Source: Lytechinus pictus (Eukaryota). From it: a DNA stretch of 64,000 bases. Positions 1-64,000 of the stretch are shown one piece after another (the first letter of the stretch is position 1; every line of letters starts with the position of its first letter). The notes beneath the pieces are model-generated. The model worked only from the letters and a program-made list of their open reading frames with translations. It was not told where the DNA came from and did no database searches. A program made the position numbers and the translations under genes. The stretch lies in NCBI RefSeq assembly GCF_037042905.1, contig NC_087251.1, forward strand, positions 41,418,001 through 41,482,000, in the 5' to 3' direction.

Positions 1-3000
1 TCAACTTTATTTAGTTAGAGTTAGACTTGGAAAACAGCCTTTCCTTTTCACCCTATGCAGACACTCCTTAGTTTTTATACACATTAGATGTTTCATTACA
101 AAGTAATGAAACATTTTCCTTTAATTTCATCAAACAGGATGGAAATTTTAGACAAATACAATATAGCAACAGACGATATCAATGGATAATTTATTTTATT
201 TTATGGTTATTGGAATGCTCGAATAAAATCTTATGGGGGTTTCCTACTTGACAGAATTAATAAGGTTCTACAGCTGACCTATAAAGATTTTGAAACCTTT
301 TTTTAATGGTTTTGAAAGGGGGAGTTGAATGTGATGGGGAGGGGGGGGGGGGTGGGCTGAACATAATGCACATAATTTTGGTAATCATTTTCGCATTTTT
401 GTACATGGATACTGAAAACAGTATAAGGGCTGAAAGCCTGAACGCCCCCCCCCCCCCCCACCACCACCACCATCACCACCACCCTTCCGACCCGTTTCCG
501 CGGCGCCGGAATAATGATTTCTGTACTGAGCATAGTAATGTAAACAAGGCCTTTGCATTTTGAATTACATATCACTATACACTATTCAGAGATAATGAAC
601 GTTTCAAAAGATAATCAGTTGAACTGGCGTTTGAACGAAAAGATAATGTAAAAGGTAACACGATCTAGTCAATAGATAACACTATATAAGATTATGTAAC
701 AGTTTACACACATCCCGTGTGTAAGATCTGATCGAACATTGCCAGCAAATCGAGGATAGTGCAAGGTTCTCAAAAAAGAAATGTTACAGGGGTGTCTATT
801 ACATAATTATACTCTAGTATGTTATGGTGTTGACGAATTACTTAAAAATGTGTATTATATTATGGATTACTGGGGTACCTAGGGATAAAAATCACCCCCA
901 TTCTGCCCCGGTGGCAAACGAGCGTGAAATGCCCCCCCCCCTGATAATAGGTAAAACAAGGGACATGTGACTTGCCCCATAAGACTCCCACTCCACATCC
1001 TGACGAATTGGCGATAGTCAATGTTTAACAGGAATGTTCGATTTTCAAGAAGTGTTGCAATATATATGATAATAAAAAGATATACCTGAATATACCCCGG
1101 GCTGAACGTTCCATAATTTAATAGTGGCAAATGAATATCAAAGTTACATGTGCGTTTTGCTCAAAACACTGGGTTGAATCACAAGTTCTGTATTTGCTTT
1201 CATTGAGTATCATTCTCGATCAACGGATGCTGCAAGTCACTTTTAAAGGGGCTATACACTCTGCCCCATGTTTTTAATAAACAATTCAAGAAAAGTATAA
1301 TCTCTTTGTGTGAACCCCCACTCCCCCCCCCCCCCGAAAAGCTAGCACAAATATTCTATTTCATTCGACCATATTAATAATCATCCAGAATAGACAGGAA
1401 ATAGCGAAATACAATGGATGCATAATAGATAATTTCTTAAACATACCTCAGGGGTATGTTTAAGAAATTAATTTCTGATATGTGTAAAGGATAGGAGAAA
1501 ACAAAAATCTTATTATGAATTCCAATGATGTCTGTGAATAAAATATGTCAGCTTGCATATGATTCACGGCATACATTTTTCTTTGACTCCAGTACAAAAT
1601 AATATTATGCCCCACTCCTCCACCCCTGATATGTGTGTGGTTCTTGGTGTAATACGATGATCAAATGAAACATGTTTTTACACGAAATAATATTGTTAAG
1701 ACGATCTAGGCATAATTAAGCAAACAATTTTTGAAACGATTTCCATTTTTAGTGATTAATTGTAATTTGTATAATCATGTTTTTTTAAAGACTTTTGCCT
1801 TGGAAACAGACTACAAATGTACTTGAAGGCGAAGCGCTGCTCCCATTGAATCAATATTTTATTCTTGATTTGTTTGTAGAGCCATTTGCTCATCGACATC
1901 ATTCAGCTCCAACAGTGAGTCAGGATGCTGTATAGGCCTATCTATCAGCTTTGAATGCAAACATAAATAGATTGTATATACTACCTGTTTGAAAGTTTGT
2001 AGATGCACCAATTTGCAATTTTCTGAAATATTTTGTGAAAATTACTAGAGGGAAATATATATTTTTAAGAAAATGCTGATGAAAGTTTTTATGTTGAGTT
2101 TGGGCTCAAAATGTACAAAACAAAGAAATCGGATGTACAAAATACGCAGAGATTATGCATGCACATCCTTTTGGAGAGCGATTGGTGTGTAGATGAAGGT
2201 GGGGGCCTGGGGCCATGCCCCCCCCCCAAAAAAAAAAAGTTCCGAGACAAAGAAAACAAGGAGAAAATGACAGAAATCATGGAAATGAGAAGGGGAAATA
2301 ATGAAATATGATTTTATTTTCAAGATACAATGTCAAAATCTATCACACAAATAGCTTTTCATATCAAAACAGATTTTTGTTTGCTCGCTCGCAACATTTT
2401 TTTAATTTTGCACCATACTTTGGCCCCAATTGTGTTTTGGCTCACGAGGTCGCTGATATTTGCTGTTTATGATTTTATAATTAAGGTTGTAACATATTGA
2501 ACTCCTGTCTATACTTTTAAAATAAATATACACATTGAGTATAAGCATTTCTATCATCAATATTGTATCCCTATATTCATGTTGAAACTCAGGTGCTTCT
2601 TTGACCCATGTTTCAATTGTTATAACTGTATTTTTAATGGATTTTGTCTACTGTTTTGTTGGAAATGAGAAAAAAAAATTTAATTCAGCAATCGTTGGAA
2701 TACAATCAATAGCATATCCTTATGCGTTTGTAATTCAATTCATCATCCATTAAAATCATTAATTTCTGTGCGTGTGTGAAAATCTGTTCTGCGTAGTCGA
2801 TTCTGAATAAATAATGAAAATCAATGAACACCTTTGCTGGGAAGAGCAACGCATCTTAATTTGGTAACCATGGTATTGGCTATTTTCAGCGATGATCTGC
2901 ATCAGGGGCAGTAGAACAATTTTGAAAGAGTGGGGGGGGGGGGTCGACTGATAATGCATATAACCACGATTTTGTACACGTTTACTGAAAAAAAAGGGGG

Positions 3001-3800
3001 GGTAAAGGTCCCCCAGCCCCTTTCCTTCCCAGCTCAGCTGGGTCTTCGTCAGTTTAAGTACCCAATCATGCGCGGAATACAATCATTTTACAAAAATAAA
3101 AATTATCTGATTGAAATGTGATATCAGACTATGAGGTTATAAGTCCTTAATTAGCACTAAAAATGAATTTGATGAATAGTGTGTGTAGCACTCGGGGTGT
3201 AGCATGCAAAGACAAATGACAACTTTGAATTTTTACCTGATACAACACAAAATGTATGCGCCTTCATAATTATCAGCACCTGAAATCTAAAACTGAAATC
3301 AAATAGCCATAAGGCAAATAAATGTATGAAACCGGCGGCGACAACTTGATTCATCATTGCTCAAGTCACTTTACGCTCATGTCATGCTCAAGAGACTTGA
3401 ATCAAAGACTATCAAGACAAAAAGAATGAAATCTGTACATCACTTATCTATGACTATCATGCTTTAATCTTAAAAAATGACACCCACCAATCCATATCTG
3501 ACTATAATAACCATCAACTTGAATACTGAATTGTAATATGCAGATTTCGTATCTAATACACAATGATTTATTTGTCTTTGTCAGGTCAAAACGCCCCCAT
3601 CATCTCATTAAGGATTCGGCTGGTATGCTAATTGCAATCACTGGTATGCAGGGTCAGAGGGTCATTCACACTCGAACATCAAAAGGTCAATCGATAGCTG
3701 GTTAGACTTTGGGGTACTTATACACTGGGGGAAATAGAGTGCAAAGTAATACACCAGAATACAAATTTGCTCAGATATTTATCTAGAAATCGTTATGTAA

Positions 3801-3963
3801 TACCTTGGTCACATTTGCTCTACGGCGGCCGTACGGCGAGTCGAAAACAGCCGTTTTATTAATTTTAATTCAAACCACCTATTATGTAGCTGGTACACAA
3901 AATGTTAAAACGGCTGTTTTCGACTCGCCGTACGGCCGCCGTAGAGCAAATGTGACCGATGTA
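3801..3963. mobile_element. PIF/Harbinger-like palindromic MITE
   Basis: Perfect 52-bp inverted arms (3807-3858 and 3906-3957); TAA on both flanks. Confidence 0.85.
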
Positions 3964-4284
3964 TAACTGTGAAGAACATGACCGACATGAGAATGTGTCC
4001 ACAATAAACAGTTATTTCCAATCTAACAGGGGCAATGAATAAATAAATCAATAATAATGATGATGATCATAATAATGATAATGATAATAATAATGATAAT
4101 AATAATAATAACAATAATGATAATAATAATAATAATAAGCAATAAAAGAGGTTTTTTTTTATCCGGCTTCAGCATCTAGCCTCTTGTCGATGCCATGGCA
4201 ACTGAAGCGAGTTGGGGTTACCCTCGCTTCTCTCGGGATCATAATCGACAAACAAAGAACCGCCAGGGCCTCAACAAGAGGCTA

Positions 4285-4526
4285 CATGGCCGTATAATAT
4301 TTTTTTTGCTGGGGGTGGGGGGCAGCAAGCGACTTTTTCGAAAAAAAACTTGAAGCGAGGGAGCAAAGCAACCGAACTTGTCATTGGGACGTTTTTGCAT
4401 TTTGTCAAGTGAAATTGAAGGATTTGGTGCATACTTTTGGTGAATTTTGTGAATATTTTCAGTAAAAAATGTAAGTTTTCAAAATTTCGGGGGGGGGGGC
4501 TGCCCCCGCCGCTGCGTATGGCCATG
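4285..4526. mobile_element. Poly-G hAT-like MITE
   Basis: CATGGCCGTA...TATGGCCATG ends; imperfect 8-bp TSD agaggcta/agagttta. Confidence 0.6.
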
Positions 4527-4602
4527 AGAGTTTACCCTGATCAAGAGCACGTGGTGATCCAGCATCGAGTAATTCCTTCCTACCGCGTACCACCTGGGTG
4601 AA

Positions 4603-4866
4603 GAGGGTCGTGTGTTCGAATCCCACCATGGTCTATAGCGCCCTTTGGCAAGGCGTCAATCCACACTTTGCCACTCTCACCCAGGTGCTAATTGGGTACC
4701 GGTAGGAAACAACCGTCATTGTGGTTGGTTTAGTAAGTGTGCGCCTAACAGCTAGCAGCTTGAAATGCTATGGATCCAGTGACCGGGTAATAATAATTGT
4801 GAAGCGCTTTGAACAGTCGTAGATTGATAAAGCGCTATATGAATGCCAATTATTATTATTATTATT
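4603..4866 (+). mobile_element. 5'-truncated tRNA-derived SINE (CORE/Meta-like central domain)
   Basis: B-box GTTCGAATCC, GGCAAGGC...CACCCAGGTG...GGGTACC core, AAGCGCTTT...AAAGCGCT 3' stem, (ATT)n tail. Confidence 0.8.
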
Positions 4867-6252
4867 AAGCAAGTGTAGATAAACGCCTAGCCGTAGGGTC
4901 CGAGTGCTGAGGTGGGACATGAGCTTCGGACCTTTTGGTTCAAGTCTGGAGACTTATCCACTGAGCCACAACACCTCTAATGATGAACTGGAGAGTGTAT
5001 TGGTGAAATATGCTGTTACATTATTTACCAAAAGGGATACATTCTTAATGCTAATAGGAGGCAGTGATATACAGTATCATTTAACTCATCAGGGTCAAAA
5101 GGTCATCATACTAAACATTTTTAGGAGGTTGTGTAAGCTTACTTCGTAAAGATTTTATCACAATATTTAGATACCATATTTCACACACGTGTGGATACCA
5201 ATCTTGAAAAATATGGTTCCTTCTATGTTATTTCTTTTTGATCAACGTATTATAGACAGGCAGCCTAAATATTTCATACAAGTGAGAGACTCAAATCCTT
5301 GGTAATATTCGTATCCCTATATCTTGGAATATATCTGGTATCCCGTTTTATGCCATTCAATATAATGTAAATATTCACAACAACGAATTTTCTTTCACAG
5401 TTTTTCAGACCATGTGAATACCCACAATGGAGGCGTTGTATACACTGTTCTAAAGATTTGTGTTTTCATTGAAGGTGACATTATGTATTTCAGAGAGAAT
5501 CACACCCTTCTGGCAATTGCCTTTTCGTCAGATTTCACACCTGGATATACAACCTTGACTTTAACACAAAAGTCACCGATGCGAGAGATGTACTGATAGA
5601 ATTTCGTTGTTAAATCACTACCAGGTCACTTGCCCTTAGTTGATGGCACTGGCGTACAGATGGGGGGGGGGGGAGTGAAAAACCATGCACCCCCCCAAAA
5701 AAAATAATAATCACAGACCAAGAAAAAAGGAGAGAAGGAAGGAAAACGAAAGGAAAGGGGTCAGATATAAGATCATCTTCTGAATATTACGTAAAGTGTA
5801 CCACACAAAAAAAAGAGACTTTCGCCAAGGTCGAAAATTTTGCTAGCTCTCTTAGAAGTTTTGCCCCATACGCCATATGTACCACCTTGAACATTATTTT
5901 TAGCTCATTTCTATACTGGTTAATAATGATAATAATAATAATAGATGCTTTTAGCGCGTAATATTCGACAGAATCCCTATGCGCTTTACAAAAGAGGTAA
6001 TTAAGTCTAATACAGGTATACTTGAAATAAAATACATAAAAACTAACTAAAAAACTACTAATGGTTGTATTTAGTTAGCCCAGAGCTTGCATACAAAATG
6101 TCCATTCTTAATTTTGTCCATTGAGCATACCTGAGCGTTGACTGATCGACGCCCCTTCTCTCCTCTTTTTCCCGACCATTACTACATTAAAGAACATCCG
6201 ATAACCTTATATTTGTCATGCAGTGTATCCCCTCCCCAAGAATGGCATATTG

Positions 6253-6720
6253 CAGGACAGAGGCGGCGGGACGGGGGGGGGGGCACTTGCCCCCTGCCCC
6301 CCCCCCAAAAAAAAAATCCCCGTAGGAAAAGTGCCCTTTTTTCTCAATGGAAATACCCTTTTTAAAGTAAAACAGTACATTTCAGGTTACAAAATCACAA
6401 AAACTTTGGCTCGAGCTTCGAGTTCGCATCAATTATTGTTTAGTAAGGTATACTCATCCTGTTCATTGTTAAGAAATGATCAGAATGTCCAGTTTTCATT
6501 TTAAATTATCACAAATTTCGGGCTCGCGTTTTGCGCTCACATCAATTATTCTTTATCAAGGTACTCATTCTGTTCCTGGTTGAAAAAAAAAATGCTTAGA
6601 ATATCCAGTTTTCATGTCGGAATATCACAAATTTTCAGCTCGTTCTTCGCGCTCGCATTATTCGATTGGTGAGATATGTATCCTATTTATGAATCACTAA
6701 ATGCAGATAAGGGCAAACGA
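6253..6720. repeat. Poly-G/poly-C headed interspersed repeat with internal subrepeats
   Basis: Three degenerate GCTCGCGCTTCGCGCTCGCAT-like units about 110-120 bp apart. Confidence 0.5.
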
Positions 6721-7325
6721 GTAAGTAAAATTAGTAGGCTGCTTTTACTACGGGGAGAGATATTAAGATGGTATCCAGGTCGATGAAATTAAAATTTATT
6801 AGTTGAACGTTCGTTCCACTGTCTACCTTCTAAAGTGCGTTAGAACTCTATTAAAGAGGTGAGTATATACCTGTTGACATATTAAGGTAGACGTCTTATT
6901 AACACACAGATTATTTTAACCATTGTTTGTTTCAACCATATTCATTATACATTTTAATGTCTGTTTTTCTTGTCAGAGACAATCTGGTTCTCATGTAGTT
7001 TAGATTTTGAAGAAAAAAAATCATGATCTGATAGGTGTGTATATAATAAATATGGTCATTCTAGCAAGACATGTATAGTGCAATAAGCCTGTGGCTACAA
7101 CCAACGTTGTATAATGAGCCTAAAATTCAGAACATGATATCATATTTCTTCCTTTGCCTCTCCTTTTCCTTGGTCGCATTTTTTTTTTTTGGGGGGGGGG
7201 CGAGGGTGGGGTCCAGTGCCCCAACCTATACACCAGTGGCTATATAGAGAAATATGATAGTATTGAGACATGTGTTGTCTTGGTCGTTTAAAGGTCAAGT
7301 GCTCCAAGCCGCTCCCCCCACCACG

Positions 7326-7703
7326 CGGTTTATTTCCAATTCGTCTAATGCCAATTCGTCCCATTGCCAGCTCGTCTACTACCATTTGGTCTATCATCAG
7401 TTCGTCCACTCACCACATGGTCTACTTTCATTTAGTCTAATGCCATTCCGTGCAATAGCCATTTAGTCCAAAGTGTTAATTGTGCAAAATGAATTAAAAG
7501 AAAATGGGTATTAGACCAACTGGTTATTATACGAAATGATAATAGACGAAATGGTGATTAGACGAAGTGATGATTGGACCAAATGGTTATTGGATCAAAT
7601 GGTTGTTAGACGAAATGTTGATGGACGGAATGGCATTATAGAAATGAAGGTAGACCATGTGGTGAATGGACGAGTTGGCAGTGGACGAATTGGCATTTTA
7701 CCC
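7326..7703. mobile_element. MITE with inverted arrays of short (about 15-bp) subrepeats
   Basis: Left ccaattcgtcta-type units mirror right tagacgaa/ggacgaattgg units; flanks accacg/accatg. Confidence 0.7.
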
Positions 7704-7917
7704 ACCATGCAATCTAGACACTCCCTCCATGAAGTCTGATAGTGTTGAGACATGGAAGATGAATAAAGATGCCATCTGGAAAGGTAATCAGAGCGGTCCA
7801 ATAAGCTATCTCTAGCTTGTCATCATCATGGCTTCATTGAACACAGATTAACTATCTTCTCTTGATGAACGGCCGTGCTCTGACAGGGCCCATTTAGACT
7901 TGCATCATGATGTACAC

Positions 7918-7961
<44 letters not shown>

Positions 7962-8268
7962 TGGAAATAATGGGAATTAATAATAATAATAATAATACAC
8001 AGTTCTTGTATAGCGCATATCACAATTATGAATAATGTCTCTATGCGCTTCCAAAGGACTTGGATATTATTACCCCAGCTGTAGCTTGGCAGCCGTAATT
8101 ACTAAGATTACAGCGCACACGCATTTCAAGGAATAAATTCCTGCCAGGTACCCATTCACCTCACCTGGGTTGAGTGCAGCACAATGTGGATAAATTTCTT
8201 GACGAAGGAAATTACGCCATGGCTGGGATTCGAACCCACGACCCTCTGTTTCAAAGTCCGGAGACTAA
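7918..8268 (-). mobile_element. tRNA-derived SINE, 5'-truncated, with expanded (AAT)n tail
   Basis: Near-identical reverse complement of 57816-58128. Confidence 0.9.
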
Positions 8269-9107
8269 TGATATGAAGTTGAATAGAATAAACATAGAGA
8301 ACAAACACGCGTGCATGACAAAGAAAATTTCACCCAAATCGGTTCCAAAATAAAAAAGTTACAGCAAATTTAAGTAGTGTTTAATTTCGCAAAACCTTGC
8401 AGCAGAAATGAGAGAACGATGGCAAAACTCGTTCCTTATTTTTATTTCTTTTGTAGCTACTAGCTATCAGTAATTTCAAATTATCTAATTTATTTTTATA
8501 TATTTCATAATACGTTCAGAAACTGTAAGCCGGAAAGTGGTGTACGGTATTCGATAAAATTGAAACAGTTTCTAATATTTTGAAAAGGGCGAGGTTCCTT
8601 CTTCTTGCCAGCTAGTACTTGTACAGGCGGACAGTGAACGCAGATCTCCGTTTCTTCCTGTGCTCTCAGGGGCAGACAAATTGTCGGAGAAAGCGTTCTA
8701 GGATTGACTAAATGATTTCCTTTCATCCTTCAGGGAGCATTATTCATCAATAAAGACCGTTTCTATCCAAACTCTTAGAAGAGGATGAGTCTAAAATCCA
8801 TTGTTTTCCTTCCGACTTATAAGTTTGTAACACATCACGATGTTTGGATCTAATACAATTTGATGACAGCTATAGGAGTCATCTCAGTATTTCTATGATT
8901 TTAGCCTGCATGGGTGCAGCTGTTGGTTATTGAGTTTGAATTATAATCTAATCGTCATAATCAGTCTGCCGATGTATCCTAAAATAAAACCTACTTGACC
9001 TATTTATTTTAAGGCTGAGCAGTTCTGCAGTGAATTGTTAGTTTTTAAAACAGTAACACACACATTAATGTAACTATACTGGAATTGAGTGGGATCAGTG
9101 ATATCAA

Positions 9108-10160
9108 AGGTGAGTCCAGCCTTGGTCATAAAATGTTGTGCTGGAAAGCCAAAAATAAATAAAACAGAATGGTGAAAGTTTGACAGAAATCGGACAAGCA
9201 ATAACAATGCTACTGCTTTGAAATTGTAGCTTTTAAATTGGCAAGTAAATTATGACAAAGGAGTAGGGACAACTTCCCCATAGGCCATGCGCATAATACT
9301 TAAAGGGATGGTCCAGGCTGGAATATTTATATCTCAATAAATAGAGTAAAAATTAACAGAGCAAAATGCTGAAAATTTGATCAAAATCGGAAAAAATAAC
9401 GAAGTTATTGAATTTTAAAGATTTGCATTATTCCAGTGAAACAGTTCTAGGCATGTCTTCATGAATATTCATTAGGTGGGCTGATTATGTCATACCCCAC
9501 ATGTTCTTTTGTATTTCATTATATGAAATTAGGTTAATTAAAAAAATTTATACCAAGAACTTAAACAATTGGATTGACAGCTGATTAAGTGCTTTATTAC
9601 TGCAGCAACTTATTTTATCATAATGGAGTCACATCATTTACACAGGTATAAAAAATGAAACAAATTATGATTTCATGTAATAACATAAGAAAAGGGAAAG
9701 TGGAGATATGACATCATCAGCCCACCTAATGAATATTAATGACGACGTGCATATAACTGTTTTCACAAAATATTGCTATGATTTAATCCAATTTTAATGA
9801 ATTCTACTCTATTTATTTAAATATAAGTATTTTCAGCCCGGACCATCCCTTTAATTATCAGGGATTTGTGGTTTTCTCATTCCCCTAGCTGGAGCAGTAA
9901 TCTAAAACCCAGGTAGTGTATTGTTTCATGTCCTCATGAAAGAAAAATATAATTTGAAGTAAACCTTTTGAAAAATAGCCATTTTATGCCTTACATCACA
10001 TATGCGGCCAATTTGATGTCTCCATGGGTATAGTGATTACCAGTTTTTACAACTTTTAAATTCATACCTTTGTCCGATATTGTTCAAACTTTCACCTTTG
10101 AACTTGTATGATTTTCCTTCACATCACAATCTGTTTCATTTACTGATGAATTTACATTTC
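9108..10160 (-). mobile_element. Degenerate Kolobok-like non-autonomous element (same family as 48841-49435), split by a nested insertion
   Basis: 9108-9299 and 9855-10160 align collinearly with the reverse complement of 48841-49435. Confidence 0.75.
9304..9850. mobile_element. Kolobok-like non-autonomous DNA transposon
   Basis: TTAA|AGGGATGGTCC...GGACCATCCCT|TTAA; purine-purine start with TTAA TSD. Confidence 0.85.
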
Positions 10161-10716
10161 AGGTCAGGTGAAATAAATAATGACTCTATGTTGGCCTATA
10201 TAGAGGTTAAAAACGTTTGAATCAGCTCTGCAGAGTTCTGACTTATTATCATTTGAAAAAAACCCTATATTTTCAGAATTAAAGTGTATTGCTTCTATAA
10301 TCACAATTTTGCATTGGTTAGTATACATAAAGAAGAATGATCGTCGACTACATAAACGCCCTATTTGTAAATATGACAAGTTTTCCGACTACCATTTTTT
10401 TTGCAATGTCGCCATCTATAGCTTATGTCCCTATAACATTCATGAAATCTAAAAACACAAATAGCAAACAGGTCAATAACAACAAGGAGCTTCTTGATAA
10501 CAAAAATGAAATATGAACAATAACAGAAAAAGATTGTATATGTCCATGAGGACCAAACCTTCGCACTCGTGGCTCATCTGGGATCTGATCTAGCACAAGG
10601 GAAATTTCAGACACTATCAAGCTATATATATCAATTTTTAGCTATTTTTTTACAATAAACTTTTTGTCAGGGTGATACTCAAAGGTGGCGCTCTTCATCT
10701 TACTCATTTGTACAGT

Positions 10717-10908
10717 GGAGGTGCCGTGGCCGAGTGGTCTAAGGCGCCTGGCTATACATGAAAAAGTCCGGGTTCGATCCCCGGCCGCGGCAGCTATGCC
10801 CGTGAGCAAGGCAATTTAATCTAAAATGCTCTTTTATCATGCTTTAAAATAAAATGGAAATGCTATATGCATTATTGGTAACTAGGTGTGAACTGGTTTA
10901 AAAAAAAA
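10717..10908 (+). mobile_element. tRNA-derived SINE
   Basis: A box TGGCCGAGTGG, B box GGTTCGATCCC, GAGCAAGGCA body and A-rich tail; anticodon arm not canonical. Confidence 0.7.
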
Positions 10909-10994
10909 ACTATATTCAAAATGGAAAATTACTTGCCCTATTGTATACAATTTTCTTGCTGCTCAATGTTCTGTTAAAGATTATTTCCCGGGTC

Positions 10995-12250
10995 CTATTA
11001 GTTTTCTATTTTATCCTTAAACACAAAAGTGTCAAATTTTAACCATGCACTATAAAATATCGGGTCCTTTTGCCAAAATTTTAAAACAAATTCAAATGTG
11101 GTTTATATGTTTATTGAGTTGTAGAAGATGAAATTTTGTGTCCATTTATATAATATGTTAATTTATTGTTCCATTTGCTCCAGTCTTAAAGGAGAATGAA
11201 ACTCTTGGAGCAAGTTAGCTTTTGTGTAAGCAGAAAAATCAAAGAATAAGATCAACAAAAGTTTGAGTAAAATAGGACTAGCAATAAAAGAGTTATGAGC
11301 ATTTGAATGTCGAGATCACTAATGCTATGGAGATCCTCCCATTGGCAATGCGACCAAGATCTGTGATGTCACACACGTACAACTCTCCCATTTGGACACT
11401 GAAAATATACCCCAAAACATATCTTTTTGCTCATTTAAATCATATGACAAGTGATTCATCAATGATATAATGTTGTGAAACCTCTGTACTTGTCATCTCA
11501 TAAAGAAAATACCTCACCTTGTGATAGACTCTATAAAAGTGAGAATATAAGTGAAATAAGTACTAAAGTAATGAGGGAGTTGTACGTGTGTGACATCACA
11601 GATCTTGGTCGCATTGCCAACAGGAGGATCTACATGGCACTAGTGATCTCAATATTCAAATGCTCATAACTTTCTTATTATTCATTCAATCTTCCTCAAA
11701 CTTTCACATTATGTTTCTTTGATTTTTCTCTTTGATATTGATTCAGCTGGTTTCAAGGGTTTCATTCTCCTTTAATATCTCATATACTGGCAAACTTAGA
11801 GCTGGGATTGTAATGGAGATTGTTTTCACTGTGTGAAGATAAGGATTAGGGTTTATTTACTTTTGCAGGAGCTAAGATTTTATGTTTGGTTTACGGCAGA
11901 TTTCCTTATATACCTTCACATTAAAAACAAACTCCATCACAATCCCAGCTCTAAGTTTGCCAGTAGGCCTATATGAGATATTAAGACTGGAGCAAATATC
12001 GTGCCACTGCTGAGGTATGCCTAAAGGTTTCCTTGACGGGAATATTTTCTCTTTTACCTTTCTTTATAATCGAACAATAAATGAACATAACGGACACAAA
12101 ATTTTATATTTTACAAGTCAATAATTTAATACAGTGCATGCAGTGAGCACATTTGATTTTTTTTTTAATTTTGGCAAAAGGACCCGATATTTTATAGTGC
12201 ATGGTTAAAATTTGACACGTTTGTGTATTAGGATAAAGTATAAAACTTAA
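10995..12250. repeat. Large foldback (long inverted arms) upstream of PPP4R4
   Basis: About 10995-11189 plus 11776-11845 is the reverse complement of about 11910-12000 plus 12070-12250. Confidence 0.8.
11190..11771. mobile_element. Kolobok-like non-autonomous DNA transposon inserted in the foldback's left arm
   Basis: TTAA|AGGAGAATGAAAC...GTTTCATTCTCCT|TTAA with long internal inverted repeats. Confidence 0.87.
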
Positions 12251-12939
12251 AGGACAAGTCCACCCCAACCAGAAGTTGATTTGAATAAAAAGAGAAAAAT
12301 CCACGAAAATTCATTGTTATTTTCCCCGCCAATTGCAAATGATACAGATAGCAATATGATACTCCTATCCTGCATTCCAGCAAAATATTATGGTTTTCAT
12401 GTTAAACAAAAAAAAATGAAAATGTGATTTAATTCTTTCACATGTAATCACAGTTCCAAATCGGACGGTGCTGAAACACAAAATACTAAAATTTGAGATA
12501 TGAATGATGAACTTAGTTTTGCTGATTTGGCCACATTTGTTTCACATTTTAATGAGGAAAAATGAAATACTTCATATTTCATATTATCTAATGACATGGA
12601 AACGTATAGTAACTTTGTTAAACTTTCCAAACTCCGTTAGTCCGAATTAAGTTTCACTCAAAGATTTCACAGTGCATGCAGTGAGCACACGTTCGTTGGC
12701 AAATGAAACGAAGGAAAAGAAATCCGGATTTGCACAGATGCTAAAAAAGTTGTTTTTCGTAGTCAGGAACTGCGAAATCTTGACTGACGCCCGTACGAAA
12801 ATATGATATTTATACTGAATTAATCATGATAAAGTATCTCTATATGCTATTTTCATCGAATGAATGATCGGATTCATATCTGCAGTTGAAGGTGATGGTT
12901 AAGTGTTTTGCCGAGGTATTTTTCTGTACTTTTATGGAG

Positions 12940-13156
12940 TGATTTGTACAGACCGGACGAAATTGGCATCTCTGGCTCTGCGGCCGAAGACGTTACACCA
13001 CACGGGCCGCCCTGCACTGGCTGGTCCGCCCGCGCCTATCCGCAAGGCGCTGCTGAGCTTAGTCGTCGGGCGTTTTGCCAGTACTAGTAGATTGACACTG
13101 CACTGACTGACAGTGACAAGTCACGAATACGAAGATTGAAGTCAGCTAAATTTACC
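12940..13156 (+). promoter_or_regulatory. GC/CpG-rich promoter and 5' UTR region of PPP4R4
   Basis: Local GC and CpG enrichment with GC-box-like CCGCCC motifs just upstream of the ATG, against an AT-rich background. Confidence 0.6.
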
Positions 13157-13246
13157 ATGGATTGGGGTGAAAGTGGTCAAGTGGATGAGCTGGAAAGCAG
13201 CTTCAGCGATCTTGGATTGGAAAGGTCGATCACAAGTGGATTAAAG
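13157..13246 (+). CDS. PPP4R4: PPP4R4 coding exon 1 (MDWGESGQVDELESSFSDLGLERSITSGLK)
   Basis: ATG in ACCATGG context; donor AAG|GTAAGT; 90 nt, phase 0. Confidence 0.9.
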
Positions 13247-16200
13247 GTAAGTCAAATGTTTTTGACTGTTTGAATTGAGTGTTTGACTTGAGACAAGTGG
13301 TGGAGCTTTTTTTTTAAAACTTAAATTAAAAGTAGGATGGGGGGTCGGGTGTCCGGACACTTTATATTTTTGAAGCCTTCTTTTTTGTCTTTGGATTACA
13401 CTAAAATATGAATTCAATAGTTATAATCATCTTCGATTTTGTTCTCTCTAATATTTCCTAACATTTTCTACTAAAAATTTATGAAACTTTGCTTGTATTT
13501 TTTGTAAATTTTTCCAAATGACTTTCTATAATTGATCGTCCGGACACACAACCTGTACGGACACACAACAACTGGGGATATAAAACACATTTGGGAATCC
13601 TGATTTTTATGGTTGGAAAAGTAGAGTAGTCTAGCTCTTCATACATACCATTCAAATTATGGCTTTATTCCACTAAATTTTCAAACAGGATCGAGTGTGT
13701 GTGTGATGACCATAGAGATAGACATCAATAAATTTATTTAGTCTGAAAAATGAAATTTCTTTTGCCTTTGGTCTGAACTTCTGAAGCCTAAACTAGTTGA
13801 CTTATTGTTTTATAAAAAGAAATATAATTGCTTGAAAAGGACTAAAAAAGCGGCTTACCTTTAGAATCCAATGTCATGAATTGAAGTGTGATGCCTCGTT
13901 CTAACAACACTACAGTGCAGTGTGTATCCATGCTCTCATAATCGATTAGAATCTATGACATTGGATTGTAATGTAAAGGCTAAGCCGCTAAAGCTACTCA
14001 TAAAAGCTTCCGCTATCACTATTGGCATTCTCTTGCTAGCATAGTGGTCAGAGATCTTTCTCGAAGTTCCATCGACATGAGTTTGAGTCCTAACTAAGGT
14101 AAATTACGTTAAAAAAAAAAAGGTTTTGACTTTCAAGATTGAAACCAGAAGTGAGTAGGCTACACCAGAAGTCTCAATAAGTTTGGGGGGATGTGGGTAC
14201 TACATACCAAATATGGTGATGTGACCTTAATTCGCGCGTTACATAATTTTGCACACCGGCACGGTTGAACATCTTTATAAAGAGATATCACCAACAGAAA
14301 AAGCAACCCAAAATTACTCGGTATGGTAATTTTCTTGTAGGTGAGGTCTCAATTTGTGAAAATATTTGCAAAACATCGGCAAATTTTGTTACCTTTAGCA
14401 TCTGCTCTGAGAAAATCCGATCTTCTTGACAAGCATCAGTTTGCAAGCAGAGGTCTCCAAATAAGTCTGGTACATATGTATTTATGATTTTGATTAATTT
14501 TGTGTGAACTGTGATAATTTTTTTATTGAAAATCTACTTCATGAATCATGATAATTTTCAAAGTGTGTGCAAATTATGGTCACCCCATCATACATGTATG
14601 GAACTCTTCCCTAATGCGAACACTTATGGTTTTGCTGAAATATCAAAGCTAAGAAGTCTACATGTAACGGTATGTGTTCAATGTTACAATTTAAAATGTT
14701 TTGAAGAAAAAGCACAATTTTTAGGCATGACTTAAGATGTTGATTGGTTCAATTTCATTTGTATTTTCTCTGACAGACTGCTGAAGAAATAGAAAGTTTA
14801 ACTGTTGATGAACATTTGGGAGATATTGACAGAGCAGTCTTTTTACTGAGGTAAGTACTAAGAACTCATATAGGTCTAGATCTAGGCTATGTATTTAGAT
14901 GTCATTAAACAAAAATATTTTTTGAATACATTGTATGGCTTTGAGTTTTGCTTCTTATTTAAGGTATATAGTATATTTTATCATTTTGGACCAGGCTAGC
15001 TTTTAATTCAGGATTCTTGTACAGACGGACATTTAACATTTTAGTTGTTGGTAGACTGGAAATTCATCAAAATATATACATCAATGCAAGTTAGACCGAT
15101 ATTTACTAAGGACATTGTACATAGGTAACTGTCAGATTTGGTAGTATAAGGGAACATTAGCTCCCAAGGTTAGGGAGCTGTTTTTTTATATTTTTTTTTA
15201 TTTGGGGACAATTTTTCACAACTTACTGCCTAAATCTGCAAGGAGCTTCTCTAGATTCATTCTTGAAATGATAGAAGCACTGGCTGAAGTAGGCACCATG
15301 CTTTATACAGTGTAAATAAAATGAAATGAACTGCTCAGCAGATTATAGGGGGAAACAATAATTTGCTGCATTTGAAGGTACCATAGGGGTGATTCTACTG
15401 GAACACAGTTGGTGCCTTCGTGACATTACATTTTACTTGTCAATCTCGTTGGTGTCAATTTTACAAGGGTCAGACTTCTACAATCAAAGCTATAAAAGTA
15501 ATTCACTGGGAAAAGCTGTAGAATGTATATTGTGAATGCAATACATAATTTTTTTTAATGTACAGACAAAGACTAAAAAGTTTTAAGTGGAAAAATTAAT
15601 TATATAGCTACTTGGTCGCATGATCATTGTTGTATGGATATTATAGAGAATTACCGGTAGTGTTTATGATGTGCAATCAATCATTCAAATACATGTAGGT
15701 CTATGGTACAAAACTACATGTAATGTACATTACTCTCAGAATGTTGCATTATGGGTTGAACACCTGCCCAGATTTACAGTGGTTGACGAGTTGAGGTGGT
15801 GCTAACCAAGGCTACTGGCTCGTATTTTAGTAAGAGAGTAAGAGTCACATCTGGGGCCTGTCTTACAAAGACTTGCCATTGATCCAATCAATCGCAACTA
15901 TGGAAAGCCAGCAAAGTCATCATATAAAATGCATGTTTGCTCAATTTTTTTTCTAGATATGAATGTATATCCATGAATTCATTGATTTCTTGACAGTTTG
16001 GTGTGTTCTCCTTTGATTACAAAGGACATTTTGCACATTTCCTGTAGAAAAAATTATGACACTGATGGATTTCCATAGAGTTTGTAAGATGCGGCCCTGA
16101 AGTTGAATTTGAATTTAAAACTTTATTACCCCCAAAATGTACAAAGACACTTATTATTGGTGTACAGATTATAAAATGATATAGAGGGGACAACCAAGTA

Positions 16201-19200
16201 GCAAAAGGTGCTAATCAAGTGTGGCACCCTATACATATACATGTATCTCTGCAGGGTGCTACATAACTTTTTAGAAGCACTTTCCCAGTCGGGCAAGTAA
16301 ATTTTTAAATAGTTGGAATATACTTGCCCCAAAATCTTTTTCACTTGCCCGAAAAAAATCCTTGAAAAAAAAGTTTTACCTCTTCAAAAAAAGTTTTGCT
16401 GTTTTATAAACCATTGACCTTTTTCTCTCTTTTGACATGAACTGATCTACCTTGTTATTGCATTTCTTTTTCCAAAGTGATTTTATCTTGCCTGCCATGA
16501 CCAAAATTGAGGTCAATATCATACATTGTATATCGTCCCTAATTTTGGTCATTCTACTGTGAGAATTTTGCTTGCCAAATTCGGGCAAGTAGTTTTGGTC
16601 TTTACTTCAAAACACTTGCCCGACTCTAACTTCTACTTGCCCCGGGCAAGTGCTTATGTAGCACCCTGAAATAGTGGTTACATGCTTATTATCTAAAGAC
16701 CACATTCAATAAACTGACCAAATCAATGAGTGTACTGGGCACAACAAATTATAATGATTAAAAAAAAAAAACATATACATTCATGTGTACATTATAAAAA
16801 TCTTTTATTCATTTTCATTAATTTCTTGCATGGTATTCTTTGTGCATTTTCTAGAGGCTGGAGCTAGAGGGCATCAGGAATTTGTTTTCTTGGGCCAAAA
16901 AGTTGGAGATTAGCTTAAACATGCAATAATCAGGGTTGGGCTCAATTAATTTCTTCAATTACAATTACAATTATGTAAAATGAAGAAAATCAAGAAATGT
17001 TCAATTACATTTACTTTTCAATTGAATTACATTTTTTTCAATTACCTTTTAATACCAATCACCTTTGTCAATTACAATTACAATTTCAATTACCTGTACT
17101 TTTTATAAAAGTCATAAATGAATTCACTTTGTATTCTGTTTGTATAAGCACTGCCTACAGTACCAGCCACAATTCTTTGACTACATGTACCTTTTTACCT
17201 GTTTCACCAGAGAACAATAGATTCAGTGGACTGAATATATTGTTCTCTGGTGAAACAGGTAAACAGGTAGTCAATTACATTCAATTACTTTACAATAAAC
17301 TTACTTAATCTAGAATTTGATTTATTGACCTAATTCATGTCAACTGCTTCAGCATCAAAGAGTGTAATACAATGTAGAACAGAATCCAGACTCTAACATA
17401 AACCTTCATCTTATCAGATTTTCTGTAACTTAGAATTATGTTGAAATATTTCCTACATTGTATTACACTCTTGATGCTGAAGCAGTTGACATGAAATAGG
17501 TCAATAAATCAAATTCTAGATGAAGTAAGTTTATTGTAAAGTAATTAAAAGTAGTTGGCCATTTTTTTCAATTACAATTACTTTCCCTTCCAAAATTTCA
17601 AATACCGGTACAATTACAATTACTAAAAAAAATGTAATTAATTATGTAATTGATCATTTACCTTGTAATTGAGCCCAACCGTGGCAATGATATTTTTTAA
17701 ATTGATTTATTGAGCACGATTTTGTGCTCAGGTCAGGGTTGTGTTTTAAGATGGGTTGTTGATAAACTGTCTTTTTGCTGTCAATGACATTCCCTTTTGT
17801 TTTTTTTTGGTATAATATGGTACATAGTCAAAGAAAAAGGGTTTTTTAATATTACATAAAGAAAGGAAAAGCAGAGAAAGAGTGAGTAGCTTGAGATTAT
17901 GCCAAGTACAAGTTTAGAACTAAGTCCTTAGAGAAATTGATTAATTTGATTTACAGTTTTAGGTTTGATATTATCATGGGAGGGGGGGGGGGGCTAGCAA
18001 TTAATTTTTATTTTACATGTAGAAACAAGTGCCAAGATTTCTTCTTTAAATGCCACAGTCTTATTCACTTTATGAACATTTCTGAAAGATTGTACAAGAA
18101 AATTAATCTTTTTTGTGATTGGTAGTCCACATTAATCAGAGTAGACAAATGCCAATTAATAAAGAATATCATAAGTTTCCATCCAAAATCACTGAAATTA
18201 TAACAGTAAGCCTATGATTATTTGTAATCTGACTCCAATACAGTTGTACTCGTATATGATATTTTGTATTTCTTCTTGTAACTTGGAGATTTTAAAATAC
18301 TTGGCCTCATTAATTAGAAAGCCTCATCCGCATACACATGTGCATGTACATTGTATTTGGTGATCTTTTGTCTAGCTCTTCAATTCTAAATGATAAGTAT
18401 GGCATTTTATGAAGTGCTTGTAGTTTGTATTTTCACCATGTGGTAATTTTAGTATAATGATACAGTTACACTGTAATGTGAAACAATAAGGATATATATT
18501 GTGCTTAAATGTAATTCTATAATTCTAGAATTTAATAGAAAGTGACAATTGATGTTATGGGTTTAAACCATACAGTCCACATATTGGTGGAATGTCAGTT
18601 GTGCTCAAAAGTTAATAGTGAACCCCACCACAAAATGCACTATGTTATGCTTAGTGTGGAATGTAGACAGCAACACTACAATGTTCGGAGAGCCCAGAGA
18701 AACAAACATTATTGAATGTAATATTTCATCTGACTTCACAATTAAATATCTAAAACATGGTAGAACTTGAACTGATTTTCTGGTAAGGTTCACTAACTTT
18801 TTAGCACCATTGTACATGTACATGTATGTACTGTAAATGTACAGTTGCATGTAAAGATTTTTTTCTCTCTTTTTCTTTTGTCCAAGAAATGAAAGGCTGG
18901 AATATTTTGAAGGGCAGCCAGCGTACCACAAGTTCTATTCTTGTTTTAAAGAAACCAAAATAGAAAGTGATAAATCTGTGTAGTAGGTTATATGTGTTTA
19001 CTTTCTTAGTTCTTGTGCATCAACAACAAATCCATGTAAACCACCATCTTACAACATGTAATGTATACATAGTGATCATTAGCAAGGAATGGTCATGTAG
19101 TTTCAAAAGCTGAATAGTAGGGTACTCTTGAGATATGTTTGTGCTGAAAATGATAAAGCCCTTCTGTTTCTGAAAGGCTTTACACTTTGTTTTATTTTGA

Positions 19201-22200
19201 ACAATCCTGATAATCGATATTAAAGACCAATGACCCTTTAGGACCAACACCTTATGTTGAATGGTATTGATCTGTTCAACTGTCACCTCTTGTTTCAAGG
19301 GCGAGTTCTTTCAAGTGAGACAATCAATTTGCATAATCATCTCATGGTCTGTATTTGATCAAAGAGATGAAAAGAAAATGATGTCAATACACAAGCTTGG
19401 CACATTTGTTGTATTTCACATGCTACATACAAAGATTTGACTTTGTTCCAAACTGACAATATTAAAGGCAGGGACGGATCCTGGATTTTCCAAAGGGGGG
19501 GGGGGGCAAATTTTTATGAGGAAATTAAGGATATTTCATCCCAAAAAAATTTGACAAGCCAAAAAAAGGTCTTCAAGTTCAAAAGAGGGGCACACCTCTG
19601 TTTTCATGGCATTTTTACATTACAAATTTTAATTTTGCTTCTCAAAAAAGGGGGGGGGGGCATGTGCCCCCTGTGCCCCCCTGGATCCACGCCTGATTAA
19701 AGGGGACCCAAAAAAAATCACCATATGAATGTTACATTTAGTTCATATGATTTGATTATTATGATTTATGTCTATCCCTCTTCTACATGGAGTTGGTTTC
19801 TACTTTTGGTATTCCCTAAATTGCCCTAATAAGGTTCATAAGGTAGTATTTATTGTCCAGATAAATAAATAAGTGGAAATTTGCATTTTTACATGGTATT
19901 GAACATACATAACATAGCATAGAAAATGAACATATTTACAGAAAATCAAACAATCACATATAGTCACTTATGATATACACGTGCAAATGCTACCCACTGG
20001 GTAGCATTTGAAAAAATACTGTTATTGACATTAAAATTAAGATTGAAATGGAAATCTGAACTGAAAGTTAGATATCGGAAATTGAATTGAAATTACATTA
20101 GAATTGTAATAAATCAGTACTATAAATCTTCACAGCATTGTCCACTTGTAATTGTTATTGTTATCAGTATTTACATATTATTTTTATTTTCAATTTTGTT
20201 GTTTTAAGGAATTAACATCAACTACCTGACAAGGTAAATTTACATTATTAGGCATATTATTATTCTTACATAATCCCTTCCTCATTCAGCATTCGGATTG
20301 AGCTTGGCACGAATGAGTTTAAGAACCTATTTGTTCGACAACGTGCTGACCGTAGTCTATTACCAGATCTCATCCTTTCGTAGTTTACATTCAATGGGTG
20401 ATCATTATTGTATAGTATTTCTTTTGCCTTTTCAAGTATTCTGTTTCGACATACATCAGTGAGGTTTAGGTCGTGTCCAGTTATTTTTTTCTGCTTGTCT
20501 GACCATTCTACTTAGTATATTCAGATCTTTTTTGCGACAGCTTGTGAACCAAACCACACAATCAAATATGAGGATGCTTTCAATAAGTGATCTATAGAAT
20601 AAAACCATTATGGTGCGGTCAACATGGAATGACTTCAATTTTCTTATGAAATACATCCTTTGTATTGCCTTCTTGTAAATTGAATTGCATTGTTCTCCCC
20701 ATTTTAATCCATCGTCAATAATGGTACCTAAGTATTTGAACTTATGAACTATTTCAATTTCCTCTTCATTGATTCTAACACGACAATCACTTGGTTCTAC
20801 TTGTTTATTATTTCTAAAGTCAAATATCATTTCTCTGGTTTTTGTTGCATTGAGATCTAAGAAATTGTCATTACACCAGTCGGTAAACCATTTTACACAG
20901 TTTAGATACTCAAGTTCACATTCCTTAATTAGACCAACTATAACTGTGTCATCTGCGTATTTGAGAATAGAGACATTTTGAGAAAGGTAACGACAGTCAT
21001 TGGTATATAGAACAAATAGGATTGCAGAGAGCACACAGCCCTGGGGTGAACCTGTATTCGTTACTATGGGATCGCTCAAAGCATCTTGGACGCGCACGCG
21101 CTGGATTCTATTCCGAAGAAAGTCAGTTAGCCATAAAATTAGGGACGGTTTCACATCCAGACATTTCAGCTTCTCGACAAGTCGATGGGGTTGAATAGTG
21201 TTAAATGCGGACGAAAAGTCAACAAACAAAGTGCGAGCGTACGATTTCTTTTCATCTGTGTGCTTGCAGAGAATATGTGTCAAATAAAGAATCGCATCTT
21301 GAACGGACTTCTTTGGCTGATAGGCGTACTGATGGGGGTCAACCAGGTGCTTTATGGGTTGGAGAATATACTTCAGTATAATTCGTTCTAGGCACTTCAT
21401 CGCTATTGAAGTCAATGCTACTGGACGATAGTCGTTATGTTCAGAGGGGCGGGGCTTTTTTGCTACCGGGATAACAATGGAAGACTTCCAGCAAAGGGGT
21501 ATCACTTGTTTATCTAACGACATTTGGAACAAAACGCAAAACGGCAATGCCAGTTCTCTCGAGCAATTACGTAGTACCTTTCCGGTAATTAGATCGGGCC
21601 CGGATGCCTTCCTTGGATTGATTCTATTGAATTGGACTAATACATCTCTTTCTTTAATCTTAACAGTATCATCTCGAGAGTCAGTTAATTCAGCTATCTG
21701 TCCGTCTATTATATCACTGAAGTTATGGGTATCAAACCGTCCGTAGAACCTATTAAGTTCATTTGCAATCTTAAAAGGGTCATCAACATTCGCGAGTGAT
21801 TGATCTCTTTTGGGAACATAGTCGGTCATTGATTGCAAACACTGCCACGCTGCTCGCGGATTATTATTTTGAAAGTGATTTTCGAGCTTTCTTCGGTAGT
21901 CTCGTTTCGCTCTGTTTATTTCCTGACGCAGTCTAGCGTGAAACGACTTTACGGTTAGTCGATCACCGGCATCGAATGCTTCCTTTCTTGCTTTGATGAT
22001 TCCTTTAATATCTTTAGTAATCCAGGGTTTACTATTTGGGTACACCTTAATCGTTTTACTTTGTATATGTAAATCCTGACAAAAGACGATGTAGTCATTA
22101 ACTGCACTTGTAATTTCGTTTATGTCGTCCGAAGCTTCAAAGAACACATTCCAATCAGTTATTTGAAAGCACGTTTTGAGGTTGTCAATTGTTTCATTAT

Positions 22201-25200
22201 TCCACACTTGTACCACTCGTTTCTGTACTTTTTGCGTTTTAAGTTTCTGCCGATATTTTGGTAGCAAGTGTATTACGTTATGATCCGAAAGTCCTATTCC
22301 AGGTCGAATTACGGTCTTATAGGAATCTTTAACAGAACAATAACATCTATCCAATATATTCCCTTCTCGTGTCGGCTTGTCAATTACTTGACAATAGTTC
22401 GGCAACATAGCTTCCAGTCTACAGTGATTAAAATCACCGAGTACAATTTTGGGGGAGTCCCGTGATTCAGCTTCCATCTCCCTAACTTTATTTTGAATAA
22501 GCTGTTCTGCTTCATTTTGATTAGCATCGGGAGCAATGTAGACCAGAAATAAATGAACTTGGGGAAATTCTCTGGGCAAGTAGAACGGGCGAAGTGACAC
22601 ACATAGCATTTCCAGATTTTCGTTGCATATAGAATTTTTAATTGTAAAGTTCGTACACCATCTATCATTTACATAGAGACATATCCCACCACCGCGTCTT
22701 TTCTTGGTTTGTTGAAATGAACGATCCAATCTCGCTACATTAAAACCATCTATTCGTATACAATCGTCATTAATGTCAGGGTTTAGCCATGTCTCTGTAA
22801 AACATATTATACTCGAATTCCGGAAATCATTAATGTAACTTGTTAGGGCTTGAATCTCATCCAGTTTATTGTACAGTGAACGGACGTTGCTTAGTGTAAT
22901 TGCAGGTAATGGGGGTCTGTTTCCCCTTTTCCGAATTCTGTTGCGGATCCCTCCGCGTTTCCCTCTCCGCTTTTGCTGAGGTATGCCATTATCATCCTCG
23001 CGGGTCGGTGTCCATTCTGGGAGATTCAATGGGCTAGACTTGGACGTTGTGTAGTCGGCTAGGTAATACAAGTATTCTCGCGAATACTTGATAGTAGTAG
23101 TCTGTCCGGGTGATGCATATACATGACTATTTTGTGGTAGAACGATTACGAAAAGTAGCACAAAACATACCCAGATGCACGAGATGGATTTGACGAACAT
23201 GATGACATAAACATAACTTCAAAGACAAATCACGAAATCCGGAAAATAAGCGACAAAAACAGAGACAAAATACCATGTAACAGGTCGCCGTAGTACAGCG
23301 CCCTAAGAATGATTTATGTCTATCCCTCTTCTACATGGAGTTGGTTTCTACTTTTGGTATTCCCTAAATTGCCCTAATGTCACTGGCCCACATATGAAAA
23401 TGGAGGTAAAAAAAGGCTTTACCTCCATGATATGAACATATATATCCCGAAACTTGTACATGTATGATGTGGATGATAGAGAATTTCTAGATGCACATGT
23501 ACTGTACAGTGTCTGTTACAATTTTACAGGAATTATCATTTGGCGAGGTGCCATGTCAAAATAAAAGTATGTGAATGTAATTTTTACCAGTATATAAAAC
23601 CACATACAAGTGTGGATTTGGCTGAAAATGTCAGGATGTATTTTCAGGTATACAATCACTATCTCTGTAAGATAAGTGTTCCAAAATGTTTTTATTTTTA
23701 AAAAAGAGAAATAAAAAAACAGTACCAAGAGCTAAAAAGAGCGCTACATAGATATCCAGAAATTCAAAATTCATTTTTTTCTCAAAGAATCAACAGCTTA
23801 AAAGCTATTCAACAGCCACTGCAATGTTATTAAGATTGGAATGCAAGATGAAAGTGAAGAATAATTCACATTGTTGACCATTATGATAACAAAGCTTTAG
23901 ATGGGCTTTCATATTTTGTCACTTTAGAGCACATCCACACAAAGTTAACTACATGTAAATGTTAATCATCTTGTTTTCTTTTACTTTTGGTGAATTTGCA
24001 TTTTCTGTCAGGACCTTTAACACATGATGCAGCTACTTTGAATCGAAATATATTCTCTATCTCAAAGTCTTATATCTACATGTGTTTGTGAAAATCACAA
24101 AGTGCTACTTCATATTAAAGTAAAAACTGTCTTTTTCATGATGATAAAAACATTCACAGACATAGAAAAGTATATGTTGGCTCAGTTGGAATAAACTAAA
24201 TAAATAATCTATAAAATGGAAAAAGGACTGTGATATGTTTGTTGGTAAGGGTTTGGCATTCAAATAGGCAGCTTATCCACACTCAGCATACTTGTTGAAG
24301 CTGGTATAGGGCTTTCTGCGACATCATTGGAGCGTCAAACCCGCCTTTGAAATGACAGCCCCATTGATACTAGGTATTCTCATTGTTCACAATAATCAAT
24401 ACCATCCCATTTCACCTGTAGAAATACAATGCTACTTGACTCTATTCAGATTCTTCATAATCAACTGGAGGTACTTCTTGGATATTAAAGTGTGTGACCT
24501 CATGAAAATAATACCTGGTGGGTGTTTCATAAAGCTGTTCGTAAGTTAAGAGCGACGTTAAGAATGACTGGTCAACCTCTCTTATGCACTATATAATCAC
24601 CAATGAACATTTAATGGTTAATATCATTTACCACAAAAAAGGATCACCAGTCATTCTTTAAGTCACTCTTAACTAACGAATAGCTTTATGAAACAGCCCC
24701 AGATGCAGTCTGAGTGAGAATGAAATGAACATAAATGCCCAACTGAGATGGCAATTTAGATTTATTTTCATCTTTCATGATTGAGACCTTGGTCTCGTAA
24801 AACAAATTGAATCGTACACTTGATTTTTACAATTGATTTTTACGATTGATCATACATTGTAGTCAATGCAATCAATCTTTAAAAAATTGGTTCTACGACC
24901 ATTGCTAAGCTTTGAGTTACGGGCCCCTGGTGCCTGCATGTTTTCTTTAAATATTACAAACATGCTCGTGATCTACAAAAACTGAAACAAAATCCTCCTT
25001 GATATTTCCTGTAATCTTGTCCTTTTCAATTTGGGTATACAGTAAATTAAACTTGCATTTTTATAAGTCAGTATTATATGAGTCAAATATTCACCAAAGT
25101 CGAACCCATTTTGGAGACGAGGGCCCTGTCTTACAAAGAGATGCGATTGATCCGATCGACCAAAACGATAGAAAGCCAGCAACGCCAACATCTCAATGCA

Positions 25201-28200
25201 TGTTTGATCATAATGTTTTATTGTTTTCTAGATCATCGTTGTCTTGACAATTCAGTGCGTTTCTCTGTTTACAGGCGGACATTTTGCAAATTTCCTGTGT
25301 GGCAAATTACATGACATTTATGGATCTCATATTTGAGGTTGATTGGATCAATCACAACTTGTAAGACTGGACCCAGATTATGCACATGTTATTCCTCTTA
25401 AGTTGAATTTCTCCCAAGTCAAACCAATTTTTGTGGTCGTAATAGAGTCAACTCAGACAAAGTTACATGTACTTTGTAGAAAGATGGATACAAACTGATC
25501 TCCTCTACATCAATCTTTTGCTTCTTTTAGGGACATTTAACATTCTATTTGACAAGGACCCTTGAAGTAAAAGAGAGATGTGAAAATTGTGCCTAGTAAT
25601 CAACTTAATTCTTGTCATGTTCTGTCATATATTCTAGAAATACGTTCTGTAGATAAGGTACTGTTCTCTGTGCAATTTTATATATTTCTTCATTTCAATG
25701 CCAGCTTTCATGATATTACCAATTTATAATCATAATAATGGGGATGATGTCTTATTGAATTACAGCTCTGGGCAAGAAGTGCAACGATTAAGTGTCATTC
25801 AGAACCTACCCAACCTCCTAAAGAACAATAATGTTGATGCTATGCGCAGAGTAGTACCCAAAGTCAGGGTAAGTTTAGTAATTGCCGATTGGGGGTTGTT
25901 GTATTTGTGAATGTAGAGTTTTTCTAATCATTACACAAAAACATAATTTACAGGCAAAGGAAATTTGAAATGCTCTTGCTCATGAAAAAGACTATATAAA
26001 CATGTGGCTGTACATGAACATTAGATTGTATAAAATATTGAAAGATAGTAGGCCTATTCATGTAGAGTATAGCAAGCTGTGCATTTTGTTTTAAAAGAAT
26101 GTGAGGAATGCTAAATCTGATTACATGAAGGCCTACATGATCAAACAGGAAATAAATTTTGTTGAAGGCCTGCTATTATGAAGCCGTTATAAAAAATACC
26201 CGCAGCCTTCCAAACTAGGGAACTGCTCCTAGATGCTATTGAAGGTACTGTACGGTATACCAGAGTCTTTGGAACTTACCTGAGAGTGGTACTACAATAT
26301 GTCCATGTTTGTGATTACAACTTTATCAGATAGCAATGTTGGAAAGCAAATATTGGCATTCCATAGAGATATGGTAAGTGTCAAATGGGTGTGATATTAA
26401 GGGAGTGGTATATATATTTGAATGCCTTATTAGATTGATTAGCAATTTAAAGCCGTTTTCAATGTGATGGTTATCAATTCTTTCTATCTGAAATAAATGC
26501 TCTTCTGTATATTAAGGGTGTGTATTGCATCACGTAAAATGCCATTATGATTTACGTTAGTTTGACATTGTTGAGTTGACCCCCCCCCCCCCCGCCAATC
26601 CTTTTTTGGTCTAATTTATGCATTTCTATGATTCCTTTGTAGGATGTATTACACTTAGCGAGCCAAGACCTCCAGGAGGCAGCAGCAGCAGCGTTTGTGA
26701 AGATAGCGGAGGACCAATCAGTGCCACACCTAACCTATGCACAGACATTCCTACAGACGATCTTACAGAATGCTGATAATAGAGACCCAGGTCAGTTTCA
26801 TACAACACAATACAATTGATATCTCCACCATGACTGTTTGACAGCACTTTACAAAGAATCAAATACTCCTAGAGCATTTTGAATGAGGATTAATTATTAA
26901 TGATTTCAGTTGACTTTACTGTTTCTTTCAGAGAAGCCATCATAATTTCCGCTCAATTTATGTTGCATAAAGAGACAAGTTTGGTTTAGAACTGTGAATG
27001 AATTCACTATTGAGTTCTTAAGAATTTCAAAACTTTGTTTTTCAATGCAACCTGAGCTGTATTTGGCAGATAGTTTTTGTATAAATATAAGAAGTTTCCA
27101 CTGTAAATGTAATTTTTATTACATTTATTATTACTTAATACAAACCATCCTGTGTAAAATTATAACAAATATTTTTATGAAACACCACTCAAAACTTTGT
27201 TAACAAATCTAATATCCATAGAGTTGTATTTGAATTAAGATGAATTAAGATGATATTCAGTTTTTAAAATTGACTGCAGTACATAGGGAGTCACTGAGAT
27301 GGTACATGTATGTGTTCTAAAATGATGATTCATTCATCAAAAGAATATTGATTTCATGTGTGAATAGACTTATCTTCTTGAGACGCTATGAGCTTCTGTT
27401 GAATTAGAAAACAGATCAATACCAACACTGTCTACCAACTCCTGTAGAAAACCCAGCGAGTATAAGCTTTGTACACTCATATCAACTGAAATATTTTTTT
27501 GGTTTTACTTTTGTGTAGATACTTTATATTCCTGTGGATTCCACTTAAAAGAATGAAAGACTAAGATTATTAGCGTACACTAATAGTGTTAACAGAATAC
27601 TTGTATTATTATATTTTTATTTGTAGATATTTCTGATTCCTGGTTAGAAGTCTTACTCAACGTCATTACACACCTTCCAAAGGATGTCCTCAAGAAAGAT
27701 GTAAGAAAACAAGATTTTATTCAAACACATTCCCTTAAAATTTGTTGTAAGCTTTACTATACGCTCTGAATTACATGGATTTGAAATAAATCCAGATTGG
27801 CTCTTCAATATTGATCAATCAAACTGTGGATTTGATTTGAATCCTATAAAGATTTATTTTTGAATCTCAAAGGATTTAAATTCAAATCTGTACAGATTGA
27901 ATCTAAATTCAGTATTTAGCCGATCCGGATTTATTTTAGATTCATGAAATTAAAAGTGGATTTGATGACTGCTTTCAGAGGGGGGGGGGGGGCAGAGGTG
28001 TTTCATGAAGCTGTTAGTAAGTTAAGAGCGACTTTAAGAATGACTGGTGATCCTTTCTTACACGCTAAACCATCGTCTATGCACTCTATGAACATTTTGG
28101 TGTATTCAATTTACCGCAAGAAAGAATCACTAGTCATTCTTAAAGTCGCTCTTAACTTACGAACAGCTTTATGAAACACCCACCAGGCATGATGTACAAA

Positions 28201-31200
28201 TGCTTTTGATGGTGGGGTGTTTTAGATAATGCATTGATTGCTAGAGGCTTGATAGAGGAACTAGCCCCTAGGGGCCCTCTTTCATATCCCAAGAACAAGA
28301 TGATAAAAAGTATTAATAGAATGGGCAGTATGCAAATGAGGGATTTGATGATGTGACATGCTTATTATTTCTTTTACATTTTATTTTATGAAATATCAAA
28401 TATTTAACTTTTACTTGATTTGATGACAAGAAGATCTTTGGTAAATCAAAATGAATGATAACGATGACAATTGTAAAAATGTATAGTTCCATGAGGAATC
28501 ACATTAAATTTGTGTGTTTGCTCAGTTGGTAGAGCATCCGTCTTACAACTGGGTTGTCAGGAGTTCAAACCTGGCTGCATCAGACCGTTGAAAGATGGGA
28601 GTTTCTGCTACCCTGTTTGGCGTTCAACGATTAAAGGGATAGAGCCATGTCGATCTGGCGCTGCACAGCGGCTGCCGCGCCCACAATCAATTGGGCTCAG
28701 CAAATTTTCAGAGTATTTCATTTCATGTCTATTTCGGATGATAAAATATGGGTTCTTGGATTCTTTAAACAAATTTTACATTATTAGGGGGAAAATCTGA
28801 GGTATTTCACATTTCTGATAATAAAATATCTAAATAGGGAGTGTGTGACATCATGAGCTTTAATATTTTTTTATATTGCCTATAGATACGATGAATATCA
28901 CTGTTTTTGTGGAAATAAGCAAACGTTATAAAGACCATATAAGTTGTTTTTGTTTTGTCTTTTTTGGTCTTTTTTCAGAACGTATGGAGAAAGTCACATT
29001 ATTCAATATTGTTGCCAATTTGTAAATTACCAAACCTGACAAATTATTTTTTTGTCATTTGATATAAGATTTTACAACAAAAAAGCAAACCTTTTCTGCT
29101 GTGCTTGTAAATCTGATTTTCCCTCTTCCATTATTAAAACTGACTATAACAGGGTGGACTTCCTCCTTGATATGTTACTGCTTCTCCCTTGAGAATTCAC
29201 AAAGGCATCTTGTCCTTGAAATTCTTTGGCTTTCATTTCAAATCCCATTGTACTGTCTGTGTGTGTTCTCCTGCTCAGAATGATTTTTCGTGACACCAAG
29301 TAGTCGCTTGATTTGCATTGATTCCTTCCAGGATGAAGTGCACGAATACTGATAGTTTTTCTTGTCCAGAATAGAATGTTTGTTTTCTGTCTCTCGTGTA
29401 TCAGAATAGAGGAAAAATAAAAACATAACAATTTTTTCAATCGACTGTCACGCCAATGCAAGTGGCAGGTATTTATTTGTATTTTCATGAACCTAGATCT
29501 TTTATGAACCATGAGTGTCTAATCAAGCATTATAAACAAACAAGATAGAAAAAAATATTTCTACAGCAGTACAGTATTTTGCTTTCTAATTATGAGTGGG
29601 TTCATATTTATCTTTTTATGGGCTATGATGAACATGGACATTCCTGTGTGCATTGAAACTCAGCCATTCAAAACCACTATTAGTGATGCTGAAGTCTTAG
29701 ATTTTGACATTGAAAGTGCTTTGTCATAATAAAGATTTATTTATAGGTACACCATGCCGTTTGTGTCACTGTTCCAGGTGTAATATTGATTTTTACTCCT
29801 TTTTTTTTCTTTCGTTTGACATTGATTAAATCGTAATGTGGTACTGAATCCATGAAATGATATGAAAAAAATGAAAAGATGTGATGAAATGTTACATAAA
29901 GTTCTCTTCTAACTGTATACATGTATGTATCATCATTTAAAAGGTGAGAATACTTTAAGATACATATAGGCCTATATAATTATTACATCTTATGAATCTA
30001 ATGTCCTAAAAAAGAAGAAATTACTTTTTTTTATTACAGGACAATCTATTAAGGACAAGTCCACCCCAACAAAAAGCTGATTTGAATAAAAAGAGAAAAA
30101 TCCAAAAAGCATAACATTGAAAATTTCATTAAAATCGGATGTAAAATAAGTAAGTTATGACATTTTGAAATTTAGTTAAATTTCACAAAACGGTTATCTG
30201 CACATCCTGGTGGGTATGCAAATGAGGCAACTGATGACATCATCCATTCACTATTTCTTTTGTATTTTATTAAATGAAATGTAAAATATTCTAATTTTAT
30301 CCTCACTGTCATGTGAAAGGAGATTTATTCCTCCCTGGATATGTGAATTACCATTGTTTTAACATTTTGTGGCTCAGTCAAGTTTGCCATTATAGTCAAA
30401 TTTGTAAAAATTGAAATATTGCATAATTTAAACTTAAAAAAACAAAGAAATAGTGAGTGAGGGACATCGTCGACTATCTCTTTTGCATGACACAAAGTGG
30501 TGCATATAACTATTTGGGAAAAATAAGCGACGCTTCAAAAGTCATAACTTTCTTATGTTACATCCGATTTCGATGAAATTTTCAGCGTTATGCTTGTTGG
30601 ATTTTTCTCTCATTGATTCAAATCGACATTTTTCTGGGGTGGACTTGACCTTTAAATACTGTACTGACCACTGATGAAGCTGCATTGTATAAATAAGACT
30701 TTATCTAAATGATGTATTCCAAATCAATTTTGTTTATGGTCTCTCTGTAGATTCTACCCGTTGCTCTCAGTAAAGGCCAGCTGGCCCAGTCGGTTCAATC
30801 TCGTCTAGCAAGCTGTCGACTGCTGGGAAAGATTGCTACACGTTTTGACACCTTCATGTGAGTCCTTTTTCACTTGCTTCCATTTCATTTGGTGGTTTTA
30901 GACCGCCTCGAAGTTCGTCAGTTCCAGGTATTTTCCGATCAGGAAATTTACCCCGATCAGAAAATAACAGGTAGTACATGTATTGGCAATGTGAAAGCAA
31001 ATTACATGTACGCGTTATCTCCCCGAAAGAAAATACCCACTAAATAGTAGGTACTTGTCATAATTACAAGAACTTTCGCGGGGAACTTTCCAAGGTCGCA
31101 GGTATCTTGGCAATGTGAAAGCAATTTACCGTATTTTTTAGCCCAGCGTGTAGTTTGGCGCGGGCGCCGTGGGTGGCTGCTGAGCTAGTGATTTTGAATC

Positions 31201-34200
31201 TTGTTATCAGGCCATACTGCGCATGCTCGTAACTTTAGGAACTCATCCCGGAGGGTATGTTTCGGGGCGGTGTGAATGCAGGAATAATGAATGGGTATTT
31301 TCTAGCCTAAAAAAGTTCTCGTAATTTAACGGGGATTCTTATGATCGAGGCGGTTTGAAACCACCCATTGAATATGTTTCTATTGTATGAAAGGAGTAAC
31401 ACTGATTCCATTGTACAATGGTGTGAGTCTTGTTTATTGTAATGCCTCTACAGGGTTACAAATTGGACTAGGAGTCAAGGGGAAATGAGAAACAGAATTT
31501 TGGCTAGTAGGTCCGTGGTTGTAGTGAAAGATGTTAGAATCTGCAGAAGCAACATCAGGAAATTAATTTCACGTAGTGCTCTGTTTACCCAATAATCCTC
31601 AAGTGAAATCAATAGATTGTGATGTACAAGTAATTTATTTCTCTGTCCTTTTCAGTAAAAGAAAAAAAACCCTGATAAAGTCTTATTATTGAAGCATTGA
31701 AGAGTAGTAGTTCCATACATGTATTGTAGGATGGTGAAAATACTGGTGCTCGTTTCTTTCATAGCATCATGGATGGGTTGATGGGGAGGGTGTTGATTGA
31801 GCATGGTGGAAAGAGAGGGGGTTGATGATGGAGGTGGGGGCGGGGATTAATCTGTTCAGTTCAAATAGAGCTGTCTTATATCCTAATGTACAGTATGTCT
31901 GTTATTTCACGTTGAATATTAAACATGGAGTAATCACATATAAGAAAGATAATCAAACTACACTTCATTTACCTGTTTGAATATATTTTGGTGTACATAA
32001 TTCACAACCCCCCCCCTCTCCGTAAGGAAAAAAAAAACACTGTACAAGTTTTTTCTTCCCGTGTGAAATGGGTAAAAGTCTTTCTCTCTGAGGTGTCTTG
32101 TACATGTAGGTCTCACACACCAGACATTGTTACATTATGAGGCTGTTCTCACTACGTTCCTAAAACTAGTTTACTGGGAACCGGTTCAGAAAGCCAGTTT
32201 GGAAGATTGCTTTGCTAGCGTTCTCACTTGATCACATGAAAGTGGTTTTCAAAATCACTTCACGTATAGCGCTCTTGTTGCTATGGAAACGCTCTCAGTG
32301 GGGAGACACGTTTCGCGCGAAATTCGAAACCGCAGCATAGGCATTCTACACCTGTCGTGTGGAGTAGCGCGCTCAAAATGTGCGAAGATCGCTTCCCGAA
32401 GAACGGTTGTGTCCTCACTTACGCTAAAACCACTTTTCCGATGCGAAGCGATCTTGAAAACTACATCGCGAGGTGGTCTTCCAAACTGGTTTGGAAGAGC
32501 GCTTCCAAGAGCGCTTCGACCGTTCTCACTTAGCGTTAAACTAGTTTCCACTAAACTAGTTTCCACTAAACTAGTTTAAGGAACTGAGTGAGAACAGCCT
32601 CTAAGGCTAGTATGGATAGAGTCTTTTCTTTCGTACAGTAGGTCATGTCCATGCTTGAGTTCAAATAATGTAGCTGTTGATATTCTATACCATGGAATAT
32701 CAAGCAAACTTTCCAATCTCAAACAAAGTTCTAACATGGAAGGGTATAGTTTTGAAAATTCTTGCAAGATACCTGCAGTATACAGTGGGTGTACAATGCT
32801 GGAACTAACTTAAAAATGAACATGTAGGTGACGAAAAGAGTCTCATCAACTTTTTGAATTTTAATACAAAATCAAAGATCACTATTTAGTATTTATCAAT
32901 TGAATTATTCATTCCCATATATTAAAAACAAGAAGTTGAAATTGCGTTTGAAATCAAATTATTAGTTTTCAAACTCTTGACAACTTGTTCCTCTTTACTT
33001 ATTATTATACCTAAGAATCTGATACATTATTGAGCTGTTATTATTGCGATAAACAAAGGCAGCAATACACTGCTCTCATTCTACCTTATCATTCTCCCTG
33101 AAAATAAGAAAAGGATTTGAAAACTGCTATACCTTTGCCATGTCCCTGATGCATAGAATCAGAATGTCTGTGTGACCTAAGTATTCATCAATAAAGCTTT
33201 CCAACAGTAGTATGTTTGATATGCCCCTTCTATATTTTTTTGCATAAATCAATGTTTGCATCTTACCAATCAATATATGTACGTTAAATATTGACTTTAG
33301 ATAAATCAGAAAGTATATCGTCGATTGCCCCAATTGTGAATTGATCAGTGTATGGAATTTGATTCATACTGTTCATAAATATTGACTTTAGGCCTATATG
33401 AGAACCGTATTTGCAGTGTTTAGAGTTACAGGATATTGGGGTCCTTTGTTACGTTTATTGCATTTAAAATTATCAATAGCGGTACTCAATAGATAAGCCC
33501 TACCCCCCAAGTTCTTGCTGGTAATTACGCTTTTTGTTATTGGTGTGCAAAATTGCATTCAAAATCTGTTCATGAATTACATGTTCATTTATATCGCTAA
33601 TTCCCATATTTAAGTTTTAATTTCAAACCATACGGCCTAGGAAAAGTGAATCAAGCCGGTTTTCAGAGTTCACACATTTTCAAAGCCAAAGGTCTCCTGT
33701 TAATATGTAGGGTCGACATTGTACAATGCTGACATTGACAAAGGTCGTTGGAATTCAACTTTTAATGATATGGTATTGTTACCTTGAGCCTGAGGGTCTT
33801 GGTGATGTTGTTATTAGTCTTAGCCTCTGAGGATTTCATTTTCACATGATAATACGGAATTATTATGTTGTTTTAAAATTATCACACTTATTATTTTTCA
33901 ATTTTAGTGTGTGATTGGGGGGCTTACAGTATATGATTTGTACATATGTTTCACTTTTGTAGACCTTTGTGTAAAATGCAAAAATTCATTTCAATTGTTA
34001 TTACCTATTGTATTAAAGTAACATGAAGTGATCTTTTCACCCCCTGCATTTAAAGTATTGGTAGTTTTATGTGGCTTATCATGTTTGCTCTTTGATTTTG
34101 TTAGTTTCTGTGAGCTAATTTCTTTCTATATGAATGCATTGTTGTTTCTATGATATCTGAGGAATTGTATAATGGAGCATTTAATAGGATAGATAAGCCT

Positions 34201-37200
34201 CAATGAGTTTGCTCTTTGTCACTAATTCTTATGATAAAATATATGTTGTTACAGTGAACCTGATGCATAAAAAACTTCTTCAAGTTGCTTCAATGCATAT
34301 CACTTTATATTAGAAGTCTCTGTTAAATGCTAGATACAATGATAGAGCATACATTAACCTTGAGTTTCCCAGCTGCATTGTAACATCTATCATATTTTAC
34401 CTGCTTCTGTGTTGTAAGGACTATGCAGCACAATATGGATACATTTCTTGCAACAACAAAAAAAATGCCATGGCTGGAAATTGAATCCACAATTTATTTT
34501 ATACATGTACTGCAGTAAATGACATCAATAATTCTGACTTTATTCTTCTGTCAATGATACATTGAAATTACAATAAATTACAGTTAAAAAGGAAGAAAGA
34601 GAAGACAAAAAAGGAAGAAAGAGAAGACATTGTAAGAATAGTGGAGTCTAACATACAGTACATCTACGCAAAATCTAATATTTAAAGTCATCTCATTTTG
34701 TTCAAGTGCATGTACAGCACAAAATAAAACATTTTTTTCCCCATACATTCCTCATTAAGGGAAAGTTTGGTCTCAACAGATTGTGAATTTCCTCATTAGA
34801 GGTGCTAGCAGGCATTTAATGAGGTGTTTTTCTTGAAAGGTGCCCTTACACTCATAAACATCTTCATTACTCGGGTGTCAGGCTGTCATAATATGTACTT
34901 TATCAAGGGAGTCTGCAGTTCAAAAAGTGATAGAACCCAGAGAGGGGCTTGTGTGTAAAGATTGAGACGGTCATCCAACAAAATGAGCTGTCTATAAATG
35001 TTGACAATTGATGGTATGAATAGAAGAGTTCTAGTATATATACTATTTCGATATCACCCCAGCCTTTGTCAAATTCGTAGAAAAATTGAAATTAGCAAAT
35101 TCATTGTATTTAATAATAACAATAACATGAAGGAAAGACCCCCCACCCCCCCCCAAAAAAAAAACATTACATGGAAGATGGGGTAGAAAAGTCAACAAAA
35201 ACAAAATAAATCAAGGTTGATAGGAATCATCATTATACACCTGTAGAGTAAGAATTTGGCAGAGAGAGAGAGAGAGAGAGGGGGGGGTGGGGAGAGGGAT
35301 GGGAGGGGTAGAGAGTCTAGTCTGCAGGCACAGACCCTGATTGAAACTTTGATCAACAAGTGTGTCTCCGCAAAGACTAGCACATACAAAACTTGCTGTT
35401 TCTAGGGCCTTCCGTACACAAGGCATGAGTAGGCTGCAATTCAGACCCTTTACTCGAGTGAAGGGTTTGCCCAGCAGACTATAGAGAGTCAGGGGAGGGT
35501 ATAATATGGATGGAGTCTGGAGAGATACAATTAACACAGTATATCAATGTTCATTGAAAGCCAGGAAATTAGATAAATTTAACAATGACATTTGTGTAGA
35601 GGCTATGATAGAGTGCGATTTCTCTCCAGACCTTCTTACCTTTCTGCAAAGTGGGTCAGAGTACACTTTGGAATGTGTATTTTAGGCTATACATTGAATG
35701 TATCAGTCCCTTATGATTATGTATCTACCATTCACCACTGCACTGTGCTTGAGAACAGTCACATTAATGTAAACAGATGGGTTTTTAAATTTATACCACC
35801 TAGCCGTATGTGATGTTAACATGTTTAGAGATGATTTACTCACTCTTGGACCAGATATTGTAATAAATATTGAACAGTGTATCAACTCTGATGAGATGGA
35901 AGCAATGATAATGTTTTGACAGTATGAGCATTCATGACATTGATTGATTATTGGAAGGGGAAAAAAAGGAAAGAAGTTCAGAAGGTGGAGTTCTTATGCA
36001 GTTACAGAAGACTTTTTTCATACTGGTAATAGTATAGGCGATTTCCTGCACTTATTTTTCAACTTGGAAGGTCGAAGTTTGCTCATATTTTTGTGATCTA
36101 GTCTTTTAAACATAAAAAATATCAACAAAAGAAAGCTTGGAAGCATAGTTCATTGAATGAATGTGATATCTGAGTGAGCTACTCAAACTGTTGTCAATAC
36201 ATGTACGTGTATATAAATATTCTTTTAAAAAATTGGGGGGGGGGGGTGGGGTGGTTGGGGTTCAACATGATTATCAGGCCTGTGATGTAAAGTGAAGATA
36301 CAGGAGAGTTTGTCAAAATTAATATTATAAATTGATAACAGGTTTTAGGAGGGAGGGTTTGTATGTTCTGTTTATATTTGATCATAGAACAGCCCAGATT
36401 AAACGAATGTGTAATAATCTTGTACTCTGAAACAAAATGTTGTGTATTAGAACTTTATATCAGGGTGCTACACAAGCACTTGCCCGATTGCCCAGGGCAA
36501 GTAAAAGTTAGAGTCGGGCAAGTGTTTTGAAGTAAAGACCAAAACTACTTGCCTGAATTGGGCAAGCAAAATTCTTACAGTAGAATGACCAAAATTAGGG
36601 TTGATGATATGATATTAACCCTAATTTTGGTCATGGCAGGCAAGATAAAATCACTTTGGAAAAAGAAATGCAACAAGGTAGATCAGTACATGTCAAAAGA
36701 GAGAAAAAAAATGGTTTATAAAACCACAAAACTTTCTTTTGAAGAGGTAAAAAATAATTTCAAGGATTTTTTCGGGCAAGTGAAATAGATATTTGGGCGA
36801 GTATATTCCAACTATTAAAAAATTTGCTTGCCCGACTGGGCAAGTGCTTCTTGAAAGTTATGTAGCACCCTGTTTATAGGCAGTGAATTACCAAGAAGAG
36901 GTGAAAGAATGGATGTTGTAGATTTGGTCCTCCAAACATCATCTAAAAGAATTAGGAGTGAAAAAGGGTAGGGGAGGGGGTTTTCGGTTGATTTGGCCTT
37001 GTGTTTGGTGTAAGGTCAAGTTTGTATACATTATGCATTGGCATTCTTGTTTGCACAAAAAATATTTCTAAGTTAAGCTGAGTAAGAGGGAAACCAATGC
37101 CTTCCATGTAGTTCTGAACTTAGTCTGATAATCCAATATAAAGTTGAACGTGGTATTGTAAACGGAGTGGTATTAATCAGACTCCATCTAGGGTGTGACC

Positions 37201-40200
37201 TTTTTCAGCCGTGTGATGAAATTAATTGACTCATTTATCAAGAATGACTTGAGTGATACCAGCATCTCAGCATGACCCCTACCTGACTGGCCCCTTACTG
37301 CCCATGCTGGGGCTACTGTAAGGAAAACTCTGTCTGGCTCATATTTTAAAGGGGGACATCTTCCATATTTCATATTTCATCATTAGAAATATCATCTGTT
37401 TGTTAATACTGTATCGACCCCTTGCCATGATGATGCAAAATATTGATGTTTTTGGAAAGTGAATTTTGCTTTTGGCTCATTTTACATGTTTACAAAAAGA
37501 TTTTAGATTTAAAGAACCCACAGAATGTTTCATTAACAGAGGACCACCCCTCCCCCTCTGCCCCCTGGACATTGCACCATTTTATAGAAGCTTTTAAATT
37601 TCTACTTTGCTATTGCCATTTATCGGTACCTACTACAATTTTAAATGTGAGAGTGTGAGACATTTTAAATTTTGACAAATGTTGGGAAATGTTGTTTTAG
37701 ATTACGGTACTACGTTTCAATGCAAATAAATATTTCATTTATGTATAGATGTAAGTAAGAACTATACTTTTATGAATATATATAGAATGTATACATGTAT
37801 CATGCTTTACTATTTTAACAATTTATGTTTAATTTCATATTGTCTTCCAGGATCAAGAAGGAAATCTTACCTTTGGTTACATCTCTGTGTCAGGATGTGG
37901 ATTATGAAGTCAGAGCATGTATGTGTAAACAGCTAGATAGTGTGGCAAGAGGATTGGGGTAAGTTCACATCAGGGTATGATTATGAAGTCAGAGAATGTA
38001 TCTGTAAACAGCTACAGTAGATAGTGTGGCTAGAGGTTTGGGGTAAGTTCACATCAGGGTATGATGATTATGAAGTCAGAAAATGTATGTGTAAACATCT
38101 ACATAGTGTGGCTAGAGGATTGGGGTAAGTTCACACCAGGGTATGATGATTATGAAGTCAGAGCATGTATGTGTAAACAGCTAGATAGTGTGGCTAGAGG
38201 ATTGGGGTAAGTTCACATCAGGGTATGATGATTATGAAGTCAGAGCATGTATGTGTAAACAGCTAGATAGTGTGGCTAGAGGATTGGGGTAAGTTCACAT
38301 CAGGGTATGATGATTATGAAGTCAAAGCATGTATGTGTAAACAGCTAGATAGTGTGGCTAGAGGATTGGGGTAAGTTCACACCAGGGTATGATGATTATG
38401 AAGTCAGAGCATGTATGTGTAAACAGCTAGATAGTGTGGCTAGAGGATTGGAGTAAGTTCACATCAGGATATGATGATTATGAAGTCAGAGAATGTATGT
38501 GTAAACAGCTAGATAGTGTGGCTAGAGGATTGGGGTAAGTTCACACCAGGGTATGATGATTATGAAGTCAGAGCATGTATGTGTAAACAGCTAGATAGTG
38601 TGGCTAGAGGATTGGGGTAAGTTCACATCAGGGTATGATGATTATGAAGTCAGAGCATGTATGTGTAAACAGCTAGATAGTGTGGCTAGAGGATTGGGGT
38701 AAGTTCACATCAGGGTATGATGATTATGAAGTCAGAGCATGTATGTGTAAACAGCTAGATAGTGTGGCTAGAGGATTGGGGTAAGTTCACATCAGGGTAT
38801 GATGATTATGAAGTCAGAGCATGTATGTGTAAACAGCTAGATAGTGTGGCTAGAGGATTGGGGTAAGTTCACATCAGGGTATGATGATTATGAAGTCAGA
38901 GCATGTATGTGTAAACAGCTAGATAGTGTGGCTAGAGGATTGGGGTAAGTTCACATCAGGATATGATGACTATGAAGTCATATGTGTAAACAGCTAGATA
39001 GTGTGGCCAGAGGATTGGGGTAAGTTCACATCAGGGTATGATGAATATGAAGTCATGTGTGTAAACAGCTAGATAGTGTGGCGAGAGGATGGGGTAAGTT
39101 CATGTCAGGTATGATGATTATGAAGTCATATGTGTAAACAGCTAGATAGTGTGGCTACAGGATTTGGGAAAGTTCACATCACTGAGGGCATGATATAATT
39201 TTATTACCAATGTTACAAGTTTGATATTTCTTTCTCTCTTGATATCACTTTGAGAAAGTTATTGAATATTAAACATGGGAATGTTGTTTGGCCCAAATAG
39301 ATCAGTCAGTTTTCCTTACATACTCTGTTGCAATAAAACTATGGGAAACTGGAAATTTGCCAATGTTTGGATTCGTTATCCTTTATGCAGGTGAGAAAAT
39401 CCTGTGCTCTAAATTAATGAAATTCATAAATAATGTAATATTATTGATGATTAAGTATAGTTTTACCACTTGGTTAAGTTGATATCAAGCTATCGTATCA
39501 GTATCCACATAGCAAAAGCTAGACCAAGTGTCTGGAGAGTAGTTGCAGTGCTGGACTTTGTCATCTTTGACATTCATCTGTATATTGGCATGTTTCTACA
39601 AAAATACATAGGATTGACATTAATACATTATATATTTTTTCTCGATTTCTTCATGAAGCCTGGAGCCTACCAGAAGTGCAATACTACCTGAACTTGTTGA
39701 ACTGGGCAAGGATGAAGAGAGCTGTGTAAGACTAGCAGCATTAGAAACTATAGTTAGCTTACTCAGTCTTCTAGACGATGGTGAGTCGTGTCATTTTATC
39801 ATCTCTTAAAGCCAGTCAGGTTCATAGGCCTTTACATAGAGTACGATCCTTTAACCCTTAACTGGTAATATGTTATGTGCGTGGTGAGTGTCGTAGGTCT
39901 ATTTCACTGAACATGGTCTCATTTAGTGAGATAGTAGATGCATAGAATATAGTCAGAATTGTAGTCTTAGACACCCATGTTCTCTTATTGAAGTAATTAC
40001 TGTGGTTTTTTTTAATCACTTTTGATAAAAACATTTGTATTGGATCAATTTTGGCTGAAAAAAAATAAATTTTAGTCTTTGCATAGGTTCAGAATTTTGG
40101 TGGAAAAAATGCAATTTATTAGAAAAGGAATCCAATCCAAGGTTGGTAATAAATAGATCAGTGTGAAAGGAGAAAAATAATTACTCTTAAATTGATTTGC

Positions 40201-43200
40201 TTTGATGTGTGATAAAACTTGCATATTTGGAGTGTGTTTTTTTTTGTTGAAAATCATGCAGTTTACAAGATGGAATGTGGAATGATTAATTACCATTTTT
40301 GCATAACTGCAGTACAATTAACTGAATGAAAAGCTAAGAAGAAAAAGCAAAGAAAAGCTAATGTATTTCAGGCATTTTGATACTCTTTCTTGAAATTGGA
40401 GTCATTTGTTATTAAATATTAAAAAAAATTGTAATGAATTTGGTTATTAACATTTCAATTTGGATATGATACATGTATAATTGCTTTGAAAGTAAAATAT
40501 ACAGTGTATAACATGTAAAAGCATAGAATATAAAAAATAGCCATTGAGACTTTGGGAACTAGATATCAGTTGTATTATTTTTCCCGAATTTTTTTTAGTT
40601 TAGAAATTTCTCTCATTTGTGAAAGATAGTGTCACCCTTTACATATCACTCCTTAGCAAAATAATAATAATAAATAAATACAAGATACATGTTTGAATAA
40701 CTTTGTTATTTTTAGTACCAAATATATCTTGATTCTTCATTTAGAGGGATAGTAATCTTGGTTTCCATAGTTTAGATGACTTTAGAGTACACAACTCACC
40801 TAACATTTTTCTTTTCCCCAAATAACTCTCTCTCTTACTGCATGATGCCAGTGAATTTCATACCGCCAGGTACTGACCAATTCTTCAATTTTCTTTATTC
40901 TTAAGGGATGTTGCAAGAAAATATTTGCAATCAATTGCAAATTTCCATTCTGTTTCCATTTGCAAATGATAGATCAATTTTAACTGCATGACAAACCAGT
41001 TTACAAGTACACTCCTTGTTGGGATCAGCAGTCGATTTGAAATTTGTAATCAGTTGCAAGACATTTAATTTATTTAGGGGCCCAACGTAGGTTTGCGATT
41101 GATTGTAAGTTTCTTGCAATGCCCCATTACACTGTTTGTTGTGAATGATTAGTTTTGGTGTTTATAAAACTTATTGCTTTACAAGTTGGGCTCAAGTACA
41201 ATATCTTTGAAATCCCATGCATCTTTCACTGCACAGTGCATGCATAACCCCTATGGGATATCAATCATCGTACTTGTGCTTGCAATGAATTGAGCGAAAA
41301 TGTACCCAGTTGTTTTTCCTTAGCCATAGAAGCAAGTGCCATTCTGAACAACACATTCATTTCCGTTTTATCATCATCATCATCACATAACTATGCAGTG
41401 TTGCCACCTCTCTCTTTACATGACCTTTCTTCACATAATGGGTCAGCCACCATCTAAGAAAACATTCAACATTTCAATGTAAACCATAAGATGTATGTCG
41501 TACACTGAATTGATTAACAACTTTCGCATTCCCACACATTAGTGGTTATAATGAACATTTTTTGTGTGTGCGTTTGTTATTGTAATATGTGTTGGTTTGA
41601 AAACAACTAACATTTGCCATTTTTTAGATTTAAATTATATTACTGAATGCAGTCATAAAAACCCTATCAACGACATATACTATATATATACTCCATGTTT
41701 ATCAACACATTTTTTTATTACCACTGATACGTCATTACTTTCATAAATACACTTTGATGTTTATGTATACATGTAGCCTTTTGCACCTCATAGTCTCAAA
41801 GATTAAACACTTGTCACTTAACTTTCTTTGATTCAATAGTACACTTTATTTTTTTTGACACGTGAACAATGTTTGTGAAAAAATTGATATTTAGATTAAC
41901 TTTTATTTTACTTATATTTTTGAATGATATGAAGGCTGTTGAAATGTATTAATATATTTCTGTCTTATAGATGTTTGGTACCGGTATTTATATTTTTTTT
42001 TGTGTGTGTGTCATTTGTTATTTATTGTTTTCTTTGTATTTAAAATGTGTTTGCACTTTCCAATACATATTACTTTACTCTTTGTCTCACTTCCATTATT
42101 TTACTTGTAAATTATGATGATGGATTTGATGATGCTTATTATTAGGTGGTCTGTCATTAAGATGACAGATCACCTATTATATTCGTCAGAATTTTCTTTA
42201 TTTTTATTGCCAAATCTTTGTCCACCTCTATCTCAAAATCGGGCATGTCAATTTCCTTGATTTTCATGTCATGTATGGGCATCATTATGGACATGGGAAT
42301 GGAAACTTTTCAAGGTTATCAAATCATGATGACGTCATCTAGGCGCCATTTTGTAAAATTAAATGATTGATCATATCATCGCAACTAATCATCAAAAATC
42401 ATCCATATTTGCATCATATCAAGTTCAGGTGACAGGTCATCAGGACATATCATCAGAGGTCATGCAAAGGTCACGACGCGCACATACGCGCGCGTCAAAA
42501 TTTTAAATTTCCCCAAATCGACCGTGGTCAAGTTTGGGTACGTTTCTGGTCATTTTGAGCATGTCAAGAATTTGCGCGCGCACAGGTATGCGTGCGCGTT
42601 CTTGCACCTACCATCGTTATGCATCTTCGAGTCATCATTTCTTTCATGTCTTTCCATTGTTCATTATCTTCTGATTAATTTGATACCTCATTCAGCCTCT
42701 TACGACCAATAATACGGGAATGCGCGTCCATTCAAATTTGCATTACGCGCGCGTAAATGGGCTAAAATATGCCTATATAAAATTCACTGTAGCTCTTCAG
42801 GGAGTCCGTTGACCCCAAATTTTTTCTCACTCTTTTATATATTCAATATTTCATTTGGAGATTTTGTAATTACGTCAATTTTAAGTTATTAGTGAAAATT
42901 ACATATTTCCGCAACAAACGTCAATGACTTGACCGTATCTTCGTTTTTACTGGTCAGTTTTCTTCCAAATTTTGATATCGTATAGTGAAGACAATTCTCT
43001 ACAAATAACGTGTGAATAATTTTGACTTTTGACCACAGCATCAATGTGTTATGATGTGTTTAAATTTTTGCAAATTTTTTCTGGACGTAATTTTTGAGAA
43101 ATTCTTTAGAGAAATGTTTTATTAACCAATTGTACAGTCTTCCTGAAAATTTCAAGCCCACTTGCCTTGCATTTTTTTATGTAGGACAATTTTTGTAATT

Positions 43201-46200
43201 TTGCCGGAACTTTTTAAGGGGCAATTTTAACATTGTAAAACATCATTTATGTATTTTTTAGTAAACGCTGCAATATTTAAACGCTATTGGGTTGAAAATT
43301 TTCATTCCGGACATTTGCGGAAATTCCTGGATTTTTTTCTGTTTGTTCATTTTTACTTAATATAACATATAACAAATTTTCAGGTACCTTCTGTGAAATG
43401 AAAAAATTGTGCAATTTAGTTAATTACACATGTTCCCGAAATTTTGCGGGAAAATTGCCAGTATTTGAATCTTTTACCTGACTTTTTTTCAGTAAAAATC
43501 ATCAAGAAAGAATTTTCAAGTAAATGTCAAAGTCATACACAATTAATAAATGGATATTGAAAATTTTTGACGGAAAATATTATTTGAAATGTTTAAAAAT
43601 TTTCAGAAATTTGGCAAACATTTACAAAAAAATCTGGTTCTTTTATCAAATACATCACTCATGAGTTTTGAGGTGAATGCTGTGAAATTATAGCATTATG
43701 AAACTTCTCATTAAAATCTATTGAAATGTAGCAAAAAATTTGAACAAAAATATTTAAGATATTTTAGCTTTTAAAAAGTATCACCTATGAATTTTCAAGT
43801 ATTCTGTGAAATTAATACCCACTGACATTGTGAAATGTCAGTGGGTGAAATTAAAAAAAAAATGCTCAAAGTACAAAGAATTTTTAACAAGAATTTGCAT
43901 AAAAAACATCAAACTGTCGATTAAAAATTAGCTGCTGTGAAAATTAAGGCGCCTTTCATTGCGCAATTTTGGAAAGCCAATTTCGGTAAAATCGTCTGAG
44001 ATTTTTGGAGAGTTTTTAAGCCGGCATTTTACGTGCTCCTAACTTTATTTCGTATTTAACATATTGCATTATCACCACCATCATTATAATCATCACGATT
44101 GTCATCACTACATTTATAATCACATTTAGCAATGGTCAAAATTTATTCCTTTGATGTCTATGATCAAGATTATCAATCATATCTGAATGATTCATTCCCG
44201 GGATTCATTTTATACAACATTAGCCGACAATGAATGAAAAATCATGACAGACCACCTAATTCGTCCGCATGACGAATTAAAATCTAGTTATTTTTTATTT
44301 TTTTATTTTATTTTCATTTTTATTTTTATTTTATTTATTTTTATTTATTTATTTATTCATTTATTTATTTATTCATTCATTCACTCGTTCGTTCGTTTGT
44401 TCGTTCGTTCATTTATTTATTTATTTATTTATTCTCTCTTTTTTTGGGGGGGTAATGATGTTTTGGTTCGGACTGACCATAAGTATGACACTGGTCATGC
44501 GCACAATGCTCAATCTAGTCATACCAGTCAGAATATGGTTCCAGTTTATAAAGACATAAAAATTGCAAAATCTTTATAACAAATTTACTATCAGCCAATC
44601 AGATTGAAGGATTTCAGTAGCTTTCAACTGTATTTGAAAATTTTTTATAATAACAGGTTTTATGAAACATGCCCCAGATGTTTACTCGAAAATTTGAGTA
44701 TTGCATGCACGTATTTTGATCATCAGAGCTATATGCAGACCCAGACCCTTGGTTTTCACAATTCGCAGAGTGCATAATGCAAGAGTCTGAAGTAGTGAGA
44801 CTAGATTCACTATGTACTGTGGCTGGCTCTACCAAGGACACAGACAGAACCTTTTAGCAACTAGTCTTCACTCTAGATGTAGTATATTTGGATAAAACGT
44901 GTCAAATAGGAGTCTGTTCTTGCAGACTAATCTGAAGCAATGACAAAATTTGAGTCACTTACTTCAAGACATGTGGTATTAGGTTTTTTTTTTGCGAATT
45001 GAACCCAAGGGGGCAATATAACCATGTCTAATTGGCAGTGATGGGTTGAAGATGCCTCAATAATTCAGAAAATTAAGAGAATTCAAGTTTGTTGTTCTGC
45101 TAATTGACACGAGGAATACTTTAAGCTTTGATTTGAACAAACTTGATTCGAATCTCACCCATGCGTTTAGGGGAGCTCAGCATATATGTCATTTTTCCTG
45201 TGTGTTGGTTAACATTTTAAGTTTATTATTTGAATTTACAAAGCATTTGCCTTATCTAATCATTTTTACTCATTGGAATTGTGTTGTGCTTTTGTTGTCT
45301 TGGTATATGCATTTTAATTGTATGCATTGTGTCTTGTGCCAATTTTAGCACTTTTGGGATTTGCTTTTCAGCATTTAGGCCTATTAATTTTTGATTTCTT
45401 AATGTGAACTAATATGATGTTTATCGAGGTTCAAATTTGGTAAGAGTGCCTTAGCCGCAAGTTGAAAAATATGCTATTGAAAAAAATATTATAAATTCAC
45501 ATTCTGGTCAAAATATATATTTTACCAACTTCACTTTAATTGACAAGTATATATTTTTAATTTTGGAGGAACCCCCCCCCCCAAAAAAAAAAAAAATATA
45601 TATATTTGCATGGTGGAGTTTATAAAGTGGAGAAGGTTTGCTGGTTCACCATGTGTAATATGAAGAAGGGAAGGACATACAGACGGAACGATTAAAATGG
45701 AAAGACGAGAAAGGATGAAAAGAGAAAATTAGAAGTATTCTTTTCTTGAAAGTGAGTGCAGTCCTGAAAAGGACTGTCGCTACTCAAGCCATATTCAGCT
45801 CATCTCATCTGGTTTACAGTCCTTTTGGGAGTGTTCAATAATAATTGTACACCGTGTGTTTGCTACATGTACATGGTTAAAATTTGAGTACACATCAAGT
45901 TTTCACAAGATGTCTGAGACAAGAACATTACAAAAGGAACCTTCCTTTTGGCCTATGAAGTCACACTCTTTCTCTTTTCAACAAATTATTTACACTGGCC
46001 TGGTTGACATAGCGTCATTGTAGTAGTCTGGTAGATTTAATTGTCTGCTACTGCCGCTATGTTTGTTCATGACCACACAATGCAAACATATCATTGTGAA
46101 GGCACTCCAGTAATATGTGTAAGGCTCATGTTAATCTGATGCTTGTATTCGAAGATTGCTCAAAATGTGAGCTTTGTTGTAACTACTCATTCATGTTCAA

Positions 46201-49200
46201 ATATCTTAGGGGAAATTCTCATAAGAAATGGCCTTGCAAAAGTAATCACATTGATTCGTCTTTAAAGATTTTATATCTAGTAGGACCGAGCATCAATATT
46301 CTTGAAGTAAATTGTGATTATTTCACCATATTTGGGGGGGGGGGATGGTACTAAAGCGGAGGATGAAAGTTGTATTCATCTTTATTTCATTTAATATCCA
46401 CTTAGTCTTACACCTTTCAATCTATGTGGTTATATAATTATACTGTTTATTAACCAACTTTTTATTTGACATAGTACAAAATGATTAAGGAGATGAAGTG
46501 GAAATAAGACCATCTAGACATTGCACTGAATCGAAATTTGGTATCAGACCGAGTGAAGACCAAATGGCAATTAGACCAGCCCAGACTTAGACCAAATGGG
46601 TAATAGCTATTACTCTAGCTGAGAAGTATGCATGTACCAAATGCTTTTATACAAAGTGAGAATAGAGACTTATGAAATGGTCAAGTAGGTATCACCTTGA
46701 CTAGTACGAATTGGATTGAATGACAAACAGTTCACTATACGGTAGTGCAAGATTGTTGTCACTTTCGCTCGGAGCAACCATATTACTACACAAAGATGCC
46801 TGGATGGTATGGAGTTGCTAGGCATTCTAGACAAACACAATACAAGAGGGCTACTCTTTGACATCATTGTTCAAAATCATTAGTGATGAAGGGGAAATAT
46901 TGCCTGCTCTGTAGAAGAGATGGTGATTATGCGTTTCTGGCACAAAGCCGGTGTTTGTGATTGATTTAAAGGCAGAGTCCAAAGTAATTAAGAAATACAA
47001 AGAACCCATTCAAGATTGATAACGATGATATTCAGGGCTTTAATTAATAAAAACTGAAAGTGTTTGTAAAATTGTTATCACTAATGTGTGTCTTTGTTAT
47101 TCCTTTCTGTAGTTTATATCGAATGATACAAGTTTATTGCAGTGTGAAGTTCCATGTAGTAATTTTGTGCACTGATCTCATTCTGAACATATTTCACAGT
47201 TGACTTATTTCCAAGGAGAGATATCAATAAGTGTGAAAGTTTATTTGATGAATAATTTACACATTGCAGTTGACGGTCGACCTTCCATGAAAATAATAAT
47301 TCCTTCCTTTTAATCTCACGCACCAATGCCTGTACTTTTTATTATTTTTTATACCGATTTCAGCTTTAGAAAATGCGTGATCCCTAGTTATATTCTTTCC
47401 TGATATTGCCCGATTTAACATAAATTCCAAACTCTATGCACATTAACAAAGATTTTCTTCCATTAAAGGCCTTTGAAGTGTTTTTTTTTTTTTGTGTTGT
47501 TTTCTTGACTTTAGTTATTAAATTATTTTGGGTGCTTATTTCATTGGAAAATACATCAGTATTGATGCCCATGAAAGTACACTCATAGAGATTAAAGTAA
47601 AAGCGCCTCATGGAAGATTTCGATTACCAAAAATAAATCTCAACAATTCCTGCGTCTTCATCGGTACTGTATATGATATGTATACCACAATACTCTAGTT
47701 CCCTGCATCCATTTAACATTTAAACACCATCATCATTTTTCACTTAAAAATTATCTACTGCATTTATATTCGTACAGATCTGATTGTCGCTTACCGGCAT
47801 ATTTTTTTTTCAAAGCTTTTTAGGTGATTTATGAGAAAAGTACCGGTACTCTTTCTTTTTTTCTTTTCAACCTTTGTTTACTTCAGATGAAAAAAAAACA
47901 ACCTGAGAATTATTACAGACTGCAACTATTAACTGTGCATGTTCAATATAGAATACTCTTTTGTACTCAACTACCCATACAATGAAACTAGATCATGAAT
48001 AGCTCTATGGCATAGAAAAAATGCAAATCTAAAAAGTAATGAAATTGAATCATTAAAAAATAAAGAAGACTTCTGTGACCATGGGAAAGGGTGTCTAGCA
48101 GAGTTGTAAGCGTGCCAATATTGATAGAGTGTATAGTAATATTTGTGAGACTACATTTATACATATTATCTTATCCTTGTCTGTGATTCAGTTCAATTCA
48201 TAATCATACTTTGTAATACATTTCCAGTCTCCTGTTTTGCATGGGTTTTCTACAGTCATTATTCAGAAATATGATTTGCATGTGATGTTATCATTAATGA
48301 TGCAATGTATTAATTTTGTATTTGTTATGATGCACTACACTAAACCTTTTTTAGTTCTCAATTGAGCATTTTTATATTCTTCTGCTTTCCAATAACTAAC
48401 AACAACAGAAGAAACTTTCAAAAAATTATTTGGTTAATGTAATATTTATTGTTGTCATTGTAATGTTTATTGTTGTTATTGTCATGTTTATTTGAGTAAT
48501 GGAGAGTTTTTTGTTTTTTTACATTTTCTATTATTGTTTCTTGTATTTTGGTTTTTCTTTTAACGTGGGATAGTAATTTGCTTTCGTATCTCACTCTGCC
48601 AAGGAAATCATGTGAATGAAATCTTGAGCTCACTCAAATGAAAATTAAATTTGTTAAAATGATCTTTTTTTCTTCATTTTAGATACCTGCACACAGACGA
48701 TCATTCCTTTAGTTCGTAAATTTTGTGAGAATGCCATGAACAATGAAGATTCTACCCTACCCTCTGTTGCTAAGCAGTTCGGAAGGTTATGCCATGGGTT
48801 GTCAGGTGAGAAAACAAAGCAACTCACTCAGCTTTCTTAAAGGGGAATCCAACCCAAATAAAAACTTGTTTTTATAAGGAAAAGAAAAATCAGACAAGTT
48901 GATAGGTGAAAGTTTGAACAATTTTGGACAAACAACAAGAAAGTTATACATTTTTAAAAGTTGTAAATATTGGTAATCACTATACCCATGGAGACTTCAA
49001 ATTGGCCGCATATGGGATGGCATAGTGATGTAAGGCAAGGACTACTCTTCCATGTACTCCAATACATATTATGGCTAAAATGTCATTTTCCCCAAAAGTT
49101 TTATTTCAAATTATATTTTTCTATCATGAGGACATAAAATAATATACTACCTGGGTTATATTTAGATTACTGCCCCAGGGGAATGGGTACTTAGGAGAAA

Positions 49201-52200
49201 ACCACAAATCCCTGATAATAAAGTGCATGGCCTATGGGAAAGTTGTCCTTGCCCCTTGTCATAATTTACTTACCCAGTTACCAATTTGAAATCTACATAG
49301 TATTAGTGATCTCAATTTTAAAGCAGCTATAACTTTCTTATTGCTTGACCGATTTCTTTCAAACTTTCACCATTCTGTTTAAATTATTTTTCTTCTTCCC
49401 AACACAACATTTTATGGCCAAGGCTGGATTCCCCTTTAAGGGGGTTTCTAACTGAGCAGTGAATGATTGCGAACATAGTGAATTTCAGATTTTGCCAGGG
49501 TTCGTAAAAGGTTGCAAAAGTTTTGTAAAAGTGTTGCAAGAAAGCTTGTAAACAGTGTTCATTGTTGCAAACAGTTTTTCTTGTTGCAAAGAAATATTGA
49601 ACCAGTTCAAAAATGTCTTAGCGAATCTATTAGATGGCATCACTGAAGTTCTTTTTCATTTGCCTATATGCTAGCGACCCCATGACCATATATGGTTCTT
49701 GTATTAAGTCGACCCACAGAGATAAAAATTGCATCGAATGTTTGAAAACTTTTAATTGTTCATTTCAAAACAGTTCGCAAAGCAATTTTGATGTCCCAAA
49801 AGAACATTCATAAGCATTTGCAACACTAATCAGGAAACTTTGCTAATCCAAATATTGCAACATTCGTAAGCATTTGCTGCTCAGTGAGATACCCCCTCTT
49901 AAATGCTCATACTTGCTTCTGAAAAGTCAAGGTTTTTGTCTTCAGTCATCATGCGGTGTGCGGTATGCGGTGTCTTGTACATATTTGATTCTATATACTT
50001 TGCCAATCAGAAGATTCAGTAAGTTTGATATTAATTTGATTTTTCATTGCAGTTTGAATAGAATGTATTCATGTATGTTAAAAGTAAATTCTTGTATTTC
50101 CCCTTTTCACTTAATGTAGTAAATCTTACAGAAGAATTAAAACTTTGGTTCATGAAGTATTACTACAAGCTGTGTTCTTTAGGGCTGAATGAGAAAAGCA
50201 TCAGCAATGATAGATTGGTGAGTTTATTTAGTTTTCTCTTAAAAAACTGAAATTATCTTTTATTTTGTTGTGAATATTCCCTTTATAATTGTTTTAAATT
50301 TATTCAATCTCCCAAAAGTGTAATAATTATAATGCTTCATTTAAGTAATTCTGATACATAAATTTGGAATAAATTGCAGAGTAGAAGCATACCACAGCTT
50401 TGACTTCAATTCTTCTACTCTTTGGAGCTAATGGCTACAATGAACATTGGAGCATTCCATAAAGATTTTTCTCTGTGATTTTCACCCACGTATGTTGAAA
50501 GTTACTGAAAATCCCTTCACCTGATTGGCTAAGAGCAAATTAGTCAGTGAAGATCACTGATAAAACTCTTCATGAGGTGCTCCTCTGAAGGTATCTTCAA
50601 GAAAGACATCATTATCCACAGACTTCACCCATGAGAGCAATTACTTGCTTGTAATTTAATGGTGTAGAGCAATTAAGCTAAGTTTATGACTCTCTGTAAG
50701 ATGCTAATTGGAATGTGAAAGTACCCTTGATGCCTGTTTACACTGAGAATGAGCTCCCGTGGGAGGAGTTTGTTGTGTAATTAATTTCATTCTTTGTGAT
50801 GAGGTTGGGTTGCTAACGGTGATGAAATAGACAGGAAATTATAAGTAATCTCATATTGAACTCCTGTGACTTCTTCTTGATAAAACTTATTAGTTCTTGG
50901 ATTTGATAAAAGGCTATGGGGCTGCCTGCTCTTGCTTCTACTATAACTTTTTTTTTCTTTATTGAGGTTTTAAAGTAATTTCAGTAAGGGTAATCTTATA
51001 AATATTTGTGTTTCTACCTATCAAGTTTCCTTTTTGATTTAGGAAAGAGTGATTGGAGGATATTAATCTGGTGAAATAGAGGGTCAGGGGTGGGGGCTGA
51101 GGGTGCTTCAGCCCCCTCACCTTGTTCAGTATAAAATATGCGCGAAAACATAAAACTATTTGTTTGCATGTCATCTCCCAATAATCAAAACCTTTATTGG
51201 CCTCTGCAGTAGGACTTACAAATGTGCTGAGTTCGATATCCGCAAGTTTTAACCATTATTTTATCTACATGTACAAACCAGTGCCCTGGCCTTGGATGTC
51301 GGTATTTATTCATTCACATGTATTTGCGAATGATGAAGATTTGGCTCTTTATTGTGTTATCCCCATTCTGTTTTGACCTTTCTATTTAAGTCACAACCAC
51401 TATAACAATATAATGACTTAATAAGGTTATATATCATAACCTTTCATTAAGTTGAAAGGATAGGACCATTAGAGATGGTATAAGAATGATATGTTTTGTG
51501 GTATTTTGCTTAGGAGCAGTCAGGTGCATCATCTAATAGCTCCACTAAGGTGACTATTACTTAGATGGTGTGATATTAACAAACTCTCTTTGCTGTGATG
51601 GGATGCTGCTTAATATATATTTTCCTACTAATAACTATCCTGTCTGTTTTCATAATTCTCACCATGCCCCATTTTTCTCAGATATATACATATCGTTGTG
51701 TACGTTTATACTGTTTCTGATTTAATTGCAGTGTTTTTTTTAATACATCATTTAATTCTCTGTCTAAATTTGTGTCAAATTCATAAATTTACTTCTTTTT
51801 TATATTATCAATAAGTTTTAGATAACCTATTTGATCAGACATGACCAATGAATTTAAGGAAATTAAAGGCAGTTGCAATTTGTGCTTCCTATTTGCATGT
51901 AAGCTGTAATTGCTCCCTGAATGAGTATGTCTATTGACACGGTGAATCTTATATTACCATATCAATCCATTTACTTGACTCCCTATAATACCGTAGTCTT
52001 CTTGTTGATGTTAGATCTCAATAGGAACTAGTCAATCTTGTTGAGTGTCACCATGTAAGATCTGTAGGGGAAGGCGGGGTAAGTTGAGCATAGGGGCAAG
52101 TTGAGCCACCACCCCCAGGCCAATAATGAATGAGTCAGACATTATGGCAGTGTCATGTATTGATGACCCATTACATAACCCTTAACCCCACCACATTTTT

Positions 52201-55200
52201 TTCAACTTTGAAACAAAAAGTACTTTTTAGAGGGAAAAATACAAATTTCAGCCAAAAAGGTAAAAAAGGGTGTTTTTTACACACAGACGTCTTTACATAT
52301 AACAAGACATAAGAACAACATTGTCAGTCCAGGTATGGATCTTCATTCTTGTCACAGTCTTTTACATGATGGATGCATAAGAAATGTGTGGACGCGAAAT
52401 TATCGCATTAAGTTCGGACTGGGGTAAGTTGAGCCATGGTAATTCTTATGGTAATGTAAATAAAAAAACAATCAAACCTTAAAAAGCCATCGATATGCAG
52501 GCAGAAAAGAGCAAATTCACATGGCAGTTCTTTACTTTTAGAGAATGTTAGTATTTATAGAGAATTAGCAAGTGAAAAGACTTTAAATAAAAAATTGACA
52601 TGCTGGTTCTACCCGCATACATGTGGCTCAACTTACCCTAGAAGGTGGCACAACTTACCCCACAGATGGGGCAAGTTGTGCAACTTGACATCGTTTTTTT
52701 CAAAGGTCACAACGACTTTCAGGGTGGGGGTAGAACGTTGTATATAGGTGAAAAAGATTTCCCAATAATCATATTTAAAGGCAAGGTACTTATTTCTACA
52801 ATATTATTAGTCATATCAATTCTATCATGCAAAATGCAAAAAGTGTCACAACTTACCCCGCCTTCCCCTATAGAGCAAGGCTTTTAAGGGCTTGGTATAT
52901 CTGTTTCTTTAAGGGGCAATCACACATCATCGGTTTAGATGGTGGTTCTTTGCAGTTTGCCTGAAAAGTTTGATGCAATCAGACCCCCTTTACAACAGAG
53001 TTTGCCCATTTTGGTTTCAATAGGTTACGACACGGTGTGTATTGCTTTGTTAAGCAAGCATAATTGAAAGAAATGTGAAATGTTGTAACCAACTCAAAGC
53101 AAATTGGCCTTATGGGCTCTAAATCTAATTGCATTCAGTTTTCAGGGACAAACTGTAATGAACCCGCATCTAAAGGAGTGAAGTGCGATTGCCTATTCAC
53201 AGTGACTTGATAAATAATGCTGACTACCAAACAACCTTTATAACAAAAGACCAACATACTATACAAGTCCTCTACACCATTCAACCATTATTAAAGGACA
53301 AGTCCACCTGAACAAAAAGTTGATTTGAATAAAACGAGAAAAATCCAACAAGCATAACACTGAAAATGTCATCAAAATCTGATGTAAAATAAGAAAGTTA
53401 TGACATTCTAAAGTTTTGCTTAATTTCACAAAACAGTTATATGCACATCCTGTTCGTTATGCAAATGAGGGCAGGGGGTGATGACATTCACTCACTATTA
53501 TGTATTTTATTGTATGAAATATGACATATTCAAATTTTCTCCCCGTTGTCCTATGAAACAAATGTTTATTCCTCCCTGAACATGTGGTACTACCATTATT
53601 TTAACATTATATGGTTCAGTCAAGTTGGGCCTTATAGTCAAATCTGTAAAAATTAGAATATTGTATAATTCAAACAATAAAAATAAAAGAAATAGTGAGT
53701 GAGGGACATCATCCACTCTCTCATTTGCATGTCACTGAGTTGTTCATATTAAACTGTTTTGTGAAAAATAAGCGAAACTTTAAATTGTTGTAACTTTCTT
53801 ATTTTACATCCGACTTTGATGAAATTTTCAGTGTTATGCGCGTGTGATTTTTCTCTATTGATTAAAATCAACATTTTTCTGGGGTGGACTTGACCTTTAA
53901 ATACGTGGTATATTGCTGGATGATTGTTCTTGGAGCTATGTAGGTTAGGTTCAATAATGGGGATGTACTTCATGAAACAAGATGACGTTCATGGATGATT
54001 TTGCCCTGAACCAATCAGATGCAATGATTTCAGTAGCTTATAACAAGTTGCCTGAGAAAATCACAGACTATTTTGTCCGTGAAATGCTTCCCAGGGTATT
54101 TGACACCACAAGGTCACTCGTGTAATCTTTCAAGGTTAGGTGGTTATGATACACTTGGGTGATTCTTAGTATGGTACAGTTTTTGATCTGTAATGCAACT
54201 TGTGTCACATAAAAATATGTAGCACAAATGCTTGAACTGTGATGTCACAAAGGGAGAGAAGTTAGATACCCTCTGTACTTTGCCTTATTGCATCTCTCTA
54301 AAATCTAAAATCACTTCATAATGTGATATGAAGGTAGCTGTGAGAATTTGCATGCAACCAGGAAAATGGCTTGTCAAAAGAGTTGTGCTATAAATTCCAC
54401 TCGAAAATAAATATACTTTTGATGACCCTGGAGCCTTGAATCTGGTTGTTTGGTGATATTAAAGAGTATGATTTTATTTTGTTAAACATAAAGTTGTATC
54501 TCTGAGCTTGAATTTTACCCAATTTATCTATAACTCGCGTCAAATATTGTAATTAAGACTCGAACTAAACTTACGGATGTAAGATTTTATTTTAACAAAT
54601 TGAAGTTTGTGATATAAAAAATGATAATAATAATAATATACTGATCATTCTTAGGTTGAGGAGTTAATTTGCTATTAATGTGTACATGAACTTGTAGTTC
54701 AGACTATGATATGTTTTAAATCATATGATTTTACTTTTCATTTGAAAGAATGTTATTTTGAAGATGTTAGTTTATATTTTATATGACTTGCCCATCATTT
54801 ATGCAGTAATATGTTGTTTTTTCGATAAAAAGTAGATAATTACTCTGATGGACTCTATATTCTATAATCATCTCATTTATTAATTTTATTTACTGCTAGA
54901 GTTTTAAGTTACAGTATGCTGCATTTCAGCTACAGTTGTAAACATAAAGGTGATTAGGGCTGCATTTATGCTACGTCAAGTGCGAATCACAAACATGAAT
55001 CATAATTTAAAAACACCAACCTTAATCATGGTAACTGCAGAATCAGTTTTAATAGTTTATCCTCTCTCCAACACTGTTTCTCACTTCAGGCCTAGCCAAT
55101 GCACCTCATAGTTTGACCCATAAATTATATGTCAAATTCAATGCAGGTTTCAATATTGCAAAAGATACACAACATTGATTGCCAATACATGTGTGTGGCT

Positions 55201-57267
55201 ACTGTGTGAAGTGAAAGCGAAGAATACTTTTACGTTATTATTTGCATGACATCATTTTTTCCAGCAGTTTGAATAGAGTATGTTTTATTTGACATTTTGC
55301 GAAAGTGTTTTTGCAGAAACTTTTTTTCCAAACACCCCTTCCTTGTTTCATGTTTGTGTTTTGAAACATGTTTACTTTTACTTTTGACTAAAATGCAACT
55401 GTAATGATTTTAGGGTAAAAAAAGTGATGCATAAATGGACCTATACAGCCAAGAAATATTGTTAATCAAAATCTTTTTGATAATTTTGAAAGGATATGTT
55501 TTGATAGATCCATCCTAATATAGATAGATCCCTCTGTAAAAAACTCGGTTAGAGCATCTTATAGAAAAAAAGGGTATAGGAAATAGGATACTGACAGAGA
55601 AGGGGAAGAGAAGAGAAACAGCGATGAAAACATATCAAATGCTTGAATGAAATCATTGGACTGATAGGTGATGATCAAAAATAGGTGAAAAGTCTTGTTC
55701 ACTAATGTCAGGAACGGATGAGTAACCTTGTATAGAAGCAGTGGTGGTATAAGGTTAAATACATTGATAGATCGATGTTATACAAGAGCCTGGCGATACT
55801 GGTTTTATTTCTGACTTAAGAACAACCCATTCTTTTGCCTTTTTTTCTATGATCTCCTTCCTCTATGTCATATATTTTTTAGGGTGATTTAACATTTAAC
55901 AACTTAACAAATCACCATACACATATTATAATCTGTGTTATCTGTATTCTGCTGTTAACATGTATCATGTCCCCAAAAAAGCATACTTCAGTGTTCACTT
56001 TGGACATTTGCTTGACACACTGTTTATGAGAGTTTGAAAGAAGGAAAAGGGGAAAAAAGTGTAAGTCATTTTAATGATGGAGGGGGGGGGGGGGGGAGGT
56101 GTTCATATTATTAGCATTATTCCTGATTTGATTTTTTTATCACTAAATGACACTGTATAATTGTAGTTGGTCCTACACTGAAGGGGAGGGGAGCATTGGA
56201 AAAAAAAAATTGAGACTGGGGCTATTTTTGATGTTTCTGATTATTCTAAATGATCCTTTAAAATTGGACCCAATAGTAATTTACAGAAACCATTTTGGAT
56301 ATTTTGGGGCTAAAGTGCCCTCGGCCCCCATGTATTTCCTCCCTGCTTGGGAGTAGTATGAAATATGTGATGAAGAATAAAAACAAGCGTTGTTTTCAAT
56401 TCACAGAATTCACCAATGCTGTCCATGTATAGAGAGGAACACCGGTTGACAGAATGCAGGCAATACTCTGCGTATAACTTCCCTGTAAGTATGATGAGTA
56501 TGATATTAATCATATACTAGTACACCGCCTTTTGTATCTGTTTATTGGTGTAGATTCTTTGATATGATGCTACATCCAATCAGAATCAAGGATTTCATGT
56601 AAATTACCATAATTGTATACAACAGGGTCTTGTGATGCACTGAGTGCTCTTTTGATATATTTGACAAAAATGTAATTTCCTAATTGCCGTTCCTACTGTG
56701 TCCTGGTAGAAAATGTTGAGTAATTGAGGTTGTTTTTGTTGACTTTGTATATATTATTGCTGAATTTCTTAGTTCAAGATGTGGTTCTTTGGGTATGTTG
56801 TTACCTTCAAGATCTCTATATACCAGATCAGATCATATGTATGTCTTCATAATAATTATATTGATAATTTAATGCTAAAAATGATAATTAGATTGGCTAC
56901 TATAATGCATAGATCCATCTTTTCTTGTTCACGGCACTTCAAGAAAGTCCAAGTGCACATGAACAAATGACAGAATAGAACTAGATATTTTCCTGAACAT
57001 GATATAATCATTGAGCGAAGAACAAATAAGTTAACATTTATTAAGTTGGTATCTGAATTCTACTGTTGATGAAATGTTGATATTACTACTTGTTTTGATT
57101 TACATCTCTCTGATCCTTTAATAGTGTATGGTGCTATTTGCTGGTGCACGTAAGTTTAAAGCTGAACTTCATGGAACCTTTGCCAGTCTCTGTGATGATC
57201 CTCACCCTCAAGTCAGGGCTACTCTAGCCTGTGGTTTTCATGAAGTAAGTAATATGAATCAATATGA

Positions 57268-57352
<85 letters not shown>

Positions 57353-60300
57353 GGCCTACTGTGTGTCTAAGAAAACAAGGAAACCCAATAACAGAGATGA
57401 CTATCACAGGCATTGAATATGCTTTGATGGAAAATTTTTACCCTAATAGAGAGATGTGAGACCAAGTACTTAGTGAATCGTTCACACATGACAGATTACA
57501 TGCGTTAAACACTGAGGCATGTCAAAATAATTTGCACAGAAACACAATTCAATCTACTCTCATTCCGACATTAGTGACAGAAACTTACAATGTATACAAG
57601 GAAAATGCTAGCATCCCTTTTTTATGCCATGTCATTGAATTTACCTAACAAATCTTTCCCTAACTTTTTGTGCAACTTGGTTTTGACAAAATTTTAAACT
57701 GGCTGTGCTCATCAATGTGGGAGTCTTTCATATTGTATTTGGAATCAAAATAAAGAAGAAAAAAATCATAAATTTATGACGAAAATTTGAAAAAACATGA
57801 ATCACTTGCAAACGTGTGGAGCGCTGTGGCCCAGTGGATCAGTCTCCGAACTTTGAAACAGAGGGTCGTGGGTTCAAATCCCAGCCATGGCGTAATTTCC
57901 TTCGGCAAGAAATTTATCCACATTGTGCTGCACTCAACCCAGGTGAGGCGAATGGGTACCTAGCAGGAATTTATTCCTTGAAATGCGTGTGCGCTGTAAT
58001 CTTAGTAATTACGGCAGCCAAGCTACAGCTGGGGTAATAATATCCAAGTCCTTTGGAAGCGCATAGAGACATTATTCATAATTGTGATATGCGCTATACA
58101 AGAACTGTTTATTATTATTATTATTATTAAACGTTAGAAAAAATAAGCGGCAATTCTGGTTTCTCTTTTTTCTGGGAAGCACTGTATATCATCAGGGAAT
58201 AATTTTCTTGGTATCATGTTGCAGTTTGCTGTGCATTCTTGTTATGATTGCTACACAAAGTTTCTTTTATGTAAACAGCAGGTTTTGACATGGGACTGTA
58301 CACAATTTTGAATTTTTGTTCTCAATTCACCCAAACTGTTAATTAAATTTTGACAATCATAAATTTTCCTGGATATCATACATCCACGTATTAACCTTCA
58401 CACATTAGATCTAAATCAGCAATCAATCACATCTGTGGATGTTGCTTTTTATTAAAAGAATAGAAGCAAAGAGTTGGTTTGTATACTGGTATTGTCTTTG
58501 CTTCTTGTTTATGTTGCTTTATTATTATTTTGTAATGTAATTTGCAACTTGGAAGTCATTGAAACATATATCAACAAAAACTATGGTTTAACTTCTTTTT
58601 TATTCATGAATGTAAAAAAAAAGGCCTCCTGTATTGATGTATGTCAGTGAAGCTCAGTTAATCATTCTTTCTTATTGTAAATATACAAAAAAAAGGACGA
58701 GACCGGTATTTTTCTTTCAGGTTCGTCACTAATGCATCTTTCAATGGAGTATACTGTAATAGAAGATTTCTTCATATTCAATCCTGAAAAAGAAATTTAT
58801 TTTTGGTGTGTTTTATTTACAGGTTGCTCATCTCTTAGGAAACAATGTATCTTGTATTCATGGAGAGCTGGTTAGTCTACTCAAAGATGAAAATCTACAG
58901 GTATAGTAGTAGTATTATCAATCATGGGGGGGGGGGGGGGCATTGATGTACTTAATTCAAATTTGATGATAAAATCTACATCTTCACATCTATTCTAGGG
59001 AGAGAAAAGAGCAGTTGCACAGTTAAATATGTTTTAAGTTGCTTTATAACATTGTTACGATTTTCCCAGTTTTATTTATGAAATATTTTGCTGTTTTTTT
59101 TATTTCTTTTTATAGGTATTCTAATTTGTTTTTGCTTATGCAAATCTTCTTGCACAAGTCGTATTGTTTATATGTTGCTTTTAGAATATATGACACATCT
59201 TTTTTAAGTAACATGGATAAGCTTCTCCTTTAGCAATAAATGTATATTGGAGTATATTATTGAAGCCAAAACTCAGGGGCTCAGTTTTAAGGCGAGCGAG
59301 AGCGATTGCTTGCCTAAACGTAAACGATCGCTTAACAAGAGTGTCAGTCAATGATCAAACTGTTAGAACCAACCTTGAAAACTTCTCAATCAAGGTTTTA
59401 GAAATAACACACAATTACATTTTAGCAATAACACACATTGCAAGAATGACATTAAAAAGTTCATTAAGATCAATATTGCATATATCTGATTGTTTGTATC
59501 TTTTGGTTGTGGGTTCCTCCATTCATTTTGTGATTGGACAAAAGAACTCCCCTTGTATGTCCAAAAAGATCTTTTCGTAGTGCTCCTCTACCACTCTCCT
59601 TAAACGTTTTAGTAGACCTTTTTATTGCTCCCCTCATAATTATAAAACTGAGTCTCTGGACTTTAAAACTCTTCATATAAGTGTTCCCATGTATAAGATG
59701 AATATAATTTGTCTTACAAAGTGATCTACCGTGAACCCTCTACATTGATTAATTCTATGCCTTTGAAACCTTCAAAAGTTATTTCATAATTTGCTGTTTT
59801 CAGGTTTTACAGGGTATTACATCTCACCTCCCTGAGACTTTGGTAACATTCTCTAAAGGAGCACTAAGCAGTAGTGGTCATCATCTCGATAATAAGGTAA
59901 GAGAAAGACTTCCTTTTCATTGCAATGTTAGTAATTGTAATAAGAAATGATGTTGTTAAAGCTTTACACAGCCTTAGAAACTCCCCCACTCATATTATAA
60001 TGTTAAGATGATTTATATTGCTCTGCAGTGGGCCTATATAAATCTTTACTATTGTAAACTAAATTAATCTCCAATATATTTTTTTATCAAACCTTAAAAA
60101 AATACTATTCAAGTAGTATTTCATGAAAGATGTATGTTATGATAATTGTAGATAAATTTTGTATGACAATGCATTTAATTTTTTTTCTCTATATGAACTA
60201 AAACTGCATGTATATTGTCAGAGTGTTTTGTTAAATTTTGAAAGCAGGTCACAAAATAACAGCAAATGATTACCGGTAATGTGCATTATATCTCCCCATC

Positions 60301-63300
60301 CTATCCTCTCTTTATATGAGGTTATGTAGTCTAGGGTGCTGTTACATAAAGCTTTGCAATTGATCATATGACTTATTTCTACAATTGATTGCATTTATTA
60401 ATCCCCATGATCAATCATAAAAACCAGCCCATTATCAATTACTTAGCTTTAAAGTTACAGGGCCTTGTTATTTATGTATAAGGATGTTAAATGGAGGCCC
60501 CGTGTAGAGGAGAGTCACCACCTTTGCACGTTAAGAACCCACTGCACTATTCGTATAAGAGTAGGGGGAACCCCCAGTGTAGTGGTCCACCTGCACCCCC
60601 CCCCCAATCAGTTATATCGGGAGGAGAGACCTGTGAGTCATAGTGATTCAGTTCGCTTTTTGCCTCCCAGGCAAAGGTGACACCAAAACAAATAATAATA
60701 CAGATGTGTTTGGAATATTGAGCATTCCTATTCCTATGTGACTATCCTGCTACTTTTCTCACCTTCTTTTAGATGGTAACGATAGGTCTCTTTTCCTATC
60801 GCAGGGTAAGATATATGGTTATACAATACATGTATGTAGTGATTAGCATGGTAGATGTAGTATGCATTTTAATAGAACAAGCAGCATTCCATACTCCTGC
60901 TTCATTTTCTATTGCAAACCGGGAATGGTATGTCTTGAGGTGTTTTATTTCCCAGTGTAATAAGTGTACATGGGATATGCTGAAAGCAGTTGCATTATAA
61001 TGAATGTAGACAGGGCTGCACGTTTTATTTACAGGCTAAGAATCATATGAGAGGGAAGCAGCTATGAAGCAGGAAATTTAAAGAGAGAGATAGAAAAGTT
61101 GGTTATCTTTGTATGAATTCAACTTGAGAGCACTGTAACTTTTGGCTGCCATTAATTGGGGCTTCCAAAGAAGGAGAAAAATCAATTCCAATCGAGATAC
61201 AGATTTGATGCTACACCAGTCCATAAATTATCCTTTGTTAGACATAACTGAAGTCCTCGGGTAGAAACTCGGGTAGAAAAACCAGCACCCAAACTAAATC
61301 GTTCTGTACTCCAATCAAAGAGAAAGAAAGGAAAAAAACTCTTCATGCAATTGTTTGAGGGTATCTGTCTCAAGCAGTACCATTTCACCTTGTTGGTGCG
61401 TAATTTGTGAGATCATCACATCTGAGATGTAATTTTTATTGGATAATTTGCATCCACATTGATGCCTCATTTCTTCATGAGCAGTAATGGACTAATGGTG
61501 TTTTGCAGGCTACATATCATGCATACATGTTGCAGCTGTCATTGACGTTTATCTGAGCAGGTCCATTTTCTTCCTTTCATAGTATAGCCTGTTAAGTTTG
61601 GTGAAGATCCCCTAAAAGTGATTGTCTTTTTTCATTTCATTATTGTCTTGTTTTAAGGTTTATACCCAAAAATTGATATTTTTAATTAAAAAAAACCATG
61701 ATGATGTGACATTAAAAAAAACATGCTTTAGTGGTTGTATTTTACTTCTTACTGGAACATTTATTTTGATTGGTTGCCTGATCAATATCTGCATATTTTT
61801 TTTGTTGATATTAAACCATTTCTTAAGTTTGTAATTTGCTGAGAATTTTGAGATATGATCCGTGTTTAGAATGGTGAGATTGTTCAAATCTGTGTAAGAT
61901 GTAATCGTGATAGTGATAATCATTTCAACATTTCTTTAATTAGTTTTGACCCATTTATTAGATTCATATCATCCTCATCTGCAACTCTTGCAGTTCGATA
62001 TAACACAGGCAATGTATACCACAACTTATTTTTCAAATATGTTATTTCCTTTAATCTTCATGTCATCAAAATACTATTTTAGTATAGATTATATTTAGGA
62101 GGTTTTGGTAAAGATTAGTGACTTTTATAATCTTGAAACTGAAACATTTACAGACCTTAAGAAAACTAAGATTTAAATTGTTTTGATGATGATTATATTC
62201 AACATATTGAAAGATGCAATTATTTAACTGTATGAAATATGAATATTGCAAGTATTTGTATGCCTCGATTAACCCAGTGATAATGTTAATTTCATAATGA
62301 GATTATCTGCAGTGTCTTTTGAAACATTTCTTTTATGTGTGTATAAGTAATTGTGAAATTGTAAAATATTCATATTCAGTTTATTTTCATTTCAGTTGCC
62401 CCTCTTTTGAATGTGATATTTCAGTCTTGCCTCAGCTTTGTTATTGAACTGCAGACCTATTGACCCAAATTCACAAAAGTTTTGGATCTGTAGTTTTGAA
62501 ACAATTTAATGCATTTATTACTCTTAAAGCACATATTTGAGGGAGCGTCCAACGCTTTTATCACAGTGAGCTAAGTACATGTAAATGCAGTAGAGAGTAT
62601 CCTTGGTGACAGGGTGATTTTAATGCAAAAGCGTTCATTCATTGACTCATTATTAGACGCTCCCTCAATATTCTTGCATAAACCATGATTTTAAACCACA
62701 AATTCCAAACCATCTCTGTGAGTTTTGCCTATTGTGATAGAAAAATGCTGGATTAGTAGAGTATTTGCAACAGCAACATGAAAATGTACTAGTAATTTAA
62801 TGATAAATTATTAGCAATTTGTTGATGCCTATTACAAAAAATTATGATTTGAAATTCAAAGTGAATTTACCAAATTTTACATGGTAGATATATGGATATT
62901 TAAGTTATTGCCTGCTGCATTTTGATTCGTGTTATTTTCTTGATGCTACCAGGTATATGGTGTTGGTGATTTGATACCAGCCATCTTGGCTGCAGAGAGT
63001 AGAGCATCTAACTCAAGGAATTGGAGACTCCATGTTGATATTCTAGAGAAACTCGCCTGTCTTCCTAAGTGCTTAACCAGTGATCAGATCCATTCCAAGT
63101 TTATTCCTCTTTTCTTCAAGCATGTCACTTCTCATGTGAGTTTCTAAATAGAAGAACGAAAACAAGCTTCAAATTATTATAAGAAGTGGTTTAATTGAGG
63201 TTAAAATTGTATTTATGAGGATTTTCATATCAGTCATGTCCTCAAGAATGTTGAAAGTTTGCTCTTTTTTTAAATTCATATAAAGTGTATTTTGGTTGTC

Positions 63301-63970
63301 TTTATTGACTGATTTATCTTTTTTTTTTGGGGGGGGGCATGGTAGTGAAATATTGAAGTAAGTATGTTGTGTTGTTATTGCAGGTCATTCTTTTACTCTT
63401 TCAATTGTTTGTTTAAAATTGGCTCACCATAAGTTCAGTCCTTTTTATTGCAAGTAGCAACTTTACAGATTTGATTAGTATGAATTACACTTCATAAGTA
63501 TATCCTTCCCACCTGCACAAAATTCACAAATATGAAACATGATTATAAAAATCATTTTATACATTTGACATTAAACCCAGATTGATATCAGGCACAACAG
63601 TTCCTGTTTGTTTTTGTTTTTTACTTCCTTAGATTTGATTTATTGATTTCCGTTTTACAATTGTACATAATATGATAAACATAACATAACAAGGTCAAAA
63701 ATACTACAAGACATAATATAATATATATATATAACATAATCATAGATTTAAGGAAGACTTGCATGAATATTGGGACGATATCTTTTCATTGAATATTAGT
63801 CTATTTATTTTTTCGATTATATGAAAATAATGAATCTTGAATGTGTGCTTTGTTTTGATTTCAGAGAGCTTTGCCAATTCAGCATGCAGCAGCTAGGACG
63901 TTGTGTGTTCTAATGAGAAACTGTAGGAAGTTAGATCATAGACAAGACATGGTAGCTAAACTCATCCATG
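13157..63970 (+). CDS. PPP4R4: PPP4R4 ortholog (serine/threonine-protein phosphatase 4 regulatory subunit 4), multi-exon, 3'-incomplete in this window
   Basis: 16 exons joined by GT-AG introns give one open frame of 568 codons. Motifs recalled from vertebrate PPP4R4 appear in order: LKTAEEIESLTVDE, SGQEVQRLSV, KGQLAQSVQSRLASC, IKKEILPLVTSLCQDVDYEVRACMCKQL, AYNFP, DLIPAILAAE, ALPIQHAAARTLC. Confidence 0.95.
14777..14850 (+). CDS. PPP4R4: PPP4R4 exon 2 (TAEEIESLTVDEHLGDIDRAVFLLS)
   Basis: ttttctctgacag acceptor, GTAAGT donor, 74 nt, ends in phase 2. Confidence 0.93.
15851..16099. mobile_element. MITE (related copy at about 25120-25376)
   Basis: GGGCCTGTCTTACAAA...TTTGTAAGATGCGGCCC termini; internal similarity to the 25.1-25.4 kb copy in inverse orientation. 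Confidence 0.7.
16252..16668 (-). mobile_element. hAT-like MITE
   Basis: CAGGGTGCTACATAA...TTATGTAGCACCCTG; close inverted copy at 36461-36872; repeated CTTGCCC/GGGCAAG motifs. Confidence 0.85.
16931..17683. mobile_element. hAT-like MITE with CAATTA repeats containing two internal hairpins
   Basis: CAGGGTTGGGCTCAATTA...TAATTGAGCCCAACCGTG; 8-bp TSD gcaataat/gcaatgat. Confidence 0.8.
19469..19695. mobile_element. Poly-G hAT-like MITE
   Basis: CAGGGACGGATCC...GGATCCACGCCTG; perfect 8-bp TSD ATTAAAGG. Confidence 0.85.
19761..19830 (+). repeat. 70-bp target-site duplication, left copy
   Basis: atgatttatgtc...ttgccctaat identical to 23309-23378. Confidence 0.92.
19831..23308 (-). mobile_element. 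Apparently full-length Rex1/Babar-type non-LTR retrotransposon (about 3.48 kb) in PPP4R4 intron 2
   Basis: Single APE-RT ORF, about 108-nt 5' leader, 3' end with GGACAATAAA and short ACCTT repeats, bounded by an exact 70-bp direct repeat. Confidence 0.92.
20456..23200 (-). CDS. LINE polyprotein: APE endonuclease, reverse transcriptase and C-terminal DUF1891-like region; frameshifted near the C-terminus (reading continues to a stop at 20266)
   Basis: NVRSL, FTETWL, GGG, LRPFYLPREF, GDFN and SDH endonuclease motifs; DFSSAFNT, GSPQG and KYADD RT motifs; KAIQRMYFIRKL...FYRSLIESIL segment typical of Rex1/Babar. Confidence 0.93.
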   Translation of the reverse strand: MFVKSISCIWVCFVLLFVIVLPQNSHVYASPGQTTTIKYSREYLYYLADYTTSKSSPLNLPEWTPTREDDNGIPQQKRRGKRGGIRNRIRKRGNRPPLPAITLSNVRSLYNKLDEIQALTSYINDFRNSSIICFTETWLNPDINDDCIRIDGFNVARLDRSFQQTKKRRGGGICLYVNDRWCTNFTIKNSICNENLEMLCVSLRPFYLPREFPQVHLFLVYIAPDANQNEAEQLIQNKVREMEAESRDSPKIVLGDFNHCRLEAMLPNYCQVIDKPTREGNILDRCYCSVKDSYKTVIRPGIGLSDHNVIHLLPKYRQKLKTQKVQKRVVQVWNNETIDNLKTCFQITDWNVFFEASDDINEITSAVNDYIVFCQDLHIQSKTIKVYPNSKPWITKDIKGIIKARKEAFDAGDRLTVKSFHARLRQEINRAKRDYRRKLENHFQNNNPRAAWQCLQSMTDYVPKRDQSLANVDDPFKIANELNRFYGRFDTHNFSDIIDGQIAELTDSRDDTVKIKERDVLVQFNRINPRKASGPDLITGKVLRNCSRELALPFCVLFQMSLDKQVIPLCWKSSIVIPVAKKPRPSEHNDYRPVALTSIAMKCLERIILKYILQPIKHLVDPHQYAYQPKKSVQDAILYLTHILCKHTDEKKSYARTLFVDFSSAFNTIQPHRLVEKLKCLDVKPSLILWLTDFLRNRIQRVRVQDALSDPIVTNTGSPQGCVLSAILFVLYTNDCRYLSQNVSILKYADDTVIVGLIKECELEYLNCVKWFTDWCNDNFLDLNATKTREMIFDFRNNKQVEPSDCRVRINEEEIEIVHKFKYLGTIIDDGLKWGEQCNSIYKKAIQRMYFIRKLKSFHVDRTIMVLFYRSLIESILIFDCVVWFTSCRKKDLNILSRMVRQAEKNNWTRPKPH
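23309..23378 (+). repeat. 70-bp target-site duplication, right copy
   Basis: Identical to 19761-19830. Confidence 0.92.
24515..24702. mobile_element. Palindromic MITE
   Basis: GTTTCATAAAGCTGTTCGTAAGTTAAGAGCGAC arm inverted at the right end; sister copy at about 27997-28186. Confidence 0.8.
25766..25868 (+). CDS. PPP4R4: PPP4R4 exon 3 (SGQEVQRLSVIQNLPNLLKNNNVDAMRRVVPKVR)
   Basis: ttacag acceptor, GTAAGT donor, 103 nt. Confidence 0.93.
26643..26790 (+). CDS. PPP4R4: PPP4R4 exon 4 (DVLHLASQDLQEAAAAAF...QNADNRDP)
   Basis: cctttgtag acceptor, GTCAGT donor, 148 nt. Confidence 0.92.
27627..27700 (+). CDS. PPP4R4: PPP4R4 exon 5 (DISDSWLEVLLNVITHLPKDVLKKD)
   Basis: tttgtag acceptor, GTAAGA donor, 74 nt. 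Confidence 0.92.
27997..28186. mobile_element. Palindromic MITE, same family as 24515-24702
   Basis: Same inverted arms. Confidence 0.78.
28520..28755 (+). mobile_element. tRNA-derived SINE (second family) within a degenerate Kolobok-like relic
   Basis: GCTCAGTTGGTAGAGC A box and GAGTTCAAACC B box; flanks at about 28290-28950 resemble the 30052-30651 element. Confidence 0.65.
30052..30651 (+). mobile_element. Kolobok-like non-autonomous DNA transposon
   Basis: TTAAGGACAAGTCCACCCCA...TGGGGTGGACTTGACCT|TTAA; sister copies at 53295-53896 and a 5' fragment at about 12252-12303. Confidence 0.87.
30751..30857 (+). CDS. PPP4R4: PPP4R4 exon 6 (ILPVALSKGQLAQSVQSRLASCRLLGKIATRFDTFM)
   Basis: ctctctgtag acceptor, GTGAGT donor, 107 nt. 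Confidence 0.94.
30891..31365. mobile_element. Harbinger-like MITE just downstream of exon 6
   Basis: GGTGGTTTTAGACCGCCTCGA...TCGAGGCGGTTTGAAACCACC TIRs; CpG-rich interior. Confidence 0.75.
32139..32601. mobile_element. Harbinger-like MITE
   Basis: GAGGCTGTTCTCACT...AGTGAGAACAGCCTC TIRs; internal AAACTAGTTT palindromes. Confidence 0.8.
36461..36872 (+). mobile_element. hAT-like MITE, same family as 16252-16668
   Basis: Same TIRs and internal sequence; explains the near-identical spurious ORFs at 16376 and 36549. Confidence 0.85.
37851..37958 (+). CDS. PPP4R4: PPP4R4 exon 7 (IKKEILPLVTSLCQDVDYEVRACMCKQLDSVARGLG)
   Basis: tcttccag acceptor, GG|GTAAGT donor, 108 nt; its 3' half is the first unit of the tandem array. 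Confidence 0.95.
37900..39181 (+). repeat. Minisatellite, 16 copies of an 82-bp unit derived from exon 7 and its 5' splice site
   Basis: Unit starts at 37900, 37979, 38066, then every 82 bp from 38148 to 38968, then 39043 and 39116. Confidence 0.97.
39659..39780 (+). CDS. PPP4R4: PPP4R4 exon 8 (LEPTRSAILPELVELGKDEESCVRLAALETIVSLLSLLDD)
   Basis: Pyrimidine tract plus AAG acceptor, GTGAGT donor, 122 nt. Confidence 0.92.
42138..44287 (+). mobile_element. Non-autonomous Helentron/DINE-1-like rolling-circle element (HINE)
   Basis: 17-bp subterminal inverted repeat at 42141-42157 and 44244-44260, adjacent 5' inverted copy at 42162-42176, 3' hairpin AATTCGTC-cgcat-GACGAATT, CTAG end in T-rich flanks. 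Confidence 0.7.
44288..44432. repeat. Compound (TTTA)n/(TTCA)n/(TTCG)n microsatellite
   Basis: Directly visible, abutting the 3' end of the HINE-like element. Confidence 0.9.
48683..48805 (+). CDS. PPP4R4: PPP4R4 exon 9 (DTCTQTIIPLVRKFCENAM...GRLCHGLS)
   Basis: cattttag acceptor, GTGAGA donor, 123 nt. Confidence 0.93.
48841..49435 (+). mobile_element. Kolobok-like non-autonomous DNA transposon, 35 nt into intron 9
   Basis: TTAA|AGGGGAATCCA...TGGATTCCCCT|TTAA. Confidence 0.87.
49440..49898. mobile_element. MITE abutting the Kolobok-like element
   Basis: GGGGGTTTCTAACTGAGCAG...CTGCTCAGTGAGATACCCCC imperfect TIRs; repeated TTGCAA motifs. Confidence 0.65.
50120..50217 (+). CDS. PPP4R4: PPP4R4 exon 10 (VNLTEELKLWFMKYYYKLCSLGLNEKSISNDRL)
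   Basis: tgtag acceptor, GTGAGT donor, 98 nt; resembles the vertebrate FYKKLCTLGL segment. Confidence 0.9.
51514..51549 (+). CDS. Candidate 36-nt cassette micro-exon of PPP4R4 (EQSGASSNSSTK)
   Basis: ttttgcttag acceptor, AAG|GTGACT donor, phase 0-0, no stop; no homology support. Confidence 0.45.
52067..52868. mobile_element. TA-flanked Tc1/mariner-superfamily-like non-autonomous element
   Basis: TA|GGGGAAGGCGGGGTAAGTTG...CAACTTACCCCGCCTTCCCC|TA; repeated GGGGYAAGTTG binding-site-like motifs. Confidence 0.82.
53295..53896 (+). mobile_element. Kolobok-like non-autonomous DNA transposon
   Basis: TTAA|AGGACAAGTCCACC...GGTGGACTTGACCT|TTAA. Confidence 0.87.
56407..56484 (+). CDS. PPP4R4: PPP4R4 exon 11 (NSPMLSMYREEHRLTECRQYSAYNFP)
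   Basis: ttcacag acceptor, GTAAGT donor, 78 nt; AYNFP motif. Confidence 0.9.
57125..57244 (+). CDS. PPP4R4: PPP4R4 exon 12 (CMVLFAGARKFKAELHGTFASLCDDPHPQVRATLACGFHE)
   Basis: tag acceptor, GTAAGT donor, 120 nt. Confidence 0.93.
57268..57352. repeat. (TA)n microsatellite
   Basis: About 40 TA units starting roughly 24 nt after the exon 12 donor. Confidence 0.95.
57816..58128 (+). mobile_element. Full-length tRNA-derived SINE
   Basis: A box TGGCCCAGTGG, B box GGTTCAAATCC, CAACCCAGGTG...ATGGGTACC core, (ATT)n tail, AAACGT duplicated on both flanks. Confidence 0.9.
58823..58900 (+). CDS. PPP4R4: PPP4R4 exon 13 (VAHLLGNNVSCIHGELVSLLKDENLQ)
   Basis: tttacag acceptor, CAG|GTATAG donor, 78 nt. Confidence 0.92.
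59804..59896 (+). CDS. PPP4R4: PPP4R4 exon 14 (VLQGITSHLPETLVTFSKGALSSSGHHLDNK)
   Basis: ttttcag acceptor, GTAAGA donor, 93 nt. Confidence 0.92.
60480..60700 (+). mobile_element. 3' fragment of a Deu-domain-like SINE
   Basis: GTTAAATGGAGGCCCC...TTAAGAACCCACTGCACTATTCGTATAAGAGTAGGGG resembles the DeuSINE central domain as recalled; AAT-rich tail. Confidence 0.55.
60773..60805 (+). CDS. Candidate 33-nt cassette micro-exon of PPP4R4 (MVTIGLFSYRR)
   Basis: Long pyrimidine tract (tacttttctcaccttcttttag), AGG|GTAAGA donor, phase 0-0, no stop. Confidence 0.5.
62953..63135 (+). CDS. PPP4R4: PPP4R4 exon 15 (VYGVGDLIPAILAAESRAS...FFKHVTSH)
   Basis: ccag acceptor, GTGAGT donor, 183 nt. Confidence 0.93.
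63865..63970 (+). CDS. PPP4R4: PPP4R4 exon 16 (RALPIQHAAARTLCVLMRNCRKLDHRQDMVAKLIH)
   Basis: tttcag acceptor, GTAAGT donor, 106 nt. Confidence 0.93.
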
Positions 63971-64000
63971 GTAAGTCACTTACTCAAATATAATGCTCGA

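Follow-up and report, generated by a model that had tools for sequence, protein, structure and literature searches.

Palindromic TA-flanked octamers in a Lytechinus pictus PPP4R4-like gene region as probable excision scars of TA-targeting transposons

We identified a strong excess of three palindromic octamers of the form TA-N4-TA in a 64,000-nt stretch of Lytechinus pictus DNA (hereafter the window). These octamers are probably germline excision scars of TA-targeting cut-and-paste elements of the Tc1/mariner type, in which both two-base overhangs were kept. A duplicated TA around a few extra bases is the form of a Tc1/mariner footprint, and the octamers match this form. Exact counting gave 27 copies of TACATGTA, seven of TAGGCCTA and six of TACCGGTA. 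The copies of TACATGTA, all intronic, start at 14591, 14659, 15690, 15715, 16238, 17182, 18014, 18813, 18819, 23457, 23950, 25464, 27303, 29918, 30975, 31003, 31716, 32101, 34502, 36198, 37792, 40470, 41768, 45864, 51266, 60827 and 62576 (span 14591..62583). TAGGCCTA, with about 0.3 copies expected, starts at 1933, 11964, 26049, 29967, 33389, 45376 and 57351 (span 1933..57358), and TACCGGTA at 4697, 15652, 17603, 41979, 47841 and 60271 (span 4697..60278). An earlier sequence-only reading had listed TACATGTA by eye and estimated about seven and about six copies of the other two; all 27 of its coordinates were verified, the window holds no further copies, and both estimates equal the exact counts. 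Its remark that TACATGTA is missing from 1-13.1 kb was likewise correct, the first copy being that at 14591.

The excess is robust to the choice of background. With an order-3 Markov background built without the motifs, TACATGTA, TAGGCCTA and TACCGGTA rank first, second and third among the 136 strand-merged TA-N4-TA classes, with 27, 6 and 6 copies observed against 3.1, 0.19 and 0.22 expected; these masked counts take six of the seven TAGGCCTA copies, masking of a TA run having clipped the one at 57351. Keeping the motifs in the order-3 background, with simple repeats masked, gives expectations of 4.0, 0.28 and 0.28, and that for TACATGTA is 3-4 at orders 2-3. With the motifs included, the three octamers also head the list of all 256 palindromic octamers at each order from 2 to 4. 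At order 5, where the background consists largely of the motifs themselves, TACATGTA still ranks first (27 vs 11.4, P=6e-5), and TAGGCCTA and TACCGGTA leave the top eight. The sequence-only reading had pointed to a loss of enrichment under higher-order models, by way of CpG decay or microsatellites, as the result that would count against it; the ranks at orders 2-4 and the P value at order 5 show no such loss, and neither process explains the excess. Both outer letters are needed for it: T and A flank 27 of 56 ACATGT, 6 of 14 AGGCCT and 6 of 9 ACCGGT, in contrast to 4 of 88 AATATT. In total, the excess octamers make up about 0.3% of the window length.

Related motifs were also counted in the window. 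The +4 forms TACATA/TATGTA are not enriched (77 observed vs 71 expected), and the +5 class is not significantly so (18 vs 12.8). TACCGTA/TACGGTA occurs six times with two expected (P=0.016), which fails multiple-testing correction. TACTAGTA, at 13082, 56515 and 62787, occurs three times against 0.6 expected (P=0.027); it could represent a fourth scar class, from CT..AG ends, although its significance does not survive correction. T is rare adjoining TACATGTA (7 vs 17.3, P=0.023, one of 18 tests of target-site preference).

The sequence-only reading had expected the octamers to be 6-bp insertions at TA, not substitutions. Site-by-site comparison bore this out at 11964 and 31003 and, with five extra bases, at 38013, but not at 4697 or 36198. 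Of the 40 six-base sites, six were compared: two show a clean 6-bp difference, one is a substitution, one is shared or not a scar, and two are ambiguous. Both clean cases are unpolarised. At 11964 (TAGGCCTA), the two arms of a palindromic MITE upstream of the PPP4R4-like gene (11173..11997), within which a TTAA-flanked element is nested, differ by an additional GGCCTA, present at a TA in the right arm and missing from the left; around this site the arms match over 25 bases inside, 13 outside and, past the nested element, another 17. The site at 31003 (TACATGTA) lies in a high-copy inverted-repeat element (30890..31388), which also bears the copy at 30975. Exactly six letters are missing here in paralogous contigs of all four runs (4, 4, 6 and 1 contigs), and the gap represents only 22%, 7%, 20% and 52% of the depth, respectively. 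At 30975, the paralogous copies have gaps of mixed length (30974-30980). Low depth over 30974-31003 was excluded as evidence because family copies may simply end there.

The five-base case, TACAGTA at 38013..38019, occurs in one of the 16 units of a tandem array; the other 15, the real exon included, have only TA. Since the real exon is without the five letters, 38013 is a polarised 5-bp insertion. By comparison, TACCGGTA at 4697 lies inside a SINE-like repeat and aligns gap-free to other SINE-like copies, as expected of a substitution, and is therefore probably not a scar. At 36198 (TACATGTA), a contig from organism A (about 7% substitution divergence) is without only five letters over 400, so there is no 6-bp gap in organism A; the site is either an old scar common to both or no scar at all. 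Arm-to-arm alignment at 17603 (TACCGGTA) was uninformative. Empty twin sites within the window were found for one of the 40 six-base motifs and one of 19 TAC(A/T)GTA, two TACATA matches in TA microsatellites being ignored. High-copy repeats dominate the contig comparison over 29500-37850 (10 six-base motifs), in which two of the 10 motifs were touched among the 12 indel rows listed of 226; the outcome at 36198 was drawn from gap totals and adds one motif to these two.

All copies of TACATGTA fall in a PPP4R4-like gene (PP4 regulatory subunit 4, HEAT repeats), which occupies 13158..63970 on the forward strand and continues past the window end. A tblastn exon map places 17 coding exons with approximate edges, covering about residues 1-580, and none of the three octamers was found within them. 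Named Lytechinus PPP4R4-like proteins match the exon at 26643-26789 with full identity, and the Pfam HEAT domain was matched on homolog P0005. This homolog also contains a 12-codon exon, at 51514-51551 of the window, that P0004 and P0007 do not match and that is probably alternative. The introns contain many MITEs, one young non-LTR retrotransposon and one exon-derived tandem array. The array (37901-39190; 16 units, mostly 82 bp) reproduces the final 20 codons of one PPP4R4 exon and the splice donor of that exon, and yields a row of look-alike splice donors. Within 1-13 kb, no Pfam match was found among 13 scanned of 80 frames of at least 55 aa, and the AT skew flips sign near 10-12 kb. Three nested inverted-repeat elements (10992-12255) lie directly upstream of the CpG-rich promoter region.

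The octamers are unevenly distributed along this gene. The sequence-only reading had described a gene body strewn with motifs; TACATGTA instead forms a patch over the 5' half, where 21 of the 27 copies fall within 13158..37900. Its density is 1.26/kb in 13158-20299 and 0.82/kb in 23301-37900, about 1/kb over the patch, and falls to 0.24/kb in 39200-64000 (distal vs proximal gene, P=0.0007). The further claim of a bias to the transcribed region holds in part and for TACATGTA alone: none of its 27 copies lies upstream of the start codon, against 20% of TA sites (P=0.002), and the same is true of the 24 copies in non-repeat DNA (P=0.005). Against this, the evidence softens to P=0.026 when a TACATGTA-free gap of such length is allowed anywhere without a preset boundary, and the upstream region does not differ significantly from the distal half of the gene (P=0.09). 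The minor classes show no gene-body bias, with 3 of 13 copies upstream (TAGGCCTA 2/7, TACCGGTA 1/6), and the upstream absence is therefore restricted to TACATGTA. The bias of this octamer takes the form of a patch covering roughly the initial 25 kb of the PPP4R4-like gene. The available portions of two papers report that some Tc1/mariner vectors favour introns (PMC2874221, PMC3878927), which makes a targeting effect behind the patch plausible, a single window being insufficient to show it; any cause for the patchy density is one that we infer.

Candidate source elements were sought by testing every TA pair in the window for inverted ends, which listed 31 candidates. The TA-flanked GG..CC element that the sequence-only reading had placed at 52067 is real: it is non-coding, reads TA/GGGG...CCCC/TA, spans 52065..52870 with 20 of 20 terminal bases complementary, and is a candidate source of TAGGCCTA. 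For TACCGGTA, the candidate is a TA-flanked 78-bp hairpin with CC..GG ends (17188..17269), whose left TA doubles as the right TA of the TACATGTA copy at 17182. A third TA-flanked palindromic element (3801..3963; 18/20) starts with CC and has a degenerate right end. These resident GG..CC and CC..GG elements supply candidates for the prediction made for the two minor classes. For the CA class, the commonest, the window holds no intact resident element, only an orphan right end, ...CACTG/TA, at 58180 (58130..58186), possibly from a CAGTG-ended element; no partner end was found in the window. We take this orphan to resemble Tc1-like ends. No DD(D/E) transposase frame was found in the window. About 36 excess octamers thus stand against three intact TA-flanked elements.

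The window carries several other repeats. TTAA-flanked palindromic MITEs beginning AAGG, presumably Kolobok-like, lie at 30048-30655, 53291-53900, 48836-49440, 11186-11775 and 9296-9858, and depth over the 30048 family rises to as much as tens of thousands of times the single-copy level. The high-copy element at 30890-31388 and a second MITE at 36457-36875 are missing from the orthologous sites of organism A, whose contigs skip them, so these MITEs are either younger than the split or polymorphic. A 2.1-kb inverted-repeat element with CGCG-rich stretches (42141-44260) gave no Pfam match among the frames scanned, and two tRNA-type SINE copies with (TTA)n tails (7977-8269 and 57838-58130) are 97% identical. 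Searches for further copies of these repeats gave 3 and 0 matches, seed-only, in viral contigs, one match without similarity in metagenomes, and none in prokaryote genomes.

The observations made directly, namely the octamer excess, its TA-specific form, the length differences at three sites and the resident GG and CC termini, are consistent with the following model. An element would enter at a TA and duplicate it; the transposase would later excise the element, and each flank would keep its two terminal bases as a 3' overhang. Both non-complementary overhangs would then be retained and filled during end joining, giving TA-XY-X'Y'-TA, a net gain of six bases. In this way, CA..TG ends would give TACATGTA, GG..CC ends TAGGCCTA and CC..GG ends TACCGGTA, and the nearly neutral scars would fix by drift and accumulate over a long time. 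No pair of element-present and scar sites was seen, so the excision origin of the octamers is one that we infer, as is the fill-in repair route.

The scars appear to build up with time, as indicated by three observations that are each weak alone. As the sequence-only reading had stated, the young non-LTR retrotransposon (19831..23308, reverse strand; a 920-aa frame with endonuclease and reverse transcriptase) is free of TACATGTA, with an exact count of 0 where the local rate would give 3.3 (P=0.035). Recognisable repeats hold fewer TACATGTA (3/27, P=0.064), and one-mismatch neighbours of the three octamers are mildly in excess (70 vs 56, 16 vs 8 and 13 vs 9). Stacked forms are present at 18813, 29918 and 60827. 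The retrotransposon itself lies between two identical 70-bp direct copies (19761-19830, 23309-23378), a length unusual for a target-site duplication, which would be shorter.

The odd part is the uniform +6 across three end types, and one other transposon-based account would explain it without special repair. The scars could stem from elements whose first four bases are palindromic (CATG, GGCC, CCGG), cut with a 4-base stagger so that the overhangs anneal and are cleanly ligated. A Minos-like geometry is a 4-base stagger that gives a +6 scar, and this account also fits the missing +4 and +5 excess. We nevertheless consider it unlikely, given that the 31 candidates, a small sample from one window, include no convincing TA-flanked inverted-repeat pair starting with CATG, GGCC or CCGG; the resident ends are GGGG, CCT and CAGTG, and TAGGGGTA/TACCCCTA is absent from the window. 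More improbable still, and already largely refuted here, is an origin in transposon-independent mutation, whether through CpG decay, at junctions of TACA/TGTA microsatellites or by template switching that forms palindromes. The gene body is indeed CpG-poor (CpG o/e 0.45 vs 0.69 upstream), TATG-type runs occur at three sites, and the TACATGTA expectation climbs to 11 at order 5. Yet decay of TACGCGTA should yield TATGCATA as often as TACATGTA, and the counts are 0 and 27; TACGCGTA itself is found 0 times and its single-step intermediates TACGTGTA/TACACGTA once. CpG decay is also unable to produce TAGGCCTA or the CpG-bearing TACCGGTA, the empty arm at 11964 has no TAGG for a template switch to copy, and the other 253 palindromic octamers sum to 354 against ~315 expected, only about 12% over.

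Selected protein-binding sites within introns would suit the clustering of TACATGTA in 5' introns, a frequent location of regulatory sites, and the copy at 36198 may be common to the window and a related taxon. TACATGTA presumably resembles an Iroquois-type homeodomain motif, and it is reportedly a promoter motif in Phytophthora. Selection on binding sites would leave unexplained, though, why three different cores share one TA-N4-TA frame and why length differences occur inside MITEs and a tandem array, and we give it very little weight. Sequencing or assembly error is the least credible source of the octamers: that the palindromic cores are 4-cutter sites is all that speaks for it, and two run X8 contigs, possibly from the same individual, show no difference from the window across 31338-32160 and 32576-34585, spanning four motifs, which argues against an assembly artefact.

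Returning to excision with both overhangs kept, we also considered a broader reading, which is speculative and rather doubtful: that breaks left by a number of unrelated TA-targeting families are all mended in the urchin germline in one fixed way, with both two-base tips kept, or that both strands are cut two bases inside the ends, and that octamer density is a fossil map. If both strands were cut inside the ends, elements would be removed without reinsertion. The ratio of scars to intact elements, about 10:1, is the reason that the density would serve as such a map, a readable and family-resolved record of transposase access to germline chromatin, in this case along the initial 25 kb of an expressed gene. 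The traces of excision are normally mixed, and a single genome does not allow them to be counted. A uniform scar with a family-naming core would make past cut-and-paste traffic countable and mappable from one assembly, would test whether elements quit introns far more often than they remain, and would reveal a germline end-joining route unlike that of the worm. As a caution, a hit to TACATGTA in a motif search of such a genome need not mark a binding site.

Several known systems resemble the scars described here. A +6 footprint class exists for Tc1/Tc3. The Minos footprint is likewise a net +6 at TA; it consists of four bases of one end and is not palindromic, unlike the octamers, which would hold two bases from each end. 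On the proposed model, the octamers would share with C. elegans Tc1 the TA target, CA..TG ends, non-complementary 2-nt 3' overhangs (PMC4490562) and element tips between two TA, and the available portions of two further papers describe NHEJ scars as overhang bases between duplicated TA (PMC3878927, PMC2874221). In the accessible text on worm Tc1, however, 78% of events leave TACATA/TATGTA (+4), with varied POLQ-dependent germline repair (10.1101/2022.08.01.502254), whereas here +6 dominates, fixed scars reach ~0.6 per kb, and the +4 predominance is absent (77 vs 71). Given this usual +4 scar, and that neither +4 nor +5 is enriched here, the sequence-only reading was too strong in calling it established that Tc1/Tc3 leaves TA-CA-TG-TA. 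The insertion at 38013 has exactly the canonical Sleeping Beauty form, TACAGTA/TACTGTA; the +5 class is not significantly enriched here, and the eight footprints in the available part of the Sleeping Beauty paper include no +6 form and no TACATG (10.1101/659086). The scar sequence does not appear in the accessible text of PMC12632400, and a literature search, thin on subscription papers, the classic Tc1/Tc3 footprint papers included, returned no genome-wide excess of these octamers in animals. Fixed scars are also known from rice, where the accessible text reports 94 natural excisions of DNA transposons in a comparison of the Asian and African rice genomes, heterogeneous in form, with Mariner insertions exceeding excisions ~2.6-2.8 to 1 (PMC4423477). 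Unlike these, the scars here are uniform, with ~36 excess octamers to three intact elements, which is not the same measure as the rice ratio. The type of mechanism is already known; to it, the window contributes a signature of three classes, one direct TAGGCCTA case, resident ends that match, and a trimmed gene-body claim.

Follow-up and report, generated by a model that had tools for sequence, protein, structure and literature searches.

A donor-spanning minisatellite at the exon 7-intron 7 boundary of sea urchin PPP4R4, probably tolerated and removed with the intron

Intronic tandem repeats that carry copies of a 5′ splice site are known from several human genes, and the sections of the report by Borensztajn et al. 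2006 used here (PMC1557585) place the 37-bp VNTR of F7 intron 7, CBS intron 13, lamin B2 (100 bp repeated 10-15 times), PDGF intron 4 (81 bp repeated 16-18 times) and the interferon-inducible gene 6-16 in this donor-repeating class. F7, lamin B2 and PDGF splice from the first donor only, whereas CBS and 6-16 use two pseudo-sites as well (PMC1557585). In F7 minigenes the downstream sites are functional yet unused, the next intact site takes over once the first is mutated, and constructs with 1 to 12 units all make the same choice of the first donor only (PMC1557585). The amphioxus mirages, for which the excerpts used cover Adh3, the globins BflGb6 and BflGb9, troponin C and PGBD5, are tandem duplications of an exon-intron boundary that keep their splice signals, combine concerted evolution of the centre with excluded edges, and yield normal mRNA (PMC3087553, PMC3902484). 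The 25-bp VNTR of ABCA7 intron 18 starts at a donor and repeats it, with the second donor leading to an out-of-frame product (De Roeck et al. 2018, PMC5954066), and latent 5′ splice sites, known from work on suppression of splicing, are intronic donors that lie behind an in-frame stop and are normally silent (PMC3510495, PMC1524910).

The locus described here is a head-to-tail array of minisatellite-size units in PPP4R4, located in a window of 64,000 nt (the whole stretch of Lytechinus pictus DNA that was analysed). It resembles the F7 class in that the boundary between exon and intron falls inside the first unit, intronic copies of the donor follow and the first donor is the one used, and it is close to PDGF in both unit length and copy number (PMC1557585). 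Each F7 unit contains 4 exon nt, compared with 59 in the echinoderm array; two F7 pseudo-sites have no in-frame stop before them, whereas all downstream donors in PPP4R4 follow one; and donor choice in F7 rests on minigenes, whereas the PPP4R4 array is known from sequence and contigs (PMC1557585). All of the amphioxus features given above recur in PPP4R4, the differences being that the host is a sea urchin and that the array is seen in two diverged lineages (PMC3087553). The array likewise shares the listed properties of the ABCA7 repeat and of latent sites, although the ABCA7 unit starts at GT with no exon part, an effect of length is shown in ABCA7 only (PMC5954066), and latent sites are scattered single sites rather than exact copies of a true donor with its exon context (PMC3510495). 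The PPP4R4 array is an ordinary example of a repeat class already known from human and amphioxus genes, and as the reason why the first donor wins has already been tested on the same arrangement in F7 (2006, PMC1557585, in the sections used), it matters little by itself. What it adds is an echinoderm case common to two diverged lineages, an apparent turnover of unit types and a readable duplication breakpoint, together with one test locus for first-donor preference outside mammals and under stress. A literature search covering few subscription journals found no publication on an echinoderm mirage or on this PPP4R4 locus.

The host gene is well defined by comparison with sea urchin proteins. 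A search with the exon 8 peptide matched 45 proteins, with sea urchin PPP4R4 models at the top at 100%, and tblastn combined with boundary reading places 17 coding exons between 13157 and 63970, with GT at every donor and AG at every acceptor. These form one stop-free frame of 580 residues, which contains HEAT repeats. Its identity to Lytechinus pictus models is 99.8-100%, compared with 99.0% for L. variegatus and 93.6% for Strongylocentrotus purpuratus. An earlier interpretation made from the sequence alone (hereafter the sequence-only reading) had named the gene PPP4R4 and the repeated exon its exon 7, and both were right, with tblastn and the exon model placing the exon seventh of the 17. 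Exon 7 ends inside unit 1, and the first unit therefore spans the real exon-intron boundary (Table 1). Among the 32 PPP4R4 junctions examined on the + strand (the exon 17 donor, which lies too close to the end of the window, was left out), nearby copies are confined to the exon 7 donor; the exon 14 donor has a copy score of 22, equal to the best shuffle, a result expected once in 32 tests. A donor falls within about 2% of 82-nt windows in this region. Exon 7 also holds the motif CTTACC (37866-37871), the complement of the donor sequence GGTAAG, which could pair with any donor copy. The acceptor of exon 8 (39656-39659) is AAG, compared with CAG or TAG for all other acceptors listed, and the first base of exon 8 is T in the transcript of organism B (run X5) but C in the window.

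Table 1. Positions of the array, its parts and the flanking PPP4R4 features within the window
Feature	Coordinates	Strand	Evidence
PPP4R4 coding exon 7, 108 nt, phase 2-2; its last 59 nt (37900-37958) start unit 1	37851..37958	+	tblastn, 36/36 identical to Lytechinus models; exon model; X1 and X5 contigs
Exon-side breakpoint region, imperfect match to intron 37970-37981 (common TCAGG and GAT)	37890..37902	+	read from sequence
16-unit minisatellite, consensus 82 nt (59 nt of exon 7 end plus 23 nt of intron 7 start)	37900..39181	+	repeat finding, unit splitting
Authentic intron 7 donor, GGG/GTAAGT	37959..37964	+	X1 and X5 loose ends past 37958 are the exon 8 start
Units 2-3, diverged copies at the 5′ edge (8 and 5 differences from consensus), with intact donors at 38043 and 38125	37979..38147	+	
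Units 4-13, homogenised core, 0-2 differences, 6 identical; a donor each 82 nt, 38207 to 38945	38148..38967	+	
Units 14-16, short type (7-nt deletion); donors 39020 and 39094 intact, 39168 dead (GA); short type also in organism B	38968..39181	+	
Unique rest of intron 7 (intron total 1700 nt); AATAAA at 39332, second polyadenylation-type hexamer at 39268, AAG acceptor	39182..39658	+	X3 contig exits last unit into sequence at 39194
PPP4R4 coding exon 8 (122 nt, phase 2-1), frame-shifting if skipped	39659..39780	+	

The array stands out from all other repeats in the window. Tandem Repeats Finder gives it a period of 82, 15.9 copies, 94% matches and a score of 2162, compared with 156 for the next-best array elsewhere. 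Splitting into units confirms the count of 16 copies, 14 extra GTAAGT donors and a GAAAGT in copy 16 that had been read from the letters: GTAAGT is present at 15 of the 16 donor positions (37959 to 39094), including 14 of the 15 intronic copies, and GAAAGT is at 39168. Unit 1 measures 79 nt and unit 2 87 nt (with a 5-nt insertion), units 3-13, which make up 11 of the 16, are all 82 nt long, and at the 3′ edge unit 14 has 75 nt, unit 15 has 73 nt and unit 16 is partial, with a 7-nt deletion common to all three. Differences from the consensus number 0-2 in units 4-13 and 5-21 in units 2, 3, 14, 15 and 16, which bears out the earlier description of homogenised central copies and decayed edges. 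Units 4, 5, 9, 10, 11 and 12 are identical to one another, 10 of the 16 units bear distinguishing variants, and some variants are common to non-adjacent units (units 3, 6 and 8; 7 and 13; 2, 3 and 8). Unit 7 carries an A at donor position -1. A second donor-like GTATGA, reported earlier for most units, is found in 13 of the 16, and the GCT noted in most copies in place of the exonic GCA is present in 13 of the 15 intronic copies, with GCC in unit 14 and GCG in unit 15. The GCA of copy 1 is a candidate marker that could assign junction reads to this copy in a matched animal. As to the composition of the unit, the proposed exon-end part (59 nt) stands, but the tail 'GGTATGAT' is not a third ingredient: it is native intron 7 sequence, since an X3 contig runs on from the last unit into unique intron sequence, and the unit is therefore a single contiguous exon-plus-intron piece.

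Donor choice in the transcripts was followed in assembled contigs, with 4 of the 24 listed runs compared over 37400-38010, an interval that takes in exon 7, unit 1 and the first part of unit 2. In both transcript-type runs, X1 from organism A and X5 from organism B, a single contig covers exactly 37851-37958, unbroken, with exon 6 before it and exon 8 behind it, the loose ends being placed at the exon 6 end at 30828 and the exon 8 start at 39659. Neither run has another contig over 37400-38010 or any on the intron part of the unit, with the qualification that assembled contigs drop rare isoforms. As the X1 and X5 contigs are unbroken and no contig lies over the intron part of the unit, the main PPP4R4 mRNA form uses donor 1, joining 37958 to exon 8. 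All Lytechinus, Strongylocentrotus and Diadema protein models examined contain the plain exon 7-exon 8 peptide once, with no insert. No stop-bearing isoform, whether array- or intron-bearing, is seen among the X1 and X5 contigs over 37400-38010, a type of data that cannot show absence. Each of the two exon 7 contigs has one mismatch, which lies at most about 30 nt from an exon end and may be the GCA/GCT site. The share of the words of 37700-39900 found in the listed runs is highest in X1 (0.18); shares of 0.09-0.11, close to the 0.113 of distinct words expected from exons 7 and 8 by themselves, were set aside as evidence.

Use of the downstream donors would have a clear coding consequence. Translation confirms the in-frame TAA that had been noticed past donor 1, at 37960-37962, which is codon 236 of about 1020. 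From the exon 7 acceptor, donors 2-15 would produce exons of 192 to 1243 nt (192 and 274 nt for donors 2 and 3), all stopping at this TAA. By the usual rule such transcripts would be substrates of nonsense-mediated decay (NMD). The wider claim of the sequence-only reading, that any downstream donor gives a stop, holds for exon 7's own acceptor and would not extend to internal AGs, where 39 of 129 AG-to-next-donor pairs would be in frame. The 129 internal AGs examined have 4-9 pyrimidines among the 16 upstream positions, compared with 11-15 at 15 of the 16 true acceptors and 9 at the remaining one. The in-frame cassette candidates, of 45 nt in 10 units, have 6 of 16, compared with 9-15 at true acceptors. 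A tandem cluster of cassette exons was rejected on this lack of an acceptor pyrimidine tract and on the variants in the exon-derived part of the copies, of which 4 are silent and 10 are replacement changes, with two frameshifting indels in addition.

The substitutions relative to the consensus (n = 27) offer a test, of low power, for selection on the donor copies. The donor hexamer has 1 substitution compared with 1.98 expected (P = 0.40), the region from -3 to +6 has 3 compared with 2.96 expected, and conservation of the donor signals above the neutral expectation is thus not seen in these 27 changes. In this weak test the donors appear neither kept nor purged, and no coding use is visible among the array copies. 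A special RNA fold was sought in 37851-38290, which covers the first five units, and none was found relative to shuffles (z = -0.02); masking of the extra donors by RNA structure was rejected for this region on the same value.

The array is also present in a second organism. Runs X3 and X14, from two studies of organism B, have 47 and 27 contigs on 37400-38010; both are classed as DNA by a tool that guesses run type, and the contigs of both traverse introns. In intron 6, X14 differs from the window at 23 of 166 letters and X3, over about 210, at 19 letters with a further 12 gap positions, and organism B is therefore a diverged relative. Both runs contain joints that go back from 37981 or 37986 to 37920, which is how units of the short type, represented in the window by units 14-16, are joined, and X14 also has a full-length unit with a unit tail before it. 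Depth on single contigs reaches 491 in X14 (22.5 in the flank) and 301 in X3 (11.5-44.6 in the flank), where contig depth is no copy count and a summed depth over the unit of up to 5180 was not read as copies. One X3 contig leads from the unit into the unique intron sequence found at window position 39194. With the tandem junctions recurring in both runs and the passage into the unique intron seen in X3, the array is real and shared: it occupies the same site in organism B, with both unit types present. As the contigs of organism B mostly begin at 37917-37924, there is a hint that the short unit type is commoner there than in the window, where 13 of the 16 units are of the long type.

The sequence around the first junction suggests how the array may have arisen. 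The imperfect homology between the exon-side breakpoint region and the intron (Table 1) is the likely seed of the first duplication, in which a stretch of 79 nt from mid-exon 7 to intron position +23 would have been duplicated at this short exon/intron match. The junction of units 1 and 2 has the shared GAT once, as in a duplication joined by microhomology, and the 82-nt units have one more GAT, the gain of which would account for their length. Unequal exchange or conversion may then have kept the central units alike while the edges decayed, a process that fits the variants common to non-adjacent units. The array would have been in place before the lineage of the window split from that of organism B. 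In splicing, the exon 7 acceptor would pair with the nearest donor to define the 108-nt exon, and as the other donors lack a preceding acceptor that has a pyrimidine tract, the entire array would leave with intron 7. A rare slip to donor 2 or 3 is predicted to take in the TAA and to be removed by NMD; such removal would hide the cost of slips and could allow the array to persist.

Taken together, the data point to a donor-spanning intronic minisatellite, a mirage of the F7 type, that is tolerated and removed with intron 7 (probability roughly 0.8). This reading draws on the first-donor precedent of F7, lamin B2 and PDGF and on the indifference of F7 to copy number, as given in the sections used (PMC1557585), and on the amphioxus mirages, in which the centre is likewise homogenised, the edges are excluded and splicing is normal (PMC3087553). 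The neutral minisatellite that the sequence-only reading kept as its fallback fits best, with 1 change in the donor hexamer compared with 2.0 expected and no coding constraint in the copies. Against it stand an RNA basis of two assembled contigs from 2 of the 24 listed runs, with NMD able to hide products, and the persistence of the array across lineages with the 23/166 difference in intron 6, which neutrality allows but does not predict. A further point against it is that CBS and interferon-inducible 6-16, two of the five human genes cited, use their two nearest pseudo-donors (PMC1557585). This precedent would also suit an array of neutral origin that leaks, with unselected loss of PPP4R4 transcripts through donors 2-3 or exon 8 skipping growing with array length or stress, a reading considered unlikely. 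The donor-starting VNTR of ABCA7 does produce an isoform that retains one unit, and both lower expression and skipping of the following exon go with VNTR length (PMC5954066), while heat shock activates latent donors preceded by stops in human cells (PMC3510495). In PPP4R4 itself, donors 2-6 and 8-15 match donor 1 from -3 to +8 and none near the exon is inactivated, and the AAG acceptor of exon 8 combined with the frame shift on its loss makes exon 8 skipping a route worth testing. Such a leak is opposed by X1 and X5, neither of which has a contig over 37400-38010 that includes array or intron sequence, by a cryptic-donor isoform in ABCA7 that is unchanged with VNTR length (PMC5954066), and by F7, in which the downstream sites were unused in 50 extra clones per construct (PMC1557585, in the sections used).

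A selected role for the array, in which copy number tunes PPP4R4 through NMD or a U1 snRNP sink or the donors shield intronic polyadenylation hexamers, would be in line with its presence in a diverged relative, with the 14 intact donors among the 15 extra ones and with an AATAAA 150 nt behind the array, but is very improbable. Donor positions mutate at the rate of the remaining unit, and the window and organism B seem to combine the unit types in different proportions. Over 49.5 kb of the gene outside the array there are 18 GTAAGT hexamers, of which 5 are true donors and 13 are not, so that 14 more are a small change; moreover, U1 is the most abundant snRNP, which also counts against a sink. 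The copy-number-tunable U1 sink or NMD rheostat put forward by the sequence-only reading thus finds no support, as the only contigs that bear on it, those of X1 and X5, splice at donor 1 and the donor hexamer is not spared by mutation in the test of low power. An assembly artefact, with the repeat absent or much shorter in the animal, could be argued from the listed runs, none of which contains half of the words of 37700-39900, and from the figure of 16 units, which is the count in the assembly. It is nevertheless as improbable as a selected role, given the distinguishing variants in 10 of the 16 units, the go-back joints and both unit types in two organism B runs from different studies, the X14 depth relative to its flank, and the X3 exit into the same unique intron. 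A more specific proposal, that the array is a length-variable dial for PPP4R4 kept across species, in which longer alleles give more use of donors 2-3 or more exon 8 skipping, chiefly under heat stress, and so more NMD, is quite doubtful. If length did tune PPP4R4, it would follow that mirages can be regulatory, and a true dial would make the array a natural splicing-QTL minisatellite of a laboratory sea urchin and give mirages their first demonstrated function.

Other features of the gene and its introns include an in-frame exon of 36 nt (51514-51549) that is missing from some Lytechinus isoforms, with model P0060 aligning over 568 of the 580 residues, and that is probably an alternative micro-exon. 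One set of L. pictus models (P0007, P0055) aligns only from about residue 81, in exon 3, onward, and exons 1-2 of the window (region 13157-25868) encode an intact N-terminus that matches other models (P0046); the discrepancy reflects either an alternative start or an annotation gap. Intron 2 contains, on the - strand, an unbroken frame of 920 residues (20456-23218, within 19761-23378) with matches to endonuclease, reverse transcriptase and ALKBH8_N, apparently an intact LINE-type element. The element is flanked by a perfect direct repeat of 70 nt (19761-19830 and 23309-23378), which is unusually long for a target-site duplication. A MITE-like family with long terminal inverted repeats has several intron copies (30048-30610, 53291-53900, 12247-12303 and 48837-49437), and an element of 293 nt occurs twice in opposite orientation, at 7977-8269 and 57838-58130, with the two copies 97% identical and 49.6 kb apart.
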